Notes under the pieces: generated by a model
The model's input: only the letters and a program-made list of their open reading frames with translations
Told to the model about the DNA's origin: nothing
The model's database searches: none
NCBI GenBank assembly: GCA_042217555.1
Contig: JBDGSL010000033.1
Span: forward strand, 865-64,864
DNA length: 64,000 bases
Reading direction: 5' to 3'
DNA from: Candidatus Nanohalobium sp.
GTDB lineage: Archaea; Nanohalarchaeota; Nanosalinia; Nanosalinales; Nanosalinaceae
Translations under genes and position numbers: made by a program
Part shown: positions 1 to 64,000 of the stretch, one piece after another
Position numbering within the stretch: position 1 is the first letter of the stretch
Layout of the letters: every line of letters starts with the position of its first letter

Positions 1-282
1 GTAGCTGGACACGGAGAATTTGATTTGGCGACAACAGAAGGAAGAATGATAGCGCATAGCTTCAGCACAGACAGTGTATGGGAAAAATACAGGAAAGAAC
101 TGTATAACGGATATGAGAATGTAAGGAATTTGGAGGACGGTTGGGAGGAGAGAAGACAGTTATATCTCCTATATCCTATGACTCTGGAAATGGCTTTCCA
201 CTCAAAGAAAAGTCCGAATACAGAAGAAGTAATCAAGAACAGAACAAGAAAAATTTTAGATAATTTTCACCATAGAAACTAA
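1..282 (+). CDS. C-terminal part of an APH/fructosamine-kinase-like phosphotransferase (5' end outside window)
   Basis: Frame 1 is open from base 1: GHGEFDLA...GYENVRNLEDGWEERRQLYLLYP, resembling the C-terminal pattern of fructosamine/aminoglycoside kinase families. Confidence 0.5.
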   Translation, partial: VAGHGEFDLATTEGRMIAHSFSTDSVWEKYRKELYNGYENVRNLEDGWEERRQLYLLYPMTLEMAFHSKKSPNTEEVIKNRTRKILDNFHHRN

Positions 283-287
283 AAAAT

Positions 288-1223
288 TTGTCTGCTCGAA
301 TAGACATTACAACCCTTCGGGGTTCACCAGGGATTGTGGGCTTTCGAACCCATCATCCCACACTCGGAAAGGAGCTTAACGGTTTCACTGATAGAGACGA
401 CGAGAACTTCTTCGCAGAAAAGTTCAACAAGGAACTGGAGAAGAATATTACTGAAGCCTGGTTTCAGAACCCTGATCTAGGCGTTAAAGGAAAGGCAGAC
501 CTAGTAGTTTCGGAGAACACAATTGTTGATTACAAGAGCGGTGGCAGGAAAACCGCATCAAGCCTAGTCAGAAAATCCAACTTGGAGTTGCTGGATAGAA
601 AGCCGAACTTCCAGGCAATGCTTTACCTAGCGCAGCTCCGAGCCGCAAACCCTGGCGAAAAATTGGAGTTCACGTTCTTCCACTTCCTGGACAATCTTGA
701 CGATGAGATGTCAGGAGGCGGAGAACTAGACGACAACATCGTAACGATCTCATACTTCCCAAGCCGTTTCAACGAGGCTTTGCCTCATGAAGATGTTCGG
801 GATTATCTTTACAGCTCCAAGAAACGCAGGAGGCTGATAGATAATCTAGGTGAAAAAGGCTATAGTTCAGTCATGGAAAACCTTCAGATAGAGCCGGAAG
901 CGCAGTACGACAAAGACCTTGCACTAGAGAAACATCTCGAAGAGTTCATCGAGCTCTGTCGAAGCCACGTAGTTATAGGTAGAGGAGATGGAAAGCTGAC
1001 AGAAAACCAGCTGGAAAAAGGATGCAAATCAGTACTCAAACAACTAGTCTACTTCAGAAAAGAGAACTACTTCAAGGAAGACCTCGACGCATTCCAAGAA
1101 TTCCTTCAAGAAGAACTAGATAACCTGTCGCAGTTCCAACTGGACGGCTTCCCGCTCGAAAACTCGCTTGAAATCGAGATCGATCACTCAGATCTAGACC
1201 ACGGAGACATGATACCTAGATGA
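288..1223 (+). pseudogene. 5'-truncated AddB-like PD-(D/E)XK nuclease (C-terminal ~290 aa only)
   Basis: GVKGKADLVV..IVDYKSG..PNFQAMLY..FTFFHFL aligns with the C-terminus of the 853-aa ORF at 28752-31313; similarity starts near nt 370 and the N-terminal ~560 aa are absent. Confidence 0.7.
311..359. repeat. two adjacent hairpins at the truncation point of the AddB-like fragment
   Basis: AACCC-TTCG-GGGTT (311-324) and GGGAT..TGGG-CTTTCGAA-CCCA..ATCCC (330-359). Confidence 0.6.
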
Positions 1224-1296
1224 AATTTTTCAGAAAAATGAAAGAGTTCTCAGAAAATTGAAAACGTTTTTAAGATTTTGAATATAATAAGGTTGT

Positions 1297-1938
1297 ATGA
1301 GCCCAACCAGAAAAACATCAGAAAAAAAGAATTTCATGAATTTACTGGCTACAGACTATAAACAGGAAGTATTAGAGGTACTTCTAGATAAACCTAGTTA
1401 CATGTTTACTGTAAACGAATTAGCCAATAATGTTTCTGGCTCTTACAACAGCGTAAACAAGTTCCTAAGACAACTAGAAGAGTTCGATATCGTGAGTTTT
1501 CAGAAAAAAGGCGGAAGCCACCTAGTACAATACAACCAAGACTCTAGGTATCATAATGTAATTAAAACTCTCTTAAGAGCCGACAACAAACCTCTTGAAG
1601 AAGCAGCTGAGAAATACGCCGAAAAACTGTATTCTGATCTAGGTCTAGAAGATCAAATCAAGTCAATCTTATTATTCGGTTCGGTGGCAAGAGGAACTGC
1701 AGGACCAAATTCAGATATAGATATTCTTGTACTGGTAGAGGAAGACACCGATGTAGGAAAAATCAAAAATAAGGCAAGAAACCAGGCCCAAAAAGTTCAA
1801 TTGGAATTTGAAGTAGTTCCAGTCGTCGAAAGCGTAAAAGAATTCAGAAATAATCTGGCGCACGGCAAAAGATTCGAAACCAACGTATCAAAAGATGGAA
1901 TAGTCCTAAAAGGTGAAGAACTTGAGTTCAAGGATTGA
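1297..1938 (+). CDS. wHTH-fused minimal nucleotidyltransferase (MNT antitoxin)
   Basis: N-terminal wHTH (FTVNELANNVSGSYNSVNKFLRQLEE); LFGSVARG..SDIDILV nucleotidyltransferase motif. Confidence 0.85.
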   Translation: MSPTRKTSEKKNFMNLLATDYKQEVLEVLLDKPSYMFTVNELANNVSGSYNSVNKFLRQLEEFDIVSFQKKGGSHLVQYNQDSRYHNVIKTLLRADNKPLEEAAEKYAEKLYSDLGLEDQIKSILLFGSVARGTAGPNSDIDILVLVEEDTDVGKIKNKARNQAQKVQLEFEVVPVVESVKEFRNNLAHGKRFETNVSKDGIVLKGEELEFKD

Positions 1939-2317
1939 AGAATCACTTACAGAAGCAGAATCCTATCTGACAGCAGCAAACAAACAGTACGAAAAAGCGT
2001 TAGAAAGCGGAACTTGGAATCCCGTAATCGTCAGCTGCATAATGGCGATGATCAAGTCAATTGATGCATTGATGCTTGAATATAGAAACGACACTAATCA
2101 AGATCACTCCAAAACAGCAAACGAACTTCAAAGACTATACGAAGACGGCCTAATATCAGACAGCTTCAAATCCAACATCGACTCAGTAAGGAAATGGGTA
2201 GTAGACGAGAAAACCGACATACAGTACAGAAACAAATCCGTCTCCCAGACAGAAGCCGACAGAGCCATAAAATCAGCAGAAAGACTTCTCAAAAAGACCA
2301 GAAAAGAATTAGAATGA
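1913..2317 (+). CDS. HEPN-domain protein (toxin partner of MNT)
   Basis: 134-aa helical protein overlapping the MNT gene; EAESYL..A, DH, QYR and AIKSAERLL pattern typical of short archaeal HEPNs. Confidence 0.7.
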   Translation: MKNLSSRIEESLTEAESYLTAANKQYEKALESGTWNPVIVSCIMAMIKSIDALMLEYRNDTNQDHSKTANELQRLYEDGLISDSFKSNIDSVRKWVVDEKTDIQYRNKSVSQTEADRAIKSAERLLKKTRKELE

Positions 2318-5103
2318 CAGAATTTTCTCCCAATGATGAACAACTGGAACTGATCGAAAGCATCGACGGAATCTACAAGGTGGATGCAGGAGCAGGAACA
2401 GGCAAGACCTTCACGATAACAAGAAGATACGCTCACATACTGGAACAGGCAGACGTTGAGCCAGAAGATATTCTGCTTCTAACATTTACCAATAATGCTG
2501 CGGAGGAGATGAAGGAGCGGATCATCAACCACTGCAGCTACGACATGAAAAACCTGCGTGGCGAAGATCAGAATCTTCTTGGAGCAGACACCTACCGGAG
2601 TCTGCGTGAAGCACCAATATCTACATTCCACAGCTTGGCCAAAAAAATAATTACGGAAAACGGATTTGAAGCGCCAATATACCTAGGGATCGACGACCAC
2701 GTAACAAGCTCAACAAGACTAATTGAAAACGAAGTCCTGGAAAAACAGGAGTTCCGAAAGTTCATAAACAACTTCATAGAGGAAAACCCACAGTACAACA
2801 ACCTCTACAGAATTCTCTACGACTACAGCGAACTTCTCAGCCTGATTAAATCTCTCGCAGCAAAAGGTATAGTTCCAACTGAGGAAGGCTGGTACCGGAA
2901 CTCAGAAAGATACCTGGATGGAGACTTCGAAGAGTTCCAGGAACTTTTTGAGGAGATGAACGAACCAGGACAAGGATCTAGAGGCCCTACACAATCGGAT
3001 TTCCTGAAGAAAGCCGGAGGAATTTTCAGGAATAAGTGTCTGCCAGGGGACGCACCAGGTTATGGAGATGTAAAGGCTTCAAAACAGATTAAACCGGAGT
3101 ACGGCGAGAAGGCTTTCCAAGAGAATCGGGAAGAGCTGAAGCAGTTCATACATGACATCTACTTCGAATACCTCGAGTACTGTCTCTCCCACAACTATCT
3201 GAACTTCAACTTCCTACTAGTGTTTGCCTATGCTCTACTCTGTGAAGACGACGAACTACGTGAAGAACTCAGCTTCAAGTACTCGATGATCGACGAGTTC
3301 CAGGACACTAATGAAATTCAGTTCAAGGTTGCAATGCTTCTATCAGAAGGTAATATGGCGGTAGTCGGTGACTGGAAACAATCTATTTACAGCTTCCAAT
3401 ACGCCAATGTCGACAATATACGAGAGTTCAAAGAAAGGCTTCAAAAGTACAAAGAGGAGCTCAACCAGGATCAGAACAGGATAAGCTATGCTGTAGACGA
3501 TGCGGAAAGAATAGACTTGAAGCAGAACTACAGGTCTACACAGGAAATACTTGGCTTCTCTGAAGATAGCTTAACACTGCCTGGAAAAGACGGCGAAGAC
3601 GTAGAGGAGAAAGATATTGTTTCTCTAGAAACCAATAAGGAAGGACACAATACCTCGATAAGTAAGCTGAAGTCGGAAAATGAGTTAGAAGCAATACTTC
3701 ACAAGATTCAAGAAGTAGTCGAAAATCTGAATTATAGCTTGGAGGAAGAAGATCGGCCGCCCAGGTACGAGGATATTGCTATTTTAACCCGTACCAGGAA
3801 CTTTGGTCTGGAACTACAGGAAAAGGCCGAGGAGTACGGTATTCCGATTGCATATGAAGGTGGAGTAGAACTCTTCAAGACGAGGCCGGCTATTCTGCTT
3901 CTGGCGTGGCTCCGAGTACTCAACTACAGAAACTCAAGCAAAGGTTGGGCGGTAATACTAGAAGAGGCAGACTACAACTTGGCAGAAGTCGAACACATAC
4001 TCGAAAAAGGCGAGTACCCGGACGAGATGCTAGAGTTCAGATCAAAGCTTGAACAATTAGACGATGTATCAGCTATAGCCAGAAAAGTATTCTCCAGATA
4101 CGGAATCGAAAACGGTTTCTCCGACAAGGTTACACAGGTCCTTCAAGACACGTTTGATTCCAGTTACAAGAACCGGGGGGACCTGATCAGGTTCATAGAA
4201 GAAAGCATTGAAGAAGGAGAAACCTACGAAGTAGACGACTCCAAACCAGAAGCAGTAACAGTACAGACCATCCACTCAGCCAAAGGACTGGAATACCCAA
4301 TAGTATTTGTCTCAGACATAAACCAGAGACACTTCCCTTCCAACCAAGGAAGTAACTCAAGAATCATCTACGAAGATCCGGTAGGGCTGAGACAGAAGAA
4401 GATTTACTCTGAGGAAAACAGTTATCTCTATGATAACTGGAAAGCCAGTCTGGTTTCAAAGGTACTTACCGGAGACTACGATGAAGAGCGCCGACTCATG
4501 TATGTGGCGATGACAAGAGCTGAACAACATCTCTTCTTCACAGCAGAAACCGATAACGAAAGCCTATTCTTCGAACATCTAAATCTAGAGGCGGAGGAAA
4601 TAAGTCCTGAACTAGAAAAGACAGAATTTCACAGTGAGAAGGGAAAAAAGCTAGAGTTAGATAAACCAGAGGATAAAGCTCCGGTGAAGCGTTCAGTGCA
4701 CGCAGTAATGGAACTAGATGAAACTGCCAGAGGCAGAGGACCAGAATTCGGAACCAAAGTGCATGAGTTTGCAGAGAAGTATGCTAAAGGAGAAAAAGTC
4801 GAGCCAAGCAATGAAGACGAGGAAAACGTTGCCGAATACATCGACTCCTTGGAAGGAGACTTACGCCCTGAGATCCCGATCAAAGTTCCGACCGAAGAAG
4901 ACGGCAGAAAGGTAGTCTATCACGGAGTCATCGATCTTCTGCATATCACAGATAACGAAGTAGAGATAATCGACTGGAAGACAGACTTGTCAAAAGTAAA
5001 CCATGATGAATATGAGAAGCAGCTTGAAATATATGAAGAAGGAATTAAGAAGGTATTTGATCAGGAAGTTCAGAAAGAGATATTATATACAGAAGATCTT
5101 TAG
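2314..5103 (+). CDS. UvrD/AddA-like SF1 helicase with C-terminal PD-(D/E)XK nuclease (island copy)
   Basis: AGAGTGKT, DEFQD, VGDWKQSIY, NYRS, TIHSAKGLEYP, EERRLMYVAMTRA; C-terminal GTKVHE..GVIDLL..IDWKT. Probable start ATG 2314 overlaps the HEPN stop (ATGA). Confidence 0.9.
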   Translation: MTEFSPNDEQLELIESIDGIYKVDAGAGTGKTFTITRRYAHILEQADVEPEDILLLTFTNNAAEEMKERIINHCSYDMKNLRGEDQNLLGADTYRSLREAPISTFHSLAKKIITENGFEAPIYLGIDDHVTSSTRLIENEVLEKQEFRKFINNFIEENPQYNNLYRILYDYSELLSLIKSLAAKGIVPTEEGWYRNSERYLDGDFEEFQELFEEMNEPGQGSRGPTQSDFLKKAGGIFRNKCLPGDAPGYGDVKASKQIKPEYGEKAFQENREELKQFIHDIYFEYLEYCLSHNYLNFNFLLVFAYALLCEDDELREELSFKYSMIDEFQDTNEIQFKVAMLLSEGNMAVVGDWKQSIYSFQYANVDNIREFKERLQKYKEELNQDQNRISYAVDDAERIDLKQNYRSTQEILGFSEDSLTLPGKDGEDVEEKDIVSLETNKEGHNTSISKLKSENELEAILHKIQEVVENLNYSLEEEDRPPRYEDIAILTRTRNFGLELQEKAEEYGIPIAYEGGVELFKTRPAILLLAWLRVLNYRNSSKGWAVILEEADYNLAEVEHILEKGEYPDEMLEFRSKLEQLDDVSAIARKVFSRYGIENGFSDKVTQVLQDTFDSSYKNRGDLIRFIEESIEEGETYEVDDSKPEAVTVQTIHSAKGLEYPIVFVSDINQRHFPSNQGSNSRIIYEDPVGLRQKKIYSEENSYLYDNWKASLVSKVLTGDYDEERRLMYVAMTRAEQHLFFTAETDNESLFFEHLNLEAEEISPELEKTEFHSEKGKKLELDKPEDKAPVKRSVHAVMELDETARGRGPEFGTKVHEFAEKYAKGEKVEPSNEDEENVAEYIDSLEGDLRPEIPIKVPTEEDGRKVVYHGVIDLLHITDNEVEIIDWKTDLSKVNHDEYEKQLEIYEEGIKKVFDQEVQKEILYTEDL
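2554..2608. repeat. 48-bp in-frame double-hairpin insertion flanked by a 7-bp direct repeat
   Basis: CTGCGTG at 2554-2560 and 2602-2608; internal GAAGAT-CAGA-ATCTTC and GCAGAC-N10-GTCTGC; absent from the paralog at 31377. Confidence 0.75.
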
Positions 5104-5126
5104 GTTTTTGCCAGGTTGTAGGTAAA

Positions 5127-5186
5127 AAAGTGTGTATTCAGAATAAACACTTTAGAAGGAAAGTGTGTCTTGTCAGTACACACTTT
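5127..5186. promoter_or_regulatory. tandem 27-bp palindromic sites AAAGTGT-N13-ACACTTT
   Basis: Copies at 5127-5153 and 5160-5186 with identical arms and spacing, upstream of the PIN gene. Confidence 0.6.
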
Positions 5187-5289
5187 TGGTACCACAAGTA
5201 ATCGACTCCAAGCTTGTAAAAATTCTCAGTTTTTCATTGCCTACGTAAGGATTGTAAAAACAAGATCAAAATCTCAATATAGATAAATT

Positions 5290-5694
5290 GTGGAAAAAGT
5301 ATACGTAGACACCAACATCTTCCTTGACGCACTCAAGGACAGGACCAGCAGAAACGGCAGAGATCTAGGCACTCCTGCAATGAGCGTATTTTCTCAGGCA
5401 AAACACGGCAGATTCAAGATCATAGTCTCAGACTGGACTCTCCAAGAACTAGGTAAACATATAGAAACAGAAAAAGTCAAGGAGCTTTTTTCCGATATTG
5501 GAGAAGAACAGATTATTCGCTGCAGCTACAGCGAAGAACAGAAAAAGAAGGCAAAAGACTCCTCAAATCACTGGGAGGATTATTTACACGGTTTAGTAGC
5601 TGATGAAGAAGATGCGGACTGTATAGTAACTCGTAATGTTGATGACTTTAGAATTCTCTCAGGAGTCAAGGCCAAACTCCCTGGACAACTCTGA
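5290..5694 (+). CDS. PIN-domain (VapC-like) ribonuclease
   Basis: VYVDTNIFLD...QEL...EDYLH..IVTRNVDDF acidic tetrad. Confidence 0.85.
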   Translation: MEKVYVDTNIFLDALKDRTSRNGRDLGTPAMSVFSQAKHGRFKIIVSDWTLQELGKHIETEKVKELFSDIGEEQIIRCSYSEEQKKKAKDSSNHWEDYLHGLVADEEDADCIVTRNVDDFRILSGVKAKLPGQL

Positions 5695-6765
5695 GGAATC
5701 CATGTCTTCAAGCTCCTCTCTCCGTTCTTCCTTTTCTTCTTCCGATATCTCTTCGGCTGAACCCTGTAACTCCTCAAGCTCTTCATCGACTTCAGGCTTC
5801 TCAACAGCATCCTTGTGCAGCGAAATAAGTTCTGTCAATGCTTGCTCTACCTCGTCTCTCTTCTCCAGTTTCTCTTTTTCTGTCCTGGATTTAACAACTT
5901 CTTCGTCATAGTGCTCCGCCATGTCTTCTTGTAGACAGTAGAAAGCGATTAACTCCCAGAACTCCTCGAACGTGGTGGATACCTGTGATCTGTTGAACCG
6001 ATCTTCAACTAGATCAGGCGCGACCGCAATAAAGTCTACCAGGTCCTCTTCAACTTCATCATCAAGCTCCGGAGTCTTCGCTAAGAAGCTGTAAAGCTTT
6101 CTCTCAAACACTGAACTATCTTCAATATCTCCTGCCAGCAACTCTAGTATTTCTTCTTTTAGTTGGTATAGTTCCATGCCTTCCTCGTCATACTGCTTTC
6201 TTCGAGCCTCTCTAAATCCAAGCTCACCGTATTCTTCAACAGTATCCTCAACTGCTTCATCAATTTCCTCCTCACTGAAATCAGGACCGAAATCAACAGG
6301 GCCTACATTGTTAGCATCTCCAGGAGTAAAGTTCATAGGAGTGATAGAACCGTACTGATACCGGCCATATGGAAGACCTAAATCCAGCTTCTTAACCACT
6401 TTAACAGCAATCTTCTGATACATCAACTTCCCAGGAGTCTTACCAAACTGATCTCTGTACTCTTCCAAAATCTTGTCAAACAAGGCCTTAAACTTCTCCT
6501 TTTCATCATTCTTGAGCGGAAGCTCAAAGTATGCTTCTTTATCTTCGTACTCGGAAACATAGAACTCTCTAGTACGACCAGACTTATCTTCCTTAACTAT
6601 ACCTGCATCTCTAAGTTCCTCTAGATACTTTGTTACGCTCTGTCTATCAGCATTCACCGCATCAGAAATCTCCTGAATACTCTGCGGATCATTAGTGAGA
6701 GCTCCGGCAATATCGCCGACAAGCTCACGAGAAGATCTTTTTCCCATATATGTCACAATTGTCAC
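5659..6765 (-). CDS. wHTH protein with possible Panacea/DUF4065-like middle domain
   Basis: N-terminal QSIQEISDAVNADRQSVTKYLEELRDAGIV wHTH; KLMYQKI..GRYQYGSITP only loosely resembles the Panacea motif. Confidence 0.6.
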   Translation of the reverse strand: MTIVTYMGKRSSRELVGDIAGALTNDPQSIQEISDAVNADRQSVTKYLEELRDAGIVKEDKSGRTREFYVSEYEDKEAYFELPLKNDEKEKFKALFDKILEEYRDQFGKTPGKLMYQKIAVKVVKKLDLGLPYGRYQYGSITPMNFTPGDANNVGPVDFGPDFSEEEIDEAVEDTVEEYGELGFREARRKQYDEEGMELYQLKEEILELLAGDIEDSSVFERKLYSFLAKTPELDDEVEEDLVDFIAVAPDLVEDRFNRSQVSTTFEEFWELIAFYCLQEDMAEHYDEEVVKSRTEKEKLEKRDEVEQALTELISLHKDAVEKPEVDEELEELQGSAEEISEEEKEERREELEDMDSSELSREFGLDS

Positions 6766-6852
6766 AAACCTTTAATAAGAATGTTGCTATTTACTACCTG
6801 ATTTATTTCATGCTTCTAAATAACCATATTTTTAAGAATTAATGACGAATAA

Positions 6853-7038
6853 TTGCACGAAAGAGGATTAAATAAAATGGCCAATCTAAAAGAAGCTGCT
6901 ATCACGGTTATCGCTGCAGGTCTCCTTGGAATCTTCGGACTAAGTTTCGCAGTAGGTGGCGCAAACTCGGATAACAATATCCTGATGCTAATCGGCATTT
7001 TCATGCTAGGTACAGGATACTACTATTGGCACAACTAG
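6853..7038 (+). CDS. small two-TM membrane protein
   Basis: 61 aa with two hydrophobic stretches; probable start ATG 6877. Confidence 0.55.
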   Translation: MHERGLNKMANLKEAAITVIAAGLLGIFGLSFAVGGANSDNNILMLIGIFMLGTGYYYWHN

Positions 7039-7094
7039 AGGAATTCGCAGAGCCATATAAACCTATGATACCTTAGATAGACCAAGACTTAGCC

Positions 7095-7439
7095 TTGATA
7101 ATAACGGGATCTATTTTGGGCTTAGCAACTTCTTTCATATACTCTACTGGACATAACGCTTTCTTGAGTCGAGGAAACTTTCAGTCCAAGACATCTGCCA
7201 CAGAGATAAGATCAGCAGTAATACTGCTTACAGGCCTCCTAACACCAGTAATCCACAAAAATATCTCAATACCGCTCTCCTACCAAATAGGGACACTATC
7301 ACTAGCAGGCCTAGTAATAATACTCGTCGCCAGCCTCAACAACAAAGAAGTCACCAACTGGAAATTCCAGAGCAAAAGCTCAGCAGAAATCTACGAAATA
7401 GGCCTTCTGTTGATGTTGGCAGATTTCTTAGTATTATAA
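7095..7439 (+). CDS. small multi-TM membrane protein
   Basis: 114 aa with 3-4 hydrophobic segments. Confidence 0.5.
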   Translation: MIITGSILGLATSFIYSTGHNAFLSRGNFQSKTSATEIRSAVILLTGLLTPVIHKNISIPLSYQIGTLSLAGLVIILVASLNNKEVTNWKFQSKSSAEIYEIGLLLMLADFLVL

Positions 7440-7448
7440 TTTACTAAA

Positions 7449-8318
7449 CTAAAGATCACTTAATCTCTGCTGACTTCCTGAGAGATCTTCTATAAGACTC
7501 TGACACATTTTTTGGAAAGAGTTGCTTGTACTGACATAGTACCTTCTATCCGCTTCTGCTACCTTCTTAATGTCGTCCTCGAAAGCTCTATCTTCCATCA
7601 TATCTAACACATTTTTGGCCTTATTTCTCAGTGTTTTCTTCTCAGAAGGATGTAGACTGCCCCACGCGCCATGGATGTCATCCAATAAATCGTCGATCTC
7701 TAATTCTAAATCTGCGTCTTCAGGATTAGATATAGACCGGGACATAATCTCCTGAACCATTTTTTCTGCTATTAATGCCTCGCTATCATCTCCTAAGAAA
7801 GGAACATAGCCTGTAGGAATCTTACTAACATTGAGATCATCAAACTCTCCATTCAAATTTGCATCCTGAAATGCGTTCTCAATCTTGAGAGTTTCGTCAT
7901 CAAGTACAAGTACAGCCGAGTTAGTATCGATATGAGGTAGACTTTCTTCTATATTTGAATTGCCGACATAGATCGTCTCATGGGTTAATTTTGAGACATC
8001 ATAGACATCTACATCTCTCAAGTCTTCTGATTTCACTTTTTCATATTCATCTATAGTATCTTGAGAAAGAGTACCGCTTTTACATTCAGTGATTAATGTG
8101 TGGAGTTCTGAGTTTGAGGCAAAAATTACATCCGGATTTATCTTTCCGCCTTGGTAGGCGATTCGAGCTTCAATTGTATCCAGGTCATAACCTGCTTCTT
8201 TAAGCGGTGAAGGCCATTCGGGCCCGCCTTTGGAGAAACCAACCATTGCATTTGTTAGTTTAGTGTGCTGTGATATCTTCGCCAGAATCATCACCTCGTA
8301 AATTAGCTCTTGAATCAA
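7449..8318 (-). CDS. PD-(D/E)XK restriction-endonuclease-like protein
   Basis: INPDVIF...LITECKSG motif; true start may be 8291 or 8246. Confidence 0.65.
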   Translation of the reverse strand: MIQELIYEVMILAKISQHTKLTNAMVGFSKGGPEWPSPLKEAGYDLDTIEARIAYQGGKINPDVIFASNSELHTLITECKSGTLSQDTIDEYEKVKSEDLRDVDVYDVSKLTHETIYVGNSNIEESLPHIDTNSAVLVLDDETLKIENAFQDANLNGEFDDLNVSKIPTGYVPFLGDDSEALIAEKMVQEIMSRSISNPEDADLELEIDDLLDDIHGAWGSLHPSEKKTLRNKAKNVLDMMEDRAFEDDIKKVAEADRRYYVSTSNSFQKMCQSLIEDLSGSQQRLSDL

Positions 8319-9381
8319 AATAGTGCTGAATATTCGTATACATTCTAAGAACTACATTACCGCAAGCTCCCTCTGGAAGATAGATTCTCAGGAAATCCTC
8401 GCATACTTCAATATCAAGTTTATCTCCTGTATGCATATCAACCGCTGAAAACCTGAAATATCCGTCGGAAATTTCATTCTTTACTCCCCATAGGCGGAAT
8501 GGCTTACTGGAGGAGAAAATAGTCTTGATGAACTTTTCCATATCTTCGATTTCTCTGGCAAAATTGATGACAAGAGGCCTTCCCTTTACCGTTGTGCCAT
8601 GGCTTTTGGATTTATACTGTATAGCATTCTCTTGTTCAAGTCTATCAAGAGTCGATTTGTAGTTATCTCGAAGCGTTCTCATCTCTCTAAAATGAGATTC
8701 AACGGCATCGCCACGAGCAGTGAACTTGCCTTTGTAATTAATATCCTCTAGAAGAACTTCATCATCACATTTCTGCTTAACTCCAACTACAGAAAGAGAA
8801 GTGCTACCACTTACTTCCTCACTTTTCCTTAGAGTTTCAAGAACTGAATTTGCCTTTCTTCCCCAGAGTTGCATTGAAAGTTTGCCGATATCAGCGTCTT
8901 CCTCTTCCTCAGCTACCTCATCTTCAAACTGAAGATTAAATCTTCTGAAACTGTTAGAGTCTTCTCTCCAAATATCCTCCATAAAACGGTTAGAGAACCA
9001 TGTAAAATCCAATTTCGTATAACGAGGAAAAACCATCTTATTAATAACCTGCTTGGTAATCTCTGAACCTTCTAAACTGTGAATACTCCAGAAACGCTCA
9101 TCCATCTTATCCAGGTAGAACTCATAACGCTTATCATCCTTCTTAACCTTCAAAATCTTGAAACCCTGATTTTCAGTATCCTCCACCTTCATAGAAAACT
9201 GTTCTCCAGCCAAAACTGCCCCATCCAAACTTTCACGGTTAGTCTCAATCAAATTAGACTTCAAAAAATTCTGATCAACATCTAACTTCTGCTCATCCCT
9301 AACAGACTCATAAGAATCCTTCATCCTAGAATACAATAAATCTCTGAAATCGCTACGGGAATTAATTGAAACTTTAACCAC
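8260..9381 (-). CDS. uncharacterised 373-aa protein, operonic with the downstream nuclease
   Basis: Long ORF with host-like acidic composition; conserved-looking C-terminus VDMHTG..IYLPEGACGNVVLRMYTNIQHYFD; no family recognised. Confidence 0.75.
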   Translation of the reverse strand: MVKVSINSRSDFRDLLYSRMKDSYESVRDEQKLDVDQNFLKSNLIETNRESLDGAVLAGEQFSMKVEDTENQGFKILKVKKDDKRYEFYLDKMDERFWSIHSLEGSEITKQVINKMVFPRYTKLDFTWFSNRFMEDIWREDSNSFRRFNLQFEDEVAEEEEDADIGKLSMQLWGRKANSVLETLRKSEEVSGSTSLSVVGVKQKCDDEVLLEDINYKGKFTARGDAVESHFREMRTLRDNYKSTLDRLEQENAIQYKSKSHGTTVKGRPLVINFAREIEDMEKFIKTIFSSSKPFRLWGVKNEISDGYFRFSAVDMHTGDKLDIEVCEDFLRIYLPEGACGNVVLRMYTNIQHYFDSRANLRGDDSGEDITAH

Positions 9382-9459
9382 CTAAACTGCAATTAGTAAT
9401 ACTAGGATTTAAACTTTAAATTAGGGAGAAAGTTATCTTTTAGGGTACAAATATCAGCT

Positions 9460-10350
9460 ATGGGCGAAGATTCTCTAGAAGACTTCGAGGATGACAGAGA
9501 AAGAGATATAGATAGAATCGCTAAAGGCCCTATGTTGGAAGAACTTACTTCTACATTATTCGAGCTTGCAGGATTCAACACCACAGTTAGAGATGAATCA
9601 ACTGAGTATGAAATAGATGTCCTAGCGGAAGATCAAGATACCGAGATTATAATAGAATGTAAGAACCGCGGCAATGAAAGCATCTCTGTCAAAAATTTAA
9701 TCCACGAATGGAGCGGCAAAAAAGAAGAACTCGGCATCAAAAATGCTTTACTCGTATTAAACGGCGCCAAAGTCAAACAATCCGACAGAGATTTAGCCAG
9801 AAAAAACAAAATTAGAATCTGGAACACATCACAGCTTCAAAGAATGCTGAAAACAGTCAAGGAACAGCGTGAAGACGCAAAAGTCAAAATTCTAGAAGAC
9901 CTCAGAATAAATCTTGAAGAAGTCAGGAAATTAAGGGCAGAACGAAGAGAAAAATGGGAGCCACCGTATGAATTGATTTGGAGAGCTTATGTGAAATACG
10001 GTGGAAAAAGATGGAACTACATAGCTATAGGAATCAATGAAGACTCTGAAGAAAAATTCTGGGAAATCCTAAATGTAGATCAAGAATACTCTGATCACTT
10101 CAAATTCCAAAACGCATTCTCAAGAGACCAAGAAAAATTCTACCCGGCAAAAACAGTTCTACTGCCCATGTGGAAACTTGACAACAAACACGACGAGAAA
10201 ATAATCAAATACGCCGACGAAAACAATTACTACTGCATCATATTCAGAGACATCGAAATTGACATTGACCTAGAAAAATACGATATAGAAGTGAAAGAAA
10301 TAGAAGAAGTAGCCGACCAGATCAACACACAACTAGAGCACTGGAAATAA
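9460..10350 (+). CDS. Mrr-like restriction endonuclease
   Basis: LFELAGFNTTV..EIDVLAE..IIIECKN..A..KIRIWN Mrr_cat pattern, followed by a coiled coil and an unknown C-terminal domain. Confidence 0.75.
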   Translation: MGEDSLEDFEDDRERDIDRIAKGPMLEELTSTLFELAGFNTTVRDESTEYEIDVLAEDQDTEIIIECKNRGNESISVKNLIHEWSGKKEELGIKNALLVLNGAKVKQSDRDLARKNKIRIWNTSQLQRMLKTVKEQREDAKVKILEDLRINLEEVRKLRAERREKWEPPYELIWRAYVKYGGKRWNYIAIGINEDSEEKFWEILNVDQEYSDHFKFQNAFSRDQEKFYPAKTVLLPMWKLDNKHDEKIIKYADENNYYCIIFRDIEIDIDLEKYDIEVKEIEEVADQINTQLEHWK

Positions 10351-13300
10351 TTACTCTATGAAAGCCCAGCCTTGAATATCACCTTTGACCTCGCTCTTTG
10401 AAGCTAAGTCGGTTTGATAATCTGTTGATTCTTCGATATATTCATCCAAGAACTCTTCTAACTCGTCTAGGAGTTCGTCTACATCCCAGTCCACAAGTGT
10501 TTCTTCCTCCCTCAGTAAATCTCGGAGTATTCTACCCTCATCGGTATTCCTAAGATTTGGATTTTTCAACCTCTCTAGGACTCTTTCTGCGTTTTCTGTG
10601 CTTTCTCTCTCAGGAATGACTTTCTCCTCTAAGTACTGAACTATCATTTCCTGCTGTTTTGACTTCTTTTCTCCTTGCTTGTAGGCTCCTTCCAACTGTT
10701 TCTCTTTACTTTTTTTCAGTCTTTCTTCAACTTTTTCTTCTATCTGTTCTACTTGTTTTTCTACTTTTTCCTTTGGAGGATCTTGAAGTTCTTCTTGGTC
10801 TTTATCCAGTTCTTCTATCTGCCTGACGCTGTTCAAGGATTTTACGCGGCCCTTATTACTGGTGTAGAATATTTCTCTTTCATTTCTGTTCAGAGGAGAG
10901 TCTTTATCTTCATACCATAGATGCATAAGACCTAAGACATTTCCTTCGTCAAAGGCAGATTCAGGCAAGACTGTGTAAAGAGATTCCCTATCTTCAGGAG
11001 TTTCGCTGAAGAACTCTTCTGCAAATTCAAAGTCTGATTCAGTAAGATTGTAATCCTCTCTCAAGTCTTTCTTCAACCTTATCTTCTCGAAGGCCTTTTT
11101 CTCGCTTCTATCTGTCTGACTGAGCAGTTTATTCTGAGTAACATCGTCAAGCTCGTTAATATCCTCTGTAGAACGCGAATTCTCTACAGTCTCCTTAATC
11201 TCATCTAACTCGATTTCACCAATCTTTTTCTCTTTCTCAACCCCTGCTCGGTCCAGGACCTTATCTTCGTTAGGATCGAGAATATTATTCTCCTTACCTA
11301 CAATCATTGCGATATCGTCAATCTTTGCTCTCAACCTTTCTAGCAACTTGATTGCAGCCTCTAAATCCTCATCAGGGAAGAAGTTGAATACCTGTTTGTC
11401 TTCCTCTGTACCGATCCTGTCGATTCTTCCTACTCTCTGGACGATACGCATAGGATTCCAAGGCAGATCATAGTTAACTACTGTGTTAACATCCTGAAGG
11501 TTTACTCCCTCACTTAGCGTGTCGGTGGCAACTACAAAGTCGATTTCGGAGACTCCTTCCTCATCTAACACAGACTGATAACCTGCTGAGCTGGGGGAGA
11601 ACCTCTTTACAATTTCTCTCTTGTTGCTATCTCCGCCTTTGATAACTGCGCTGTTGCTTTGAGAAAGCGGCGATTCTGGATCATTAACTAGGTACTCATA
11701 GATGTAGTCCGCAGTAGCCTTATACTGTGTGAATATTACAGCCTTACCTTCAATATCATTAAGCGTATCACGCAGCAGCTCAACTTTTGTATCCTTGAAC
11801 TCTGAAATACTGAAAATGCTCTGATAGAACCCTTTTAATTTGTCCAAAGAATCATCCACATCTTTTCCGGGGAAGACTCTCTGATCATACATGTCGCCAT
11901 CTACATCAGGAATACTATCGAAATCGTTTCTTCTTAACCAGTTCTTGACATCATGGGTCATCTCATTCAACTCATGATTCTCCGGAGCAATTCCCGAAGC
12001 AAACATTGTGGCAAACTTTGACAACATTATGAAGTCTTCATAGATGAAGTTCTTGACATCCTCAACAGTAGCCTGAGCAAGATCATCGTTTATCTCATCC
12101 CCTTCCCTAACAATAGTTTCGTCCAGGCCTAAGTCCTCAAGAGCTTCATGAAGCTCTTCTGCAGCCTTATCATTCTGTGTGAAATCTTCCAGAGTAGATT
12201 CTTCCTCAGTTTCCTGTAAAGATCTAATTTTCTGATCATCAGGCAACTGCTTCAAAGTCTCTAACAGTAAAGTCTGGCTGTTGTACAAAGTTCTAAGAGA
12301 CTCAATAAACGACTTGGGGGAAGACTCAAGCCTCTTCAGCAAGTTCAGCTTGTAGAGAGCCTTCAAGGTTCCTCCTCCCTGAGGATTCCTGATTGTGATA
12401 TGGGAGAGATGCAAAGCATTCATTATATCTGGTAGAATCTCATAAGCAGGTTCGTAAGCCGCTGGAAGCTCATAATTTTTCTTGTGAACCTTAGGAGGAT
12501 TAAAGTTCATATCGAAGTCTTCTTGCTCCTTCAGCTGCTCCTTGACATCCTTTCTAGTTCTAAGAACCATAACTTCATCTAAAATATTTCCAATCTCCTT
12601 AGATTCCTCATTTAGCTGATCTACAATTCTGTCAATTTTGACCTGATCGGCGTCTCCTTCACGCAGCATCTTCTTTCTCTCAGCAGCTAGATCAATATAC
12701 TCATCGAAGGAATCAAAGTCAAGGCCTGAAATATTCCTAATTTCGTTCTCTCCTGTAAACAGATTAATCAGGTTCTTTAGATCCTCAGCGCTGTTGTTGA
12801 CTGGTGTAGCAGTCAACATGATCATTGTCTTTCCTTTCAACATCTTCATATTAGCGTAACGCCGAGTACCCTTGACATCATTACCGTCAGGCCTCCAATG
12901 ACCGCTGTTACGGAAACGATGAGCCTCGTCAATAAGAACAGTATCAAACTGGTCTCTCATCTCCTCTACTTCTTCGCGCTCCAACATCTGGAACTTTGTA
13001 ATACTCATGATCTCAATATGCTCGCCGTCAACCTCTAAACCGAAGTAAGGATTACCGTGCTCATCCGTCTCATTCTGCAAGAGATTCTCCCATTGATCCG
13101 TTAAGTGCGCAGGAACAACAAGCAAACAGTTCTGATTCAAGTCCCGGTAATCCCGCAGGAGTTCGGCTCCAATAAATGACTTTCCAAGGCCTACGCTGTC
13201 ACTGATAATACAACCGTTGTACCGTGCCAGTTTTTCTTTCGCACTGACATACCCAATATGCTGGAAATGGTACAGCGGACTGTCAAATCTTTCTCCAATG

Positions 13301-14079
13301 TGCCCGTCCAGAGCATCATAAGCTAATAATTTGTAGAACTCGAAAGGCTCAATCTTAGTGCCGAGATCAAGTTCGGATTCATCATCTCCTTCAGAACCTC
13401 CGCCACCTTGCTTCCAATCCTGGTACTGCTTATTGCTTTCAATTATATCAACCAGTTCTTCACTGAACTCCTGAGCATTATTCGTCCACTGAGAATCAAA
13501 CCAATCCTCAAAAGCCTCAGTCTCACGATCCTCACGAGTAGCCAAGTTTAACTCAATATTCTTAGTATGACCGCTTTTCGAAAAATTAGAAGAACCAACA
13601 ATAGTAGCGCCAGGCCTATTATCACCCTCATAATGATCCTCAGGCTTAGGCATCCTAAACGCCGCACCCTTAGCATGGAAAATACCCTGATCCGGAGTCT
13701 TAACCCTGATCTCAACAAGGCCTTCCGCAATAAAATCCTTTAAACGCTCCAAACGCTCCATCTGAGCATTATTCAACTCATCAATATCCTCATCAACAGC
13801 CTTCTCAACCTCATCACGCAGATTCATGCCCTCCTGAATCTCTTCAGCAGTAAAACGGTCAGTCTCACGACCCATCAAAATCCGGATAGGAGCACGACCC
13901 AACTCCTCAGGACTCTTCAAATTCTCCAACTCTTCCTTATACAAGTTGAAACCAGAGACATAGAAGTAACCAGTAGCCAAACGCGCCTCCTCACAACGCT
14001 TGAACACCTTCCTATACTCACTACGCAACTCAGTACCCTGATTATCAATAATAGGCCTCAAACTAAAATCCTCAGTCAT
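10351..14079 (-). CDS. phospholipase-D nuclease domain fused to SNF2-family helicase
   Basis: FHAK..GSSNFS (PLD-like); SDSVGLGKS, DEAH, LTATP, SEGVNLQ, QRVGRIDRIG. Confidence 0.9.
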   Translation of the reverse strand: MTEDFSLRPIIDNQGTELRSEYRKVFKRCEEARLATGYFYVSGFNLYKEELENLKSPEELGRAPIRILMGRETDRFTAEEIQEGMNLRDEVEKAVDEDIDELNNAQMERLERLKDFIAEGLVEIRVKTPDQGIFHAKGAAFRMPKPEDHYEGDNRPGATIVGSSNFSKSGHTKNIELNLATREDRETEAFEDWFDSQWTNNAQEFSEELVDIIESNKQYQDWKQGGGGSEGDDESELDLGTKIEPFEFYKLLAYDALDGHIGERFDSPLYHFQHIGYVSAKEKLARYNGCIISDSVGLGKSFIGAELLRDYRDLNQNCLLVVPAHLTDQWENLLQNETDEHGNPYFGLEVDGEHIEIMSITKFQMLEREEVEEMRDQFDTVLIDEAHRFRNSGHWRPDGNDVKGTRRYANMKMLKGKTMIMLTATPVNNSAEDLKNLINLFTGENEIRNISGLDFDSFDEYIDLAAERKKMLREGDADQVKIDRIVDQLNEESKEIGNILDEVMVLRTRKDVKEQLKEQEDFDMNFNPPKVHKKNYELPAAYEPAYEILPDIMNALHLSHITIRNPQGGGTLKALYKLNLLKRLESSPKSFIESLRTLYNSQTLLLETLKQLPDDQKIRSLQETEEESTLEDFTQNDKAAEELHEALEDLGLDETIVREGDEINDDLAQATVEDVKNFIYEDFIMLSKFATMFASGIAPENHELNEMTHDVKNWLRRNDFDSIPDVDGDMYDQRVFPGKDVDDSLDKLKGFYQSIFSISEFKDTKVELLRDTLNDIEGKAVIFTQYKATADYIYEYLVNDPESPLSQSNSAVIKGGDSNKREIVKRFSPSSAGYQSVLDEEGVSEIDFVVATDTLSEGVNLQDVNTVVNYDLPWNPMRIVQRVGRIDRIGTEEDKQVFNFFPDEDLEAAIKLLERLRAKIDDIAMIVGKENNILDPNEDKVLDRAGVEKEKKIGEIELDEIKETVENSRSTEDINELDDVTQNKLLSQTDRSEKKAFEKIRLKKDLREDYNLTESDFEFAEEFFSETPEDRESLYTVLPESAFDEGNVLGLMHLWYEDKDSPLNRNEREIFYTSNKGRVKSLNSVRQIEELDKDQEELQDPPKEKVEKQVEQIEEKVEERLKKSKEKQLEGAYKQGEKKSKQQEMIVQYLEEKVIPERESTENAERVLERLKNPNLRNTDEGRILRDLLREEETLVDWDVDELLDELEEFLDEYIEESTDYQTDLASKSEVKGDIQGWAFIE

Positions 14080-17000
14080 TCCAACGGACCCTCCTCATCT
14101 AACTCATCAAACTTCTCTAAAACCATATCAAAGTAATCCTCAGTCATCAAATCTGGATTCTCTATCGTATCAAAGTCGTTTATTAGGAATTTTGCTTCTT
14201 CTCTATCAAGTCCATATGCATGTATGACTGCTGCGTCTATTTCAGCTCTCAATTTGGCTCTTTCTTCTTCGTCTTCAACGGCTTCGATATCTAATCTTTC
14301 TCTGATTTCTTTGAATTCATCTCTATAACAGTTTAGTTTGGCGGAGCGCTCTGAAATATATTTGAACCATTCTTTTTGTCCATTAATTCGCGGCGCCTGA
14401 GTTTCTAAAACCTTATAGTTTGAGATATTAGCCTCAACTTTTGGTCTTAAAAGATAATCAAAACAGATACTATTCAGTATACCCGTAACAACAAAGAGTT
14501 CCCTATCAGTAAATCTTCTCTTATAGATCGACCTCAAAGGAAATTCATCCAGTTCATCTTCATTAGCATCGATTTTGTATGGCCTTATCGTAGTTATAGG
14601 GTCTACAGTAGCTACTCCAGGAGGCAATATTGCAGAGATCATAGTTCTCTCATTTGTGGTCTGTGTTACCTTCCTAAAAACCGGTCTATATGCAGTAGAA
14701 TCTAGTAGAACATCTTCAGAAGAATACTCTTTTCCTCTTTTCTTCTCCAGTTTGGAATTTAGAAAGCTAATTTGAGATTTGCTGGAATTTTCCCAGCCAA
14801 GTTGTCTTACAAGCTTTGATTTAAGGTTATCATAGTTTTTCTCCCTAATTCTGGCCTTGGCACTAGTTTCACTGTCTTTATCTTCATCTAAACTCCACAA
14901 GTTTGGTTCTTCAGCGTGCGGTTTCCTGTAAGAGTATTGATGTATTGTGGTTCCGCCTACTACAGGATAGTCTCCTCTATCTCTGTCATTGAAGAATCTA
15001 TCTCGAGCCTTGTTCTTATCTAATTCTCTGTAAGGCACCAAGTTCCAGGAATCTGATTTTTCTTTTCCAAGTTGAGGATTTCTGATCAAACTTTCTATGG
15101 TCTCCATATGCAGCTTCGATCTGATAGCTGGGAAAGAAACAGTCTCAGGTGAGTATTCCTCCAGTACTAGTCGAGGTGCTTCCACCGCCAGATTGTCCAT
15201 ATTTCTTAGAACATCAGTTTTTCCCTTCTCGTAACTGGTTAGTACTTTATCAGTTGATCCCTGCATATGGTATGTGATAATTCCAAATTTCTTCTGTTGA
15301 TGTAGATCGTCAAAAATGCCTCTATTTTCGAAGTTTAATACATGAGAGATACTTGTACTGTCTAGGAGTTCTTTTCTAAGGCTTTTCTTAGATCCGGCAG
15401 TGAATATTTTCGTTTTAGGAAGTAGTAAGCTGACATATCCCGTTTCTTTTGTTATATCGAATATTCTTTCAGCAAAGAGAGGAGCCAGATCAGTGTTTCC
15501 TGATAGAGTTTTTCCATCTACTACAGAAGTCTGAAGGTTATAATTGCCTGAAGAAGTGAAATAATCTGCTAGATTAGTTTTTTCTTCTTTTTTCTTTTCA
15601 TACTCTTCAACAATCTCAGAATCCTCTAGTAATTCCTCCTCTTTTTGATCTTTTTCATCTTTATCTCGCTGTCGGAAAGCAGGGTCATATTTTGAGAAGA
15701 ACTCCCCTCGAGTAAGCTTTACCTCTTCCCATGGAGGGTTTCCGATTATTACATCGAAGCCGCCTTCTGAGTAGACTTCTGCGAATTCGAGGACCCAGTG
15801 GAAGGGTGAGAATTCTTTGATGTCTTCCATGTCGACATCTTCGATTCCTGCTTCGTGGAACTGTTGGAGTATTTTTTCGTCAGGATCTTCGCGGTATTTT
15901 TCTAGTAGTTGGAAGGCTTCTTGTCTTGCTTTTTCTGCTTTTTCTCCGTTGCCTTCTTTTTCGTGTTTTTTGTAGGTTTTGATTTTTTGGATGATGTCGT
16001 TGTATTTTTTGTGGATGGCGTCTGGGCTGTATTGGTTGAGGTTGGCTTGGGATTTTTCGTCTTCGATGTCGTCGTTGAGGGCTTTTTCTATTGGTTCTGT
16101 GAATCCGATGAGGCTGTTTCCTTGTCGGATGTTGAAGTCGATGTTTGGTAGTGTTTCTACTTTGTGTGGGTCGTCGCCTTTTTCTAGGTCTGCGACGATT
16201 GAGAGCCATAGTCGTAGTTTGCAGATTTCTGTTGCTCCTTTGTCGATGTCTACGCCGTAGAGGTTGTTGAGTATGATTTGTCTTTTGGCGTGCATTGATT
16301 TTTCTGCTGAGGTTTTTGCTGCGTTGTTTTCCAGTTCTGTAACTAGGTCTTGGATTTTTTCTGTCATTTCCCAGCTTGCTTTTTCATCTAGTTTTTGGAA
16401 GTATTGGAGTGCTGACATGTAGATGTCGATCAGTACTTCTTGTGCTGCTAGGAGGAATGCTCCTGATCCTACTGCTGGGTCCAGTACTTTGAGGTCTTGG
16501 AGTACTTCGAAGTATAGGTGTTCTATTTCCTCTCTTTCTATTTCGTCTATATCTCCGATTATTACTGAGTTTTCATCTTCTTCCTCTACTTCGTCCGGTA
16601 TCTTGAATAGTTCGTCGATCTCTTCGTAGTCTTTATCGAATTCTTCGTTTATTCTGTCGAGAATGTATGGCTGGATCGTGTTTCTGGACATGAAGTGCGT
16701 GATTTCTTCCGGAGTGTAGTAGGCTCCCATCTCTTTCTGGTTGACGGTTTTCTCGAAAATATGTCCAAGTAGTTCTGGTGATAGCCTGTTTGGATCTACT
16801 ATGTCGAGTCTTTCGTCGGCGTGCCAGTTCCAGTCGCCTAGGAAGTCCAGTATCTCTGTGAATAATTTGTTGGTTTCTTCTGTGTCTTCTCCAAGTCTTA
16901 CATCTTCGTATTCTCTTTCTACATCTGTTTCTGTGAATAGGCCTCCGTTAAGGTATGGGAGTGTGTCATCTGGGTGTTCTTGGTCTGTTGCTAGCCATTT

Positions 17001-17690
17001 GAAGAAAAGTGGTTTGTAGAATTCTTCGTATACATCTCCGCCGTTTTCAATTATTTCGTCATGATTTTCTTCCAAGTAGTCCTGGTTGTAATCTAGGAGT
17101 TTCTTTTCCTGGATGAAATGAAGGAAGATTAATCGGTCAAAAATTGTCTGGGCGTAGTTCTGTTTTTTCTCTCCTTCGTCTTCAGGAATACCTGAGACCT
17201 TGTGGACCATGTCAGCCCTAATGCTCTCGAATTTTTCGTAAAATTCGTTTACTACCTTCTTGGTCTCGTAGAGCTGGTTGATTGACTGAGAATCGCCGTG
17301 CTCGATATTATTCAATTTTTCCAGTGCTGTATTTGCTTCTCCGCCAGGCCTGAACTGTTCTTTCTCTATCTGCCATCTGTTGTACTTGATCTGTCCGTGC
17401 TTGTCCCATGCTCTTCTGCGTGTAGTAAAAGTGAATTGTTCAAAGTCATCTGTAGAAACTACTTGTGTCTGCCGTGTAGAAGTCATCCTACTGTTGTAGT
17501 CTGATGCAGTTTCTTCTCCTGATGCCGTTACAATAGCCAAGAATTTTTCTTCATCTAGCTCCATCACAATTTCATCGTCGCTTCCTACATTTTCCAGTCG
17601 GTTAAGTCCCCTTTTCTCTAGTGTATCTGCGATATCTTCTTTAGAATTCCAGTCAAGAATATCTGACTTCTCGATAGTATCCAGCGGCAT
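14076..17690 (-). CDS. Eco57I/type IIG-like N6-adenine DNA methyltransferase with target-recognition region
   Basis: GAYYTP, LDPAVGSGAF, YGVDID, GNSL, IGNPPW; ATGA overlap with the helicase gene. Confidence 0.9.
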   Translation of the reverse strand: MPLDTIEKSDILDWNSKEDIADTLEKRGLNRLENVGSDDEIVMELDEEKFLAIVTASGEETASDYNSRMTSTRQTQVVSTDDFEQFTFTTRRRAWDKHGQIKYNRWQIEKEQFRPGGEANTALEKLNNIEHGDSQSINQLYETKKVVNEFYEKFESIRADMVHKVSGIPEDEGEKKQNYAQTIFDRLIFLHFIQEKKLLDYNQDYLEENHDEIIENGGDVYEEFYKPLFFKWLATDQEHPDDTLPYLNGGLFTETDVEREYEDVRLGEDTEETNKLFTEILDFLGDWNWHADERLDIVDPNRLSPELLGHIFEKTVNQKEMGAYYTPEEITHFMSRNTIQPYILDRINEEFDKDYEEIDELFKIPDEVEEEDENSVIIGDIDEIEREEIEHLYFEVLQDLKVLDPAVGSGAFLLAAQEVLIDIYMSALQYFQKLDEKASWEMTEKIQDLVTELENNAAKTSAEKSMHAKRQIILNNLYGVDIDKGATEICKLRLWLSIVADLEKGDDPHKVETLPNIDFNIRQGNSLIGFTEPIEKALNDDIEDEKSQANLNQYSPDAIHKKYNDIIQKIKTYKKHEKEGNGEKAEKARQEAFQLLEKYREDPDEKILQQFHEAGIEDVDMEDIKEFSPFHWVLEFAEVYSEGGFDVIIGNPPWEEVKLTRGEFFSKYDPAFRQRDKDEKDQKEEELLEDSEIVEEYEKKKEEKTNLADYFTSSGNYNLQTSVVDGKTLSGNTDLAPLFAERIFDITKETGYVSLLLPKTKIFTAGSKKSLRKELLDSTSISHVLNFENRGIFDDLHQQKKFGIITYHMQGSTDKVLTSYEKGKTDVLRNMDNLAVEAPRLVLEEYSPETVSFPAIRSKLHMETIESLIRNPQLGKEKSDSWNLVPYRELDKNKARDRFFNDRDRGDYPVVGGTTIHQYSYRKPHAEEPNLWSLDEDKDSETSAKARIREKNYDNLKSKLVRQLGWENSSKSQISFLNSKLEKKRGKEYSSEDVLLDSTAYRPVFRKVTQTTNERTMISAILPPGVATVDPITTIRPYKIDANEDELDEFPLRSIYKRRFTDRELFVVTGILNSICFDYLLRPKVEANISNYKVLETQAPRINGQKEWFKYISERSAKLNCYRDEFKEIRERLDIEAVEDEEERAKLRAEIDAAVIHAYGLDREEAKFLINDFDTIENPDLMTEDYFDMVLEKFDELDEEGPLE

Positions 17691-17771
17691 GTGTAATATG
17701 CTGTGTTATTTCTTTAAGAAACTCATATTTGAGGCGACAGGTTTAATTTAATTACACATTATAGGCTTAAT

Positions 17772-27001: not shown

Positions 27002-27733
27002 TCAGTGACTGGTCCATCCTCCGTCTACCGGCATGTTCACTCCTGTGACATAAGAGGCTTCGTCTGAGGTCAGGAATGTTACTGCTGAGGCGATTTCTTC
27101 TGGTTCTGCCATTCTGCCGAGCGGTGTCATGTTCTCTACATGTTTCATGAACTCTTCGTCTTCCTGTACTTCTTCTGTCATGGGTGTGTCGACGAATCCG
27201 GGGCAGACCGAGTTTACTCTTACGTTATACGGTGCCAGATCGTTTGCGACTGAGCGTGTGAGGTTGACGACCCCTCCTTTCGCTGCGTTGTATGCTGTTG
27301 ATCCTGCGTCGCCGACTAGGCCGTAGATGGAGGCCATGTTGATGATGCATCCTTCTGTGTCTTTGAGGTGTGGTGTTGCTGCCTTGCATCCGTGCATGAC
27401 TCCGTCGAGATCTACTTCTATGGTGCTGCGGTAGTCTTCCATCTCCATTTCCTCTATTCCTGCTGCGTCGCCTATACCGGCGTTGTTCACCATTATGTCC
27501 AGCTTTCCGAATCTTTCCACGGTTTCCTCCACTACTCTCTCTACGTCGCCGAACTCTGAGACATCGCACTCATGGAAAGTTGAGTCCGTCTCCTCTGCCA
27601 GTTCCTTTCCGGCTTCTTCATCAACATCGGCTATTACGACGTCTGCGCCTTCCCATGCCAGTCTCTCTACTACTGCTTTTCCTATACCCGAAGAACCTCC
27701 TGTAACGATCGCGACCTTGTTTTCAAAATCCAT
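27002..27733 (-). CDS. short-chain dehydrogenase/reductase (SDR)
   Basis: TGGSSGIG, NNAG, YNAAK, PGFVDT. Confidence 0.95.
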   Translation of the reverse strand: MDFENKVAIVTGGSSGIGKAVVERLAWEGADVVIADVDEEAGKELAEETDSTFHECDVSEFGDVERVVEETVERFGKLDIMVNNAGIGDAAGIEEMEMEDYRSTIEVDLDGVMHGCKAATPHLKDTEGCIINMASIYGLVGDAGSTAYNAAKGGVVNLTRSVANDLAPYNVRVNSVCPGFVDTPMTEEVQEDEEFMKHVENMTPLGRMAEPEEIASAVTFLTSDEASYVTGVNMPVDGGWTSH

Positions 27734-27784
27734 TTTTGAACCACCTAGAAGAGATTGAGGAAGATTTGTTTATAGTTTTTGGTA

Positions 27785-28711
27785 TCACTCCTCAAGGTTT
27801 ACCTGGTCGAATCCCTGCTTCAGGCTTCTGAAGTCAGAGTTGAGGTCGTCTGCCTTTGATGTCAGGTGGGAGAGGTGTGTGCTGTAGAAGGTGTTCCAGT
27901 CTTGCTCGAAGTTTTGGAATTCGGTTTGAAGGTTGTCGAGTTCTTCACGTACTTCTTCGGCCCTTTCTGTCAGCTCTTCCATCCTGAGGTCGGACTTCAC
28001 CAGTTCGAGTTTGTGGCCTAGCGTCAGTGGGGAGGAGACCTGTACCCCTTTCTTCACGTATTTCTGCAGCAGGTCGTACTCCTCCTTGACCAAGTAATAA
28101 TAAACTGCTTCGGAGGGTACGAACTCGAAGGCGAAGTCGGTGGTTCCTTTTTCTGGTTTGACGTACTTGTTGGCGACCTGGTCTAGTGTGTTTTCTACTG
28201 CGTTCCTGAACTTTTTCCTGTGTCTATCCTTTTCTTCCTCTTCCTCCGCTTCCTTCATCTTTCTGAAGCGGTCCAAGGGGAACTTGGCGTCGATGCAGAT
28301 CTTTCCGGCTGAGGAGTCGATGTATGCGTCCGGTTTCTTGGTGCCTACCACCTGTTCCTGCAGTCCGTACATCGAGCTTGGTAGGTGGTCGGATAGTATG
28401 GTTTCCAGTTTTCTTTCTCCGAACTCTCCTCTCTGCTGATTGGATTTCAGCATGGTTTCGATTCCCTGGTGCAGTTCTTCTAGTTCTTTGGTCTGTTGTT
28501 GGACGTTTTCCATCTGGGATTCTACTGATCCAATGGTTTTGTCCAGTTCTAGTTTCTGCCATGACTCGCTTATGGCTCCACGCATCTTGTCCGGGTCTAT
28601 CTCAAGTTCCTGTTCTTCCTGAGCATGTTTCACTTCTTTGACTTCTTTTCCGAGGTATATTACTCCGCTGCTGAGAATTAGTACGGCTCCGCCAAGTAAG
28701 AGTTCGATCAT
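27785..28711 (-). CDS. rmuC: RmuC DNA recombination protein
   Basis: N-terminal TM, coiled coil, RGEFGE..LE.IL, PDAYI..IDAKFP, YVKP..TTDFAFEFVPSE. Confidence 0.85.
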   Translation of the reverse strand: MIELLLGGAVLILSSGVIYLGKEVKEVKHAQEEQELEIDPDKMRGAISESWQKLELDKTIGSVESQMENVQQQTKELEELHQGIETMLKSNQQRGEFGERKLETILSDHLPSSMYGLQEQVVGTKKPDAYIDSSAGKICIDAKFPLDRFRKMKEAEEEEEKDRHRKKFRNAVENTLDQVANKYVKPEKGTTDFAFEFVPSEAVYYYLVKEEYDLLQKYVKKGVQVSSPLTLGHKLELVKSDLRMEELTERAEEVREELDNLQTEFQNFEQDWNTFYSTHLSHLTSKADDLNSDFRSLKQGFDQVNLEE

Positions 28712-28751
28712 GTTAACGGATTAGGATGCGTCACCGTTAAAGATTTATCCC

Positions 28752-31313
28752 GTGGAAAGTTTAGATGTGAAAGTACGGAAAACCAGGGATCTGGAGGAGA
28801 TAGCAGAGAGGGCCTCGGAGTACGATAAGGTGCTGACCGTTGAGCCTTCACTGGCTGACGCAGTTAACCGGAGATTGAGGGAGAAAGGTTTGGAGGAGAA
28901 TGTTGATACTCCTTTCAGAACAGTGGATGCAGAACCTGACTTCAGGAGAAAGAGTTTTCTCAGAGTTGTCCAGGAAACCGGTTTCACGTGGAAACAGGCC
29001 TCTTACCTCGTGGATAACGTATTGGATGTCTGGGAGAGAACAGGGGATCCGGAGAATATACTGGATTACGAAAGGTATAGTTCAGAGGAGTTCCAGCATG
29101 TTGTAGAGATCACGGAGAAAATGGAGACTCCGTTCAGCAAACTGGAAAGACACAGTTTAGAGGGAGATGTAGCGGTTATCAAGCTACACCAGTTCTCGGA
29201 GATGGACAGAAAGATTCTTCCGGAGGACTTCAACGAGATAGATACTTTCACCTCTGAAAACTGTGAGTTGCCGGAGTTCAATGTTTTCCCATCTGCATCG
29301 GATTTAAGCCGTGCGGTCAGACAGAAAACAGAGGAACTGGGAGCTGAAAAAGTCGGAGTAGCTGTGAAGCCAGGAAGCAAGTACGAGCCGGTGCTGAAGT
29401 CCATGCTGGAGGCCCGGGACATACCGTTTCAACGTTCAACGACTGTGAAGGGTAACGAGTCTTTCAGGACTTTCCTCTCTCTCCTTGAGGCAGGTTTGAA
29501 GCAGAAGAAGGTGCGTGTCAGGGATGTACTTCCGATCGCACAGCACCTGGACATATATCTTTCCAAGAGATACGAGAACATGAAGCTTGAAGATGTGGAG
29601 GAGGCAGAGGAGTTGAAGGATTTCCTGAACGTTATGAACTACCTTGACTACAGCGATGCAGTTGAGAAGTACTCCGACATGGCCGATATCAGGGAAGAAA
29701 AGTTGATGCAGGTGCTGGAAGATCTCGGGATAAAAGATGAGAAGGTTTCAGAACACTACAACAATGCTCTCCGGTACTACGCCGAGAACTTCTCAGTAGG
29801 AGGAGAAGTCGTCAAGGAAGGCGTGCTTCTTGCAGATCCTACTGAGGTCTCCTGGATCGACAGAGACTATGTGTTCATGATAGGAATGGGAACTGACTGG
29901 ATGCGTGAAGTACCTGAAAAGCCTTGGACAGATCAGGAAGAACTGGAGAGAGGACACCTGGAAGACTTCGAATCTCTTATCCAGTCAGGCCGGAACACGT
30001 ACTACCTGGTGGAGGATAAGGAGATGAACGAGGAGGTAACCCCCTGCCTTTACCTTGACAGCCTGCTAGACCGGGACTTCTCATCCTTCACTGAATTACC
30101 TCACAGAGACGTTAAAGCGGAAGAAACACGAAGAGGTGAAGAAGGCTTCGGGAAGGAGGACACTGATGTAGAATCTTCAGAAGTGGACTGCCTGAGCCAG
30201 TCGAAACTGAACAGTTATGCTCAGTCACCACGTCTCTACTACTTTGACAGATTGGTAAGCGAGGCTGACAGGGAACGGTTCAGGAAGGGAAACCTCTTCC
30301 ATCAGTACGCTGAATTCCACGTGAACAACCCGGAGAAGGCCTCTTCACTTCAGCTTGAGGAAGTGGTCGAGTTCATGATGCAGGAGATGAAGTCGCTGAC
30401 AGACGAGATAGAGATGGAAGACCTGAGAACCGAGTTCACGGTCGGGATTGAAAACATAAGAGCTTTCCTGGACAGCCATGAACTTCCTGAAACCGGTTTC
30501 AAGGGTTACAAGGCTTCAAAAGATGAGAATGTGTTTATAGACAGGTTTGGAGGTGTCAACGGTTCAAGAGTGACTGAGGCCGTGATCCGGTGCGGCGAAC
30601 TTGGTATAAGAGGAAAGGTTGATCTGCTGCTGTCCAGGAACCACCTGGTTGACTACAAGTCAGGGAACAGGAACTCAACGAAGAAAGTGGTGAAGAAGTC
30701 ACACGTGGAACTGTTTGAAGAGGAAAAGTTCCCGGACTTCCAGCCACTTATGTACATCACGTACCACCGCAAGCATCATCCGGGTGAGGAGATCAAGTTC
30801 ACCTTCCTGCATTTTCTGAACGACATAGGAGACAGTATAAACGGCGGGGAAGCACAGACAGAAACCACTGTACACTACTATCCGGAAAAATTCCAGGAGA
30901 AAAAAGCCTCCATGGAGATGTTTGAAGAACTGATAAGAGACGTGGCAAAATCCAACGACAGAAGAAAAACACTGGAAAAACTTGGCTACCAGCAGTACAA
31001 GAACTTCATGAAACAGAACAAGTTGGAAGAACTTTTCGACAAACAGAAAGCAGTTGAAACAGGTTTCAGAGAAGAACTTGAAAAATATGCCAAGCAGGAA
31101 GTCGGAGACTACAAGTACGTCGAGAAAGGAGTGGAGAAGACTGTCAAGAAACTGGTGGATATCAGAAGCACGAACTACTTCAGGGAAGACGCTGACAAGA
31201 TGGAAGAATTCCTGGATGAAAAGATAGAGGAGATCAACGAATACATCGACTCAAGATTCCCTGTCGATGCAAACCCGGATAAGCTACCTCAGAGAGACCT
31301 GATACTGAAATGA
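28752..31313 (+). CDS. AddB-like protein (degenerate helicase-like N-terminus plus PD-(D/E)XK nuclease), core copy
   Basis: LSQSKLNSYAQSPRLYYF, GNLFH, GKVDLL..VDYKSG; directly upstream of a UvrD helicase. Confidence 0.75.
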   Translation: MESLDVKVRKTRDLEEIAERASEYDKVLTVEPSLADAVNRRLREKGLEENVDTPFRTVDAEPDFRRKSFLRVVQETGFTWKQASYLVDNVLDVWERTGDPENILDYERYSSEEFQHVVEITEKMETPFSKLERHSLEGDVAVIKLHQFSEMDRKILPEDFNEIDTFTSENCELPEFNVFPSASDLSRAVRQKTEELGAEKVGVAVKPGSKYEPVLKSMLEARDIPFQRSTTVKGNESFRTFLSLLEAGLKQKKVRVRDVLPIAQHLDIYLSKRYENMKLEDVEEAEELKDFLNVMNYLDYSDAVEKYSDMADIREEKLMQVLEDLGIKDEKVSEHYNNALRYYAENFSVGGEVVKEGVLLADPTEVSWIDRDYVFMIGMGTDWMREVPEKPWTDQEELERGHLEDFESLIQSGRNTYYLVEDKEMNEEVTPCLYLDSLLDRDFSSFTELPHRDVKAEETRRGEEGFGKEDTDVESSEVDCLSQSKLNSYAQSPRLYYFDRLVSEADRERFRKGNLFHQYAEFHVNNPEKASSLQLEEVVEFMMQEMKSLTDEIEMEDLRTEFTVGIENIRAFLDSHELPETGFKGYKASKDENVFIDRFGGVNGSRVTEAVIRCGELGIRGKVDLLLSRNHLVDYKSGNRNSTKKVVKKSHVELFEEEKFPDFQPLMYITYHRKHHPGEEIKFTFLHFLNDIGDSINGGEAQTETTVHYYPEKFQEKKASMEMFEELIRDVAKSNDRRKTLEKLGYQQYKNFMKQNKLEELFDKQKAVETGFREELEKYAKQEVGDYKYVEKGVEKTVKKLVDIRSTNYFREDADKMEEFLDEKIEEINEYIDSRFPVDANPDKLPQRDLILK

Positions 31314-31376
31314 AACAACAAAATCTGATTAAACCCCTGCAAGCAACATTGTATAGTGAGCGGCGTGGTGATAGGT

Positions 31377-33644
31377 ATGGAGCCTAATCCACAGCAGAAG
31401 AACCTTATCGAGAGCACTGAAGGCGTTTATCTTGTTGATGCAGGTGCAGGGACGGGAAAGACCTTCAGTATCACTAGAAGATACGTGAACATACTGGAAG
31501 ATGCTGAACCGGAGGATATATTCCTGGCAACCTTCACAAGGAACGCAGCCGACGAGATGAAAGACAGGATAAGCCAGAGATCAAGTTATGACGCGGTTGA
31601 GATATTTGACGCTCCTATATCCACTTTCCACAGTCACTGCCAGAAAATCCTTGAAAGGCACGGCCATGAAGCACCTCAGATGCTGGGCATAGAACAGCAC
31701 CTGACAGAGGACGTGCAGGTTCTTGAAAGCCAGATAAGGGAGAGACAGTACTTCCAGAGCTTCATAGAGGAGTTCAGAGAGGCCTACCCCGAGTACCGGA
31801 ACTTTTTCAGGATCACACGCGATGAGTCCAACCTCCTGGAACTAGTGAAGTCGCTCGCAGCCAAAGGCATCATACCGGAGGAAGAAGGCTGGTTCGGTAA
31901 GACAGAACAGTACCTTGACGGAGACTTTGAAAGCTTTCAGAAACTTTTCAGGGAGAAAAACACTCCGGAGGAGAGAAACGGCGGGAAGAGACAGAGCGAG
32001 TTAAGGAAGAGGCTTTACAGCTACAAATGGAAGAACTTCACGCCGGAAGCTCCTGAAATAGAAGAAGTCAGAGGAGGTTACGGCACCAAACAGGTCAGAA
32101 AGGACTTCGCCAGGAAAGCGTTTGAGGAAGACACCGAAGAACTTAAAAAGTTCGTCCACACACTTTACAGAGACTACCTGGAGTACTCACTTGCCCACAA
32201 CTACCTTAACTTCGGTTTTCTTATGATACTGGCCTACATCATCCTGTACAGGAAGCCAGAGGCAAGAGACCGGGAAAAGTTTGACTACGTGATGATAGAC
32301 GAGTTCCAAGACACCAACGAGATACAGTTCAAACTGGCGTTGCTTCTATCCGGAGAGAAAAACCTTTGCGTTGTAGGAGACTGGAAACAGAGCATCTACA
32401 GCTTCCAGTATGCAGCAGTGGAGAACATACAGGACTTCAGGGAACGTCTTGACAGTTACAGCCGTGAACTCAATCAGGACAGGGAGAGAACTCCTTTCCC
32501 ATGCCAGGAAGTAGAGGAAATAAGATTGAAGGAAAACTACCGCTCCACACAGAAAATACTGGATACTGCAGAAAAAGCATTGAAGCTTCCGGCCTACGAC
32601 GGTGAAAACGTTGAAACACCTTCAGTACCTTCTCTTGAAGCCCAGGTGGAGGCAGATACTGAGGTTGGCAGGGTAGAGGCCGAGAATGAGAAAGAGGCAG
32701 TACTGGCCAGGATACAGAAACTGGTGGACAGTAAAAACCTTGGCTACGGTGATATAGCAGTTCTGGCAAGGACCCGGGGCTTTGGACTGGAACTGCAGGA
32801 TAAAGCACGTCAGTACGGTGTTCCTGCTGCTTACGAGGGAGGTGTAGAGCTTTTCAAGACCAACCCGTCGATACTGCTTCTGGCATGGCTGCGCATACTG
32901 CAGGACCGTCACTCATCGAAGGGATGGTCCGTAGTACTTGAAAAAGCCGGTTACAAGGTTTACGAGGCCGAAGAGATACTGGAGAAACGTAGCTACCCGG
33001 AAGACATGCTGGAGTTCAGAGAAGTACTTGAAGACCTGGAAGCCGTGGAGGCTGTCGCCGAGAAAGTGTTTCAGAAGTACGGCTACGCCAACGGATTCAC
33101 AGAGAAACTGGTGGAGGTCCTGGGAAACACGTTTGCCTCCAGCTACATGAACCTGGGCCAGTTGATAGAGTTCATAGAGGAGAATATAGATGAAGGTGAG
33201 ATATACCAGGTGGATACGTCCACAGGGGAAGACGCTGTCAACATACAGACTATTCACTCGGCAAAAGGACTGGAGTACCCTGCGGTAATCATCTCGGATG
33301 TCAACCGGTCGAAGTTCCCCTCTACAAACAGCTTCTCACCGAACATAACTTACAGGGAGCCGATAGGGCTCAGGCAGAGAAAAATCTTCAGAAACCACGA
33401 CTACGCCTACAGCTTCGACAACTGGCAGACCGAGATAATGGAAAAATGTCTGTCAGGAGAGTACGACGAGGAAAGACGGCTTATGTATGTCGCAATGACA
33501 AGGGCCGAACAGTACCTGTACATCACAGCAGAGAAAGGTAACGCATCAACATTCTTCACAGAACTGGACATCCAGAAAAAGAACGGGGAAGAACCGGAGA
33601 AGAGAGAAGAAAAACAGGACGAAAGAAAGGTATTCCAGCTCTAG
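31377..33644 (+). CDS. UvrD/AddA-like helicase lacking the C-terminal nuclease domain
   Basis: All SF1 motifs present; ends about 45 aa after motif VI; paralog of 2314-5103. Confidence 0.9.
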   Translation: MEPNPQQKNLIESTEGVYLVDAGAGTGKTFSITRRYVNILEDAEPEDIFLATFTRNAADEMKDRISQRSSYDAVEIFDAPISTFHSHCQKILERHGHEAPQMLGIEQHLTEDVQVLESQIRERQYFQSFIEEFREAYPEYRNFFRITRDESNLLELVKSLAAKGIIPEEEGWFGKTEQYLDGDFESFQKLFREKNTPEERNGGKRQSELRKRLYSYKWKNFTPEAPEIEEVRGGYGTKQVRKDFARKAFEEDTEELKKFVHTLYRDYLEYSLAHNYLNFGFLMILAYIILYRKPEARDREKFDYVMIDEFQDTNEIQFKLALLLSGEKNLCVVGDWKQSIYSFQYAAVENIQDFRERLDSYSRELNQDRERTPFPCQEVEEIRLKENYRSTQKILDTAEKALKLPAYDGENVETPSVPSLEAQVEADTEVGRVEAENEKEAVLARIQKLVDSKNLGYGDIAVLARTRGFGLELQDKARQYGVPAAYEGGVELFKTNPSILLLAWLRILQDRHSSKGWSVVLEKAGYKVYEAEEILEKRSYPEDMLEFREVLEDLEAVEAVAEKVFQKYGYANGFTEKLVEVLGNTFASSYMNLGQLIEFIEENIDEGEIYQVDTSTGEDAVNIQTIHSAKGLEYPAVIISDVNRSKFPSTNSFSPNITYREPIGLRQRKIFRNHDYAYSFDNWQTEIMEKCLSGEYDEERRLMYVAMTRAEQYLYITAEKGNASTFFTELDIQKKNGEEPEKREEKQDERKVFQL

Positions 33645-34213
33645 CTACGGCTGTACCAGGCCAGAAGCAGGACCACAGTGAAAACAGTGAACGCCATCAT
33701 CGGGACGTTGATGAAACCAAAGTGGAAAGTGTACTCCGTCTCACACGAAACCGACAGCACAGAACAACCTGCCGCATGGAACTGGCTGATCCTCTGAATT
33801 ATGTAATGATAGCCTGCGATACCGGCCCCGATACTTGCCATAGGAACAACGTACTCCCTCACATCAGTATCCAGGTAGACACTGACACCAAACAAAAGCA
33901 CCAGTGGATACATGAAGATTCTCTGAAACCAGCAAAGCCTGCAGGGAGTCCATCCAAGAAAGTTCGACATGTAAAGGCTTCCAGAAGCAGCAAGAACAGT
34001 CAACACCAGGGAAACCTCCCTCCACCTCTCCGAAATAAAACCTGCTAACCTTTCCACATAACCCGAAAAGTATCCCTGCCAGGAAGCAAGGAAAAGCAGT
34101 GCGGAAACAATTACACTGATTTGAACCAGCAAAGTACCTGTAGCCAGAGACCTGACAAACACATCCATAAAACAGGGTTTCAGGAAGGATAGACTAAAAA
34201 GCTTCCGGTCCAC
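33641..34213 (-). CDS. dsbB: disulfide bond formation protein B (DsbB/BdbC family)
   Basis: PCRLCWFQRIFMYP, second Cys pair CSVLSVSC, four TM segments; start may be nearer 34168. Confidence 0.85.
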   Translation of the reverse strand: MDRKLFSLSFLKPCFMDVFVRSLATGTLLVQISVIVSALLFLASWQGYFSGYVERLAGFISERWREVSLVLTVLAASGSLYMSNFLGWTPCRLCWFQRIFMYPLVLLFGVSVYLDTDVREYVVPMASIGAGIAGYHYIIQRISQFHAAGCSVLSVSCETEYTFHFGFINVPMMAFTVFTVVLLLAWYSRS

Positions 34214-34222
34214 CGCCTTTAC

Positions 34223-34618
34223 ATGGAGAAACAGGACTACGCCATACTACTGGCCGCATTCATCCTCTCAACAGGAGCCGGATTCACGTTAGGCCAGATA
34301 CTGGACCCTGGTAACGGATACGTGAAAGAAGTTAACGTAACCGTCAACGCCGACAAAGAAACAGCAGAACTGGATTTCAACGGCCACACACTGGAACTCA
34401 GGTACGAGGACTCTCCAAAGGCAGAGATGTACTACGCCTTCAACGACAGCCGCGGCGTAACCAGGATAGAAGGACTTGAACACGACAGCCAGCTGAACAC
34501 TTTCAGAGATATAAAGTCATTCGGCAACCAGACCTACTTCCTCTACTTCAGATACATGGACGACCCTAAGAAAAGAGAGGACGGATTCCTCAAGCTTTAC
34601 CGTATAGAAGAAACCTGA
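34223..34618 (+). CDS. membrane-anchored hypothetical protein
   Basis: N-terminal hydrophobic helix followed by a beta-rich soluble domain. Confidence 0.65.
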   Translation: MEKQDYAILLAAFILSTGAGFTLGQILDPGNGYVKEVNVTVNADKETAELDFNGHTLELRYEDSPKAEMYYAFNDSRGVTRIEGLEHDSQLNTFRDIKSFGNQTYFLYFRYMDDPKKREDGFLKLYRIEET

Positions 34619-34662
34619 CCCCTCCCTCTCCCCTCCTAAACCTTCCTCCACCCTCCCTTTTT

Positions 34663-35994
34663 TTGGTGGGGCCGTGCACTCCCGTGAAGACTATTAACTC
34701 TAAGTTGTCACACTTTCTAACCGTGATACTGAAAGATATCCGTTACCTTGTCACACAGAACGCACAGAGACAGATACTTGAAGACATAGACCTGAGGATA
34801 ACAGAGGACAAGATCGCAGCCATAGGAGAGGAACTGCCGGTCCAAGATGAAAAAGTGATCAACTGCTCTGACAAAGCAGTTATGCCAGGCCTGATCAACG
34901 CACACACCCATGTCTCCATGACCTTGCTTCGAGGTATCTCAGACGACAAAAAGCTGCAGGACTGGCTGGAAGAAGATATATTCCCGGCAGAGGAAAAGAT
35001 AGGGGAAGAAGAAGCATACATCGGTGCACTGCTTGGATGCCTTGAGATGCTGAAGACAGGAACCACCACGTTCAACGACATGTATGACAACATGGAACAG
35101 GTAGCCGAAGCCGTCGAACAGTCAGGGATCAGAGCAGTACTATCCCGTGGAGTACTTGACATCGACGGAAACGGAGAAAAACGCATGGAAGAAGCAGTAA
35201 AACTGGCCGAACAGTACACGGACAGCGAACTAATAGTACCAGGATTCGCCCCTCACGCAGTCCACACCGCCGACACAGACTCACTACTCCAGCTGAAAGA
35301 ACACGCCGAGGAACACGAAGCAGTATACCACATCCACCTGGCAGAAACCCGTGAAGAAGTAGAAAACTTCGCAGAAGAAAAAGGGAAGACACCTCTACAG
35401 CATCTGGACGAACTAAACCTGGTTGACAACAACCTGATCGCCGCCCACGGAGTATGGCTGATAGAAGAAAACAGAGAGATACTGGAGGAAAAAGGAGGAA
35501 CCATCGTCCACAACCCCTCCGCCAACCTCAAACTAGGCTCCGGAATAGCAGACATACCCGACCTAATACAGAGAAATATCAACGTCGCACTCGGAACCGA
35601 CGGAGTAGCCTCAAACAACAACCTGAACCTGTTCGAAGAAGCCAAGACCGCAGGACTACTTCACAAGATGCAAGACCCCTCAAAAATAACAGCACAGGAC
35701 ATCCTAGACATGGCCACCATTAACGGAGCAAAAGCCCTCAACCTCGAAGACAAGATAGGATCAATCACAGTAGGCAAAAAAGCCGACCTCATAACCATCA
35801 ACCTCAACCAGCCAGACATGACACCCATCCACAGCCACCAAAGCCTGATCTCCAACCTCATCTACTCCCACAAAGGAAACATACAAGACGTCATCACAAA
35901 CGGCCAACACACCATAAAAAACAGGAAACACACCAAACTAGACGAACAGAAAATAATCCAACAGGCAGAAAAAACAGCACAGAAAATACAGTAA
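34663..35994 (+). CDS. amidohydrolase (MTA/SAH deaminase-like)
   Basis: PGLINAHTH, PHAVHT, HIHLAET, AAHGVW, LGTDG; probable start GTG 34723. Confidence 0.85.
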   Translation: MVGPCTPVKTINSKLSHFLTVILKDIRYLVTQNAQRQILEDIDLRITEDKIAAIGEELPVQDEKVINCSDKAVMPGLINAHTHVSMTLLRGISDDKKLQDWLEEDIFPAEEKIGEEEAYIGALLGCLEMLKTGTTTFNDMYDNMEQVAEAVEQSGIRAVLSRGVLDIDGNGEKRMEEAVKLAEQYTDSELIVPGFAPHAVHTADTDSLLQLKEHAEEHEAVYHIHLAETREEVENFAEEKGKTPLQHLDELNLVDNNLIAAHGVWLIEENREILEEKGGTIVHNPSANLKLGSGIADIPDLIQRNINVALGTDGVASNNNLNLFEEAKTAGLLHKMQDPSKITAQDILDMATINGAKALNLEDKIGSITVGKKADLITINLNQPDMTPIHSHQSLISNLIYSHKGNIQDVITNGQHTIKNRKHTKLDEQKIIQQAEKTAQKIQ

Positions 35995-36049
35995 AAAAAC
36001 ACTCCTCCACTCCCCGAAAAAGTCCAGTTCAAAAAAGTTCACATCCACC

Positions 36050-36829
36050 TTGTTCTCCGTGAAACCAGCCAAAAAAGTACTCCGTTCAATGATCGAGAAA
36101 GGAAACCACGAGATAGACAGGGAAAATACCGGACTTTTCCTATCCAGTCTATCCGCAGGCCTGGACATAGGATTCGGCCCACTGCTTATGGGAGTGCTTC
36201 TAACGCTTTCAACCGGAAGCTACGGCGATCTTGGAACCGAACTACTTCTGGCCGGCGCCTACTCCGTCGGATTCATCTTCGTAATACTTGGCCGATCCGA
36301 ACTTTTCACAGAACATACTACACTGGCCGTGATGCCGGTGATAGACGGCAAGGCCTCGCTGAAGAAGCTTGGAAGGCTCTGGAGCATCGTATACGCAGGG
36401 AACATCCTGGGAGGAGTTCTGTTCGCAGGCATGGCAGTAATACTGATACCAGGACTTGGAGTAATAGAGAAAACAGCATTCGAAACCATAGCACACAAAA
36501 TGATAGCACCCCAGCCACAGCACCTTCTCGTCGCAGGAATATTCGCCGGCTGGCTGATGGGCCTACTTGCATGGCTTGTAACCTCAGCCAAGAACACTAT
36601 AGGAAGACTAGCCCTAATCCTCATGGTCACAGCAACCATCGGCATGCTACACCTACCACACAGCATCGCAGGCAACGTAGAAGTACTGCTAGGCCTACTC
36701 ACCTCCACAACCATAACACCCACAAACTACATCACATTCCTCACACTCTCAACGATCGGAAACGCCATCGGAGGAGCCATCTTCGTAGGCCTCATGAAGT
36801 ACGGCCACGTCACCCGAGGCGCCAAATAA
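36050..36829 (+). CDS. formate/nitrite transporter (FNT) family channel
   Basis: SELFTEHT, YAGNILGG, HSIAG, STIGNAIGG. Confidence 0.85.
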   Translation: MFSVKPAKKVLRSMIEKGNHEIDRENTGLFLSSLSAGLDIGFGPLLMGVLLTLSTGSYGDLGTELLLAGAYSVGFIFVILGRSELFTEHTTLAVMPVIDGKASLKKLGRLWSIVYAGNILGGVLFAGMAVILIPGLGVIEKTAFETIAHKMIAPQPQHLLVAGIFAGWLMGLLAWLVTSAKNTIGRLALILMVTATIGMLHLPHSIAGNVEVLLGLLTSTTITPTNYITFLTLSTIGNAIGGAIFVGLMKYGHVTRGAK

Positions 36830-36954
36830 TAAAAAAGAGAAGACCTCGGTACCTACCCCTCCTCCCTTTTTTTCTTTTTTCCTAAACTCTTCCGTGAGGT
36901 AATACTTTCAAAACATTTCTCAGGCCTTACAGTTCTAAGAGGTATCTAAAACTT

Positions 36955-38490
36955 ATGTCACAGGAACTTGGAATAACGGTAAAGAAGGACCGCGATCCTT
37001 CAGAGTGGTACACACAGGTAGTTAAAAAAGCAGAACTGGCGAAATACGCCGACGTCAAGGGCTGCATGATAATCAAACCGTACGGAATGAAACTCTGGGA
37101 ATCAATAAAAGAGAACTTCAACGAGAAAATAGAAAGTACCGGAGTTGAAAACGCATACTTCCCACTCTTCATCCGCGAAAGCCAGCTGGAGAAGGAAGAA
37201 GACATCGTAGAAGGATTCGACCCGGAAGTCGCATGGGTAACACACGGAGGAAGCGACGAACTCGAAGAAAAAATCGCAGTAAGGCCTACATCAGAAAGCG
37301 TTATCGCACCATACATGGCAGACGAAATAAGAAGTCACAGGGACCTGCCTTTCAGAGTGAACCAGTGGGCAAACGTCGTACGCTGGGAAGCAACAGATAC
37401 AAGGCCTTTCCTGAGGACGAGAGAGTTCCTCTGGCAGGAAGGACATACAGCACACGCATCCGAGGAAGAAGCAGATGAGGAAACAATGCTGAGACTGGAA
37501 CAGTACAGACAGGTAATCGAAGACCATCTCGCTATCCCTTCAATCCTGGGATACAAGCCGGAGCACGACAAGTTCCCCGGAGCAAAATACACTACAACGA
37601 TCGAAACCTTGATGCCGGACGGGAAAAGCATCCAGTCAGGGACCTCACACCAGCTAGGACAGCACTTTGCCGAGGCCTTCGACATAACCTTTGAGGATGA
37701 GAACAGCGATGAGCAAACAGCGTGGACCACTTCATGGGGCCTCTCCACGAGGACGATCGGTGCCTTGATCATGGCACACGGTGACGATGAAGGCCTTAGA
37801 TTGCCTCCTTCCATTGCTCCGGTACAAACGGTCGTCGTACCTATCTACCAGGAAGACAACCAGGAAGAAGTCATGGAGTACGCAGAAAAAGTAGCCGAAG
37901 AACTGAAGAACGCAGATTGCTCCTGTGAAGAATCTGCTTGCAGCAGCAGTTCGGAGAAATGCTGCGAAAAAGGCCTTCGCGTAGAACTGGACGACAGAGA
38001 TCACAGAACACCGGGATACAAGTTCAACGAATGGGAACTCAAAGGCGTCCCACTCAGAGTCGAAGTAGGACCTAACGAAGTAGAAGACGACGCAGTCACC
38101 ACAGTAAGAAGAGACAACGGCAAGAAAGAAATGGGCAAGGACAGAGAAGAATTCCTAGAAAACGCAGAACAGGTCCTCGACGACATCCAGGAATCAATGT
38201 ATCAGGAACTGGAAGAATACCAGCAGGAGAACATCAGAGAAGCAGACTCCAAAAACGAAATCCTCGCAACAATCGGCAAAAACCGCGGCTACGTAAAAAC
38301 CCGCTGGTGCGGAAAAGAAGAATGCGAAGAAGAGATCAAAGACGAAGTATCCGCAGAAATCGTCGTCCTACCATTCCAGGAAGACAGCAAACCAGCCACC
38401 ATCCAGGACGAAGAAGAACACATCGACGGCAACTGCGCAATCTGCGGCGAGGATGCGGAACGCTGGGCATACTTCGCCAAGAATTATTGA
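36955..38490 (+). CDS. proS: prolyl-tRNA synthetase (archaeal/eukaryotic type) with a 19-aa insertion
   Basis: RPTSE, FLRTREFLWQEGHT, QSGTSHQLG, TSWGLSTR, C-terminal Zn module. Confidence 0.97.
   Translation: MSQELGITVKKDRDPSEWYTQVVKKAELAKYADVKGCMIIKPYGMKLWESIKENFNEKIESTGVENAYFPLFIRESQLEKEEDIVEGFDPEVAWVTHGGSDELEEKIAVRPTSESVIAPYMADEIRSHRDLPFRVNQWANVVRWEATDTRPFLRTREFLWQEGHTAHASEEEADEETMLRLEQYRQVIEDHLAIPSILGYKPEHDKFPGAKYTTTIETLMPDGKSIQSGTSHQLGQHFAEAFDITFEDENSDEQTAWTTSWGLSTRTIGALIMAHGDDEGLRLPPSIAPVQTVVVPIYQEDNQEEVMEYAEKVAEELKNADCSCEESACSSSSEKCCEKGLRVELDDRDHRTPGYKFNEWELKGVPLRVEVGPNEVEDDAVTTVRRDNGKKEMGKDREEFLENAEQVLDDIQESMYQELEEYQQENIREADSKNEILATIGKNRGYVKTRWCGKEECEEEIKDEVSAEIVVLPFQEDSKPATIQDEEEHIDGNCAICGEDAERWAYFAKNY
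37909..37966. repeat. 57-bp in-frame double-hairpin insertion in proS
   Basis: GCAGATT-N12-AATCTGC and GCAGCA-N11-TGCTGC; ends CGCAG...CTGCG; encodes NADCSCEESACSSSSEKCC. Confidence 0.7.
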
Positions 38491-38518
38491 TTTAAATCTC
38501 CTTTCCTTAACTTTTTCT

Positions 38519-38779
38519 ATGCCTGATTTTGATCTGTGGTTTGAGAAAGCTGAAGATGACTTGGACGCTGCAAAGTATATGGAACAGGGCCAACGGTTTT
38601 TCTCAAGCTGCTTTTCTTTACCAACAGGCTGCCGAGAAAGGTTTGAAGGCAGTACTTGTTAATATTATTTCAGAACGCGTTATCCGGACGCAGATCTAGT
38701 TGAACTTGAACAGGAGGAAATTAAGGGTATTGCAAATTCAGCAGAGGTGATCTTCGAGTGGATAAGGAAGAATTATTAG
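38519..38779 (+). pseudogene. frameshifted, internally deleted HEPN gene
   Basis: MPDFDLWFEKAEDDLDAAKY / (frameshift) QAAFLYQQAAEKGLKAVL..TRYPDA. Confidence 0.75.
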
Positions 38780-39066
38780 ATGAAATAGCAAATACTGTAT
38801 CAGAAGAAGTGGAATTTGAAAAATCTATCTATTCGGTTCCCGGGCTAGAGGAGACTACAGAGAAAGTTCTGATATGGATATAGCGATTATATTGGAAGAT
38901 TTTGAAGGGATGAAAAGAAGAGAGGTACGAGAAGGTAATTAATTCAGTAAGAGAAGTAACTGGTGAAACACCTGTCGATGTAATATGCTATACACCGCAA
39001 GAATTTGAGAAAGGTAAGGAATCTTTCCTACCATCCATTATAGTGGAAGAAGGGGTATCCACTTAG
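38758..39066 (+). pseudogene. frameshifted MNT gene
   Basis: ILFGSRARGDYRESSDMDIA and VDVICYTPQEFEK lie in different frames. Confidence 0.75.
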
Positions 39067-39068
39067 AT

Positions 39069-39374
39069 TCAAATCTCTATTCCTTCTTCAGCTGCCGTCT
39101 TCACTGTCCCTATCATATTTTTCTTCTTTTCGAATTCTTCTGGAGTGTAGCATAGGATTTCAAGCGGTTGCTCTCCCTCCCACTGTAGATAAAATCTTTT
39201 ACCTCTCTCAGTCCAATCTACTCCTTTAAAATCTTCTGATACCAGTATTAGATCCACATCACTGTGTTTAAGGTAGTCTCCTCTTGCTCTGGAGCCGAAA
39301 AGAATCGCTTTTTCAATATCCAGTTCAATTTTTCCGAGTAGTTTTTCTACTTCTCTAACTGCGTCTTTGTCCAT
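39069..39374 (-). CDS. minimal nucleotidyltransferase (MNT)
   Basis: ILFGSRARGDYLKHSDVDLILV..LCYTPEEFE. Confidence 0.88.
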   Translation of the reverse strand: MDKDAVREVEKLLGKIELDIEKAILFGSRARGDYLKHSDVDLILVSEDFKGVDWTERGKRFYLQWEGEQPLEILCYTPEEFEKKKNMIGTVKTAAEEGIEI

Positions 39375-39570
39375 TCTACTATCACCTCAGCGGCCTCAAT
39401 TTTAGTCTCTGCTTTTTTCTCAGTGTAATTCTCCGACGGTGTTCAGACAGCTGCATCAGGACACCTTGAATCTATGTAATCTCTGTTTAATTCAACACAG
39501 GATTCTTTAACATCTTCTGAAACATTCAAAGGCTCTATTATATCAAGTAAATTATGCGACTTGATTAAAT
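39347..39570 (-). pseudogene. 5'-truncated HEPN gene with premature stop
   Basis: LIKSHNLLDI..LNRDYIDSRCPDAAV*TPSENYT..AEVIVEWTK; TGA at 39443-39445; overlaps the MNT start. Confidence 0.7.
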
Positions 39571-39734
39571 CCCTCTGATACTAGGCCTTGTCTCCAACCT
39601 GGTCTACTCTTTCAACGGCCATGTCGACGACGTTATCGTGGACGGAGAGTTTGCTGTAAGAAGCTCTGAACACGTCCCTGTTGATGAAGAAAAGGTGGTT
39701 GAAGAAGTTGAAGGGGAAAAGCAGGGAAGTTCTA

Positions 39735-40490
39735 CTAGTCTACTTTCTTGGCTTTGAAGCCTATCATGTCTCTGTATCCTGTGGTTGACATCATCACAGG
39801 GTAGAAGTCCTCCTTTGCCTTTAGTTTTTCGTCCTTCTTGATGGCGTATGTCTCTCCTTTCTGTATCTTCCGGAAGTTTTTACGTGTGAACTGGTATCCA
39901 CTACCCTCCACTTTATCATAGATGTTATAGTTGTCGTGCTTTTTCTCCTCTGTCTCTCCCTCAATGATATTATTGTGTCTGAGGAAGTCTTTTGTTATGT
40001 TGTAGGCGTTCTCTATGGTTTTCTGGGTTCTGGTGTACCCACACTCTACCGCGACCCTGTCGATCTCTTCTATCTGGGAGTCGTACGCTTCCTCGATGCT
40101 GGCGGACTTTCCCACCGGCAGCTTCCTCAACTGTTCCTCGATCTTTCCTAGCTTCCTTGTCTTCAGTCCGAAAGGCTGAGGATGTGAGAAAGATGAGTGA
40201 AGATCCAATACCGTCATGCCTTTGATCTCCCTTTTGATGGCTTCGGCAAGCTTCTCTTCGTGGGTGTCGTTGCTGTCGGAGTTCCAGACCCTGTTAAGAT
40301 CTTTGTCTATCTGGCTTTTCCTTTCCTTGTAGGCTTTCTCGTTGGCGAACACCAGTTTAACCGGTTTCCTGAACTCTGGTTTTTCATGCAGTATCCTGTC
40401 TACCGCAAGTTTTCCACATGGCTCGTTTCCGTGGACGCAGTACATAACTGCGTGCTCAGGCTCTCCGTCTCCAACCGTCTTGACTTTCAT
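39735..40490 (-). CDS. succinylglutamate desuccinylase/aspartoacylase (M14-like) family
   Basis: VHGNEPCG, DLNRV, LDLHSS, VECG. Confidence 0.85.
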   Translation of the reverse strand: MKVKTVGDGEPEHAVMYCVHGNEPCGKLAVDRILHEKPEFRKPVKLVFANEKAYKERKSQIDKDLNRVWNSDSNDTHEEKLAEAIKREIKGMTVLDLHSSFSHPQPFGLKTRKLGKIEEQLRKLPVGKSASIEEAYDSQIEEIDRVAVECGYTRTQKTIENAYNITKDFLRHNNIIEGETEEKKHDNYNIYDKVEGSGYQFTRKNFRKIQKGETYAIKKDEKLKAKEDFYPVMMSTTGYRDMIGFKAKKVD

Positions 40491-40831
40491 GATGCCTTCA
40501 CCTTGTTCTGCACATCCATCATATTTACCTCTTTCGTTGTATTAACTGCGTCCTCACTCTCACATCTTCAGGTACAGCTCTTTTATCGAATTGTCTACCG
40601 GCCTTTCTAATCCCTCCCTGGCCTCAGCTTGGTTTAAGACACCTGTTATCAATCAAACGGTTTGTCGGGGATAATCTTCCAGAAACAAAACTTCTGGAAA
40701 ATAGTTAGTGCGGATAGAAATAGCTGTCACTGATCCTCTCAAAAAAAACCAGGGCTGAAATGTCTTGACATATGCAGTGTTCTAATCAAAACAGTTGATA
40801 ATCTTGGTCAGAAGGAAAGGGAAAACGAGGG

Positions 40832-41944
40832 TTATACCTGTGCGTCAAGAAGTTCCGGTTTTTCGTCGATACGTGGTACTGAATGCTTCTGTTTAAGCTT
40901 GCGGAACTTGTCGTGGTCATCAGGTTCAAGTAGTGTTATTGCTTCTCCTTCTCTTCCCTGTCTTCCTGCTCTCCCGATCCTGTGGGTGTAGGTATCGGCT
41001 GTATCTGGTACGTCGTAGTTGAAGACGTGTGTCACCTGGTCTACGTCGATTCCACGTGCTGCGACGTCTGTTGCTACGATGACGTTTATTTTTCCATCTT
41101 CGAATTTTTCCAGTGTCTTCTCCCTCTGGTTCTGGCTCATGTCTCCGTTCATCTCCTGTGCGTCGATACCGTTCTTCCGGAGTTTATCCGCTAGCCAGCG
41201 TGTGGTGTTCTTTGTCTGGCAGAAGACAATTGAGAGATCTCTATCCTTTTTCTTCAGGAACGTGTACAGGTATGAGAGCTTGTTGTGGCTTTTTACGTTG
41301 ACATACTTCTCTTCCAGTTCTGCAGTGTGTTCTCCGGGCTCAATCCTGATTATTTCCGGGTTGATATCGTATTTTTCACACATCTTCTTCAAAGCTCTCG
41401 GAATCGTCGCTCCGAAAAGCAGGTTCTGACGTTCTTCAGGCAGGAAGTCGATTATCGCCTCGAGTTCGTCCTGGAAACCCATGTCAAGCATCCTGTCGGC
41501 TTCGTCGAGAACGAAGTATTCAAGGCCTGAGACGTCTATCTCTCCCTGTTGAAGCAGGTCGAGGACTCTTCCCGGTGTTCCTACTATTATATTAGATTTT
41601 TTCGCTCCTTCTATCTGTGGCTTGTAACTGACTCCTCCGTAGATAGTGACTGCGTCTATACTTTTGGAGGCCATCTTGATCTCCGATGTGATCTGTTTTG
41701 CCAGTTCACGTGTCGGCGAGAGAACCAGGGCCTCTGTCTCGTCAGTTCCATGATCCAGTTCTTCTATCAACGGCAGTGAAAACGCAAGTGTCTTCCCTGA
41801 ACCGGTCTCTGATTCAACTAGAAGGTCTTTCCCGTTCAGTACTTCAGGAATGGCTTTCTCCTGGACCTCTGTAGGCTCTGTGATACCGTTTTCTTCAAGT
41901 CTAGAAACTGTGTCATCTGAAATGTTTAACTCTGAAAATCTCAT
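40832..41944 (-). CDS. DEAD-box RNA helicase
   Basis: PTEVQ, TGSGKT, PTRELA, DEAD, ATDVAARGID, HRIGRAGR. Confidence 0.95.
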   Translation of the reverse strand: MRFSELNISDDTVSRLEENGITEPTEVQEKAIPEVLNGKDLLVESETGSGKTLAFSLPLIEELDHGTDETEALVLSPTRELAKQITSEIKMASKSIDAVTIYGGVSYKPQIEGAKKSNIIVGTPGRVLDLLQQGEIDVSGLEYFVLDEADRMLDMGFQDELEAIIDFLPEERQNLLFGATIPRALKKMCEKYDINPEIIRIEPGEHTAELEEKYVNVKSHNKLSYLYTFLKKKDRDLSIVFCQTKNTTRWLADKLRKNGIDAQEMNGDMSQNQREKTLEKFEDGKINVIVATDVAARGIDVDQVTHVFNYDVPDTADTYTHRIGRAGRQGREGEAITLLEPDDHDKFRKLKQKHSVPRIDEKPELLDAQV

Positions 41945-42266
41945 AGCTTTGAAAACTTCCTCTGTTTATAACAGGGAAACCCGGTTGAAACCTTTTAAAC
42001 AAAACATTAGAGAGTACGGGTTTTTCTACACCGTACAGCTTTTAGACGTGTTGTCAGGAGTGAGATCTGGATTTCTGCAGAAGTCCTTGTCTTTTTTCCT
42101 TCTTCACTGCTTACCGGAAGATTATGTTCTGAAAAATTTCCTGGCTGCAGAAAAAGTGATAGAAGATGAACACCGGAGAAAGGTTCTATCCTTTCTTGAT
42201 TTCAATTAACGGCTATGAAGACAGCCTTGGGCGGAAAGCGAAGAGCGTTGGTAGGCCGGTCAGAGG

Positions 42267-43226
42267 CTAGTCTTGGAGGAACACCGGTTTTCCTTTGTCC
42301 AGTACTTTTTCATTGTCGAACCAGACGGTTGGTTCCTTGAGAACGAAGTCCCAGTGAATATCGCTTTCAGTCCTTCTACTGTGGCCTTCCGGGAAGCAGA
42401 AGGTATTGTCTCCCAGTGCTATGTGAACAGTTCCAAGTATTTTCTCGTCCTGCAGTGTCTGCTGTATGAAAGTTGCTTCCGGATTGGTCCCGAACCCGAA
42501 CTCTGCGATGTTACGGCCGCCGTCCACCTCACGGGTCTTCTCAACTATGTTCGAGTTTTCCGGCGCGTTCTCAACTTTCTGAAGCTCTGCGTCCTCTATA
42601 ATCAGTCTATCTCCTGTATCTTCCTCATCTCCGAAGTCGTTCTCCTCTATGACAAGTATGCCTTCTGCATCTATAGGTCCTGTGTATATCTCTCCGGCCG
42701 GCAGGTTGCTCATGTCCCCATCCTCGTGGACTATACCTGTGTCAGGATGGAAAAGATCAGGGTCAACTTCCAGCTCCAGATCCGTACCTTTCTCCGTCTT
42801 TATCCTTACCTTTTCAACGTTTTCTGCTGCCTTCATAGCTTTCTCCGTGTTCTTCTCTACCTGTGAGTAATCTGCCTGGAGAGCAGTGTTCCATATCTCC
42901 CTGTTTATACCTGGAAGCGTCGCTCCCCGCGTCCCGGACTCCGTGGCCTCTATCCTGGCCTGAGTGTGTGTTATAGATTTCTTCGTTGGAGCGATAAAGA
43001 CATCTGCGTCCTTTAACGCACTGGCGATCCTCCCCGGAGGCTCCTCACCATGGTTCTCCGGTTCCGGATACTCCTCGTACCGAAGTTCGGCTCTTTCCTC
43101 TACTGCTTTCTTAAGCGCATCCACCAGTTCAGGGTCGTTCCCGTCGTTAACCACCACGACTTCCTCTCCTTCCTGAATGTTCAGACACTGATCAACTACC
43201 GTCTCCGCTCCTTTCTGAAGTGACAT
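42267..43226 (-). CDS. aminopeptidase (M29 / archaeal leucyl aminopeptidase family)
   Basis: NLPAGE, IAEFGFGTN, DEKILGTVHIALG, IHWD. Confidence 0.88.
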   Translation of the reverse strand: MSLQKGAETVVDQCLNIQEGEEVVVVNDGNDPELVDALKKAVEERAELRYEEYPEPENHGEEPPGRIASALKDADVFIAPTKKSITHTQARIEATESGTRGATLPGINREIWNTALQADYSQVEKNTEKAMKAAENVEKVRIKTEKGTDLELEVDPDLFHPDTGIVHEDGDMSNLPAGEIYTGPIDAEGILVIEENDFGDEEDTGDRLIIEDAELQKVENAPENSNIVEKTREVDGGRNIAEFGFGTNPEATFIQQTLQDEKILGTVHIALGDNTFCFPEGHSRRTESDIHWDFVLKEPTVWFDNEKVLDKGKPVFLQD

Positions 43227-43306
43227 ACAGAGAAGTTAACACACAGAGGTTAAAGAACCTTTTCCTGACAAAAAAGATTAAAAAAACCAGAACCCTGTTT
43301 GTTGTC

Positions 43307-43642
43307 ATGGCAGAAGAACAACTGTATGCTGAGTTGGTGTTTGAGTACGTTGAAAACCAAACCAGTCCCGACCTTACAGAGGAAGATGCGGAAAGGATAG
43401 CATCTATCCTGGATGGAAAGACGGATTTAGAGAGTGTCAAAGACGTAGATATCTATGAGAAGGAAGAAGGTGTGTACGGACTTGAACTTCCGGAGCGTCT
43501 TGAAGGCCTGGCTACGGACGAACTGACATACGCCAGAGAAGCTCAGCAGTGTGTCACACACGGCAACAGTATACTGGAAGGTGAGCCACCTGAAGGGATG
43601 ACAACAGACGGAAACGGCAACCATGTAGGCGGTATGCGGTAG
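43307..43642 (+). CDS. hypothetical acidic protein
   Basis: ORF from ATG 43307. Confidence 0.6.
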   Translation: MAEEQLYAELVFEYVENQTSPDLTEEDAERIASILDGKTDLESVKDVDIYEKEEGVYGLELPERLEGLATDELTYAREAQQCVTHGNSILEGEPPEGMTTDGNGNHVGGMR

Positions 43643-43827
43643 TTAACGGAGAAGGGTCTTTTTCCCCCACCCCTCTGTTTTTTCTGTTCTTTCTGTCAGG
43701 AGTTCTCTTCCAACCGGTTTACCTATTTAAAGATGGAAGGTTCTTATTTTGACATAGAGTTTTTTGGTTTTCCTCCCTTCAGGTGGAGGAGTTCTCGGAA
43801 AAATAAGTTTACGTGAGGTTTTTGGCT

Positions 43828-44475
43828 ATGCAGAATCAAGTACAAGAGGAAAAGGATATGGGAGAGTTTGAAACCGGTACTACAACCCTTGGTTTGACAA
43901 CTGATGAAGGCGTTATTCTTGCTGCTGACAAGAGGGCTTCTCTTGGAGGCCGGCTGGTAAGCAACAAGCATGCCAAGAAGGTTTTCAAGCTGGATGATAA
44001 CATTGGTTTGACTATCGCCGGTTCAGTCGGTGATGCGCAGAGAATCGTCAGGATCATGAGGTCTCAGTTGAAGCTTCACAAGCTGGAGACCAAGGAACTG
44101 AGTTTGAAAGGAGCCGGAACGCTTCTGTCCAACATACTACACAACAACAAGATGATGCCGTTCATGAACCAGTTCCTCATGGGCGGGGTTGAAGACGGTG
44201 AGGGAACGGTTTACAGTCTTGACCCTGCTGGAGGATTGATGGCTCATCCTGATTACACGGCTACCGGCAGTGGTTCACAGATGGCTTTCGGAGTTCTTGA
44301 AGACCAGTACGAAGACGGTATCGACCATGAGAAAGGTAAGGAAGTCGCTATCAAGGCTATCAAGTCTGCAATGGAGAGAGACACGGCTACCGGAAACGGC
44401 ATCATGGTAGCAGAGATAACCGAGGACGGTTTCGAAATCCTTGAAGAAAAAGAAGTCGAGTCCCGACTCGAATAG
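43828..44475 (+). CDS. psmB: proteasome beta subunit
   Basis: Propeptide then ETG|TTTLG, AADKRAS, ATGSGS, ERDTATG. Confidence 0.95.
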   Translation: MQNQVQEEKDMGEFETGTTTLGLTTDEGVILAADKRASLGGRLVSNKHAKKVFKLDDNIGLTIAGSVGDAQRIVRIMRSQLKLHKLETKELSLKGAGTLLSNILHNNKMMPFMNQFLMGGVEDGEGTVYSLDPAGGLMAHPDYTATGSGSQMAFGVLEDQYEDGIDHEKGKEVAIKAIKSAMERDTATGNGIMVAEITEDGFEILEEKEVESRLE

Positions 44476-44608
44476 TAAATCCGGAGGGATCCGAAGAGAA
44501 GAGAGTGTACAGGTTTACCCCTCTCCATCTCTGGAAAAAATTTTTCTGCCTTTCTTTTTTGTCGGATCGCCCGGTAAAAACTGTTTTTAACTGGACGTGG
44601 TTTTTTGA

Positions 44609-46486
44609 ATGGAAGATCTTGAAGACGTGAAGGATTTCCTGCCGCCGAACGCGGATGTATCAGAACTCAGGTATGAGGGTTCAGATATAATTATATACAC
44701 TGACAGCGAGGATTTCTTCCTTGACAACTCTGATACTGTCAAGAAGATTGTTTCAGAGCTGAAGAAAAGAGTGGAGGTCAGGCCTTCATCAAAGCTTTAC
44801 AGTCAGCCGGAGTCAGCCAGGGAAAAGGTTATGGATCTTGTAAGCGGTGATGCAGGTGTGGAAGAGGTTATAATGCAGCCATCGCTGGGAAAGATGATAA
44901 TAAGAGCTGAGAAACCGGGCCAGGTGATAGGTGAGAAAGGTTCTGGCCTGGATGAGATAAAGGAGAAGACTCTCTGGAGTCCTCAGGTGGAGAGGGTTCC
45001 GGCTATCGACTCAAAGGTTGTTGACAGAGCCCGGGAGTTGACAGTGGAGGATCCCGAGTTCAGGAAGGAGTTCCTTCACGATGTCGGGAAGAAGATCAGG
45101 CTGGACAAGTCTGTTGGAGATGAGTGGGTGAGAGTCTCCGCGTTAGGCGGGTTCAGGCAGGTCGGAAGAAGCAGTGTACTTGTGCAGACGGAGGAGTCAA
45201 ACGTCCTGATGGATGCGGGGATAAACCCTGCGGCTGAATCCGGCAGTACGGAGAACTTCCCTTACCTTAACGCGCCGGAGCTTGACCTGAAGGATCTGGA
45301 CGCAGTTATAATCTCACATGCGCACATGGACCACATCGGGATGATACCGTACCTGTACAAAATGGGTTACGACGGCCCTCTGTACTGTACTGAGCCGACC
45401 AGAGACCTGATGATCATGCTGGCTTTGGACTACATCGGCCTGGCACACAGTGAGAACAACAGTGCGCCGTACGACTCCTCGGATATAAAGAAGGCTGTTA
45501 AACGGACTATAACACCGGGCTATGGAGAGGTAACGGATATAACTCCGGACATGCGTTTAACTTTGAAGAATGCAGGACATATCATTGGCAGTTCACTGGT
45601 CCATCTTCACGTCGGAGAAGGCCTCCACAACATACTGTACACCGGTGACTACAACTACGACAACACTGAGATGCTGCGTGAGGCAGATACCGACTTCCAG
45701 CGCGTTGAGACAATGATAACAGAGTCCACGTACGGTGGCCGGGACGACGAACAAACTGACAGGGAAGAGGCCAACAAGAAGTTTCTGTCAAAGGTGAAGC
45801 AGACGCTGAACAAGGGAGGAAAGGTTATCGTACCTGCCTTTGCAGTGGGAAGAAGCCAGGAAGTACTCGGTCTTCTGGCCGATGAGATGGACAGGTCTTA
45901 CTTCGACTATCCTGTGTATATCGACGGGATGATAAAAGATGTCAACGCGTTGCACACGGCGTATCCGGAGTTCCTTTCGAAGAAAGTACAGAAAAAAGTG
46001 TTTGAGGAGGAGAACTCTCCGTTCCTGCAGGACAATATAGAGACGATAGGAAGCTATAATGAGAGGAAGGAAGTTTTCGAGGAAGGACCATGCATTATTC
46101 TGACAACCTCAGGATCTCTGACAGGCGGCCCTGTACTTTCATACCTTGAGAAGGAGGCGGAAAAACCGGAGAACGCGTTGATATTCGTCGGGTACCAGTT
46201 CGCAGGAAGTCTCGGACGGAAGATACAGGACGGTGCTGACACAGTCAATATCAACGGGAAGAAGGTGGATGTCAACCTGGAGGTCTCCACTGTTTCCGGT
46301 TTCTCGGCTCACAGCGACAGAGAGCAGATCATAGACTTTGCGAAAGACCTGAGAAGCACTCCCAACAGGATTTTCTGCAACCACGGAGAGAAGAAGAAAT
46401 GCTTCTCACTGTCCTCAGCTCTTCACAAGATACTTCACATCGATACCTCGGCACCTCAGAACCTGGACGCACGCAGACTGGAGTAA
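44609..46486 (+). CDS. fttA: aCPSF1 beta-CASP ribonuclease with KH domains (transcription termination factor)
   Basis: GGFRQVGRS, SHAHMDH, AGHIIGS, AVGRSQE, FSAHSD, NHGE; conserved position after psmB. Confidence 0.92.
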   Translation: MEDLEDVKDFLPPNADVSELRYEGSDIIIYTDSEDFFLDNSDTVKKIVSELKKRVEVRPSSKLYSQPESAREKVMDLVSGDAGVEEVIMQPSLGKMIIRAEKPGQVIGEKGSGLDEIKEKTLWSPQVERVPAIDSKVVDRARELTVEDPEFRKEFLHDVGKKIRLDKSVGDEWVRVSALGGFRQVGRSSVLVQTEESNVLMDAGINPAAESGSTENFPYLNAPELDLKDLDAVIISHAHMDHIGMIPYLYKMGYDGPLYCTEPTRDLMIMLALDYIGLAHSENNSAPYDSSDIKKAVKRTITPGYGEVTDITPDMRLTLKNAGHIIGSSLVHLHVGEGLHNILYTGDYNYDNTEMLREADTDFQRVETMITESTYGGRDDEQTDREEANKKFLSKVKQTLNKGGKVIVPAFAVGRSQEVLGLLADEMDRSYFDYPVYIDGMIKDVNALHTAYPEFLSKKVQKKVFEEENSPFLQDNIETIGSYNERKEVFEEGPCIILTTSGSLTGGPVLSYLEKEAEKPENALIFVGYQFAGSLGRKIQDGADTVNINGKKVDVNLEVSTVSGFSAHSDREQIIDFAKDLRSTPNRIFCNHGEKKKCFSLSSALHKILHIDTSAPQNLDARRLE

Positions 46487-46489
46487 CGG

Positions 46490-47575
46490 TTAGAAGTCAT
46501 CCAGTCTGCTCTGTCCTTCTGTTTCCTTCAAATCCTTTACTCTGAGACCTATCCTTCTAACTTCTCCTTCGAAATCCTTCAGGAACTGTTCAAGAAGTTT
46601 TTCTCCCCTCCGGATAACCGCTTCTTCGTTCTGTACATAGCTCTTCAACGTAGTGGTCCTCGTATACATCTCTATCTCTGTATCTATCACTACAAGCGAG
46701 GCTTTCCGGAAGCCCACGCCTTTCTCCTCTGCCTTCTCAATTATCTCCTCCGCAAGGCCGGGAAAGTATTTTTCTATGTACGAGGCTCTGCTCGAGTTCT
46801 CTGCAAGAGTAGTTATCCTCGTGATCTGCTTCTGATCTTTCTCCTCTACCTCTGAATCATCCTTTCCCTGTGCCTTCCTCTTCAACTTCACTCCCTGTTT
46901 CTCTCCGAACTCCCTGACTAAAAGAGATTCGTCGGTCTCAGCCAGATCCTCCACAGAGTTTATTCCCAAGTCCTCAAGCTTTCCAACGGTCTTGTCTCCG
47001 ATCCCATGTATATCTCCCCGCTCCAGGTTATGCATGAACTCCTCGACTTCTTCCGGTCTGACGACAGTTAATCCTTCGGGCTTCTCCCTGTCTGAGGCTA
47101 TCTTCGCCACAAGTCTGTTTGGAGCTACTCCAATGGAACACGTCAACTGAAACTTTTCCAAAACTTCTTCCTGGATTTCCACAGCTTTTTCATGGGCCTT
47201 ATCGATATCTGCCTCTATCTCCAGATATGCCTCGTCGATCGACGCCTGCTCGATTCTATCCGAATACTCCTCGAGTATATCCTTCCTTATACTGTCCGAC
47301 ACTTCCCGGTAATACCCGCGTTCCATAGACACGAAGTTCACATCTTCCCCAGATTCTTCCGCAATATCCTTCGCCCTGCTTATAGGCATTGCCGCGTGTA
47401 TACCAAGTTCTCGTGCATCGTAGCTGCATGTTGAAACCGCTCCGGAATCCTCCGACCTCCCGGAGTAGACGCAGACAACGACAGGGCCTTCCAGGTCCTT
47501 CCTGTTCCTCTCGACCGAGGCAAAGAACGCGTCCATGTCGATATGTAAGATAGTTTTTTCAGTTTTCATGGCCAA
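46490..47575 (-). CDS. dinB: Y-family DNA polymerase IV
   Basis: HIDMDAFFASVE, SIDEAY, SIGVAPN..AKIAS, IHGIG. Confidence 0.93.
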   Translation of the reverse strand: MAMKTEKTILHIDMDAFFASVERNRKDLEGPVVVCVYSGRSEDSGAVSTCSYDARELGIHAAMPISRAKDIAEESGEDVNFVSMERGYYREVSDSIRKDILEEYSDRIEQASIDEAYLEIEADIDKAHEKAVEIQEEVLEKFQLTCSIGVAPNRLVAKIASDREKPEGLTVVRPEEVEEFMHNLERGDIHGIGDKTVGKLEDLGINSVEDLAETDESLLVREFGEKQGVKLKRKAQGKDDSEVEEKDQKQITRITTLAENSSRASYIEKYFPGLAEEIIEKAEEKGVGFRKASLVVIDTEIEMYTRTTTLKSYVQNEEAVIRRGEKLLEQFLKDFEGEVRRIGLRVKDLKETEGQSRLDDF

Positions 47576-47661
47576 GAATGGTTTTCAAGATTTACGGATT
47601 TTGGGTTCTGCGGAAAAAGGTTTTAACCTGTGCATGTATTACTTTGTATTATCTGGTAGCA

Positions 47662-48621
47662 ATGAAAGCAGTTATTCTTGCAGGAGGCCATGCCACACGC
47701 CTGTGGCCGATCACGAAAAACCGTGCTAAACCACTTCTACCACTGGGAGAGAGGCCGATAATAGACTATATAGTTGAAGATTTGGATGAAGTTGATGAAG
47801 TGATTATATCGACCAATGCAAAGTTTTCTGCCAACTTTGAAAGGTACGCCGAGGAGTTTGACAGGGATAATGTCCGAGTAGTAGTAGAGGACCAGGACTC
47901 CGAGGATGATAAACCGGGTACAATCGGTGCTATACTGAAGATGCTTGACCAAGAGGATCTTAAGGATGATCTCTTGATTGTGGGCGGAGACAATATCTAC
48001 AGCTTTGACATCGGCGACTTCATAGATTTCGCCAAGGACAGAGGCCCTGCAAACGTTGTCTACGATGTGAAGGACTTTGAGATGGCTTCCAGCTTCGGTA
48101 TAGTAGATACTGAAGACGATGAAATAGTAGGCTTTGAGGAGAAGCCTGAGGAACCTCCTTCAACCCTTGCATCGACCGCGTGCTATTACTTCCCAGAGGA
48201 ACATGTCGACCTGTTCAAGAAGTATGAAGAGCACTTCAAGGAGACAGACGTTCCGAAAGAGCAGTATCTGGATGAGCCAGGCCGCTTGATTGAGTGGGCA
48301 CATCAAAAGGTTGACATGTACGCCTACAGCTTTGACGGCCACTGGTTCGACATAGGGACCCGGAAAGGATACCTGAAAGCAATAGCAGAAGTCACTGACG
48401 GAAACACCATAGAAGGAGAAACTTTAGGCTGTGAAATAGGTGAAAACGTCGTAGTTATGGACGGCGCAGAACTGGAAAATGTCGCGGTAGAGAACTCCAT
48501 AATCTTCTCGAACTCCAAGATAAAAGACTCAGAAGTCAGAAACTCCCTAGTCGACAAGAACTGTGATATACAGGATACCGACCTCAACAAGGCCATCATC
48601 GGAGAGCATACCACTCTCTGA
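47662..48621 (+). CDS. sugar-phosphate nucleotidyltransferase
   Basis: MKAVILAGGHATRLWPIT..KPLLP, GGDN, EEKP, WFDIGT. Confidence 0.9.
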   Translation: MKAVILAGGHATRLWPITKNRAKPLLPLGERPIIDYIVEDLDEVDEVIISTNAKFSANFERYAEEFDRDNVRVVVEDQDSEDDKPGTIGAILKMLDQEDLKDDLLIVGGDNIYSFDIGDFIDFAKDRGPANVVYDVKDFEMASSFGIVDTEDDEIVGFEEKPEEPPSTLASTACYYFPEEHVDLFKKYEEHFKETDVPKEQYLDEPGRLIEWAHQKVDMYAYSFDGHWFDIGTRKGYLKAIAEVTDGNTIEGETLGCEIGENVVVMDGAELENVAVENSIIFSNSKIKDSEVRNSLVDKNCDIQDTDLNKAIIGEHTTL

Positions 48622-48627
48622 TTCCTT

Positions 48628-49491
48628 TTACTTCACCTGCGTATTTTCGATATTATCCAGCCTTTCATCAAGAGGAGGGTGAGTCGAGAAGTACTTTGTG
48701 ATGGAGTCCGAGGAGAAAGGGTTTTCTATGAACAGGTTGGCTCCCGCCTCCTGCTGCCTTGAGACATGCCGCCGCGGTTTCCGTGAAGCGTAATCGTTTA
48801 TCTTCTGAAGCGCCGAGGAAAGCCCCTGACGACTGCCCGATATCTTTACCGCGTCGCTGTCGGCCCTGAACTCCATGGAACGTGAGACAGCCAGTCTGAT
48901 TACCGTGGCGATTATCGGCACCAGGACCATCAACGCCAGCGCGGAGAACATCTCGCCGTCCTCCTCCCTCCCCGTGAAGATCGAGGACCAGAAAGCCATC
49001 TCCGCCAGCAAGCCTAAAGCACCGGCTATAGTCGCGACTACAGCATTCACAAGAGTGTCACGGTTCTTTATGTGGGCGAGCTCGTGGGCGATTACTCCTT
49101 CAATCTCCTTCTCGTTCAGCACGTTGAGAAGTCCCTGCGTCACGCAGACAACTCCTTTCTCGGGGTTCCTCCCTGTGGCGAAGGCGTTAGGCGCTTCCAT
49201 GTCGTTGATGTAGACTCGGGGCTTCGGAACGCCTGCTTCACGTGAAAGCCTCTCCACCATACTGTGTATATCAGAGTGTTCTTCTTCGGAAAGTTCCTGC
49301 GCGCCGTACATCTTCAAGACTAGTTTGTCGGAAAACCAGTAGCTTCCCAGGTTCATCAGTCCGGCGAAAACCAGGCCGATAACCATGCCTCCAGTCCCAC
49401 CCAGTATGTAGCCTGTTCCGAGGAATACACCTGTCAGTATCGATAGAAGCGTGAATATCTTGAAGTTGGCCTTCAGTCCGCTGCTCACCAT
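48628..49491 (-). CDS. htpX: HtpX Zn metalloprotease
   Basis: PNAFATG, AHELAH, EFRAD, FSTHPP. Confidence 0.93.
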   Translation of the reverse strand: MVSSGLKANFKIFTLLSILTGVFLGTGYILGGTGGMVIGLVFAGLMNLGSYWFSDKLVLKMYGAQELSEEEHSDIHSMVERLSREAGVPKPRVYINDMEAPNAFATGRNPEKGVVCVTQGLLNVLNEKEIEGVIAHELAHIKNRDTLVNAVVATIAGALGLLAEMAFWSSIFTGREEDGEMFSALALMVLVPIIATVIRLAVSRSMEFRADSDAVKISGSRQGLSSALQKINDYASRKPRRHVSRQQEAGANLFIENPFSSDSITKYFSTHPPLDERLDNIENTQVK

Positions 49492-49517
49492 AATAACTCA
49501 AATGCCCATCATCTTAT

Positions 49518-49816
49518 TTACCGTTAACCATTTCACCTGAGTACTTCGCCATCACATCCGCCTCGACGTTAACCTCGTCTCCAACAGATTTTTTCCCGAA
49601 AGACTGGTCTTCTCCCATGTCTCAAGGATAATCGTCACAGAAAACGAATCTTCCGAAACCTCAGTTACAGTCAGGCCGATACCTTCTAAGGCTACAAAAC
49701 CCCTCTCAACGATGAACCGGGAAATCCTCTCGGGTGTGGAAAAGGTAAAGTTCCATCCTTCAGAACATTCTGCGTCTCCAGCTCTATCCTGTTTCCTCAA
49801 CCCGTCCAGTGAACAT
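49518..49816 (-). pseudogene. ribC: riboflavin synthase alpha-type remnant (large deletion plus frameshift)
   Basis: MFTGRVEETG start joined to GFVALEGIGLTV..IILETWEKT / VGDEVNVEADVMAKY. Confidence 0.8.
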
Positions 49817-49868
49817 ATAGTCGGATTCCCGAAAAGAATTCTTATAACTGGCTAAAAAATTATTACCT

Positions 49869-50312
49869 ATGTCTGCAGAAAAGTTCAGAGTAGTCGTCAA
49901 CGCCATAACCACGTACAGAGGAAAAATCCTTCTAGGAAAGAAAGAAGAAAAAGAAGGACATCCCATCAGCGGGGAATGGCACTTTCCGGGAGGCCACATA
50001 GACGAAGATGAAGAACCGGAAGAAGCAGTCAAAAGAGAGATCAAAGAAGAGACAGGATTGGAAGTAGAAGTACATCAGATAGTCGATGCCACGGCCAACA
50101 CATGGAGAGACACAGAAGACGCGCCTGTCCAGATAATCTACCACTGCGAGGCACAGAACAACGATGCAGAAGCCGCAGACGACCTGGAAAAAGTAGAATG
50201 GGTAGAGACATCAGATATAGACAGAAAACTGGGGAAAGAATCATCCAAGAAACTGGAGAATAGAGAAGAAGTCAAGAAACTGATAGAAAGAATTGAGAAA
50301 GCTCCTTTCTAG
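49869..50312 (+). CDS. NUDIX hydrolase
   Basis: FPGGHIDEDEEPEEAVKREIKEETG. Confidence 0.92.
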   Translation: MSAEKFRVVVNAITTYRGKILLGKKEEKEGHPISGEWHFPGGHIDEDEEPEEAVKREIKEETGLEVEVHQIVDATANTWRDTEDAPVQIIYHCEAQNNDAEAADDLEKVEWVETSDIDRKLGKESSKKLENREEVKKLIERIEKAPF

Positions 50313-50359
50313 ATAAAACTATCTTCTGAGTTTTCCTTTACTTTTGTTGCACATGAAGC

Positions 50360-50488
50360 TTATTCGACTGCTGCATCTTCAAGAGCCTTCCTTGCTTCTT
50401 GCTTTAGTTTTTCTGCAGACTTATCAGATTCCCGAAGGCATTCTGTGTGTTTTCTAAGACTCTTTACTGCATCATCATATAGAGCCAT
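50360..50488 (-). CDS. possible 42-aa helical peptide (below ORF-track cutoff)
   Basis: MALYDDAVKSLRKHTECLRESDKSAEKLKQEARKALEDAAVE. Confidence 0.3.
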   Translation of the reverse strand: MALYDDAVKSLRKHTECLRESDKSAEKLKQEARKALEDAAVE

Positions 50489-50661
50489 AATTTCAACTTT
50501 TATTTCAATCAATAAATATTTTTAGACTCCTATTTACGCCTTCATGGGCATGTTACCCTGGTACCTGGCAGTTTATGAGATTACGTTCGGTGGGATGCTC
50601 TGCCTGTAGGATTCTTTTAACTTTCACACCTCTATCTTTCTACAACTGCAGCTGGCAAATT

Positions 50662-52098
50662 ATGACACTGAAACTGTACAATACCCTGACCCGTGAGAAG
50701 GAAGAGTTTAAACCGAAGGAAGAGGGAAAGGTAAGGTTTTACAGCTGTGGGCAGACTATCTACGATGACCTCCATATCGGGAACGCCCGGGCTTACGTCG
50801 CATGGGACACGCTGACAAGATACCTGCGGTGGAAGGGTTACACCGTCAGACACGTTCAGAACATAACGGATGTAGGGCATTTGACTGATGACGGTGATCA
50901 GGGAGAGGACAAGGTCGAGAAAAGAGCCAGAGAGATGAGTATGGAGCCTATGGAGCTTGTTGAGGATCAGATAGAACGTTACTTTGAGGATACGAAGGCT
51001 TTGAACATCAGGAGGCAGGATATCGTTCCCCGGGCGACAGGCCACATCAATGAGATGATCAACTATGTTCAGAAGATAATTGACAACGGCTACGCTTACG
51101 AGGTCGAGAGCAACATCTACTTCGATGTCGAGGCCTTTGCTGAGGATTATCCTTATGGGGAAATGGCGAACAAGGATGTCGAGCAGTTGAAGGATGAGGC
51201 CAGGAGCCGGGTTGAACCTGATGACAGGAAGAAGAACCAGTTTGATTTCGCCCTCTGGTTGAACGCCGATGAATCCCACCTGATGAAGTGGAATGCGAAG
51301 TTCGAGGTAGACGGCGAGTTAGTTGAATCTGTTGGTTATCCTGGCTGGCATATAGAGTGCAGCGTTATGAGTCAGAAGTACCTTGGCGACGAGTTCGATA
51401 TCCATGCAGGAGGAAAGGATCACATCTTTCCGCATCACCCGAATGAGCGGGCGCAGTGCTTCGCCGCTACTGGAGAGGGTCAGGCAAGGTACTGGTTGCA
51501 TAACGAGTTTATCCAGGTGGAGGGTGAGAAGATGTCTAAGTCTGAAGGTAATTTTTATACTGTCCGTGAGTTGCTGGATGAAGGTTTTTCCGGTGACGCG
51601 GTAAGGCTGTACCTTGTTTCGTCTCATTACCGGAGTGAGACGGATTTCTCACGGGAAGGACTGGAGAAGGCTGAGAAGGAGGTTAGGAAGGCTCGGAGGA
51701 CTGTGCAGCGTATCAGGAAGGACTCGGGCAGTGAGATGATGGATGTCGTTGACCTGGAGGAAAGTTTTGAAGAGTTTATGGATGACGATCTGGGTACTGC
51801 AAGGGCGAAGCAGGAGTTGATGGAGTTTGTTTCACGGGCGAACTCCCGTCTGGAGATGGGGGAGTTGCTGGATACTGAGGTAGCTGAGAAGATTGAAGAG
51901 CTTTTTGCAGTACTTGGCGTGGATCTTGAATCAGGTATCTCTGACTCTGAGAGATTAATGGCGGATACTCTTGTGGAGCTGAGGGAGGACGCGAGAAAGG
52001 AGGCTGATTACGAGACAGCTGATATGATCCGTGACCGGCTTCAGGAACTTGGCTTCCAGATTGAGGACGTGGAGGATGGCAGCACCTGGCTGAAGTAA
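50662..52098 (+). CDS. cysS: cysteinyl-tRNA synthetase
   Basis: CGQTIYD..HIGN, PGWHIECS, HHPNE, KMSKS. Confidence 0.97.
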   Translation: MTLKLYNTLTREKEEFKPKEEGKVRFYSCGQTIYDDLHIGNARAYVAWDTLTRYLRWKGYTVRHVQNITDVGHLTDDGDQGEDKVEKRAREMSMEPMELVEDQIERYFEDTKALNIRRQDIVPRATGHINEMINYVQKIIDNGYAYEVESNIYFDVEAFAEDYPYGEMANKDVEQLKDEARSRVEPDDRKKNQFDFALWLNADESHLMKWNAKFEVDGELVESVGYPGWHIECSVMSQKYLGDEFDIHAGGKDHIFPHHPNERAQCFAATGEGQARYWLHNEFIQVEGEKMSKSEGNFYTVRELLDEGFSGDAVRLYLVSSHYRSETDFSREGLEKAEKEVRKARRTVQRIRKDSGSEMMDVVDLEESFEEFMDDDLGTARAKQELMEFVSRANSRLEMGELLDTEVAEKIEELFAVLGVDLESGISDSERLMADTLVELREDARKEADYETADMIRDRLQELGFQIEDVEDGSTWLK

Positions 52099-52168
52099 GT
52101 TTCCAGGGAAGAAGGAGGTAAGAACAGAAAATAATGTGTTAACAGGTAAATGGGGTAGGATAGAGTGT

Positions 52169-52324
52169 TTACTGTTCTTTGCTGCCGTGTTTCTCCTTCA
52201 GTTCTTCCTTTTTCTGTTGTTTCCTGTCTGCCTGTTCCTGGAAGATTTCCTGTGCTCTTTCGTCGCTGATTCCCAGCATGTCTTTGGCTTTCTGCTTCTG
52301 TTTTTCAGCCTTGTCTCGTCCCAT
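52169..52324 (-). CDS. 51-aa charged small protein (not in ORF track)
   Basis: MGRDKAEKQKQKAKDMLGISDERAQEIFQEQADRKQQKKEELKEKHGSKEQ; host-like codons; co-oriented with the upstream DHH gene. Confidence 0.6.
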   Translation of the reverse strand: MGRDKAEKQKQKAKDMLGISDERAQEIFQEQADRKQQKKEELKEKHGSKEQ

Positions 52325-52377
52325 AACAGGAAACAATTTGTAAGCCCTGTTTTAAACAGTTTGTCCCTGCTCTCTGT

Positions 52378-53502
52378 TCAGTCAACTATCCTGAGGAAGT
52401 TGGATTTGAACTCTGGGTAGTACTCTTCTGGCATGGATGCTCCCGCTGCCTTCCTGTGGCCTCCGGCTTCTGCTCCCTCCTTCTTGGCTTTCTCTGGCAA
52501 TGCCTTTTGCAGGAGTTCCCCGAGGTCAACCCTTCCGGACTGGCACCGGGCCGAGATATTGACTTCCTCCGGGTCTTTCTGCACCACGAGATGTATCCAT
52601 TCAGGTGTCTTGGTGGACATGTTTGTAGCTATCGAGGAGTTGATGTTGAACTCGCTGTCCAGCTCGAAGAATATGATCATTTTATCCCGGTTTATCTCTC
52701 TTTCCTCCTCGTAGTTCTCCAGTATCCTGTTGAACTCGTCCTGCATCTCAAGGTAGACCTGGTAGACCTGTCTGTACTCTTCCTGGGCCTCTAGCTCTTT
52801 CAAGTCCTCTGATTTCATCAGGGCTTCGTAAGCAAGCTTGGCGAAATGTTTGGAATCCCTGTACGGCTTGATATTCAGTACTGAGGAATACCTTCCGTAT
52901 TCACAGTTCTTGGCAAGCTGCTGCTGGTTCAGGTCTTCTGGAAGGTATTTCTCGTATTTTTCATCCAGTTCCTCGAAAAGTTCAGGGCAGGAATCAACTC
53001 CGAAGTCCTGTATCACACCCAGCCCTGCTATCCATCTCAGCTCATCTTTCAAACCGAACTCCTCTGATATATCAAGGCAAACCTTGCTGCAGGGAACATA
53101 GACATCCGAATCGAACTCACGGGGATTCACGAAAGGAACCTCAGGCACACGGTCAAAGCTGTGGTGGTCGACGACAAGAACCTGCACACCGTAATCCTTC
53201 CTCACTTCCTCCAGTTCATCAGCAGCCAGGTTGAAATCAAGAACGATCAACCTGTCCACATCCTTGATCTTCTCCCTGTCCTTCTCGGAAAGATGGTACG
53301 CCCTTTCCTCAGGTATCGAAACCCAGTCAGCAGGTCCTCCCCGAACTTTCTCAAGTATCTTCGAGATTATCACCGAGGAAGACGTGCCATCCATGTCCCA
53401 GTGATGGATAATCCCGATATTTTCATCTTCTTCAGCTTTTTCAAGAAACTCTACCGCCGGCTCAAGTTTTTCCGAGTCCATAGAGAAACACTCAGACCTC
53501 AA
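52378..53502 (-). CDS. DHH/DHHA1 phosphoesterase (RecJ-like)
   Basis: HHWDMDG, LDF, DHH, SAR, GGHRKAAG. Confidence 0.88.
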   Translation of the reverse strand: MRSECFSMDSEKLEPAVEFLEKAEEDENIGIIHHWDMDGTSSSVIISKILEKVRGGPADWVSIPEERAYHLSEKDREKIKDVDRLIVLDFNLAADELEEVRKDYGVQVLVVDHHSFDRVPEVPFVNPREFDSDVYVPCSKVCLDISEEFGLKDELRWIAGLGVIQDFGVDSCPELFEELDEKYEKYLPEDLNQQQLAKNCEYGRYSSVLNIKPYRDSKHFAKLAYEALMKSEDLKELEAQEEYRQVYQVYLEMQDEFNRILENYEEEREINRDKMIIFFELDSEFNINSSIATNMSTKTPEWIHLVVQKDPEEVNISARCQSGRVDLGELLQKALPEKAKKEGAEAGGHRKAAGASMPEEYYPEFKSNFLRIVD

Positions 53503-53544
53503 AAGATTTTAACCAACGGGGAAAACAAAGAGAAAAAACCGGGG

Positions 53545-56500
53545 TCAACAATCAACCGGCCCGGAAAAGCTGAACCCGGCTCTTCTACCCTTAAACTCGA
53601 CCTCCCCGGAATACTCATACTCCTTACCACCGAAGTCCAGTCCAGCAAGATTCACCCTGGAACAAACCTCATCCTCATGCTGCTCCAAAACCTCTGTATC
53701 ACCGGAGAACGAAAGATTCACCCGGTCATCTACTTCAAGACCGGCCTCCTTCCGCTTCTGCTGGATGGCCCGGAGGACTTCAGAGACGAAGGCTTCGTCC
53801 TCAAGTTCGGAGGTCATTTCGTCGTCTAGGTAGACTGTTCCTTCAGAGAACTCTTCTCCATCCATCTCTTCCGGTACGTGAGTCCTTATATCGAACATGC
53901 CAGGTGAGAGACTGTGTCCTTCGATTTCGACTTCCTCTCCGTTTTCAACCTTCTCAGCTACTTCTCTGTGGTTCATCTCTGCAAGGGTTGATTCTACTTC
54001 TTCCACGTCTCCACCAAGTTCTGGCCCGGCTTTGCTATAGTTCAGTTTCACCTCGTAGTCAAGCTCAACCTTCTCGAACTCTACATTTTTGGCATTAAGC
54101 CGTTCCTCCAGCAGTTCTTGAAGGCTGTCTACTGTACGTTCTACTTCGTCGTTTCCTGATACCGTGACCTTCCTGACAGGGTGTCTCAGTTTCACTCCGT
54201 TCTCCTGTCGAAGCCTTGCAACTGCTTCCTGTATGTCCTGGAACAGCTCCATGTTCCTCTCAAGCTCTTCATCGATTAACTCTTCATCTACTTCAGGATA
54301 ATCCTCCAGATGGATTGACTGTTCTCTATCCCAGTGATAATCCGCAAAGTAGGGTGTGAAAGGTGCAAGTACTTTCAGCAACTGGTCCGTAACGGTTCGC
54401 AGCGTCCACTCGGCTGCCTGCCTGTCATCTCCGTCATAGCCAGATTTAAGCCTGTCTCTGATCATCTTGATGTAACTCCGGGAAAGATCGTTGGCTGCGA
54501 AGTCCTCGATAGCGTTGACTGCCTTAAACGCTGTGAAATGGGGTTCTGAGGAGTACTTCTTCACTTCTCTGATCATAGTGTTGAGCCGGGAGAGAATCCA
54601 TTCATCTTCTAGTTCAAGGTTATCCGGCCTCTCTGCCTCTGTTGTGTAAGTATCCTTGTACTCGTAGGTGTTCCAGAGAAGGTTCATGAAGTCGAAGCTT
54701 TCTTCCACTTCATCCCACTCCCAGCTCCAGTCCTCGGAGACATCCTTTGTCAGGATGTAGTACCTCATCAGGTCCCTTCCATAATCCTCGATAACTTCCT
54801 CCGGACGGACAACTATTCCCTTGGACTTGGACATCTCCTGTCCCTCAAGCTTCACCTTGCCGTGGTAGACAACGTTGTCGAAAGGACGGGTATCGTGGGT
54901 CATGATAGAGGTGATGAACTGGCTGTTCCACCATCCGCGGATCTGGTCGAAACCTTCCTCTTCAAGGTCGACCGGGCCTTCCTCCTCAAACGTGAAGTCG
55001 ACATCCGGATGCTTCAGAGAAGCCCATGGCGCGACACCAGAGTCAAACCAGACATCCAGCACATCGGGTATGCGTTCCATAGTTCCGCCGCACTCTTCAC
55101 ATTCCAAAGTTACTTGGTCAATGTACGGTCTGTGAAGATCGTCAAGATCTTCCGGCAACTCGTCTCTTGATCCTACTACATGCGTGTGATCGCAGTCGTT
55201 GCACTCCCAGATCGGTAGAGGGATACCCCAGTAACGCTGCCGTGAGACAGGCCAGTCACCGAGCTGTTCAAGCCACTCTCCGAACTTGTCTCCAGCCCAG
55301 TCAGGAACCCAGTTAACCTTATCGTTTTCCTCAAGAAGCCGGTCGCGGAACTGTGTAGCTCCGAAGAACCACTGCGGGATTGAAAGCTGGAGTAGTGGTG
55401 TGTCACATCTCCAGCACTTCGGATACTCATGGTTTATACTTCCCGAGAACAGGAGGCTTCCTTTCTCCTTAAGATCGGCTTTGATTTCTTCGTCGGCATC
55501 CTTGACGAATTTACCCTCGTACTTTCCAGCTTCCTCAGTATAATGGCCTTTCAGGTCGACAGGTGAGATCTTAGGAAGGTCTTCTTCCTGTCCGACTTCA
55601 TAGTCCTCCTTACCGTGGCCCGGCGCTGAATGCACCAGCCCTGTTCCTCCGGAAAGATCGACGTAGCGTTCGGAAAGAACAACTCTTCCCTGAACATCCT
55701 GCTGGGCAGGTACCTCCTCTTCAAGAGGGTGTTCGTATTCTATATCTTCTAAGTCTTCCCCTTTGACAGTCTTGACTACTTTGTACTCATCTTCCTTGTA
55801 GCCAAACTTGTCCATGATGTCTTCCAATAGTTCGGTGGCCATCCAGACCTTCCTGCCGTTGAACTCGACTAGCGAGTATTCGAATCCTGGGTGGACCATT
55901 ACTCCTGTGTTGGATGGAATCGTCCATGGAGTTGTAGTCCAGATCATCAGTTCCTCCTCCGAACCCTTAACCGGTAGAGTGACGTAGACCTCTGGATCTT
56001 CCTTGTCCATGTACTCTACCTCGTTGTACGCTACGGCCGTCTCACACCGGGTGCAGACATGGACAGGGTAACTGTCTTCGTATAGGAATCCTTTCTCGTG
56101 TGCCTGTTCGAATGTCTCCCAGGCACCTTCTATGTAGTAGTTGTGGAAGGTAAGGTATGGGTTCTCCCAGTCCATCCAGACGCCCATATCCTTGAAGTCA
56201 TCATTCATATCGTCGATGTACTTTGTAGCAAAGTCTTTGCATTCAGAGATAAAGTTAGCGACCCCGAAGTCTTCGATATCCTGTTTAGATGTGAATCCTT
56301 CCTGCTCCTCAACCTTGTTCTCGATCGGCAGTCCGTGGGTGTCGTAACCCGGCTGTGCGTGGACGTAGTAGCCGTTCATACGGTGGAAACGGATGAAGTA
56401 ATCCTTCAGAATCTTACCCATCGCCGTACCCATATGCATTGAGCCTGTAGCGTACGGCGGGCCGTCGAGGAAGTAGAATATCTCGCCGTCTTCCCTGTTC

Positions 56501-56586
56501 TTGTTTAAAGCCTCTCTTCTAGTGTTTTCTTCACTCCATTTTTGCCTGACCTGGTTCTCCACTTTTTCAGGGTCGTAATCAGTCAT
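53545..56586 (-). CDS. ileS: isoleucyl-tRNA synthetase
   Basis: DGPPYATGSMHMG, WTTTPWT, GTGLVHSAPGHG, SRQRYWG, EMSKS. Confidence 0.97.
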   Translation of the reverse strand: MTDYDPEKVENQVRQKWSEENTRREALNKNREDGEIFYFLDGPPYATGSMHMGTAMGKILKDYFIRFHRMNGYYVHAQPGYDTHGLPIENKVEEQEGFTSKQDIEDFGVANFISECKDFATKYIDDMNDDFKDMGVWMDWENPYLTFHNYYIEGAWETFEQAHEKGFLYEDSYPVHVCTRCETAVAYNEVEYMDKEDPEVYVTLPVKGSEEELMIWTTTPWTIPSNTGVMVHPGFEYSLVEFNGRKVWMATELLEDIMDKFGYKEDEYKVVKTVKGEDLEDIEYEHPLEEEVPAQQDVQGRVVLSERYVDLSGGTGLVHSAPGHGKEDYEVGQEEDLPKISPVDLKGHYTEEAGKYEGKFVKDADEEIKADLKEKGSLLFSGSINHEYPKCWRCDTPLLQLSIPQWFFGATQFRDRLLEENDKVNWVPDWAGDKFGEWLEQLGDWPVSRQRYWGIPLPIWECNDCDHTHVVGSRDELPEDLDDLHRPYIDQVTLECEECGGTMERIPDVLDVWFDSGVAPWASLKHPDVDFTFEEEGPVDLEEEGFDQIRGWWNSQFITSIMTHDTRPFDNVVYHGKVKLEGQEMSKSKGIVVRPEEVIEDYGRDLMRYYILTKDVSEDWSWEWDEVEESFDFMNLLWNTYEYKDTYTTEAERPDNLELEDEWILSRLNTMIREVKKYSSEPHFTAFKAVNAIEDFAANDLSRSYIKMIRDRLKSGYDGDDRQAAEWTLRTVTDQLLKVLAPFTPYFADYHWDREQSIHLEDYPEVDEELIDEELERNMELFQDIQEAVARLRQENGVKLRHPVRKVTVSGNDEVERTVDSLQELLEERLNAKNVEFEKVELDYEVKLNYSKAGPELGGDVEEVESTLAEMNHREVAEKVENGEEVEIEGHSLSPGMFDIRTHVPEEMDGEEFSEGTVYLDDEMTSELEDEAFVSEVLRAIQQKRKEAGLEVDDRVNLSFSGDTEVLEQHEDEVCSRVNLAGLDFGGKEYEYSGEVEFKGRRAGFSFSGPVDC

Positions 56587-56627
56587 GAATCGAAGAACGG
56601 CTCTGAAATTTAAAAGTATTTTTTAGT

Positions 56628-56770
56628 CCGGTATCTTAACGAACTTGATCCTCTTCTCCTCGAATCCTTTCTCGCGGTAGAACTTTACGACACCGCTGTC
56701 TTTGCCCTTCTCTCAGTTGGCCTCCGGCCATCATGTAGTTGGCGTCCGCCCTCAGCTCGTCGACTTCACA
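56628..56770 (-). pseudogene. possible GNAT acetyltransferase remnant
   Basis: Frame fragment KDSGVVKFYREKGFEEKRIKF resembles the GNAT C-terminal motif; no intact ORF. Confidence 0.25.
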
Positions 56771-57350
56771 TCCATTCGATGCTTTCTCCTCTCCCGGGTT
56801 TCGATTCTTCTGTGTCTTTTTCCTCGTTTTCTTCTTCCATGTCTTCTGTTTCTTGTTTGAATCTCTGGCTTTCAGGGTGTGGCTCGACCTTCTCTGCTTC
56901 AAAGTTTGGAGTTACGGAGTTCATCTCTCCCTGTATCTCCCGAAGTCTGTCCTGATCCTGAAGTTCTTCGCGGTGCTGGAAGATTGCTCCTGTCGGCGTC
57001 CCTGCATTTTCATCCTCCTCGAACCGTGGAAATATCTGTATGTATGCGTGTGGCAGCATCTGCCCTCCGGCCTCCTTCACGTTCATAGTAATAGAGACTC
57101 CGTCAGCTCCCAGGCCGTCGATAGCTTTCTGAACTGTTTCACGTGTCAGGGTCATTGCTTCGTGGTACTCTCCCGGTGAGAACTCCAGTATGGATTCTTT
57201 GTGTTCCTTGGGGACGACGTTGGCGTGGCCTCTTGCCCGTGGCTGCACTTCAAGCCATGCGTAGAAGTTTTCCGTCTCCCCTACTGTTATCAACTGTTCC
57301 GGGTTCTCTATCAACTGGCAGAAAGGACACTGATCGCCTTGAGGTGGCAT
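56766..57350 (-). CDS. HIT-family protein with altered triad (HAYIQ)
   Basis: CPFC, RGHANVVPKEH, AGGQMLPHAYIQIFPRF; acidic tail. Confidence 0.85.
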   Translation of the reverse strand: MPPQGDQCPFCQLIENPEQLITVGETENFYAWLEVQPRARGHANVVPKEHKESILEFSPGEYHEAMTLTRETVQKAIDGLGADGVSITMNVKEAGGQMLPHAYIQIFPRFEEDENAGTPTGAIFQHREELQDQDRLREIQGEMNSVTPNFEAEKVEPHPESQRFKQETEDMEEENEEKDTEESKPGRGESIEWM

Positions 57351-57386
57351 AAAACAGTTTTTCTGACCGATAGGTTTTATAGCTTT

Positions 57387-58073
57387 TTAGATGAAACGCG
57401 GCGTATCCCTCATGTACTCTCTGTAACTTTCTCCGAACTCCTTCACTGCCTCTCTTTCTTCTTCCCTGCTTAACCTGTAGTACTCGTAGACTACGATAGG
57501 TAGGAGCAAACCGGTTAAGGGAGTAGGCCATCCTACAAACCAACCGAAGGAGATCAGTATGATACCCAGGTACTGCGGATGCCGTGAAAAACGGTAGATA
57601 CCGTTCCTGGCCAGACCCTCCGCGTTGTAAACCGTGTACCAACCCAGTGCAACGACTCCACACCCCAGTAAAGTTATGACTAAACCTATCAGCATCCACA
57701 GGTTCAGAGCAAAACCTGCAAAGCTGAACAGAAAACCTGGTACCTGGCCCGATGAAGGCATCGAGACAAGGGCCGAAGACAGATAAACCGTCAACGGCAA
57801 ACCGTACATCTCGACAAACAGGGAGATCAGGAAAGCAGTGTAGATCCCGGCACTTCTCCAGTCCGCCTTCCTCCTGTATCTAAGCGGCAGCAAGAACAGA
57901 AGAAAGAACACGGTGCTTCCCATGACCAGAAGCCAGGCATCCTGCTTCATGAAAAACCTGATCTGCCCTGAAAGAAAGAACTTCAAGTGCCGGTAGAACG
58001 ACGGGAGGGAAACCACTGCAAGAAGAAACAGTGACAACGCGACAAAACCCCGCCTGTCAAAAGAAAGACTCAT
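57387..58073 (-). CDS. isoprenylcysteine carboxyl methyltransferase/PEMT-like membrane protein
   Basis: Multi-TM; GIYRFSRHPQYLG..EEE..FG..Y.EY....PRF. Confidence 0.8.
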   Translation of the reverse strand: MSLSFDRRGFVALSLFLLAVVSLPSFYRHLKFFLSGQIRFFMKQDAWLLVMGSTVFFLLFLLPLRYRRKADWRSAGIYTAFLISLFVEMYGLPLTVYLSSALVSMPSSGQVPGFLFSFAGFALNLWMLIGLVITLLGCGVVALGWYTVYNAEGLARNGIYRFSRHPQYLGIILISFGWFVGWPTPLTGLLLPIVVYEYYRLSREEEREAVKEFGESYREYMRDTPRFI

Positions 58074-58101
58074 AAAGAAAAATTAGAGAGAAACAGGTTT
58101 T

Positions 58102-58407
58102 TTACATTGGCGGCATATCGTCATCCGGCATACTCCCCGGGCCTCCAGCACCAGGACCTTCCATCCCAGGATCATCCATCATCGTACCGCCGGAATCTTC
58201 CTCAACCTTCTCCATAAGCTCTCTGACCTCTTCGATAAGGTTTTCAAGCTCTCTCTCAGAGTCAGCCTCCTGAAGCTTGGTCTCAAGCTGCGAAACCTTG
58301 GTCCTGAGTTCCCGTGCTGCTTTACCGGTACCACCGAACGTTTCCAACGTCATCTCAGCTGAGTCAAGCACTGCCTCAGCCTCCTGCCGTTTCTCTTCCA
58401 GTGACAT
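58102..58407 (-). CDS. hypothetical coiled-coil protein with Gly/Pro/Met tail
   Basis: ORF from ATG 58407. Confidence 0.65.
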   Translation of the reverse strand: MSLEEKRQEAEAVLDSAEMTLETFGGTGKAARELRTKVSQLETKLQEADSERELENLIEEVRELMEKVEEDSGGTMMDDPGMEGPGAGGPGSMPDDDMPPM

Positions 58408-58522
58408 GTTACAGTCACAACACAACTGCACTTTTAAAGGTTTGGAAATCCAGCAGGTAGAAACTTCAGAAAAGAGCTTAAAGCAAAAATAGTTAAAAGG
58501 AAGAAATTGAAACACGGAGAGC

Positions 58523-58876
58523 TTAATCAGCGATCTCTCCGAAGGCAAACTTGTTCCCTACCGAAGTAATCTCTACGTCATAGCTCTCATCTACTTCTCC
58601 ACCAGGAACAAATACTACAAAGCCTTCAACTCTTGCAATACCATCGCCTTTACTTCCCAGGTCTTCTATCTCTAACTCAACGATTTCTCCCTCGGAAACA
58701 GGCTTGTCAAACTCCTGTTCTTCCTCCTCTTCCTGAGAACTATCACGGCCTTCTTCCTGAGGCTCACCTTCCTCCTCAACCGGTTCATCCTCAACGGGCT
58801 CCTCAACAGGCTCTTCAGAGTTTTCATCATCTTCAAACTGCGCATCAAAATCGTCATCCTCAAAATCTTCTACCAT
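58523..58876 (-). CDS. TRAM-domain RNA-binding protein with acidic N-terminus
   Basis: EGEIVELEIEDLGSKGDGIARVEGFVVFVPG..VEITSV..FAFGE. Confidence 0.9.
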   Translation of the reverse strand: MVEDFEDDDFDAQFEDDENSEEPVEEPVEDEPVEEEGEPQEEGRDSSQEEEEEQEFDKPVSEGEIVELEIEDLGSKGDGIARVEGFVVFVPGGEVDESYDVEITSVGNKFAFGEIAD

Positions 58877-59063
58877 AAGTAAATCACGTTAAACTGTAAC
58901 AAAAAAGAAAAAGTTGAAACTTAAAAAGTCGACATTGATATCGCCCTCGCGTATCAAACACAAACCAACAGATAATAGAAAAAGAAATTTTTCTGAGACT
59001 CTTACAGACCTCCAGGAATAGGGCGCTTCTACTTATTGACCTTTTTCATGCCTCTGATTTCAA

Positions 59064-59381
59064 CTAATCTACGTTCAAGTCTCTGAGTCTTTTCTCTACT
59101 TCTTTCAGATCTTCTCTGCTGTAGGCGTAGTCTCTGTGCCTGACTGCGAATACTGTTAGTTCTGAGTCTACGAAGTCGAAGTAGATTCTGTGGTTGAAGT
59201 TGTTTTCCGTCAGTTTTAGCCTATGGAATTCTATGCCGAACTGCGGTTTGTGGATGTAGCTGATCTTGTCCTGATCTCTGTCTTCTCCTAATCTTTCTTC
59301 TACGTGATCAAGGAGGCCTTCTCTCGTTTCCAGTTCAAACCCTTTCAGGTCCTGTTTGGCCTCTGAGGTTATTTCGACCAT
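59064..59381 (-). CDS. RelE/ParE-like toxin
   Basis: VEITSEAKQDLK..HRLKL..HRIYF..VFAVRHRD.AY. Confidence 0.7.
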   Translation of the reverse strand: MVEITSEAKQDLKGFELETREGLLDHVEERLGEDRDQDKISYIHKPQFGIEFHRLKLTENNFNHRIYFDFVDSELTVFAVRHRDYAYSREDLKEVEKRLRDLNVD

Positions 59382-59620
59382 TATGTAATCTCCTCTCTGA
59401 CTTCTTCCAAGGACTGAGTCTCTACATCTCCCTGCTTGAGTTTGATAGCCCGGAGCAGCAGTTCAGGATCTATCTCATTGTCCTCTTCTATCTTCTCTCT
59501 CAGAGCCTGTCGGATGTACTCTGAAGGACTCTTGAAATTCTTTCTCTCAGCAGTCTCCTTTATCTCATCTTTCAGTCCTTCCGGAACATCCACACTTATT
59601 CTTGCCATCTCAAATCCCAC
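59381..59620 (-). CDS. ribbon-helix-helix (CopG-like) antitoxin
   Basis: RISVDVPEGLKDEIK..FKSPSEYIRQALRE; 1-nt overlap with the toxin gene. Confidence 0.8.
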   Translation of the reverse strand: MGFEMARISVDVPEGLKDEIKETAERKNFKSPSEYIRQALREKIEEDNEIDPELLLRAIKLKQGDVETQSLEEVREEIT

Positions 59621-59689
59621 CTCTTATATGATGCCAGTGTGAGAAAGATATTAAAATCTTGGTGTTATGTGTCGGGTTCCTTCAGCTCG

Positions 59690-60424
59690 AGATTTCCTTC
59701 ATCGCTGATTTTCCACTCGAGTTCCTGGCCTCCAGGAAGATCCACAGAGTTCAGATGTGAACTACCTCAACCTAACTCGCTCAAGCTGACGCTTTCGCTT
59801 CGTGAGGAAGGGGCTTGTCAGTGAACTCTTCTCCTAACCCATGACTGGGTAGGCGGTGTGGTCGCCGTTCAGATTCACCGTTCCTGACTTCAGAGCCAGT
59901 TGACCGTGGCTCTTCCACATCTTCCACAGCTCTACCTATTATGCTGTAGGCGGCGTTGTAGCTCATCTGATTTTCGTAACTAGATCTGAAGATGTATGCG
60001 TCAGGATCAGTCCTTTTCCAAAACACTGTAGTCGAGAAAAAGTCTGTAAGGCGTTCTCCATCTATATATTCCCGCTTGCTTTCCAGGAAGTCGCCGCACA
60101 TTTTCTTCAAGGCCTTCTTGTACTCCATTTTAGTACGGTCACTTAGTTCTCTATCCCTGATTCTGTCCTTGTTTATACCAGCTACTAGATCGGTCATGTT
60201 GTCCTTGAGGTCTCATCTATTTTCCAGGAGATATGTTCGGTGAACCTCTTCCAGGCATAGAGATATCTTGATATCCTGTCTATGGAAAGTCCCTGAACAT
60301 CCAGAAATCTCTTGAACTACGTTATAATCTCTTTATTATGGTCTTGGATTCTGCTGGACTCTTCTATAGCTTTTAGAGTGTTCTCGATCTTGTCTTTTCG
60401 GCTGTGGATGTCGCCTTGACTCAT
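59690..60424 (-). pseudogene. decayed tyrosine integrase
   Basis: ATG 60424, TAG at codon 36, frameshift, deletions; SDRTKMEYKKALKK and DPDAYIF match SAKTKMEYKSAIKR and NPDAYLF of the 22239-23585 integrase. Confidence 0.8.
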
Positions 60425-60482
60425 GTTTCTCAGTTCTCCACCCACTTTTAGTTGTGACCGAATTATCTTTCAGAAATGATTA

Positions 60483-60800
60483 CGCCGGCGCCCGGATTAC
60501 TGAACGAACTGCCAGACGAAGCAGTTCACAGTTCTAAAAAAGAAACCTGAAAGCCATGACTTTTGCATGGCTTCTTGCGTGTGTTGAAGACCGGATGGTC
60601 TTCTGCTCAAGAAGATCAGTTGCCTGATCTTCGGGAACTCAGCGTCGAAGACTTCGTCGGAAGTCTTCTCGAAGCAGATCCGGAGATCTGCGGTAACGAG
60701 TTCGCCGGCGCCCGGATTTGAACCCGAAGCTCGCCGCACCGGGAGGTTCTCACATCAAATCCAAGCTTAGGCGTGAAACGCCGGCGCCCGGATTTGAACC
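60483..60800. repeat. three copies of the tRNA-Ser 3' end bracketing a six-hairpin cassette
   Basis: CGCCGGCGCCCGGATTTGAACC at 60779-60800 and 60703-60724; 16 bp of it at 60483-60498. Confidence 0.88.
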
Positions 60801-61002
60801 GGGGAGGGACGGGTATGTCCCAGCAGATACTTCGGAAACTTCTGAAAGTTTCATCATCATAAACCGCACTCCGCCTTGCTCCGGCGGCTTCCGGTTTACT
60901 CTGCGCATCTGCCGAAAGCCATGCATCGCATGGTTTGACATGATCGAACTTTGTGAAGTTCGCTCGAATCTGCCGCGTTCAGCCAGACTCTGCCACGCCG
61001 GC
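60779..61002 (-). tRNA. tRNA-Ser(CGA) with 134-nt intron (60829-60962) at 37/38
   Basis: GCCGGCG/CGCCGGC acceptor, GCAGA-TTCGAG|A-TCTGC, long variable arm GGGAC/GTCCC; TTCG/CGAA BHB helix; mature 90 nt. Confidence 0.92.
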
Positions 61003-61073
61003 TGTTTTTGGCCGTGTTTCTCTTGTGGTTGGGAAAAGCTATTAAAGGAGTTGTGTTTGTTGGTTTTTGTGTT

Positions 61074-61730
61074 ATGGATTATGGATCTGTAGTTTTTGAC
61101 ATGGATGGAGTTATTTTGAACTCTGTGAAGAGTGATGACTGGAAGTACAGGGCTACGCGTAAGGCTTTAAGCGAGCTGGGTGTTGAAGAAGATTTTGACC
61201 GTGAGACCTTGGGCTGTGTGCTGGGTGATCAGGGTTACGAGGAGTGTGTACGTGTCTGTGGTGAAATAGGTGTTGATCCGCGGAAGGCGTGGAACCTGGT
61301 GGCCGAGAAGACAAGTCAGGCCCGTATGAGAGAGATTGAGGAAAGGGATTTTGGCTTGATTGACGGTAGCAGGGAAGTGCTGGATGAGTTGAAGAAGGAG
61401 CAGGTTAAGCTTGGTGTTATCAGTAATGCTCCTGATCAAGCAGTCGAGATGGTTGTAGACCACTTCGATCTGAGACGTTACTTCAAGTTTTTCCGTGGTG
61501 TTCAGAGTTTTGAAGACCTGAAAGCTCGAAAACCGCATCCTAACCACCTGGAGCTGGCGAAGTTCCAGTTGAAACGTGATCCCTTCCTGTACGTCGGCGA
61601 TCATGAAAGCGATGTTGAAGCAGCTATACACGCCGATATGGACTCTGTCTGGGTGCATCCCGAGAACCATGAAGAACCAACATATACAGTGGAGGATCTA
61701 CGTGAGCTTGTTGACCTGATGACGCAATAA
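61074..61730 (+). CDS. HAD-superfamily hydrolase
   Basis: FDMDGV, ISN, KPHP, VGDHESD. Confidence 0.92.
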   Translation: MDYGSVVFDMDGVILNSVKSDDWKYRATRKALSELGVEEDFDRETLGCVLGDQGYEECVRVCGEIGVDPRKAWNLVAEKTSQARMREIEERDFGLIDGSREVLDELKKEQVKLGVISNAPDQAVEMVVDHFDLRRYFKFFRGVQSFEDLKARKPHPNHLELAKFQLKRDPFLYVGDHESDVEAAIHADMDSVWVHPENHEEPTYTVEDLRELVDLMTQ

Positions 61731-61773
61731 AAAAGAAAGAGTTTCAAAAGGTTTCTATTTCTGTTTTTTGTCT

Positions 61774-62742
61774 ATGGCCGGTGAGGTATGCAGTATCTGT
61801 GGAGAGGAAGCGGTTGTAAGCCGTGAGTATGAGGGCCGTAGCCTGTGCCGTAAGCATTTTTCTATTGATGTGAACAGGACTGTGAAGCAGACGATTCGTG
61901 AGGGAGACATGGTTGAGTCCGGTGATACTATTGCTGTAGGCCTGTCGGGTGGAAAGGATTCTGCAGTTCTTCTTGAACAACTGGTTGATATCTTCGGTGA
62001 ACGCCCTGATATAGAGATTGTGGGTGTCGCAGTGCATGAAGGGATTGATGAGTACCGTGATGAGTCGATAAGTGCTGCAGAGAAGCTGTGTGACGAGCTA
62101 GGAGTGAAGCTTGAGGTCGGAAGGTACAGTGACTACTATGATTTGAAGATGGATGATGTGGCGGATGCAGGTGAGAAAGGGAACTGTACTTACTGCGGTA
62201 TCTTCCGTAGAGACCTTTTGAACCGTTTGGCACGTGAAGTTGACGCGGATAAGATCGCTATAGGCCATAACCTGGATGATGAGGCTCAGGCAATCATGAT
62301 GAACCATATTAAAGGCGACATGAAAAGATTGGCGCGTATAGGGCCGAAGGATGATCCTGCTGACCATGAACTGTTTGTGGAGAGGATCAAGCCTCTCCGC
62401 GATGTAATGGAGAAGGAGGTTGCGCTTTACTCCCGGCTTCACGACCTGGGTGTTATCGACCGGTGTCCTCATGTCCAGGAGTCGACTCTGAGGCCAATGG
62501 TCAAAAGTTTTCTCAACAAGCTTGAGTCCAGGATGCCGGGTATCAAGTATTCTATAGTTTCGCAGGGCCGTGAAATCTCTGATCTTGTCGAGGAGGAGAT
62601 AGACTGGAGTGATAAAGAGATAGAGACCTGTGAGAGATGTGGTGAACCATGCTCTGGAGGACTGTGCAGGAAGTGCCAGCTACTGGATGAGATAAAGGAG
62701 GCTGCGGACAGGTCTGATGAACACAGCTTTGAGAAAGATTAG
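61774..62742 (+). CDS. ttuA: tRNA 2-thiolation protein (TtuA/Ncs6, TIGR00269-like)
   Basis: N-terminal CxxC..C..H, SGGKDS, CTYCGIFRR, GHNLDDE, RIKPL, C-terminal CxxC..CxxC. Confidence 0.85.
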   Translation: MAGEVCSICGEEAVVSREYEGRSLCRKHFSIDVNRTVKQTIREGDMVESGDTIAVGLSGGKDSAVLLEQLVDIFGERPDIEIVGVAVHEGIDEYRDESISAAEKLCDELGVKLEVGRYSDYYDLKMDDVADAGEKGNCTYCGIFRRDLLNRLAREVDADKIAIGHNLDDEAQAIMMNHIKGDMKRLARIGPKDDPADHELFVERIKPLRDVMEKEVALYSRLHDLGVIDRCPHVQESTLRPMVKSFLNKLESRMPGIKYSIVSQGREISDLVEEEIDWSDKEIETCERCGEPCSGGLCRKCQLLDEIKEAADRSDEHSFEKD

Positions 62743-62811
62743 AAAGCAGCAGTGAACTTCCTGGAGAAATGTCTGGTTTTTTATTTGATTACGTTAAACT
62801 ACTTTTTCTGT

Positions 62812-63069
62812 ATGGTCTACGAAGTCAAGTGTGATAACTGTGGAGAGCTTATAGATTTTGGAGGGCACGACCCTGACGAAGAGTTAGGCCCTGAGACAAA
62901 GCTTCCGGAGAACGCCATCCGTTTCGACGGCAGTGTCTACTGTGAGAACTGTGTGGAACGTTTCGTGCAGTTCGGCATAGGAGACGTTGAGGACAAGGTT
63001 GAGTTCCTGATGAACCAGATGAAGGAAGTAAGAGAAGAACTGGGACTGGAGAAAGGTCAGAGACTGTAA
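62812..63069 (+). CDS. small Zn-finger hypothetical protein
   Basis: CDNC..CENC. Confidence 0.7.
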   Translation: MVYEVKCDNCGELIDFGGHDPDEELGPETKLPENAIRFDGSVYCENCVERFVQFGIGDVEDKVEFLMNQMKEVREELGLEKGQRL

Positions 63070-63070
63070 T

Positions 63071-63439
63071 CTATCTTTCCTCTATAGCCTCACTTGTCCT
63101 TTCTATCTTGGCATATTCAGGAGTTACAACTATCCACTCCTCATCCACTCCTGCTATATCACCGTCTACCGCTCTAACAGTCTTCTTCAATCTTTTGACC
63201 GCCCTCTTCAGTTTTGTCATGTCCCGTGACTTAAGCGGTTTGATGTTGACCCATACGATGTTGTCATCTCTAAGGTTTTCCTGTACATCCTCCACATCGT
63301 CAAGCTCCTGAAGTGTTTCAGCCCTTACAACAACCTGATCCTGTTGATTCGAGGGTTTGGCCTCAAGCTCGACGAAGTCTTCCTCGACCACGTCCTCATC
63401 TCCGTTTTCATCATCCTTGTTCAAGAATCCCAGCGGCAT
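63071..63439 (-). CDS. sepF: cell division protein SepF
   Basis: NIVWVNIKPL..LKRAVKRLKKTV..VDGDIAG..IVVTP. Confidence 0.9.
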   Translation of the reverse strand: MPLGFLNKDDENGDEDVVEEDFVELEAKPSNQQDQVVVRAETLQELDDVEDVQENLRDDNIVWVNIKPLKSRDMTKLKRAVKRLKKTVRAVDGDIAGVDEEWIVVTPEYAKIERTSEAIEER

Positions 63440-63601
63440 ATTTTGATTACCTCTTAGTTAAACCTGGCTGTCGGATTTTTTTATAGCTTTTCTAAAACCA
63501 GGTTTCCCTACCTCCAGAAACAGTAGTAAACACAGAACCACGGATCAAAAAGAAACGAAAGGGGAATCAGTAAAAAAGAACCAGGAAAGAAAAAAGATGG
63601 T

Positions 63602-63844
63602 TCAGTCCAGGCCTTCAACCTTTGAGGCCAGGTTCCATATCTCCGTCCTGGTATGCTGACGGATGTTTGGATCATTACTTACCTCGTCAAGCAGGGACGA
63701 GGCAGAGTTAACCCTGACAGAAAGATCCCTGTCATCATCTTCAAGCTCCGATGCGGCATCCTCCAGCATGTCTGAAACATTGGAAGGTATAGACTCTTTC
63801 TCAGCCATGTCACGCATCTGCTGTACCACGCTATCTAAAGACAT
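63602..63844 (-). CDS. UPF0147 family protein
   Basis: IPSNV..A...L..DLSVRVNSASSLLDEVSNDPNIRQHTRTEIWNLAS.VE. Confidence 0.9.
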   Translation of the reverse strand: MSLDSVVQQMRDMAEKESIPSNVSDMLEDAASELEDDDRDLSVRVNSASSLLDEVSNDPNIRQHTRTEIWNLASKVEGLD

Positions 63845-64000
63845 CAGTTAAATCACACTCCACCAAAAAAACAGGTTATTCAAGCAGAAGAAAGGAAGAA
63901 AAACGGAGAGGGAGGAAACCTTGGAATCTTATCCAGGCCTCCCTCTCCTTTACAAAAAAACGGTTCTTCCCTCCTTTCTTCTGCTTTTTTTACTGCATAT

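Follow-up and report, generated by a model that had tools for sequence, protein, structure and literature searches.

Within one contig of Candidatus Nanohalobium, short stem-loop modules recur at unrelated loci: in a tRNA intron, in arrays behind tRNA genes and inside protein-coding genes. This raises the question of whether they are copies of a single kind of mobile cassette. The host is a small salt-lake archaeon, and its 1.3-Mb assembly is a metagenome-assembled genome that holds more than one strain, as judged by its three copies of proS. A sequence-only reading of the 64,000-nt stretch analysed here (the window) had proposed one family of four cassettes, (a) to (d), and we found all four modules at the places it had named.

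With moderate confidence, we read the modules as parts of a two-layered repertoire that is common to the family Nanosalinaceae (Nanohaloarchaeota) and comprises small non-coding insertion elements. This repertoire builds tRNA introns and the DNA just 3′ of tRNA genes, and rarely stands in frame in protein genes. The proposal of one family thus holds as regards a shared hairpin repertoire, but modules (a) and (b) belong to one layer (unit H), module (c) belongs to the other (the GAAR..YTTC class), and module (d) forms no family.

Two modules exceed chance as sequences

Module (a), GCCATG-N3-9-CATGG, gave six strand-matches at four places in the window against 0.05 expected: 25907-25927, 60551-60573, 60916-60936 and an additional fourth copy at 25810-25830. 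Nine of its 10 loci genome-wide lie inside or adjoin tRNA genes. For module (b), the 30-mers at 25882-25911 and 60836-60865 agree at 28 of 30 positions, and any such match was seen in none of 100 shuffles. Its 16-nt core occurs five times in the genome; three copies are in or beside tRNA genes (window contig and contig C73), and the fourth lies 54 nt upstream of tRNA-Gly(TCC) on contig C76. Both modules (a) and (b) exceed chance by a wide margin; they are adjacent parts of one 55-95-nt element.

Module (c), GAAGAT..ATCTTC (2563-2578 in an AddA-like gene; 60611-60632 in the tRNA-Ser array), is present four times in the window versus 0.23 expected from dinucleotide shuffles, but it is not a specific repeat. 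It is generic as a sequence because 6-bp GAAR..YTTC hairpins inside long ORFs match codon-shuffle expectation genome-wide (33 versus 31.7). Module (d), GCAGA..TCTGC (2584-2605 in the AddA-like gene; 37912-37937 in proS; 60674-60691 in the tRNA-Ser array), did not survive as a family: five matches face 1.3 expected, one of 100 shuffles also gave five, and the module is weak because GCAG-type stems form no recurrent class.

Unit H, a structured element at tRNA boundaries

The first layer, unit H, is 55-95 nt long and is found across the Nanosalinaceae. Its parts follow one order: a 5-6-bp head hairpin with the invariant loop GUUACGCU, ACGCAA, hairpin 2 (module a), YUGAUGAU and hairpin 3 (module b). 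It starts no more than a few bases from a tRNA 3′ end, from intron position 37/38, from a tRNA 5′ end (antisense) or from a stop codon. The head motif has 11 matches in this genome (fewer than one expected by our own estimate) and about 130 in 34 of the 50 family genomes, versus three control matches; the exact pattern has no match in the other 16. Over these roughly 130 copies, from 19 of 21 genera, the 8-nt loop does not vary.

With respect to the head stem, 87.6% of cells are paired versus 52.7% after shuffling, the covariation score is 0.83 versus 0.21, and G.U exceeds A.C by 32 to 5, compared with 9 to 16 in generic hairpins. On our reading, selection thus acts on the RNA structure of unit H, and on one strand. 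Behind tRNA-Glu(TTC), its position is kept in at least five genera with compensatory changes, which makes it look more like a functional RNA than a selfish element. Other sites repeated in several genera are the tRNA-Thr, Val and Cys introns and the position behind one small zinc-ribbon gene, and oligo-T often follows. The searches returned no Rfam family for unit H and no complementary target in the genome.

Copies of the element are also found in differing settings. Seven of 21 trailer copies, behind different tRNAs and in several genera, are flanked by tRNA-end repeats. The tRNA-Val copy is an intron in this genome and a trailer in another genus (G047), with 48 of 53 nt identical. The block of hairpins 2 and 3 stands in sense orientation in the tRNA-Trp intron, in a trailer on contig C83 and in relatives, and composite blocks recur at unlinked loci with 95% identity in one case (104 nt) and 90% in another (81 nt).

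GAAR..YTTC palindromes

The second layer is made up of GAAR..YTTC palindromes of 17-27 nt, which stand alone or are paired by a T-K-N-CCA-like linker into double hairpins; these behave like DNA palindromes. The class is 22-fold enriched around tRNAs and 6-fold in other spacers. Specifically, perfect hairpins with stems of at least 7 bp number 123 around tRNAs (5.5 expected), 307 in other spacers (51 expected) and 466 in CDS (410 expected), with GAAAATC, GAAACTC and GAAGATC stems dominating all three classes. Spacer hairpins showed no bias among convergent, divergent and tandem spacers. Of the 50 family genomes, 38 carry GAAAATC-N3-6-GATTTTC, at up to 21 per genome, versus about zero for the reversed control. 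Since the stems differ among copies, there is no master sequence; and since 6-bp GAAR hairpins in long ORFs are at chance level, genes gain such insertions only rarely, with a handful in each genome.

tRNA introns and arrays in the window

ARAGORN, with introns allowed, called introns of 33-268 nt in 34 of 42 predicted tRNAs. They are built from these hairpins, and all lie at canonical position 37/38. For the introns in the window, relatives have both exons directly adjacent. The arrays stand between repeats of tRNA 3′ ends. The window features are collected in Table 1.

Table 1. Hairpin-bearing features and their neighbours in the window
Feature	Position	Strand	Source or detail
In-frame insertion, 48 nt, AddA-like helicase-nuclease gene (ORF 2194-5103)	2561..2608	+	
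Tyrosine recombinase gene, 448 aa	22239..23585	-	Pfam PF00589 match at C27:23454-23990
tRNA-Leu(CAG) intron, 101 nt, short hairpins (gene 23697-23882)	23744..23844	-	ARAGORN
tRNA-Arg(CCT) intron, 69 nt (gene 23927-24070)	23964..24032	-	Rfam tRNA match with 71-nt insertion; ARAGORN
tRNA-Gly(GCC) intron, 60 nt (gene 25653-25784)	25690..25749	+	Rfam, ARAGORN
Unit H copy directly after tRNA-Gly 3′ end	25785..25835	+	
Degenerate copy of tRNA-Gly T-arm and 3′ end, GGTTTTCAACATCTTGGATGCCGCA	25857..25881	+	
Modules (b) and (a): hairpin 3 - AUCAUCAU - hairpin 2	25882..25932	+	
GAAA..TTTC hairpin run	25943..26077	+	Hairpins 25943-25960, 25990-26007, 26024-26040, 26051-26067
Second head motif, TAAGGTTACGCTCTTATATCGCAATAA, after last tRNA-end copy	26078..26104	+	
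Two adjacent hairpins, GCAGATT/AATCTGC and GCAGCA/TGCTGC, in proS (ORF 36955-38490)	37912..37965	+	
Third, partial tRNA-Ser 3′ end (60483-60498) and hairpin GAACTGC..GCAGTTC (60506-60527)	60483..60527	-	
161-nt array, long-form unit H	60542..60702	-	
T-arm and 3′ end of tRNA-Ser, second copy (54 nt behind gene)	60703..60725	-	
tRNA-Ser(CGA) intron, 134 nt (gene 60779-61002)	60829..60962	-	

At tRNA-Gly(GCC), the exons are adjacent in seven relatives (G001, G003, G005, G009, G011, G015, G016), and the intron is kept in G006 and G010 at 81-83% identity. The unit H copy behind the gene has the head TAAG-GTTACGCT-CTTA, ATCGCAA and hairpin 2 (AAACCATG..CATGGCTT, the fourth module (a) copy), and is 92-95% identical to the tRNA-Glu(TTC) flank on contig C37 and to the end of contig C11. 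The block of modules (b) and (a) at 25882-25932 is inverted relative to tRNA-Gly. Two hairpins of the GAAA..TTTC run are fused to degenerate tRNA 3′ ends (..GAATCCTGGACACCACA and ..GGATGCAGCA), and tandem units of 97 nt stand behind the gene. Exons are likewise adjacent in several relatives for tRNA-Leu(CAG), and tRNA-Val has both filled and empty sites.

The tRNA-Ser(CGA) intron has ends of about 30 nt that are inverted copies of module (b), encloses module (a) (60916-60936) and folds with a z-score of -5.6. It is identical in G006, and the exons are adjacent in G001, G002, G003 and G009. ARAGORN miscalls this gene as Arg-TCT. Read on the tRNA strand, the 161-nt array (fold z-score -6.4) starts with the head-like AACTCGTTACCG and hairpin d (60674-60691), continues with three GAAG..CTTC hairpins (60647-60668; 60611-60632, which is module (c); 60586-60603) and ends with ACACGCAA and hairpin 2, which is module (a) (60551-60573). 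The array has a paralogue at C48:16154-16233 (90% over 81 nt) and is missing at the otherwise near-identical G006 locus. G006 does share the arrangement in which hairpin 60506-60527 precedes the third tRNA-Ser end on the tRNA strand. Between this genome (G000) and G006, a stretch of about 230 nt over intron, exon 2 and spacer has 100% identity, whereas exon 1 differs at three sites and identity in the flanks is about 70%; the identical patch, common to two genera, begins in the anticodon arm and extends through the 3′ part of the gene.

In-frame insertions in protein genes

Four proteins (AddA-like, helicase, ThrRS and AsnB-like) carry in-frame hairpin insertions that are missing from close orthologues. 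Two hairpins, GAAGAT/ATCTTC (2563-2578) and GCAGAC/GTCTGC (2584-2605), lie within the AddA-like insert, whose bounds are marked by a direct repeat of 7 bp, CTGCGTG (2554-2560 and 2602-2608). The insert is absent from all 19 aligned homologues, including the closest, in G013 (90% identity in the genome search, 83% by tblastn). The proS hairpins sit in a Cys-rich, lineage-specific insertion that is 13 aa shorter in same-genus genomes and absent from most others. The contig C39 helicase has two hairpins in G000, one in G009 and none in G002, G003 and G004, and the ThrRS gene (C3) and AsnB-like gene (C1) have filled and empty sites among relatives. The ThrRS, AsnB-like and, in part, helicase inserts are also present in other assemblies.

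The three contexts are therefore real, but neither the AddA-like nor the proS insert resembles the tRNA arrays above shuffled controls. The AddA-like insert showed no such similarity to the rest of the genome and fits the repertoire only by architecture; the proS insert has no GAAR-type stems and no similarity above shuffles, and the helicase and ThrRS inserts likewise showed none to other loci. The AsnB double hairpin does align above shuffled controls with double hairpins from spacers; the flanks agree, and the stems are compensated. In both AddA and ThrRS, each hairpin takes one of its arms from target sequence that was already there (in ThrRS, GAAGGC became the 5′ arm of the new hairpin), so these two fit local template switching.

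Overall, a common small-hairpin repertoire was borne out for tRNA introns, for the arrays behind tRNA genes and for in-frame sites in proteins, with filled and empty orthologous sites in all three contexts. Both layers show gain and loss between close relatives, near-identical copies at unlinked loci, and both orientations. Relatives exist with and without the hairpin elements, and the elements therefore come and go.

Candidate movers

Among the candidates searched (Y1, Cas1 and GIY-YIG), no gene for a mover was found. Y1 (RAYT-type) transposases occur in only two of 50 genomes, and no Cas1 is present; GIY-YIG domains occur in 10 of 50, with most clear matches in open frames of about 570 aa that we take as UvrC. 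The suggestion that tyrosine integrases move the cassettes gained no support, as no integrase lies inside the Gly or Ser arrays. The window's tyrosine recombinase gene, one of 10-12 in the assembly, lies about 110 nt downstream of the tRNA-Leu(CAG) 3′ end and borders a low-GC region (1-22000); it is context, outside the cassettes.

Alternative explanations

Unit H might instead be a vertically inherited functional RNA motif that marks tRNA trailers, introns and certain mRNA 3′ ends, for example for protein binding or processing, with the other hairpins unrelated and its adjacency to gene ends due to genome compaction rather than insertion preference. The strand-specific covariation with its G.U bias, the unvarying loop, the recurrent positions and the frequent oligo-T all speak for this account, which is possible but somewhat unlikely: the same variant is intronic in one genus and a trailer in another, the long copy stands behind a mere tRNA-end fragment in G000 and is missing in G006, antisense copies occur at tRNA 5′ ends, 16 genomes lack the exact pattern, and neither an Rfam family nor a genomic target was found. 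It is, moreover, compatible with mobility. Unlikely as well is that the tRNA-Gly and tRNA-Ser arrays are scars left by integrase-bearing elements that repeatedly integrated at tRNA att sites and decayed, each integration displacing an older tRNA 3′ end and leaving element ends as hairpins. A similar model has been published for Caldiarchaeum (PMC3293823), and the many recombinase genes, one adjoining tRNA-Leu beside the low-GC region of about 22 kb, the directly repeated tRNA 3′ ends (16-38 nt) and the G000/G006 patch, which resembles an element-borne att segment, are in keeping with it. Nonetheless, the repeats are only 54-204 nt apart with no integrase gene or coding remnant between them, a small element with tRNA-end repeats stands behind different tRNAs in several genera, and canonical introns, as well as spacers remote from tRNAs, contain the same modules. 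Such scars would account at most for the repeated tRNA ends, not for the cassette family.

Formation in place, with fold-back or template switching inverting target bases, slippage duplicating tRNA ends and trailers, and nothing moving, would explain the AddA-like insert, as it reads target, inverted target, target, with GAAG/CTTC and GCAG/second-copy CTGC pairs between CTGCGTG flanks. The reused ThrRS arm, the great diversity of stems, the lack of a transposase and of RNA-type G.U bias in generic hairpins, and the 97-nt tandem units also agree with it. As a general account it is quite improbable, given 80-100-nt composite blocks that are 90-95% identical at unlinked loci, the conserved linkers and flanks that the AsnB insert has in common with double hairpins in spacers, and one stem, GAAAATC, in hundreds of copies over 38 genomes, which local copying of arbitrary targets would not give. 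Chance matches and metagenome assembly artefacts are very hard to credit. Modules (c) and (d) are short and several strains are in the assembly, but shuffle controls were exceeded, as many as 38 independent assemblies, closed genomes among them, contain the same motifs, and the ThrRS, AsnB-like and partly the helicase inserts recur across assemblies.

Relation to known systems

Double-hairpin elements in Allomyces mitochondrial DNA were reportedly described by Paquin and co-workers in 2000. Like the elements seen here, these and the GC clusters of yeast mitochondria (the latter PMC4478555) are tiny two-hairpin mobile elements in spacers, introns and, in frame, coding sequence, with stems kept by compensatory change and no known encoded mover; they differ in their organelle genomes, unrelated sequences and lack of a conserved tRNA-boundary element like unit H. 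Rickettsia palindromic elements and other in-frame MITE-like repeats are also small non-coding palindromes in spacers, RNA genes and, in frame, housekeeping proteins, where they add hydrophilic loops and vary in presence between close relatives (PMC10969869). The Rickettsia elements are 100-150 bp long with a recognisable family consensus (PMC10969869), whereas the archaeal units described here, 17-27-nt hairpins or double hairpins of about 50 nt, agree only in GAAR/YTTC stem ends, linkers and architecture, and are associated most strongly with tRNA introns and flanks.

Archaeal parallels are the transposition of tRNA introns proposed for Thermoproteales (Fujishima et al. 2010; see the discussion in PMC4090602) and, in Caldiarchaeum, the gain of introns by way of a mobile element (PMC3293823). 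As in the present genome, homologous introns sit in different tRNA genes and are patchy among relatives, and partial tRNA copies lie beside intact genes. Here, in contrast, the called introns are all canonical, long and have a common structured head, the same element also stands in 3′ trailers, next to tRNA 5′ ends and after stop codons, and an identical intron patch is common to two genera. REP elements with RAYT transposases are likewise palindromes, 20-40 nt long, highly enriched in spacers and often paired (PMC3733652). They have no known occurrence in tRNA introns or as in-frame parts of proteins; their end tags GTAG/CGTC are absent here, and Y1 genes are as scarce as noted above. Our literature search found no publication describing the present elements.

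Persistence and significance

As non-autonomous elements, the hairpins would persist wherever they are harmless. In introns and trailers, the splicing endonuclease and the tRNA end-processing enzymes would remove the copies from the RNA; spacer copies would be neutral, and protein copies would last only where they form hydrophilic loops, in frame and free of stops. Unit H could switch from trailer to intron, and intron-bearing tRNA alleles would spread between lineages by homologous recombination across conserved exons. The turnover of these hairpins between relatives offers a rare handle on the origin of archaeal tRNA introns.

Two kinds of hairpin element

The window (bases 865–64864 of contig C27) belongs to an assembly, G000, of 1.31 Mb in 88 contigs, and it was compared with a sample of Nanosalinaceae genomes (handles G001 onwards) that includes closed genomes of 948,351 bp, 1,046,959 bp and, for the same-genus relative G003, 973,463 bp. 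Since proS is present in three copies on different contigs of G000 (C27, C62 and C34; protein identity 82–84%), more than one related strain or species is binned together in this assembly; tRNA-Pro(CGG) is likewise found at two loci.

All four stem modules (a–d) that the sequence-only reading had picked out are present at the positions it claimed, and its observations were largely right. Module a (GCCATG..CATGG) gives 6 strand-hits in the window versus 0.05 expected, far above chance, and 9 of its 10 loci genome-wide lie within or adjoining tRNA genes. The two 30-mers of module b, 28/30 identical, are equally far from random, with no match in 100 shuffles. Module c (GAAGAT..ATCTTC) exceeds the window dinucleotide shuffles (4 versus 0.23 expected), but 6-bp hairpins of its GAAR..YTTC type in long open reading frames stand at the codon-shuffle expectation (33 versus 31.7), and module d (GCAGA..TCTGC) occurs 5 times versus 1.3 expected, a count reached in 1 of 100 shuffles, but its stem class is not recurrent. 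The proposed interpretation, a single family of mobile cassettes, was right in kind but merges two different things, and the movers it invoked are putative. One of the two is unit H, a 55–95-nt element with a fixed-loop head hairpin followed by modules a and b; the other is a class of generic 17–27-nt GAAR..YTTC palindromes to which module c belongs.

Generic hairpins, defined by a perfect stem of at least 7 bp and a loop of 3–8 nt, are enriched 22-fold within 350 nt of tRNAs (123 versus 5.5 expected) and 6-fold in other spacers (307 versus 51), with 466 versus 410 ± 15 expected in coding sequence. The commonest stems (GAAAATC, GAAACTC, GAAAACC and GAAGATC) are identical in all three classes. 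The palindrome GAAAATC-N3-6-GATTTTC occurs in 38 of 50 family genomes, where a mirror control finds essentially none, and reaches 21 copies per genome, in G000 itself; such multiplicity of palindromic copies is also a property of RPEs. Convergent, divergent and tandem spacers are filled in proportion to their length, and because of this even spread a terminator or operator role is disfavoured. Single mismatches in the generic hairpins of introns and trailers comprise 9 G.U and 16 A.C pairs, which argues that these hairpins act as DNA palindromes, unlike the unit H head.

Unit H is a structured element found at tRNA landmarks and a few stop codons

Side-by-side comparison of introns and flanks defined the head as a variable 4–6-bp stem with the loop GTTACGCT, followed by (A)CACGCAA. 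On its 3′ side stands hairpin 2, which is module a, usually AAGCC....GGCTT plus TYCAG; full copies continue with YTGATGAT and then a third hairpin, RAACTYTCAGRAGTTY, a block that is module b on the opposite strand. A search with the head pattern GTTACGC-N4-14-WCGCAA returned 11 matches in G000, where we estimate fewer than one by chance, and approximately 130 in 34 of the 50 family genomes, versus 3 for the reversed pattern. In 96 copies with flanking sequence, the head begins 0–6 nt past one of four landmarks: the tRNA 3′ end (sense), nucleotide 37 (sense, as the first intron bases), the tRNA 5′ end (antisense, reading away from the gene) or, in a few orthologous protein genes, the stop codon. 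Trailer copies are often followed by oligo-T, and 7 of 21 have a repeat of that tRNA's own T-loop and 3′ end 78–127 nt downstream.

The head also bears the marks of a selected structure. In an ungapped alignment of 82 distinct copies, its six stem positions are 87.6% paired (52.7% in shuffles), and the covariation score is 0.83, compared with 0.21 for shuffled sequences and at most 0.17 when the partner strand is slid. Among the inner five pairs, G.U outnumbers A.C by 32 to 5, from which it follows that pairing is selected on the GUUACGCU-carrying strand, i.e. as RNA. No Rfam family matched the head, and permissive thresholds over both tRNA regions gave only tRNA. Given its copy number, approximately 130, and the clean covariation, we regard the GUUACGCU-loop hairpin as a candidate for a new RNA motif.

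A complement search with GAGCGUAACC for a target of the head loop retrieved only the elements and, in exon 2 of tRNA-Gly, a single 8-nt match, and was dropped. Inspection by eye of the UGAUGA block and the GA..GA-flanked hairpins revealed no consistent box D, GAAA or pseudouridylation pocket, and a box C/D, hammerhead, K-turn or H/ACA identity was rejected. Outside tRNA genes, unit H directly follows two protein genes, each together with its orthologues, and in antisense it abuts a conserved GTGGGTAGAAAAATACAGGCC at which a further non-coding RNA gene may start (see table).

An intron-rich tRNA complement

ARAGORN returned no tRNA genes in G000 when introns were disallowed and 42, a few of them doubtful, when introns were allowed; 34 of the 42 carry introns, of 33–268 nt. 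G000 is the most intron-rich of the genomes seen: at least 12 of 30 tRNAs bear introns in G003 (Rfam scan), and the published counts for two cultured genera are 15/39 and 4/38 (PMC10266531). The window encodes tRNA-Leu(CAG), -Arg(CCT), -Gly(GCC) and a long-arm tRNA called Arg(TCT) by ARAGORN, which we read as Ser(CGA) on account of its variable arm and the anticodon loop UUCGAG. Nearly all calls place the intron after nucleotide 37, and the exceptions look like mispredictions; on these calls G000 does not display the non-canonical intron positions of the Thermoproteales type. For tRNA-Gly, -Ser, -Leu and -Val the exons are directly adjacent in several relatives, confirming insertion at the canonical 37/38 site and thereby fixing the borders of the Gly and Ser introns.

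Unit H heads lie in the introns of at least six tRNA species in G000, and relatives add further species. The two ends of the tRNA-Ser intron, ~30 nt each, form inverted repeats that match each other at ~23/30 positions and correspond to module b, and both this intron and the 161-nt array of hairpins behind the same tRNA are far better folded than shuffles (z-scores of −5.6 and −6.4, respectively). In the minimum-energy fold of pre-tRNA-Ser the anticodon arm pairs with the intron ends, the bulge-helix-bulge having been inspected by eye only, and a single splicing endonuclease match (PF01974) was found in G000, in a 190-aa open frame on contig C3. Introns of different tRNA genes exceed 70% identity, as in the Thermoproteales: the Arg(GCG) and Thr(CGT) introns are 86% identical over 35 nt, and the Thr(CGT) intron matches a tRNA-Val flank at 81% over 88 nt. 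A separate block, GATGAGG..GAGAAGA-hairpin..CCGATGATTA, is common to the tRNA-Trp and tRNA-Met introns and conserved in G003 and G047; judged by its sequence, it looks like an intron-borne box C/D-type guide, a kind of guide known from Haloferax tRNA-Trp.

Locations of features in the window (contig C27), G000 and relatives
Feature	Location	Observation
Low-GC region	window 1–23585	First ~22 kb 39–44% GC, 47–50% elsewhere; probably an integrated element
tRNA-Gly(GCC) intron	window 25690–25749	
AddA paralogue	window 31356–33644	Only AddA match of same-genus genomes
proS insert	window 37900–37970	Encodes CSCEESACSSSSEKCC; GC(A/S)C at this place in same-genus genomes; may be a grown metal-binding loop
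Hairpin in 1013-aa ORF	window 55134–55152	Ordinary coding sequence; hairpin probably due to chance
161-nt array	window 60542–60702 (−)	Begins directly past a tRNA 3′ end fragment
Patch shared with G006	window 60779–61002 region	~230 nt, 100% identical
tRNA-Ser(CGA) intron	window 60829–60962	
tRNA-Ser locus of G006	G006:C4, L179	Orthologous to the window locus
Odd ARAGORN calls	G000 C12:115150–115320, C3:56918–57064, C75:19755–19907	'Stop' tRNA, introns at 30–33; may be mispredictions, or else tRNAs whose introns are non-canonical or multiple
tRNA-Trp and tRNA-Met introns	G000 C15:16514–16855, C31:50–239; L077, L083	Shared block, predicted guide
Small gene ending ..KCPDCG(Y/W)SKC*	G000 C46:100–230; L139, L145	Unit H directly 3′ in three genomes
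Gene ending ..GETVL*	L074, L120, L144	Unit H directly 3′
Conserved GTGGGTAGAAAAATACAGGCC	L125, L136, L142	Abutted by antisense unit H
IS200/IS605 element	G000 C11:15100–16860	tnpA and tnpB, run of N inside tnpB
Helicase orthologue in G001	G001:C1, L165	Long extra segment ..TADHPVLVKSGE.., which looks like an intein

Gain, loss and probable exchange at tRNA loci

The comparison of filled and empty sites suggested by the sequence-only reading bore out its expectation at tRNA loci, where the Gly, Ser and Val introns and the 161-nt array are present in some relatives and absent in others. The tRNA-Gly(GCC) intron is missing from two same-genus genomes and five others, and is found in G006 and G010 with 81–83% identity; G001, G002, G003 and G009 lack the tRNA-Ser(CGA) intron. 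In G047, the tRNA-Val gene of the syntenic tRNA-Val/tRNA-Met locus lacks an intron, and the unit H behind it is identical at 48 of 53 nt to the first part of the G000 tRNA-Val intron; G003 has neither intron nor unit H there. Closely similar copies also stand at unlinked loci: the 161-nt array, missing in G006, has a 90% identical paralogue on contig C48, and the block behind tRNA-Gly is 92–95% identical to one behind tRNA-Glu on C37, which terminates in a Gly-type, not a Glu-type, tRNA end.

At the tRNA-Ser locus, G006, a member of another genus, is identical to G000 from the anticodon stem through the intron, exon 2 and spacer, with exon 1 showing 3 differences and the neighbouring gene only ~70% identity. 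On these sequence comparisons, recent recombination across the conserved exons would be the simplest reading of the identical patch; the alternative is that it is a product of cross-assembly.

In-frame insertions in protein genes

The AddA-like open reading frame carries 16 extra residues missing from 19 homologues, including the closest (G013), and in DNA these form a clean 48-nt insertion bounded by CTGCGTG, a 7-bp repeat; a search for other contigs encoding this protein gave no independent record. Three further genes were selected solely for carrying GAAR hairpins with stems of 7 bp or more, and in each of them hairpins and indel coincide exactly. The helicase gene on C39 has two hairpins in G000, one in G009 and none in G002, G003 or G004; ThrRS on C3 has two modules in G000 and G009 and none in G001–G004; and the AsnB-like gene on C1 has two in G000, a decayed copy in G001 and none in four others. 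All four inserts have lengths divisible by three, contain no stop codon and code for peptides rich in Ser, Glu and Asp, so that they are compatible with translation rather than splicing; a spliced mRNA mini-intron was rejected on the same grounds and on the presence of two side-by-side hairpins rather than one bulged helix.

The AsnB insert aligns with spacer double hairpins (35.6 bits versus a shuffle maximum of 32.6) that share its flanks and linker and have a first stem preserved by compensatory change; for the inserts in AddA, the helicase, ThrRS and proS, no similarity exceeds that of shuffled controls. Adjacent hairpin pairs in long open reading frames number 2 versus 0.1 expected; insertion into proteins is genuine but infrequent. 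The proS insert, also restricted to one lineage, has stems of a type other than GAAR and is thus only a possible member. In-frame insertion into conserved proteins whose orthologues lack the insert is a further property shared with RPEs, and these cases bring the Rickettsia-type phenomenon to DPANN archaea.

Candidate movers and known systems

Tyrosine integrases acting at tRNA att sites had been proposed as movers. Direct repeats of the tRNA 3′ part, as expected of att-site accretion, are indeed present, and G000 encodes 10–12 tyrosine recombinases, but the Gly and Ser arrays contain no integrase: their tRNA-end repeats, 54–204 nt apart, hold hairpins only, with no integrase gene or element cargo between them, and the closest integrase gene is the one at tRNA-Leu. 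There, a 448-aa tyrosine recombinase gene 110 nt behind tRNA-Leu(CAG) marks the end of the 22-kb low-GC region, whose AddA-like gene is 90% (genome search) or 83% (tblastn) identical to one in G013, of another genus. IS200/IS605 TnpA was set aside as a single copy, Y1 being restricted to 2 of the 50 genomes; this sole tnpA gene is preceded by a GAAACTCC hairpin, and two family-type hairpins stand 60–110 nt upstream of it on C11. A casposase was rejected as Cas1 was not found, and an Ssn-type GIY-YIG nuclease as it occurs in 10 of 50 genomes, with most clear matches in long open frames taken as UvrC. Because the Gly and Ser arrays hold no tyrosine recombinase gene, Y1 is confined to 2 of 50 genomes and Cas1 is absent, we infer rather than observe the insertion mechanism.

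Known analogues include RPEs (PMC10969869), mitochondrial hairpin elements (PMC4478555) and REPs (PMC3733652) and, for tRNA introns, Thermoproteales intron transposition (PMC4090602) and the Caldiarchaeum model (PMC3293823). The present elements differ from REP/RAYT systems in lacking the GTAG/CGTC end tag, their stems beginning with GAAR, and in the scarcity of Y1 (RAYT-type) genes, which are present in 2 of 50 genomes. As regards terminal inverted repeats, the tRNA-Ser intron has inverted ends, and most other copies are hairpins without distinct ends. The elements differ from MITEs in that no autonomous, transposase-encoding partner whose ends match was found and that there is no target-site duplication of fixed length, the repeats being 7 bp in AddA, at most GAAG microhomology in the other protein inserts and 14–26 nt of tRNA end in trailer copies. 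Our literature search found no description of these elements and, on the intron richness of tRNAs in Nanohaloarchaeota, nothing more than intron counts.

A possible route to intron gain

A 2026 preprint on Asgard archaea states of archaeal tRNA introns that 'how they arrive remains open'. In a tentative and, by our own estimate, unlikely reading, unit H would act as a seed cassette for new tRNA introns. It would first sit as a trailer behind a tRNA, and would reach the anticodon loop by recombining with a partial tRNA copy or through splicing endonuclease and ligase acting on RNA. Its inverted ends would supply the helix needed for splicing, and the intron-bearing allele would spread between genera by recombination across the conserved exons. 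Whatever its course, the path by which introns are gained is testable in this family, given its graded intron load, the shared structured head and the alternation of trailer and intron between genera; further handles are the identical intron patch in two genera and the cultured members Nanohalococcus and Nanohalovita (PMC10266531). If this reading were true, the Nanosalinaceae, in which intron load runs from ~10% to 80% of tRNA genes, would represent archaeal intron gain in progress, and the same hairpin machinery would be adding new peptide loops to proteins.

Follow-up and report, generated by a model that had tools for sequence, protein, structure and literature searches.

A probable copy of a dispersed two-hairpin mini-element inserted in frame in an AddA-like helicase-nuclease gene of Nanohaloarchaea

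Introduction

Palindromic elements that lie in frame within genes are a textbook peculiarity of Rickettsia. The Rickettsia palindromic elements (RPEs) are dispersed bacterial elements of ~100–150 bp that carry a conserved peptide per family (PMC10969869). In archaea, the terminal-only PATEs are 52-bp elements derived from IS605-type transposons; they are known from one haloarchaeon, Haloquadratum walsbyi, are reported without target duplications, and have been proposed to be mobilised in trans (PMC3119063). Our literature search found no description of a comparable in-frame palindromic family in DPANN archaea.

Here we analyse a 64,000-nt stretch of Candidatus Nanohalobium sp. DNA (hereafter, the window). 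A sequence-only reading of the window had claimed that an AddA-like gene contains a 48-bp in-frame insertion with a 7-bp flanking repeat, and that excising one repeat together with the interval restores a length like that of a paralogue. Both claims are borne out below, and the insert is placed in a dispersed family of two-hairpin units.

Results

The AddA-like protein contains UvrD-helicase (1.7e-54), UvrD_C (3.6e-37) and PDDEXK_1 (2.7e-6) domains by Pfam, together with a Walker A motif (GAGTGKT) and a DEFQD motif. Its structural model matches B. subtilis AddA best among solved structures (4CEH_A, E 2e-39), and it has an SF1A UvrD-like core followed by a C-terminal PD-(D/E)XK nuclease, as in AddA and RecB-type helicase-nucleases. 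The dN/dS of the gene versus relatives is 0.05–0.09, a value consistent with the gene staying under strong purifying selection. In relatives, a PDDEXK_1 (AddB-like) gene of 891–912 aa lies upstream of the AddA-like gene; in the window, it is reduced to its last ~283 residues, and an MNT-HEPN pair intervenes. The AddA-like gene sits in a low-GC, integrase-bearing defence island. Two GIY-YIG genes are found in this genome, and no link between them and the two-hairpin units was seen. The features of the window are listed in Table 1.

Table 1. Coordinates of the insertion, its host gene and related features (window positions)
Feature	Position	Strand	Evidence or remark
AddA-like SF1 helicase-nuclease gene, 929 aa	2314..5103	+	ATG overlapping HEPN gene stop; mechanical ORF start 2194
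Flanking direct repeat copy 1, CTGCGTG	2554..2560	.	Single copy at relatives' empty site
Two-hairpin mini-element (hairpin A, TCCAAG linker, hairpin B, CG)	2561..2605	-	R2 match, 41.2 bits
Hairpin B, GAAGAT-CAGA-ATCTTC (plus strand)	2563..2578	-	Folds
Linker TCCAAG (minus strand; G shared with hairpin B stem)	2579..2583	-	28-copy alignment
Hairpin A, GCAGAC-T-CC GGTA GG-T-GTCTGC (minus strand)	2584..2605	-	Folds and model alignment
Flanking direct repeat copy 2, CTGCGTG	2602..2608	.	First four bases double as hairpin A outer arm
Family copy within tRNA-Leu(CAG) intron	23757..23807	-	R2, 24.8 bits
Weak family copy, repeat array behind tRNA-Gly(GCC)	26022..26069	+	R2, 22.4 bits; 17/20 versus hairpin B of the insert
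Chromosomal AddA-like paralogue without insertion	31356..33644	+	Sequence comparison
Possible diverged copy, Cys-rich in-frame insertion in ProRS	37910..37965	-	R2, 14.8 bits, E 0.47 (window)
Family copy adjoining the 60647..60693 copy	60584..60632	-	R2, 27 bits
Family copy, 86 nt from tRNA-Arg(TCT)	60647..60693	+	R2, 35.3 bits

The 48-bp in-frame insertion spans positions 2561–2608 and is bounded by two copies of CTGCGTG, which are separated by 41 nt (GCGAAGATCAGAATCTTCTTGGAGCAGACACCTACCGGAGT). It adds exactly 16 codons and is stop-free; the peptide expected if the insert is translated is GEDQNLLGADTYR, and across the insertion the protein reads YDMKNLR-GEDQNLLGADTYRSLR-EAPISTFH. The paralogue has no insertion and reads YDAVEIFDAPISTFH at the matching position. 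The sequence-only reading had named conservation of the 16-aa segment across distant homologues as evidence against an insertion, and our alignment shows the segment to be missing from 120 of 120 homologues (89% to 48% identity), including the paralogue and members of distant orders. Furthermore, the closest homologues read YDMKNLREAPISTFH, an exact match to the predicted pre-insertion sequence. At the DNA level, the empty site reads AAAAAC-CTGCGTG-AAGC in relatives L004 and L005, with one CTGCGTG, and CTACGTG in relatives L002 and L003. Judged by these comparisons, the AddA segment represents a real, discrete insertion event with a known empty site. It is not an assembly artefact, since a Logan contig of SRR28304476 is identical to the window over 1536 of 1536 nt, insert included.

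The two ends of the insert, GCGAAGATC.. and ..CCGGAGT, show no inverted-repeat relationship, so that it lacks terminal inverted repeats. A tandem duplication of flanking DNA was ruled out as its source, the insert having no significant similarity to adjacent sequence, and so was the borrowing of a loop from a different homologue, because no carrier of the loop turned up when 5.8 billion proteins were searched with this region alone. No viral contigs encoding the helicase were found. The insert follows helicase motif Ia (TFTNNAAEEM) and precedes motif Ib (ISTFH). In the structure model, residues 78–93 have pLDDT <50, and a helix at residues 90–98 precedes the motif Ib strand; modelling of the loop position, which the sequence-only reading had proposed, therefore predicts that the 16 added residues form a low-confidence loop leading from motif Ia to motif Ib.

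Read on the minus strand, the insert consists of hairpin A, a TCCAAG linker, hairpin B and a terminal CG, so the mini-element is antisense in the AddA-like gene; on the plus strand, hairpin A reads GCAGAC.CC-TACC-GG.GTCTGC. The outer arm of hairpin A shares GCAG (minus strand) with the flanking repeat. Because four of the seven repeat bases thus belong to the hairpin, leaving only 3 nt outside the modelled element, the apparent 7-bp target-site duplication may owe part of its length to microhomology and not to a staggered cut. With this caveat, the earlier description of a discrete insertion with a target-site-like duplication is supported. The 55-nt unit is more stable than shuffled sequences, with plus- and minus-strand z-scores of −2.2 and −3.1, respectively; since this genome has roughly one perfect 6-bp hairpin per 248 nt, folding of the insert alone is evidence of modest weight.

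Two other sequences, MAG JBDGRC010000080 and a Logan contig of SRR36249263, carry a 54-bp variant at the identical insertion site. Specifically, hairpin A is unchanged, while hairpin B reads GAAGCT-T-CCG-GAA-CGG-AGCTTC, with both arms altered and pairing kept. The 48- and 54-nt variants are both in frame and stop-free. Comparison of the two alleles indicates that hairpin B has been remodelled on both arms between two lineages. The AddB-like gene of the other carrier retains at least 635 aa. In the whole-gene tree, the two insert carriers are not sisters, with sisterhood not rejected (AU p 0.40). Upstream of the insert, their identity is 95–100% for the greater part of the sequence; downstream it is ~86%, and the switch lies at most 2 nt from the right-hand repeat. 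The AddA-like gene is a recombination mosaic, in which the carriers share a recently exchanged 5′ block.

Following a suggestion of the sequence-only reading, we searched the genome for the 41–48-bp core. No near-identical copy was recovered: pattern and BLAST searches allowing up to 3 mismatches found no second copy of the 41-bp core in the genome, and exact 21–24-mers of the insert occur in metagenome, genome and viral collections only at the orthologous site in one MAG. Structural relatives were recovered by R2, a covariance model trained on seven other two-hairpin units of this genome, with the insert excluded. On the minus strand, the insert is the top R2 match in the window (E 5e-7) and ranks seventh genome-wide (E 1e-5), although these E-values are rough and family membership relies on a structure-and-motif model from only seven sequences. 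Its score exceeds those of two training members; on the plus strand, it reaches only 20.5 bits. The 54-bp variant scores 38.9 bits. In addition, the insert is identical at 19 of 21 positions to a unit at C12:131561 in the corresponding structural position, and a strict scan for matching flanks and linker found five units, versus two in a reversed-genome control. R2 scores of this size are not background, because 46 of the 70 class genomes of Nanohaloarchaea yield no match at E<=1e-3. These results show that the insert, as modelled, belongs to the dispersed two-hairpin family of this genome.

The insert does not fall in the tRNA-intron module family. A model trained on seven simple tRNA introns (R1) does not match it at E<=10 with filters off, and similarity to pooled introns is borderline for the 48-bp insert, whose score is reached by 2% of random 41-mers, and not significant for the 54-bp variant. 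No Rfam family matches the two-hairpin unit.

The family has ~28 unique copies in this genome. Its unit of ~45 nt consists of hairpin A, a TCCAAG-like linker, which is the most conserved part in the 28-copy alignment, hairpin B (AAGAT/AAAAT..ATCTT/ATTTT) and CG, and a T-rich tail, GATTTTCGTTTTC, closes many of the copies. Stem columns are paired in ~70–100% of the 28 unique copies, and each column shows two to five types of base pair. R2 detects the family in 24 of the 70 class genomes (E<=1e-3), with a patchy distribution among close genomes. Although tRNA neighbourhoods make up only ~2% of the genome, 8 of the 28 copies are located in a tRNA gene or no more than 200 nt from one, and R2 matches units within two tRNA introns; introns interrupt 33 of the 40 tRNA genes. 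The family is thus widespread and biased towards tRNA genes and tRNA introns. The earlier proposal that the two hairpins match a tRNA-Ser att array holds in that the array is matched by R2, weakly, and by direct comparison (Table 1), but the tRNA ahead of it is Gly(GCC), not Ser (aragorn with introns).

Two further genes carry in-frame, antisense copies of the family. The ThrRS gene contains a 48-nt copy that is absent from 26 of 30 relatives, and a Hel308-like helicase gene contains a 54-nt copy that most relatives lack and that takes a 27-nt one-hairpin form in one genome. An insertion in ProRS is suggested to be another family copy: an antisense R2 match coincides with the insertion boundaries, 16 of 18 positions match the linker region, and relatives differ in the length of this loop. 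Every in-ORF copy seen runs antisense relative to the model orientation.

At the three readable junctions, the outer arm of a terminal hairpin either shares bases with the flanking repeat or is mirrored by it, the bases concerned being GCAG (AddA), GAAGAY (ThrRS) and CGAAGAAG (the end of a PCNA-like gene, contig C31). Flanking repeats differ in length among copies (6, 7, ~10 and 20 nt), and only that of AddA is supported by empty sites in close relatives. The genome also encodes a single Y1 TnpA (contig C11, 15286–15699) and no fewer than five TnpB proteins; the left ends of its IS200/IS605 elements have a hairpin A, a linker ending in AG, a hairpin B (GAAATC..GATTTC) and CGA, and reach only 13.8–14.9 bits with R2.

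Discussion

The two-hairpin family resembles RPEs, dispersed palindromes many of which lie in frame in unrelated housekeeping genes and are translated as fold-compatible surface segments (PMC10969869). Consistent with this likeness, in-frame insertion into unrelated ORFs recurs in AddA, ThrRS, the Hel308-like gene and probably ProRS. It differs from RPEs in its unit of ~45 nt, its archaeal (DPANN) hosts, stems that vary by copy, the concentration of copies beside or inside tRNA genes and the antisense orientation of the in-ORF copies seen; the unit has neither homology to RPE-1 to RPE-10 nor their size of 100–150 bp, and no Rfam or other match. By analogy, the family may be regarded as an archaeal counterpart of the Rickettsia palindromic elements.

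Like PATEs, the insert comes from a hypersaline archaeon, has two near-terminal palindromes and no terminal inverted repeats, and is gene-less, being too short to code; the genome likewise has IS200/IS605 genes, whose IS ends bear similar hairpins. In contrast to PATEs, the AddA copy has a 7-bp repeat, the similarity of the family to the IS ends is weak, and in-frame gene insertion is not a described PATE feature (PMC3119063). MITEs are also short and non-autonomous with flanking direct repeats, whereas the present element is far smaller and its flanking repeats vary in length; MITE identity was rejected, the element having no terminal inverted repeats.

In our preferred reading, which we hold to be likely, the AddA segment belongs to the copies of a non-coding mini-element of ~45 nt that is dispersed through Nanohaloarchaea genomes. 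The mini-element would have inserted antisense into the AddA-like helicase-nuclease gene, at the loop between motifs Ia and Ib, and the copy would have been tolerated because, with the 7-bp repeat, it adds a stop-free 48 bp, exactly 16 codons, predicted to form a flexible surface loop and a short helix. For the mode of movement, we infer two routes and give them roughly equal weight. In one, the Y1 transposase of the genome's IS200/IS605 elements would mobilise the element in trans as single-stranded DNA, as proposed for the PATEs. IS200/IS605 elements make no target duplication and insert 3′ of a 4–6-nt target, and the AddA copy departs from the no-duplication rule with its clean 7-bp repeat, which is single at empty sites. 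In the other, the element would insert by a copy-choice or microhomology-mediated process, in line with the flanking repeats that meet hairpin arms at the three readable junctions.

The insert was first read as a one-off repair scar, in which a double-strand break or stalled fork in the gene was filled by snap-back or template-switch synthesis, leaving two small palindromes and a microhomology repeat with no repeat family involved. That reading was drawn from the absence of near-identical copies: the core is single-copy by identity, no donor occurs in either genome or in public collections, adjacent sequence shows no similarity, and the flanking repeat overlaps one arm of hairpin A. It was overturned by R2, which matches both variants with the TCCAAG linker in the correct place and orientation; together with the 19/21 match to the C12:131561 unit at an equivalent structural position and the comparable units in ThrRS and the Hel308-like gene, this makes a scar improbable. 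We attach a similarly small chance to the family being a functional tRNA-linked RNA or DNA signal, terminator-like or for processing, with the AddA copy as an accidental product of ectopic recombination. Such a signal would fit the strong bias to tRNA flanks and introns, the T-rich tails and the covarying stems, but it would be senseless in antisense copies inside unrelated ORFs (AddA, ThrRS, Hel308-like and probably ProRS), and the patchy presence among close genomes and the lack of an Rfam match count against it.

Removal of the 48 nt from the RNA, or their bypass in translation, is very improbable, even though the direct repeats supply matched codons (CTG CGT G) at both borders, the hairpin starts 2 nt past the first repeat, and the abundance of tRNA introns implies a busy splicing machinery. 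An archaeal bulge-helix-bulge (BHB) intron has a helix, a 3-nt bulge, a 4-bp helix, a second 3-nt bulge and a helix across both junctions; this identity was rejected, all 48-nt candidates lacking the motif, with an outer helix of 0–1 bp and an inner helix of 0–2 bp. Bypass elements, such as those of T4 gene 60 and the mitochondrial byps, combine matched take-off and landing codons with a stop after take-off and a gap free of frame constraint. A translational bypass element was likewise rejected: the codons match, but no stop codon follows the take-off codon, and both variants preserve the frame and are stop-free. The element is, moreover, antisense to the mRNA. Finally, the segment could be ancestral and lost from all other lineages by slippage between the CTGCGTG repeats. 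Seven-base direct repeats do promote precise deletion, but the absence of the segment from every one of the 120 homologues, paralogue and distant orders included, and the recently exchanged 5′ block of the two carriers leave this explanation with almost no probability.

Returning to the mini-element, a broader proposal is conceivable, although we consider it doubtful: the family unit would seed and inflate tRNA introns, form arrays behind tRNA genes and occasionally become protein loops, with introns as a safe harbour, and the junctions would be the trace of hairpin-templated insertion, a mechanism so far undescribed in archaea. The family connects protein loop insertions, tRNA-gene repeat arrays and unusually long modular tRNA introns, which are usually treated apart. 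The AddA site offers a clean pair of filled and empty sites with a readable junction, and its two alleles, with hairpin B rewritten on both arms, provide direct evidence of a DNA- or RNA-level pairing rule within translated sequence. For annotators, the family is a caution that, in these tiny symbionts, a lineage-specific loop of a defence or housekeeping protein can stem from selfish DNA and need not be an adaptation.

The insert is an in-frame insertion with a 7-bp flanking repeat

The product of the AddA-like gene combines a helicase core of the UvrD type with a PD-(D/E)XK nuclease at its C-terminus; the mechanical ORF start of the gene is 2194, upstream of the ATG given in the table. At the insertion site, the plus strand reads AAAAAC CTGCGTG GCGAAGATCAGAATCTTCTTGGAGCAGACACCTACCGGAGT CTGCGTG AAGCACC. 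In the alignment with AddA homologues that the sequence-only reading had proposed, the 16 residues GEDQNLLGADTYRSLR have no counterpart in any of 120 database homologues (89% to 48% identity) or in the chromosomal paralogue (31356-33644). The protein of the nearest homologues at this site is YDMKNLREAPISTFH, exactly as predicted from deleting the 48 bp, and their DNA carries a single CTGCGTG (or CTACGTG). The 48 bp are thus an insertion, in frame and flanked by a 7-bp repeat, as that reading had held. When 5.8 billion proteins were searched with this region alone, no further carrier of the 16 residues came up.

An exact-word scan found the second hairpin in one other genome, MAG JBDGRC010000080, which belongs to a different genus and has a 54-bp insert at the same site between the same two heptamers. 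The two alleles agree fully in hairpin A, in the linker and in both repeats; they differ in hairpin B, which is GAAGCT-T-CCG-GAA-CGG-AGCTTC in the 54-bp allele versus GAAGAT-CAGA-ATCTTC in the window. Both arms of hairpin B are altered jointly and the six extra bases keep the frame; the remodelling is one complex step, not gradual drift.

An assembly artefact is excluded by Logan contigs for both alleles: an independent contig from SRR28304476 agrees at all of 1536 nt, the 48-bp insert among them, and one from SRR36249263 confirms the 54-bp allele. Loss of an ancestral segment in other lineages is ruled out by its absence from all 120 homologues, and comparison rules out a copy of adjacent sequence. 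The site shows no motif for a BHB intron, and translational bypass is rejected as well, with no stop, the frame preserved and the element antisense. A one-off repair scar, at first the likeliest explanation, was made unlikely by the modular tRNA introns, by a census of units and, decisively, by a covariance-model match, all presented below.

The AlphaFold model of the protein (mean pLDDT 84) best matches B. subtilis AddA (4CEH_A, E 2e-39). The inserted residues are 83-98 of 929; pLDDT is below 50 at 78-93, followed by a helix (90-98) that runs into the motif Ib strand. Modelling of the loop position, also proposed earlier, thus places the insert in a predicted surface loop ahead of that strand. 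Among other homologues, too, this loop differs in length by a few residues. The dN/dS of the gene is 0.05-0.09, indicating that it is kept functional.

The host gene is a recombination mosaic

Comparison of the two carriers shows only 2 differing positions over ~370 nt up to 2340, 100% identity at 2476-2560, seven substitutions and a 6-nt indel at 2561-2574, zero differences at 2575-2609, and ~86% identity from 2610 onward. The switch to ~14% divergence thus lies no more than 2 nt from the right-hand repeat. Synonymous divergence is 0.23 over the first 80 codons versus 0.72 beyond, indicating that the gene is a mosaic with a breakpoint adjoining the insert. In a tree of the whole gene the carriers stay apart, but a topology uniting them is not rejected (AU p 0.40). 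The AddA-like allele is common to genomes of other genera, not to same-genus genomes.

The gene lies in a defence island (window 1-23600; GC 0.40 versus 0.48) that contains an AddB remnant, an MNT-HEPN pair, the AddA-like gene, a PIN protein, a wHTH protein, an Mrr-like nuclease, a PLD-SNF2 helicase, an Eco57I-type methylase and an EVE-McrB-like ATPase, and ends with a tyrosine integrase. The AddB-like partner is cut to its last ~283 residues, with unrelated sequence, including a long ORF, upstream; at least 635 residues are kept in the second carrier. The two lineages with the insert are the only ones in which the MNT-HEPN pair separates AddB from AddA.

The insert belongs to a family of two-hairpin units

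The genome is a Nanohaloarchaea MAG (1.3 Mb, 88 contigs). ARAGORN with introns allowed finds 40 tRNA genes, of which 33 contain introns; these are 33-139 nt long and consist of recurring hairpin modules. Standard ARAGORN finds zero tRNA genes in the window. The array that the sequence-only reading had assigned to tRNA-Ser lies behind tRNA-Gly, and none of the three window tRNAs is tRNA-Ser.

A census of units with the layout 'repeat - two hairpins - repeat' recovered one at C12:131561, 69 nt upstream of tRNA-Leu(TAA), in which 19 of 21 bases (GTGTCTnnTCCAAGAAGATTC) equal the minus strand of the AddA insert at the same structural position. Another unit from this census lies on C31, where a 44-nt insert has the same 20 nt on either side, a perfect duplication of the end of a PCNA-like ORF (..LAPRIEEE stop). 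In that insert, CTTCTTCG forms the first arm and is a mirror copy of host codons CGAAGAAG, and the second hairpin, GAAAATC-TCC-GATTTTC, is that of the family; with R2, the covariance model of the family, the unit scores only 17.8 bits. A strict hairpin - TCCAAG - hairpin scan gave five units with common flanks versus two in a reversed-genome control.

R2 was built from a small set of seven units, the AddA insert left out, with a shortened calibration that makes its E-values rough. Run against the whole genome, it gives the minus strand of the insert a score of 41.2 bits (E ~1e-5, rough; rank 7), above two training members. With filters off, the insert is the top match of the window (E 5e-7, rough); its plus strand scores 20.5 bits, and the 54-bp allele 38.9 bits, again on the minus strand. 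At E<=1e-3, R2 has no match in 46 of 70 class genomes; scores of this size therefore exceed background. A model of seven simple tRNA introns did not find the insert, and Rfam holds no such family.

The genome search for the 41-bp core, suggested earlier, yielded no further copy with up to 3 mismatches in this genome, the other carrier's genome or the 70 class genomes, and its exact words are absent from metagenome and viral collections; what R2 recovered were family copies. The claimed match to the tRNA-linked array is only 17/20 by direct alignment but holds at the family level, where R2 finds a weak copy inside the array.

When 28 unique copies are aligned, ~70-100% of them are paired at each stem column, and every column shows between two and five kinds of base pair (for example, 18 A-T with 10 G-C). 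Conservation is seen in the T-C-C-A-A-G linker and in the stem bases. Of these copies, eight are found in the intron of a tRNA gene or no further than 200 nt from such a gene; we estimate that tRNA neighbourhoods make up ~2% of the genome.

Features of the window and of other contigs (C-numbers) of the same genome
Feature	Coordinates	Remarks
AddA-like gene	2314-5103	929 codons; ATG overlaps upstream HEPN stop
CTGCGTG heptamers	2554-2560, 2602-2608	plus-strand reading
AddB-like remnant	288-1223; C27:1-1235	
MNT-HEPN pair	1297-2317	
Tyrosine integrase	22242-23585	minus; island end; beside intron-bearing tRNA-Leu(CAG), tRNA-Arg(CCT)
tRNA-Leu(CAG)	23697-23882	ARAGORN with introns
tRNA-Arg(CCT)	23927-24070	ARAGORN with introns
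tRNA-Gly(GCC)	25653-25784	ARAGORN with introns
Family copy	23757-23807	R2; tRNA-Leu intron
Weak family copy	26022-26069	R2; array behind tRNA-Gly
Family copy	60584-60632	R2
Family copy	60647-60693	R2
PCNA-like ORF unit	C31:11000-11082	
ThrRS unit	C3:11154-11202	
Hel308-like unit	C39:11506-11555	
ProRS Cys-rich insertion	37909-37966	
IS200/IS605 and reverse transcriptase loci	C11:15286-16641; C1; C75; C12; C38	

Units occur in other genes

All in-ORF copies are antisense to their gene. The ThrRS unit adds 16 codons (48 nt) in frame, has borders GAAGAT...GAAGAC, and is missing in 26 of 30 relatives. The unit in a Hel308-like helicase adds 18 codons (54 nt) in frame and is missing in most relatives, one of which has a 27-nt one-hairpin form. 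Both units are common to genomes of another genus (g13), not to same-genus genomes; the Hel308-like gene has 89% identity to g13 versus 68% to the same genus, a sequence pattern that suggests transfer or a mis-binned contig. The ProRS insertion coincides with a weak antisense R2 match (14.8 bits) and matches the unit linker region at 16/18. In this genome the Cys-rich loop has 19 aa, compared with 12 aa in one relative and ~7 aa (GCxC) in several genera, and other genera lack it; because its length varies gradually, the insertion is counted only as a probable copy.

Possible routes of mobility

In this 1.3-Mb symbiont genome, a single IS200/IS605 TnpA (Y1 transposase) is accompanied by two reverse transcriptase genes and at least five TnpB genes. 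The left ends of the IS copies comprise hairpin A, a linker ending in AG, GAAATC-loop-GATTTC and CGA, and score only 13.8-14.9 bits with R2. Two routes of movement seem about equally likely. The closest described counterparts of the unit family are the terminal-only PATEs of Haloquadratum, 52-bp elements thought to be mobilisable (PMC3119063), and the IS200/IS605 transposase might mobilise the units in a PATE-like way. However, PATEs make no target duplication (PMC3119063), whereas a clean 7-bp repeat flanks the AddA copy, which argues against this route. Alternatively, units could be inserted by microhomology-guided copy-choice. At the three readable junctions, one of which has close empty-site support, the outer arm of a terminal hairpin is either overlapped or mirrored by the flanking repeat, a pattern that fits copy-choice.

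Follow-up and report, generated by a model that had tools for sequence, protein, structure and literature searches.

A small double-hairpin element, probably mobile, inserted in frame in the prolyl-tRNA synthetase gene of a nanohaloarchaeon

The prolyl-tRNA synthetase (ProRS) gene of Candidatus Nanohalobium sp. contains 19 additional codons that are probably a copy of a small, non-autonomous mobile element of the Nanohaloarchaeota, integrated in frame and tolerated by its host. The gene lies in a stretch of 64,000 nt that was analysed as a whole (the window), and positions are those of the window unless another contig is named. The insert is discrete, copies of it occur in other genes, sites without it are known, its hairpins are conserved, and a target-like motif lies upstream of it.

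The ProRS gene (36955..38490, + strand) encodes 511 residues of the archaeal/eukaryote-like type. Pfam assigned a class II core (tRNA-synt_2b), an anticodon-binding domain (HGTP_anticodon), and a ProRS C-terminal domain (ProRS-C_1). The best solved relative was the ProRS of T. thermophilus, 1H4Q (E = 1.6e-135). The HGTP anticodon-binding domain has 110 residues on 87 profile positions. The net insertion of 57 nt (37909..37965, +) reads AAC GCA GAT TGC TCC TGT GAA GAA TCT GCT TGC AGC AGC AGT TCG GAG AAA TGC TGC and encodes the peptide NADCSCEESACSSSSEKCC. In the empty alleles P0003, P0005, L006, and L007, ...GAACTGGAR is followed directly by GARAAAGGC... For comparison, 30 relatives from whole genomes and 120 database homologues were aligned. 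No insertion was present at this point in 98 of the 120 nanohaloarchaeal homologues, which read ...EELE-EKG-LRVELDD..., and the alignment to 1H4Q contained a 19-residue gap exactly at this point. A preliminary description had reported a Cys-rich insertion of 19 residues at 37909-37966; the alignment bears this out except for the last position, 37966, which is the G that completes CTGCG. Among the 120 homologues, the 19 residues recur, with four substitutions, in one other ProRS, P0002, which is present in two independent assemblies.

An AlphaFold2 model of the protein, based on a 67-sequence alignment, was confident overall (mean pLDDT of 84.8). Residues 323-338 had pLDDT values below 50 and lay between a confident helix, 300-323, and a strand, 343-345. 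The model thus indicates that the insert would be a flexible loop joining two regular structure elements. Two more partial ProRS genes in the source assembly (C62:5-751 and C34:2-613 of G000) are 82-83% identical to the window gene and lack the insertion. These extra genes indicate a second related population in the assembly, whose contamination estimate is 2.9%.

The conserved core of the insert is 54 nt long (37912..37965, +; GCAGATT...TGCTGC) and is common to contigs L031 and L036/L037 and genomes G009, G005, and G049. In the window, it scored 88.3 bits with covariance model R1. Hairpin 1 (37912..37937, +), recognized as an inverted repeat and in the fold, has an outer stem, GCAGATT/AATCTGC (37912-18 / 37931-37), an inner stem, CTCC/GAAG, and the loop TGT; the inner stem contains one mismatch in the window copy and reads GGAG in other copies. 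An unpaired linker, TTGCA (37938..37942, +), is the most variable part among copies, its codon specifying Cys, His, or Asp. Hairpin 2 (37943..37965, +) pairs GCAGCA with TGCTGC and TTC with GAA within the inverted repeat GCAGCAGTTC/GAAATGCTGC (37943-52 / 37956-65), and its inner pair shows a compensatory change from U-A to C-G in three copies.

Taken alone, the window sequence gave a modest hairpin signal. As DNA, the insert folded at -13.8 kcal/mol (z = -2.69), an equal fold occurring in 3 of 200 shuffles; as RNA with its flanks, its fold was not significant (z = -1.2). The hairpins are convincing because copies can be compared: over six copies, 96.7% of the cells of the two-hairpin structure were paired. 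Changes in the stems amounted to one two-sided compensatory pair and one pair in which C became U, giving G-U. Variation affected 8 of 40 paired columns versus 9 of 14 unpaired ones (p = 0.0056). In pairs of copies from the same gene (ProRS and DnaK pooled), differences were found at 2 of 80 paired and 7 of 28 unpaired positions (p = 0.001). The termini CGCAG...CTGCG were present in all close copies, and the terminal inverted repeat stretched to 7 bp (GWCGCAG/CTGCGAC) in several distant ones. Consensus folding yielded two closed hairpins and no conserved pairing in the flanks, and Rfam contained no family matching the element. Both the two hairpins and the CGCAG..CTGCG ends had been proposed in the preliminary description and held up. 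One contrary outcome that it named was an ancient insertion conserved as protein without its hairpins; the opposite was observed.

A blastn-short search of the source genome with the insert revealed no second copy (best match 14 nt, E = 0.25), so copies were sought in other genomes. Scanning a metagenome collection with a hairpin-1 pattern returned contigs L036 and L037, which are 99.7% identical to each other. Their 54-nt core differs from the window copy at four positions and from the P0002 copy at two (93-96% identity), and it lies in the gene for a 466-residue pyridine-nucleotide-disulphide oxidoreductase (Pyr_redox_2). The orthologue in the source genome (C73, 58% identical) is element-free and reads ...GKTEQELEDG-YISATYNY. 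A BLAST search of 70 genomes of the class located a copy in the heavy-metal P-type ATPase gene of G009, between ...VKVSELEA and EGDKVLVRPGD, with 45 of 54 nt identical (83%, 8-9 differences). Model R1, built from four copies and run on the same 70 genomes, identified more diverged copies in Hsp70/DnaK of G005 and G049, which represent two genera (62.6 and 60.4 bits). The DnaK of the source genome (C50) has an empty site, between EVDLEGDDY and TPQQ. In G058, R1 also detected the element in a GH15-family protein. Some 20 other matches reached E <= 1e-4; they were spread over 13 of the 70 genomes, and several of them were intergenic or directly behind the 3' end of a tRNA. Empty sites are known for ProRS, the oxidoreductase, DnaK, and glutamyl-tRNA synthetase (GluRS), in orthologues from the source genome or its relatives. 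The close subfamily is represented by only one copy per genome, fewer than an actively spreading element would usually have; distant family members number roughly ten per genome.

Several further candidates came up in these searches. Exact-pattern scans of genome contigs (both hairpins) and of viral contigs gave no matches. Short BLAST matches in G023, in G018, and at a second site in G009 were rejected, as they lacked hairpin context and looked like chance. Long open reading frames across several distant R1 matches were of basic, Cys/Arg-rich composition and are probably not genes. In the TARA contig L031, a weak match to the two-hairpin model (4753-4813; 17.8 bits, E = 0.028) is intergenic, just 5' of the insert-bearing ProRS. 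L035 (SXGQ01870288.1) is a virus-like contig with a split family-B-type DNA polymerase (PHROGs). A hairpin-1-like stretch at 5253-5303 of this contig (ADCDCVESAD; R1, 29 bits) lies in an open reading frame of 342 residues without known function. It matches only the hairpin-1 search pattern, and because it was found with that pattern, its likeness is partly by construction.

The near-identical 54-nt copies in unrelated genes of related genomes support the earlier suggestion of a selfish palindrome tolerated in frame. At 93-96% nucleotide identity, convergent codon choice is excluded in practice as their source. The same copies refute the view that slippage of GCA/AGC/TGC codons expanded the loop in one lineage in the ordinary way and that the hairpins are incidental. 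The run GCAGCAGCAG could indeed slip, and the fold of the single sequence reached only z = -2.69. Nevertheless, the same 54 nt recur in unrelated genes at 83-96% identity, and filled and empty alleles are discrete, leaving this explanation a negligible probability.

Neither orientation nor reading frame varies among the close in-gene copies. Upstream of the window copy, GAACTGAAGAAC (37900..37911, +) fits GAR-CTK-RAR-NNC, a motif present 5' of every close in-gene copy, where the directly adjoining flank is GAACTGAAGAAC, GAATTGAGGAAC, GAACTTGAAGAC, GAGCTGGAAGCC, or GAGCTTGAAGRC. The form CTK-GAR-NNC precedes four independent insertions. Directly 3' of the copies stands GAA, except in the DnaK copies, which have GGG. 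Empty sites of ProRS and the oxidoreductase already contain GAR-CTK-GAR, and the empty DnaK site contains GAT-CTT-GAA; the motif therefore belongs to the target, not to the element. It is missing upstream of the distant non-coding copies. Comparison of empty and filled sites gave net gains of 57, 57, and 66 nt with no clear direct repeat that would mark a target-site duplication, the boundaries being ambiguous by about 3 nt.

More distant relatives occur within the source genome. A GluRS fragment (C44:1-492, - strand; locus L088) contains an insertion of 18 residues or 54 nt, DEDSAGESSGQSFSEKIP, that is absent from G001, G007, and G027. This copy retains an intact hairpin 1, whose stem is 9 bp long; its hairpin 2 has eroded, and it encodes no cysteines. 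Its local alignment score to the element was 32, compared with a null of 12 +/- 2.4, and it is a decayed copy of the ProRS element. The preliminary description had likened the ProRS insert to an in-frame two-hairpin insertion in AddA (2554..2608, +). The likeness is real and also partial: R1 scored the AddA insertion at 18.5 bits (E = 0.018), the local alignment score was 26, and the two share a core, AGAATCT(G/T)CTTG(C/G)AGCAG, whose score was reached in only 9 of 23,246 control windows. The AddA insertion is a more distant member of the family, and the decayed in-frame GluRS and AddA copies show a recurrent habit of insertion.

A non-coding family member lies within the window in a hairpin cassette behind a tRNA-Ser gene (60644..60694, - strand; R1, 26.5 bits, E = 2e-4). 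Elsewhere in the source genome, a 135-nt unit occurs at C15:27491-27625 and C83:15941-16075, with 97% identity between the two loci. It consists of a tRNA-like T-arm/acceptor tail (...GTTCGAATCCAGCGTCCCGCA) and two family hairpins, and is of the tRNA-tail cassette type. Perfect hairpins with 7-bp stems and loops of 3-16 nt numbered 1699 in this genome versus 936 in a shuffled control. The commonest stems were GAAA(A/C)TC/GA(T/G)TTTC, in up to 28 copies.

The copies have diverged far less than the genes that contain them. The window ProRS gene and that of P0002 share 79% of their nucleotides and 56% of third positions, versus 91% identity within the insert, where 18 of 19 third positions are alike (p = 2e-4). 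Between the DnaK genes of G005 and G049, identity is 76.9% overall and 48.9% at third positions; for their elements, it is 92.6% and 83%, respectively (p = 0.003). Each of the three closest copies is two or three changes from their consensus, a star-like pattern that includes one copy in a different gene. In a ProRS tree computed with the insert masked, each insert-bearing gene paired with an insert-free gene (SH-aLRT of 81 and 92), and the gene tree thus weakly separates the two insert-bearing genes. We do not claim an independent insertion in ProRS, because an AU test did not reject a sister relation of the two (p = 0.12). They also share a derived junction (R/K-N, with an extra AAC). Given this junction and the AU result, the two ProRS copies may be one old insertion with stems maintained by selection, an outcome not predicted for a dead copy that is purely selfish. 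The low divergence of the element may reflect recent site-specific re-insertion or exchange, or else selection on the stems in place.

Selection in situ is central to an explanation in which the double hairpin is useful to the host or handled at the level of RNA, as an mRNA segment that is excised or bypassed or as a regulatory or processing signal. In the ProRS and DnaK pairs, the conservation of stems exceeds that of loops about tenfold, with third positions of the host genes near saturation. Moreover, the one stem change from C to U gives G-U, which is neutral in RNA, and some R1 matches stand directly behind tRNA tails. However, the ends of the element contain no bulge-helix-bulge (BHB) motif, the flanks have no conserved pairing, Rfam provided no match, and codons matching as take-off and landing sites are absent. 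Net lengths are always multiples of three and stop-free, as needed for translation and not for excision or bypass, and even the decayed GluRS and AddA copies are still in frame. On balance, we regard such a host or RNA-level role as unlikely. A combined reading is similarly doubtful: a 54-nt double-hairpin family would home to CTK-GAR-NNC, its stems would be under purifying selection even in essential genes, and the cell might recognize and process the transcript segment, perhaps through the machinery that handles the hairpins of tRNA introns and tRNA tails. If its stems proved to be selected and processed, tRNA-intron mobility, tRNA-end cassettes, and in-frame insertions would be joined in one RNA- or ssDNA-based mechanism, undescribed in archaea.

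Excision as a BHB-type mRNA intron by the tRNA splicing endonuclease, which the preliminary description had suggested checking, is scarcely credible. Removing 57 nt does restore the usual protein. Nevertheless, no bulge-helix-bulge brackets the element: searching up to 8 nt from both ends, we found no pair of 3-nt bulges separated by a 4-bp helix in the window copy, L036, or G009. P0002 yielded one candidate, whose 50-nt excision would not preserve the frame; such candidates also occurred in 21 of 88 control windows. The two closed hairpins of the consensus fold likewise speak against such an intron.

In its protein form, the insert could be a selected module, a Cys-rich metal- or redox-active loop passed between genes, and the preliminary description had considered such a function for the five cysteines. 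Close copies do encode four or five cysteines, arranged in CxC and CC motifs; the Cys, His, or Asp specified by the variable linker codon could each bind a metal; and other nanohaloarchaeal ProRS lineages have GCxC or CxCxxCxC at the same loop. The six aligned copies, however, encode 5, 4, 4, 4, 1, and 1 cysteines, the single ones being those in DnaK, and the GluRS copy encodes 0. Variation tracks base pairing and not codon position, the loop is predicted to be disordered, and the hosts (ProRS, oxidoreductase, ATPase, DnaK, GluRS, and AddA) have no common function. At the DNA level, the other insertions at this ProRS loop do not consistently resemble the element: of five, L003 scored above all of its control windows and four did not. 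A metal- or redox-active module is thus very improbable. Because the cysteines are not conserved across copies, we attribute the Cys-richness to the TGC/GCA/AGC stems being read in frame.

The cysteine-bearing insertions of the other ProRS lineages are of two kinds. HSAGC[GAS]CQEN (GCxC), which adds 7 residues, occurs in 14 of the 120 nanohaloarchaeal homologues, and NSxxCGCENC[SE]CGSD (CxCxxCxC), which adds 11-12, occurs in 6 of the 120. The set comprised loci L002-L005 and L011 and proteins P0006-P0087. These insertions are patchily distributed across the tree, and in all five whose DNA was read the first two cysteines are encoded TGC-NNN-TGT. When they were examined as possible relics of the element, four of the five showed no DNA similarity to it above the gene background; for L003, similarity was above all of its control windows. 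Model R1 matched none of these insertions. Such insertions may represent a small metal site, or they may be relics of great age.

Under the favoured reading, that of a mobile element, the unit would be the 54-nt core with its two adjacent GCAG...CTGC hairpins and CGCAG/CTGCG termini. Its point of entry would have been a GAA-CTG-GAR site that was already present where a helix of the ProRS anticodon-binding domain ends. Site-preferring integration of the hairpin-forming element by a putative enzyme is the mode that we favour. The insert is divisible by three in length and, like every gene copy, in frame and free of stops, so transcription and translation of the gene most likely run through it. 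The predicted junction peptide would be ...ELKNADCSCEESACSSSSEK, and the product would gain a flexible Ser/Cys/Glu-rich loop that the enzyme presumably tolerates without consequence.

As to what might mobilize the element, a search for the Y1 transposase family (IS200/IS605, PF01797) found no mobilizing enzyme. Y1 genes were present in 4 of the 70 genomes of the class and were not found in G009, which is 98% complete and a single contig, or in G005, G049, and G058. The only Y1 transposase of the source genome belongs to an IS605-like unit at C11:15334-16640 (locus L087 1468-2808), in which a TnpA of 132 residues is followed by a TnpB-like open reading frame with a masked run of N. Hairpins just upstream of this unit (GAAACTCC...GGAGTTTC and GGAAATC...GATTTCC) have stems of the types that dominate the hairpin excess of the genome, and they differ from the ProRS element. 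A Y1 transposase as mobilizer, or an origin of the element as an IS200/IS605 derivative, was rejected: the family is too rare in the class, and the C11 hairpins are of another type.

The element resembles known systems to different degrees. It is like miniature inverted-repeat elements (MITEs) in being small, having no gene of its own, bearing terminal inverted repeats, and occupying several loci (PMC10969869). One sequence is indeed found at unrelated loci, namely ProRS, Pyr_redox, the P-type ATPase, and DnaK, with decayed forms in GluRS and AddA. A cognate transposase sharing the ends of the element was found neither in the Y1 unit on C11 nor with PF01797 across the 70 genomes. Unlike typical MITEs, the element is among the very smallest in size and has no evident target-site duplication, and no parent transposon was found. 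REP/REPIN elements with RAYT transposases and the palindrome-associated elements derived from IS200/IS605 are hairpin-based and include hairpin doublets. IS200/IS605 chemistry would explain the short fixed adjoining sequence, the fixed orientation, and the lack of target duplication. REPs differ in being extragenic, and, in contrast to REP/REPIN-RAYT systems, no RAYT/Y1 gene was found in the genomes with the best copies, such genes being confined to 4 of 70.

Mitochondrial genes of fungi contain double-hairpin elements and GC-cluster or byp-type inserts, which are ~30-80 nt long, consist of one or two hairpins, and invade small genomes in both coding and non-coding regions. Ribosomes skip byp elements, for which matching take-off and landing codons are required. 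Those inserts are organellar, and such codons are not seen at the nanohaloarchaeal element. PARCEL (palindromic amphipathic repeat coding elements) is a palindromic repeat coding sequence, reported to have spread horizontally across a diversity of microbes, both bacterial and eukaryotic (PMC2996958). According to the abstract, it concerns intragenic tandem repeats of surface proteins and not single insertions in housekeeping enzymes (PMC2996958). The element also lacks the two 3-nt bulges and 4-bp helix that mark the boundaries of archaeal BHB introns and the conserved ligand residues of metal-binding Cys loops.

A full-text literature search returned no description of such elements in the Nanohaloarchaeota, its coverage being incomplete and absence not proven. 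That selfish palindromic DNA can lie in frame in housekeeping genes is a curiosity for which Rickettsia is the textbook case. If the DPANN archaea have a counterpart of far smaller size, protein remodelling of this kind would be shown to arise independently in reduced symbiont genomes. The defined sequence and candidate target motif offer a handle for seeking the mobilizing activity, and natural pairs of filled and empty alleles are a means of testing how essential enzymes tolerate insertions. For annotation, the element serves as a warning that Cys-rich 'motifs' in nanohaloarchaeal proteomes can be by-products of hairpin DNA.

Rickettsia palindromic elements (RPEs) are short palindromic repeats found in frame in unrelated housekeeping genes of a symbiont with a reduced genome, where they are read through as an extra peptide at sites that the protein can tolerate (PMC10969869). 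The nanohaloarchaeal element has the same habit of in-frame integration into conserved protein genes, with an extra peptide as the predicted result. RPEs are bacterial, about 100-150 bp long, and present in tens of copies per genome (PMC10969869), whereas the present element has a 54-nt core, is found in DPANN archaea at low copy number, and follows an upstream target-like motif. It is thus an analogue of RPEs and not a member of their sequence families, no sequence relationship being expected. By this analogy, the element may be regarded as an archaeal counterpart of the Rickettsia palindromic elements.

Follow-up and report, generated by a model that had tools for sequence, protein, structure and literature searches.

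The stretch that we analyzed, here called the window, spans 64,000 nucleotides and belongs to a nanohaloarchaeal genome of 1.31 Mb (88 contigs, 46% G+C; G000). Its placement within the Nanohaloarchaea, near Ca. Nanohalobium and strain SG9, comes from a protein encoded in the flanks. Near one end, on the minus strand, lies a tRNA-Ser(CGA) gene whose tail is followed by a dense tract of hairpins and by the remains of an integrase gene. The tRNA gene is interrupted at position 37/38 by a 134-nt intron that holds hairpins of its own. Its identity as tRNA-Ser(CGA) follows from the long variable arm, G73, the anticodon loop TTCGAGA and the existence of intron-less orthologues, which read ...GCAGATTCGAGATCTGC... 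and against which the exon boundaries were set. Standard tools handle the gene poorly: ARAGORN at default settings found no tRNA in the window, Rfam at gathering thresholds missed the gene, and ARAGORN with the intron option recovered it but miscalled the anticodon as Arg. Interrupted tRNA genes are common in this genome, with approximately 34 of approximately 40 tRNAs bearing introns of 33–268 nt.

The window contains the 16-mer that ends the gene (CGCCGGCGCCCGGATT) at three places only (60483, 60703 and 60779), compared with an expectation of 0.01 occurrences, and the copies at 60703 and 60779 have 22 nt in common. Duplicated tRNA-Ser 3' ends had been described here in an earlier account based on the letters alone (the sequence-only reading), and our exact search of the window confirmed all three copies. 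When 39 tRNAs were checked for copies of their tails, none had one upstream (0/39) and five had an exact copy downstream (5/39); three more had split, diverged or 10-nt copies. The coordinates of the features discussed below are collected in the table.

Table. Features at and downstream of the tRNA-Ser(CGA) gene, by position in the window.
Feature	Position	Strand	Description
Dead tyrosine-integrase gene	59781–60425	-	In-frame TAG at 60317–60319, frameshift, ~90-aa internal deletion
Integrase leader	60426–60482	-	57 nt; conserved block AATTCGGTCACAACTAAAAGTGGGTGGAGAACTG
att1	60483–60498	-	Tail copy, 16 nt; AATCCGGGCGCCGGCG in the tRNA sense
Type-2 cassette	60483–60702	-	Body is the 204-bp filler (60499–60702), with homology to canonical 83–90-nt cassettes
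Pseudo-T-loop	60499–60505		GTTCAGT
hp1 (hairpin B of the type-2 cassette)	60506–60527	-	7 bp; adjoins the pseudo-T-loop and the last tail copy
T6 run of the type-2 body	60536–60541
hp2 (hairpin A of the type-2 module)	60551–60573	-	8 bp; AAGCCATG...CATGGCTT; ACGCAAG before it in sense
ACGCAA of the type-2 body	60575–60580
hp3	60586–60603	.	7 bp; GAAGACC-ggat-GGTCTTC; GAA..TTC family
hp4	60611–60632	.	9 bp; GAAGATCAG-ttgc-CTGATCTTC; GAA..TTC family; doublet with hp3
Stem of hairpin 1	60698–60703 / 60635–60640		GAACTC/GAGTTC
hp5	60647–60668	.	9 bp; GAAGACTTC-gtcg-GAAGTCTTC; GAA..TTC family
hp6	60674–60691	.	7 bp; GCAGATC-cgga-GATCTGC; with hp5 a palindrome doublet in the loop of hairpin 1; pattern HP-T..A-HP-G
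Type-1 cassette ("trailer")	60703–60778	-	TTTC linker, 5' arm, hairpin, direct tail copy
Type-1 direct repeat	60703–60724		Exact copy of the last 22 nt of the tRNA
54-bp spacer	60725–60778
Type-1 hairpin	60726–60749		GAACCTC...GAGCTTC
Type-1 5' arm	60755–60774		Imperfect inverted copy of the tRNA tail
tRNA-Ser(CGA) gene	60779–61002	-	5' exon 60963–61002, intron 60829–60962, 3' exon 60779–60828
Hairpins in the tRNA intron	60835–60852, 60945–60962

Between the two tail copies farther from the tRNA, the sequence-only reading had placed six perfect hairpins of 7–9 bp, four of them opening with GAA and closing with TTC. All six are present at those positions and together occupy 61% of the 204-bp filler. 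This density is far above expectation: in 2000 dinucleotide shuffles of the filler the mean was 0.14 hairpins and the maximum 3, and the genome-wide hairpin rate predicts 0.11 per 204 nt (P ~3e-9 for six). With N runs set aside, the tract ties for the densest hairpin cluster of the genome, and its folding z-scores are -7.1 as RNA of the minus strand and -7.3 as DNA of the plus strand. The stems are perfect Watson-Crick helices in which G.U pairs are almost absent. Among tRNA-linked hairpins in general, imperfect stems are very few, and a count of mismatch types gave 2 GT and 1 AC. Near-perfect Watson-Crick stems of this kind resemble DNA palindromes, and young ones, more than RNA helices.

The tract also shows no coding remnant, as had been suggested: three ORFs run across it, and a Pfam search of them returned zero matches. 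An Rfam search at E <= 5 returned only noise, with no family matched. We rejected a box C/D sRNA or K-turn RNA, as the sense strand of 60483–60778 contains neither RUGAUGA nor CUGA boxes. K-turn-like CUGA-hairpin-GAUGA motifs do occur in the introns of orthologous tRNAs and are absent from the tract.

Beyond the last tail copy lies a dead tyrosine-integrase gene, in which the ~90-aa deletion takes out the first catalytic region. A Pfam search of the remnant ORF gave no match, and the surviving pieces are 82–87% identical to the integrase of a same-genus genome, G002, where the gene directly follows an intron-less tRNA-Ser(CGA) in a partly masked stretch. Intact homologues carry R..HxxR..Y-type C-terminal pieces. 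The distance from att1 to the integrase ATG is 57 nt; at intact tRNA-integrase junctions it is 57 nt in G021 (tRNA-Thr), ~58 nt in G011 (tRNA-Asn) and ~130 nt in G009. Additionally, the block conserved in the leader also precedes the integrase genes of G001, G011, G021 and G009. Because its spacing matches that of intact junctions, att1 is best read as the former attL of an integrase element; both cassettes described below would have entered afterwards, separating att1 from the body of the tRNA. The sequence-only reading had set the tract apart from an ordinary prophage scar, and this part of it calls for amendment: the copy at 60483 is most likely an old attL, and the integrase gene beside it is dead.

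Genes of this type are plentiful in the host genome: the tyrosine-recombinase domain is matched 10 times above the Pfam cut-off (12 times at E <= 0.001), and several of the matches lie beside tRNA genes. Integrase pseudogenes are frequent in relatives as well. One in G001 is preceded by four degenerate tRNA-Asn tails with ~75-nt long-hairpin units between them. We also observed a ParE-like toxin ORF directly beside the tract, along with the dead integrase. For the intact tRNA-adjacent integrases of the complete genomes G021 and G009, no distal att copy was detected, and the mobility of these integrases is therefore only putative.

The unit closest to the tRNA consists of the 54-bp spacer, which the sequence-only reading had correctly identified, and the tail copy that follows it. 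We refer to this arrangement as a type-1 cassette. The same layout is found behind tRNA-Ser(GGA), tRNA-Ser(GCT) and tRNA-Ile of the host genome, and behind Ser, Leu, Tyr, Arg and Met tRNAs in relatives and metagenomes; the direct copy is always that of the tail of the tRNA it follows. Across 18 examples, 86.7% of cells in the alignment are paired, compared with 82.8% in shuffles and at most 55% when the pairing is slid, and 7 pairs have changed on both sides, compared with 3.1 in shuffles (0/500 shuffles). The P1 helix keeps its register, includes an internal loop and covaries partially. A covariance model built from type-1 examples (R1) was searched against 70 genomes of the class and matched in 51, with 1–14 copies per genome and with overlapping tandem matches, or arrays, in G030, G040 and G044. 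The sequence-only reading had made its case depend on related cassettes elsewhere, and they exist both behind other tRNAs of the host genome and in most of the nanohaloarchaeal genomes searched. The different Ser isoacceptors of one genome are followed by identical copies (G007, G017, G005), and copies from different genomes differ, a pattern that points to recent copying or homogenization.

The 204-bp filler is homologous to a second kind of unit, the type-2 cassette. Its canonical form, 83–90 nt long, follows tRNA-Arg(TCG) in the host genome and the tRNA-Ser(CGA) of other nanohaloarchaea (L033, L043 and L056). In this form, a hairpin with the invariant loop GTTACGCT is succeeded by ACGCAA, a variable hairpin A, (C)TGATGA, hairpin B and a degenerate T-loop, and the unit ends in an exact copy of the last 15–17 nt of the tRNA. 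Read in the tRNA sense, the body in the tract runs through hairpin 1, hp4, hp3, ACGCAA, hairpin A, T6, hairpin B and the pseudo-T-loop. Here the stem of hairpin 1 is visible in the DNA fold as an enclosing stem; its loop, GTTAC..CGCT, is interrupted by hp6 and hp5, and hp4 and hp3 are placed between hairpin 1 and ACGCAA. The hp4-hp3 doublet is missing from canonical type-2 modules and recurs at G000:C48:16154–16233 with 90% identity over 81 nt, where a solitary module lies at G000:C48:16151.

The host genome contains 17 type-2 5' modules, nearly all of them linked to tRNAs and in the tRNA sense, located 5–8 nt past the 3' end of a tRNA or else at the very start of an intron. All 17 have the same type of hairpin A after ACGCAA. 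Hairpin 1 covaries strongly, with 93% of cells paired compared with 63% in shuffles and with 6/6 pairs changed on both sides, and a U.G pair is kept in 7 of 13 copies. This U.G pair, together with the sense orientation of type-2 modules inside introns, gives a hint that the sense strand itself matters, in the form of either RNA or single-stranded DNA. No clear inverted copy of the target is present in the type-2 cassette, whose 5' end is unlike the integrase element's own arm. Taken together, the sequence-only reading is supported in seeing an insertion without genes, but its gene-less integrated cassette is not a single 204-bp unit; two cassettes of different families are present.

To place the GAA..TTC hairpins in a wider setting, we took a census of perfect hairpins with stems of at least 7 bp throughout the genome. 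GAA..TTC hairpins account for 150 of the 735 found and are the commonest small palindrome. Most of them (68%) lie outside ORFs of at least 120 aa, a fraction that makes up 16% of the genome. Within 500 bp of tRNA genes (3.5% of the genome) there are 41, and inside tRNA genes (0.5%) there are 14; enrichment at tRNA genes and introns is 8- to 20-fold. Adjacent hairpins often follow a common doublet pattern (hairpin, T...A spacer, hairpin, G), which is seen in 31–34 of 84 adjacent pairs against ~1.4 expected and is matched by both hairpin pairs of the tract. The sole Y1 (IS200/IS605-type; Y1_Tnp) transposase gene of the genome has such a doublet ~100–145 nt upstream, offering a lead that this transposase may spread the doublets. 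The reading frame after the Y1 gene looks tnpB-like by eye. Of the six hairpins that the sequence-only reading had listed together, hp1 and hp2 belong to the basic plan of the cassette; the remaining four (hp3 to hp6) were added later and come from a palindrome family found throughout the genome.

Presence/absence polymorphism at the site, another point raised at the outset, is evident among relatives. The orthologous tRNA-Ser(CGA) is bare in the same-genus genomes G001 and G003, in SG9 and in seven or more others, and further genomes have one to three cassettes there (type-1, type-2, a third type, or combinations). A close counterpart comes from a different genus: in G006, the tRNA, type-1 cassette and att1 are 97% identical to ours and the intron is 100% identical, whereas the neighboring HAD gene has only 48% protein identity. 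The limits of the similarity coincide precisely with the 5' end of the tRNA and the end of att1. A near-identical block between diverged flanks indicates that the tRNA and its cassette were recently exchanged between lineages. Even so, the G006 filler measures 56 nt rather than 204 nt and retains hp1 as its only hairpin. The hairpin-rich part is the variable part of the tRNA-Ser(CGA) block.

Searches of larger collections for mobile forms were negative. No excised or free form of a cassette, and no attP, was found in IMG/VR or in JGI metagenome contigs, and the exact locus had no match in the JGI metagenomes. A specific type-1 motif gave 0 matches in IMG/VR and 7 in metagenomes, all of them ordinary chromosomal tRNA trailers. 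The loose motif GGTTACGCTC..ACGCAA gave 120 chance matches in IMG/VR, zero with a tRNA context.

Given these results, we consider it moderately probable that the tract arose by serial site-specific insertion of gene-less cassettes at the tRNA tail, followed by accretion of palindromes. In the proposed sequence of events, a tyrosine-integrase element would have integrated at the tRNA tail, leaving the 60483 copy as its attL, and its integrase would have decayed since. A non-coding type-2 cassette, built of a GUUACGCU-loop hairpin, ACGCAA, hairpin A, hairpin B and a pseudo-T-loop, would then have inserted at the same tail, regenerating an intact tRNA end and displacing the older copy downstream. 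A type-1 cassette, with inverted and direct tail copies around its conserved hairpin, would have followed in like manner. Growth of the type-2 body from ~85 nt to 204 nt may be ascribed to two GAA..TTC doublets behaving as selfish palindromes of the REP/PATE type.

As for how the cassettes travel, we infer that tyrosine recombinases encoded next to tRNA genes in these genomes would move them in trans. The substrate would probably be a folded single strand in which inverted and direct copies of the target mimic the double-stranded site in the tRNA gene. This route is favored because a double-stranded circle of 75–100 bp is physically implausible, and it has analogies in attC sites and CTXphi. 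Several points count against cassette insertion: the searches found no free form, the intact integrases of two complete genomes gave no distal att copy, and a crossover in the T-loop would leave a new tRNA host with the wrong tail. In its most general form, the proposal would be that nanohaloarchaea harbor mobile cassettes, 50–100 nt long and without proteins, as a class of their own. Folded as single strands that mimic their target, these would enter the T-loop/3' end of tRNA genes site-specifically, with tyrosine recombinases encoded beside tRNA genes acting on them in trans, and they would supply the raw material of the unusually long tRNA introns. We regard this broad claim as doubtful.

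The same structures could instead be functional. On this view, the tRNA transcription unit would include the cassettes as working parts, namely structured 3' trailers (and intron modules) transcribed together with the tRNA and active as RNA. The type-1 5' arm might then pair with its own tRNA tail or with the downstream copy and guide folding or 3' processing, or released modules might be small RNAs produced by tRNA-processing enzymes. Several features suit such a role. [quoted passage not shown] Moreover, the first T6 run in the sense strand comes only after hairpins 6 to 2, making transcriptional read-through plausible. However, occupancy is erratic, and bare tRNA-Ser(CGA) genes in same-genus relatives and many other genomes imply that the cassettes are dispensable. 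Whichever strand is read, stems in the tract show perfect Watson-Crick pairing with hardly any G.U, no Rfam family matches them, and pairing would not need the tail copy to be identical to its own tRNA. Tandem arrays and the adjacency of integrase genes fit insertion better, and we judge an RNA role unlikely.

It is quite unlikely, in our estimation, that the tract is mere decay debris, in which attL and attR leftovers of full-size elements enclose meaningless fillers later colonized by selfish palindromes, with no independent family of cassettes. A dead integrase and a ParE-like toxin ORF directly beside the tract fit this reading, integrase pseudogenes are common in relatives, and palindromes clearly accumulate in non-coding DNA. 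Random deletions, however, are not expected to yield the same 52–60-nt type-1 and 83–90-nt type-2 units behind different tRNAs in dozens of genomes; the stems covary, and the 5' end of type 2 does not match the integrase element's own arm. The distal tail copy could also be taken for the real 3' exon, with the intervening sequence an established or incipient T-loop intron cut out by the splicing endonuclease. Type-2 modules do also occur in genuine introns, and in some relatives, as well as behind tRNA-Ser(GGA) of the host genome, hairpin inserts split the tail copy after AAATC(C) without any duplication, which is how an intron would behave. Yet the tRNA here has its whole 3' end ahead of the tract; with direct repeats rather than complementary sequences at the junctions, no bulge-helix-bulge could be drawn; and the T-loop of the last tail copy is disrupted (GTTCAGTAATCC). 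An intron at this position is highly improbable.

Returning to serial cassette insertion, a full-text literature search found no description of gene-less hairpin cassettes with duplicated tRNA tails, and the cassettes belong to a widespread family of mini-insertions at tRNA ends that had apparently not been described before. The tract is of interest mainly because the units are so small, occur so widely in the class and are connected with the intron content of tRNAs. If the cassettes really move, they would be the smallest site-specific insertion elements known, and tRNA-gene tails in ultra-small archaea would serve as landing pads for non-coding DNA in addition to viruses and islands. There is also a practical consequence for annotation: default tRNA finders miss genes of this kind, and duplicated tails can be mistaken for prophage borders.

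Integration into tRNA genes is a familiar process to which the tract can be compared. Mycobacteriophage Ms6 integrates in the T-loop of tRNA-Ala (PMC1762012), and phage mv4 integrates at tRNA-Ser (bioRxiv 10.1101/2023.11.06.565760). In archaea, elements of the pNOB8 type integrate into tRNA genes through a tyrosine integrase, and in Caldiarchaeum a tRNA gene is disrupted by a recombinase-bearing element (PMC3293823). The tract has in common with these systems an insert at the 3' end, a regenerated tRNA with a partial tail copy downstream, and copies stacked by repeated use of the site. Direct repeats flank the inserts (three exact copies, downstream only), and a tyrosine-integrase gene, here dead, adjoins the tRNA-proximal att, beginning 57 nt after att1. 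It differs in that inserts of 54 and 204 nt have no credible ORF or element genes, hairpin families are conserved, type 1 includes an inverted copy of the target, and many of the tRNAs concerned have no integrase nearby.

Folded single-strand recombination sites have precedents in the attC sites of integrons and the forked hairpin of CTXphi attP(+). The type-1 cassette has a short imperfect inverted repeat that may fold, as those sites do, to imitate the target in its double-stranded form. The stacking of cassettes beside a tyrosine recombinase gene, with the newest next to the fixed site, likewise recalls an integron. Integron cassettes normally carry a promoter-less ORF, and integrons use the attC core GTTRRRY and an IntI-type integrase. 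In contrast, the cassettes here have no ORFs, the core is that of the tRNA T-loop, GTTCAAA (GGTTCAAATCC), which has C at the first R position of GTTRRRY, and the integrase is co-oriented and assigned neither to IntI nor to Xer.

For the GAA..TTC hairpins, the closest parallels are REP/REPIN elements with their RAYT transposases and the PATEs of haloarchaea, which are palindromic elements derived from IS200/IS605. The GAA..TTC hairpins resemble them in being short perfect palindromes that are strongly intergenic, often form doublets of a single pattern and occur in hundreds, and the single Y1 transposase gene with a doublet upstream may extend the resemblance. They differ in their enrichment at tRNA genes and introns, and their putative link to a transposase is that one Y1 gene rather than a RAYT-type gene flanked by the repeats.

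Finally, the cassettes bear on the origin of archaeal tRNA introns. Cultured nanohaloarchaea have 4–15 introns per genome (PMC10266531), and intron gain in archaeal tRNAs has been attributed to integration of mobile elements or to intron transposition (PMC3293823; reviews PMC4090602, PMC4033280). The tract itself is unlike a bulge-helix-bulge intron: it lies outside the mature tRNA, after a complete 3' end, and has no bulge-helix-bulge. The link to intron gain here consists of sequence homology between modules, not demonstrated conversion. Nevertheless, modules common to the cassettes and to the starts of introns provide a concrete, testable route by which archaeal tRNA introns could be gained. 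Consistent with the known cases, the same modules occur in introns and in tRNA-end cassettes, intron content varies sharply among close relatives, and fragments of tRNA lie beside a recombinase gene.

The tRNA-Ser(CGA) gene, its intron, the adjoining short (type-1) cassette and the outermost copy of the tRNA 3' end (att1) have a counterpart in another genus to which they are 97% identical. The 134-nt intron is 100% identical, whereas the proteins encoded by the flanking genes share just 48-83% identity, and the match breaks off precisely at two borders, the tRNA 5' end and the end of att1. Because the borders are so sharp and the block is so much better conserved than its surroundings, the sequence comparison suggests that the entire block, tRNA and cassette together, was recently replaced by lateral transfer.

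The other cassette of the tract, type 2, opens with a module that recurs at 17 sites in the source genome: a hairpin whose loop, GTTACGCT, is invariant, followed by ACGCAA and a second, variable hairpin. The module is strand-specific and occupies two positions, either immediately beyond tRNA 3' ends or in the first bases of tRNA introns. Among the copies, the stem of the GTTACGCT hairpin shows covariation and a retained U.G pair. The sequence-only reading had likened the tRNA-Ser tract to the array behind tRNA-Gly(GCC). That array opens with the same type-2 5' module (TAAGGTTACGCTCTTATATCGCAA). Its units are bordered by copies of GGAYGCCGCA, and a nearly identical copy of its unit lies behind tRNA-Glu(TTC) on another contig (C37).

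Coordinates of the features discussed (C, contig of the source genome unless another genome is named; L, fetched locus)
Feature	Window	Other coordinates
tRNA-Ser(CGA) block and its counterpart in another genus (G006)	60483-61002	G006:C4:3383-3753 (L002/L009)
tRNA-Gly(GCC) array	25785-26104	C27:26649-26968
GTTACGCT-loop module, example sites	25789	C27:26653 (same site); C83:16332; C76:1529; C31:541
Intron-bearing tRNA genes, examples	23697-24070; 25653-25784	
In-frame TAG in integrase pseudogene	60317-60319	
ParE-like toxin ORF and small upstream ORF	59064-59620	
Further integrase paralogues, open frames, directly adjoining tRNA-Leu(CAG) and tRNA-Gly(CCC)	22833-23534	C27:23697-24398 (same gene); C12:115622-116329
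tRNA-Asn tail array and integrase pseudogene of a same-genus relative (G001)		G001:C22 (L008)
Y1 transposase gene with its surroundings		C11:15190-16400

In the same-genus relative G001, four degenerate copies of the tRNA-Asn 3' end lie upstream of an integrase start, immediately preceding the pseudogene. Between the copies lie units about 75 nt long, every one of them a long GTGAA...TTTCAC hairpin; this is a cassette array from a different sequence family. The integrase pseudogenes of this relative and of the source genome both carry an in-frame TAG. Aligned by eye, the two stops fall at the same near-N-terminal position, where a second relative (G002) has GAG, a match that could be coincidence or reflect a shared hot spot. 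Adjoining the integrase remnant in the window are a ParE-like toxin ORF (a weak Pfam match, below cut-off) and a small upstream ORF, which may be the sole other remains of the integrated element ahead of the housekeeping IleRS gene. The source genome has a single transposase gene of the Y1 (IS200/IS605) type. It is followed by a reading frame that we judged by eye to be tnpB-like, and shortly upstream of the transposase gene is a GAA..TTC hairpin doublet that follows the pattern common in this genome.

Genome-wide, about 34 of the 40 tRNA genes contain introns, of 33-268 nt, and default tRNA finders overlook most of these genes; cultured nanohaloarchaea are reported to have 4-15 intron-bearing tRNAs (PMC10266531). 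Several introns of tRNA-Ser(CGA) orthologues (L039, L047, L048, L051 and L056) contain, by eye, a CUGA-hairpin-GAUGA motif resembling a K-turn or box C'/D', preceded by a segment whose sequence complements the anticodon stem's 3' strand. With this complementary stretch ahead of the motif, the introns would resemble, as judged by eye, the methylation guides encoded in tRNA-Trp introns.
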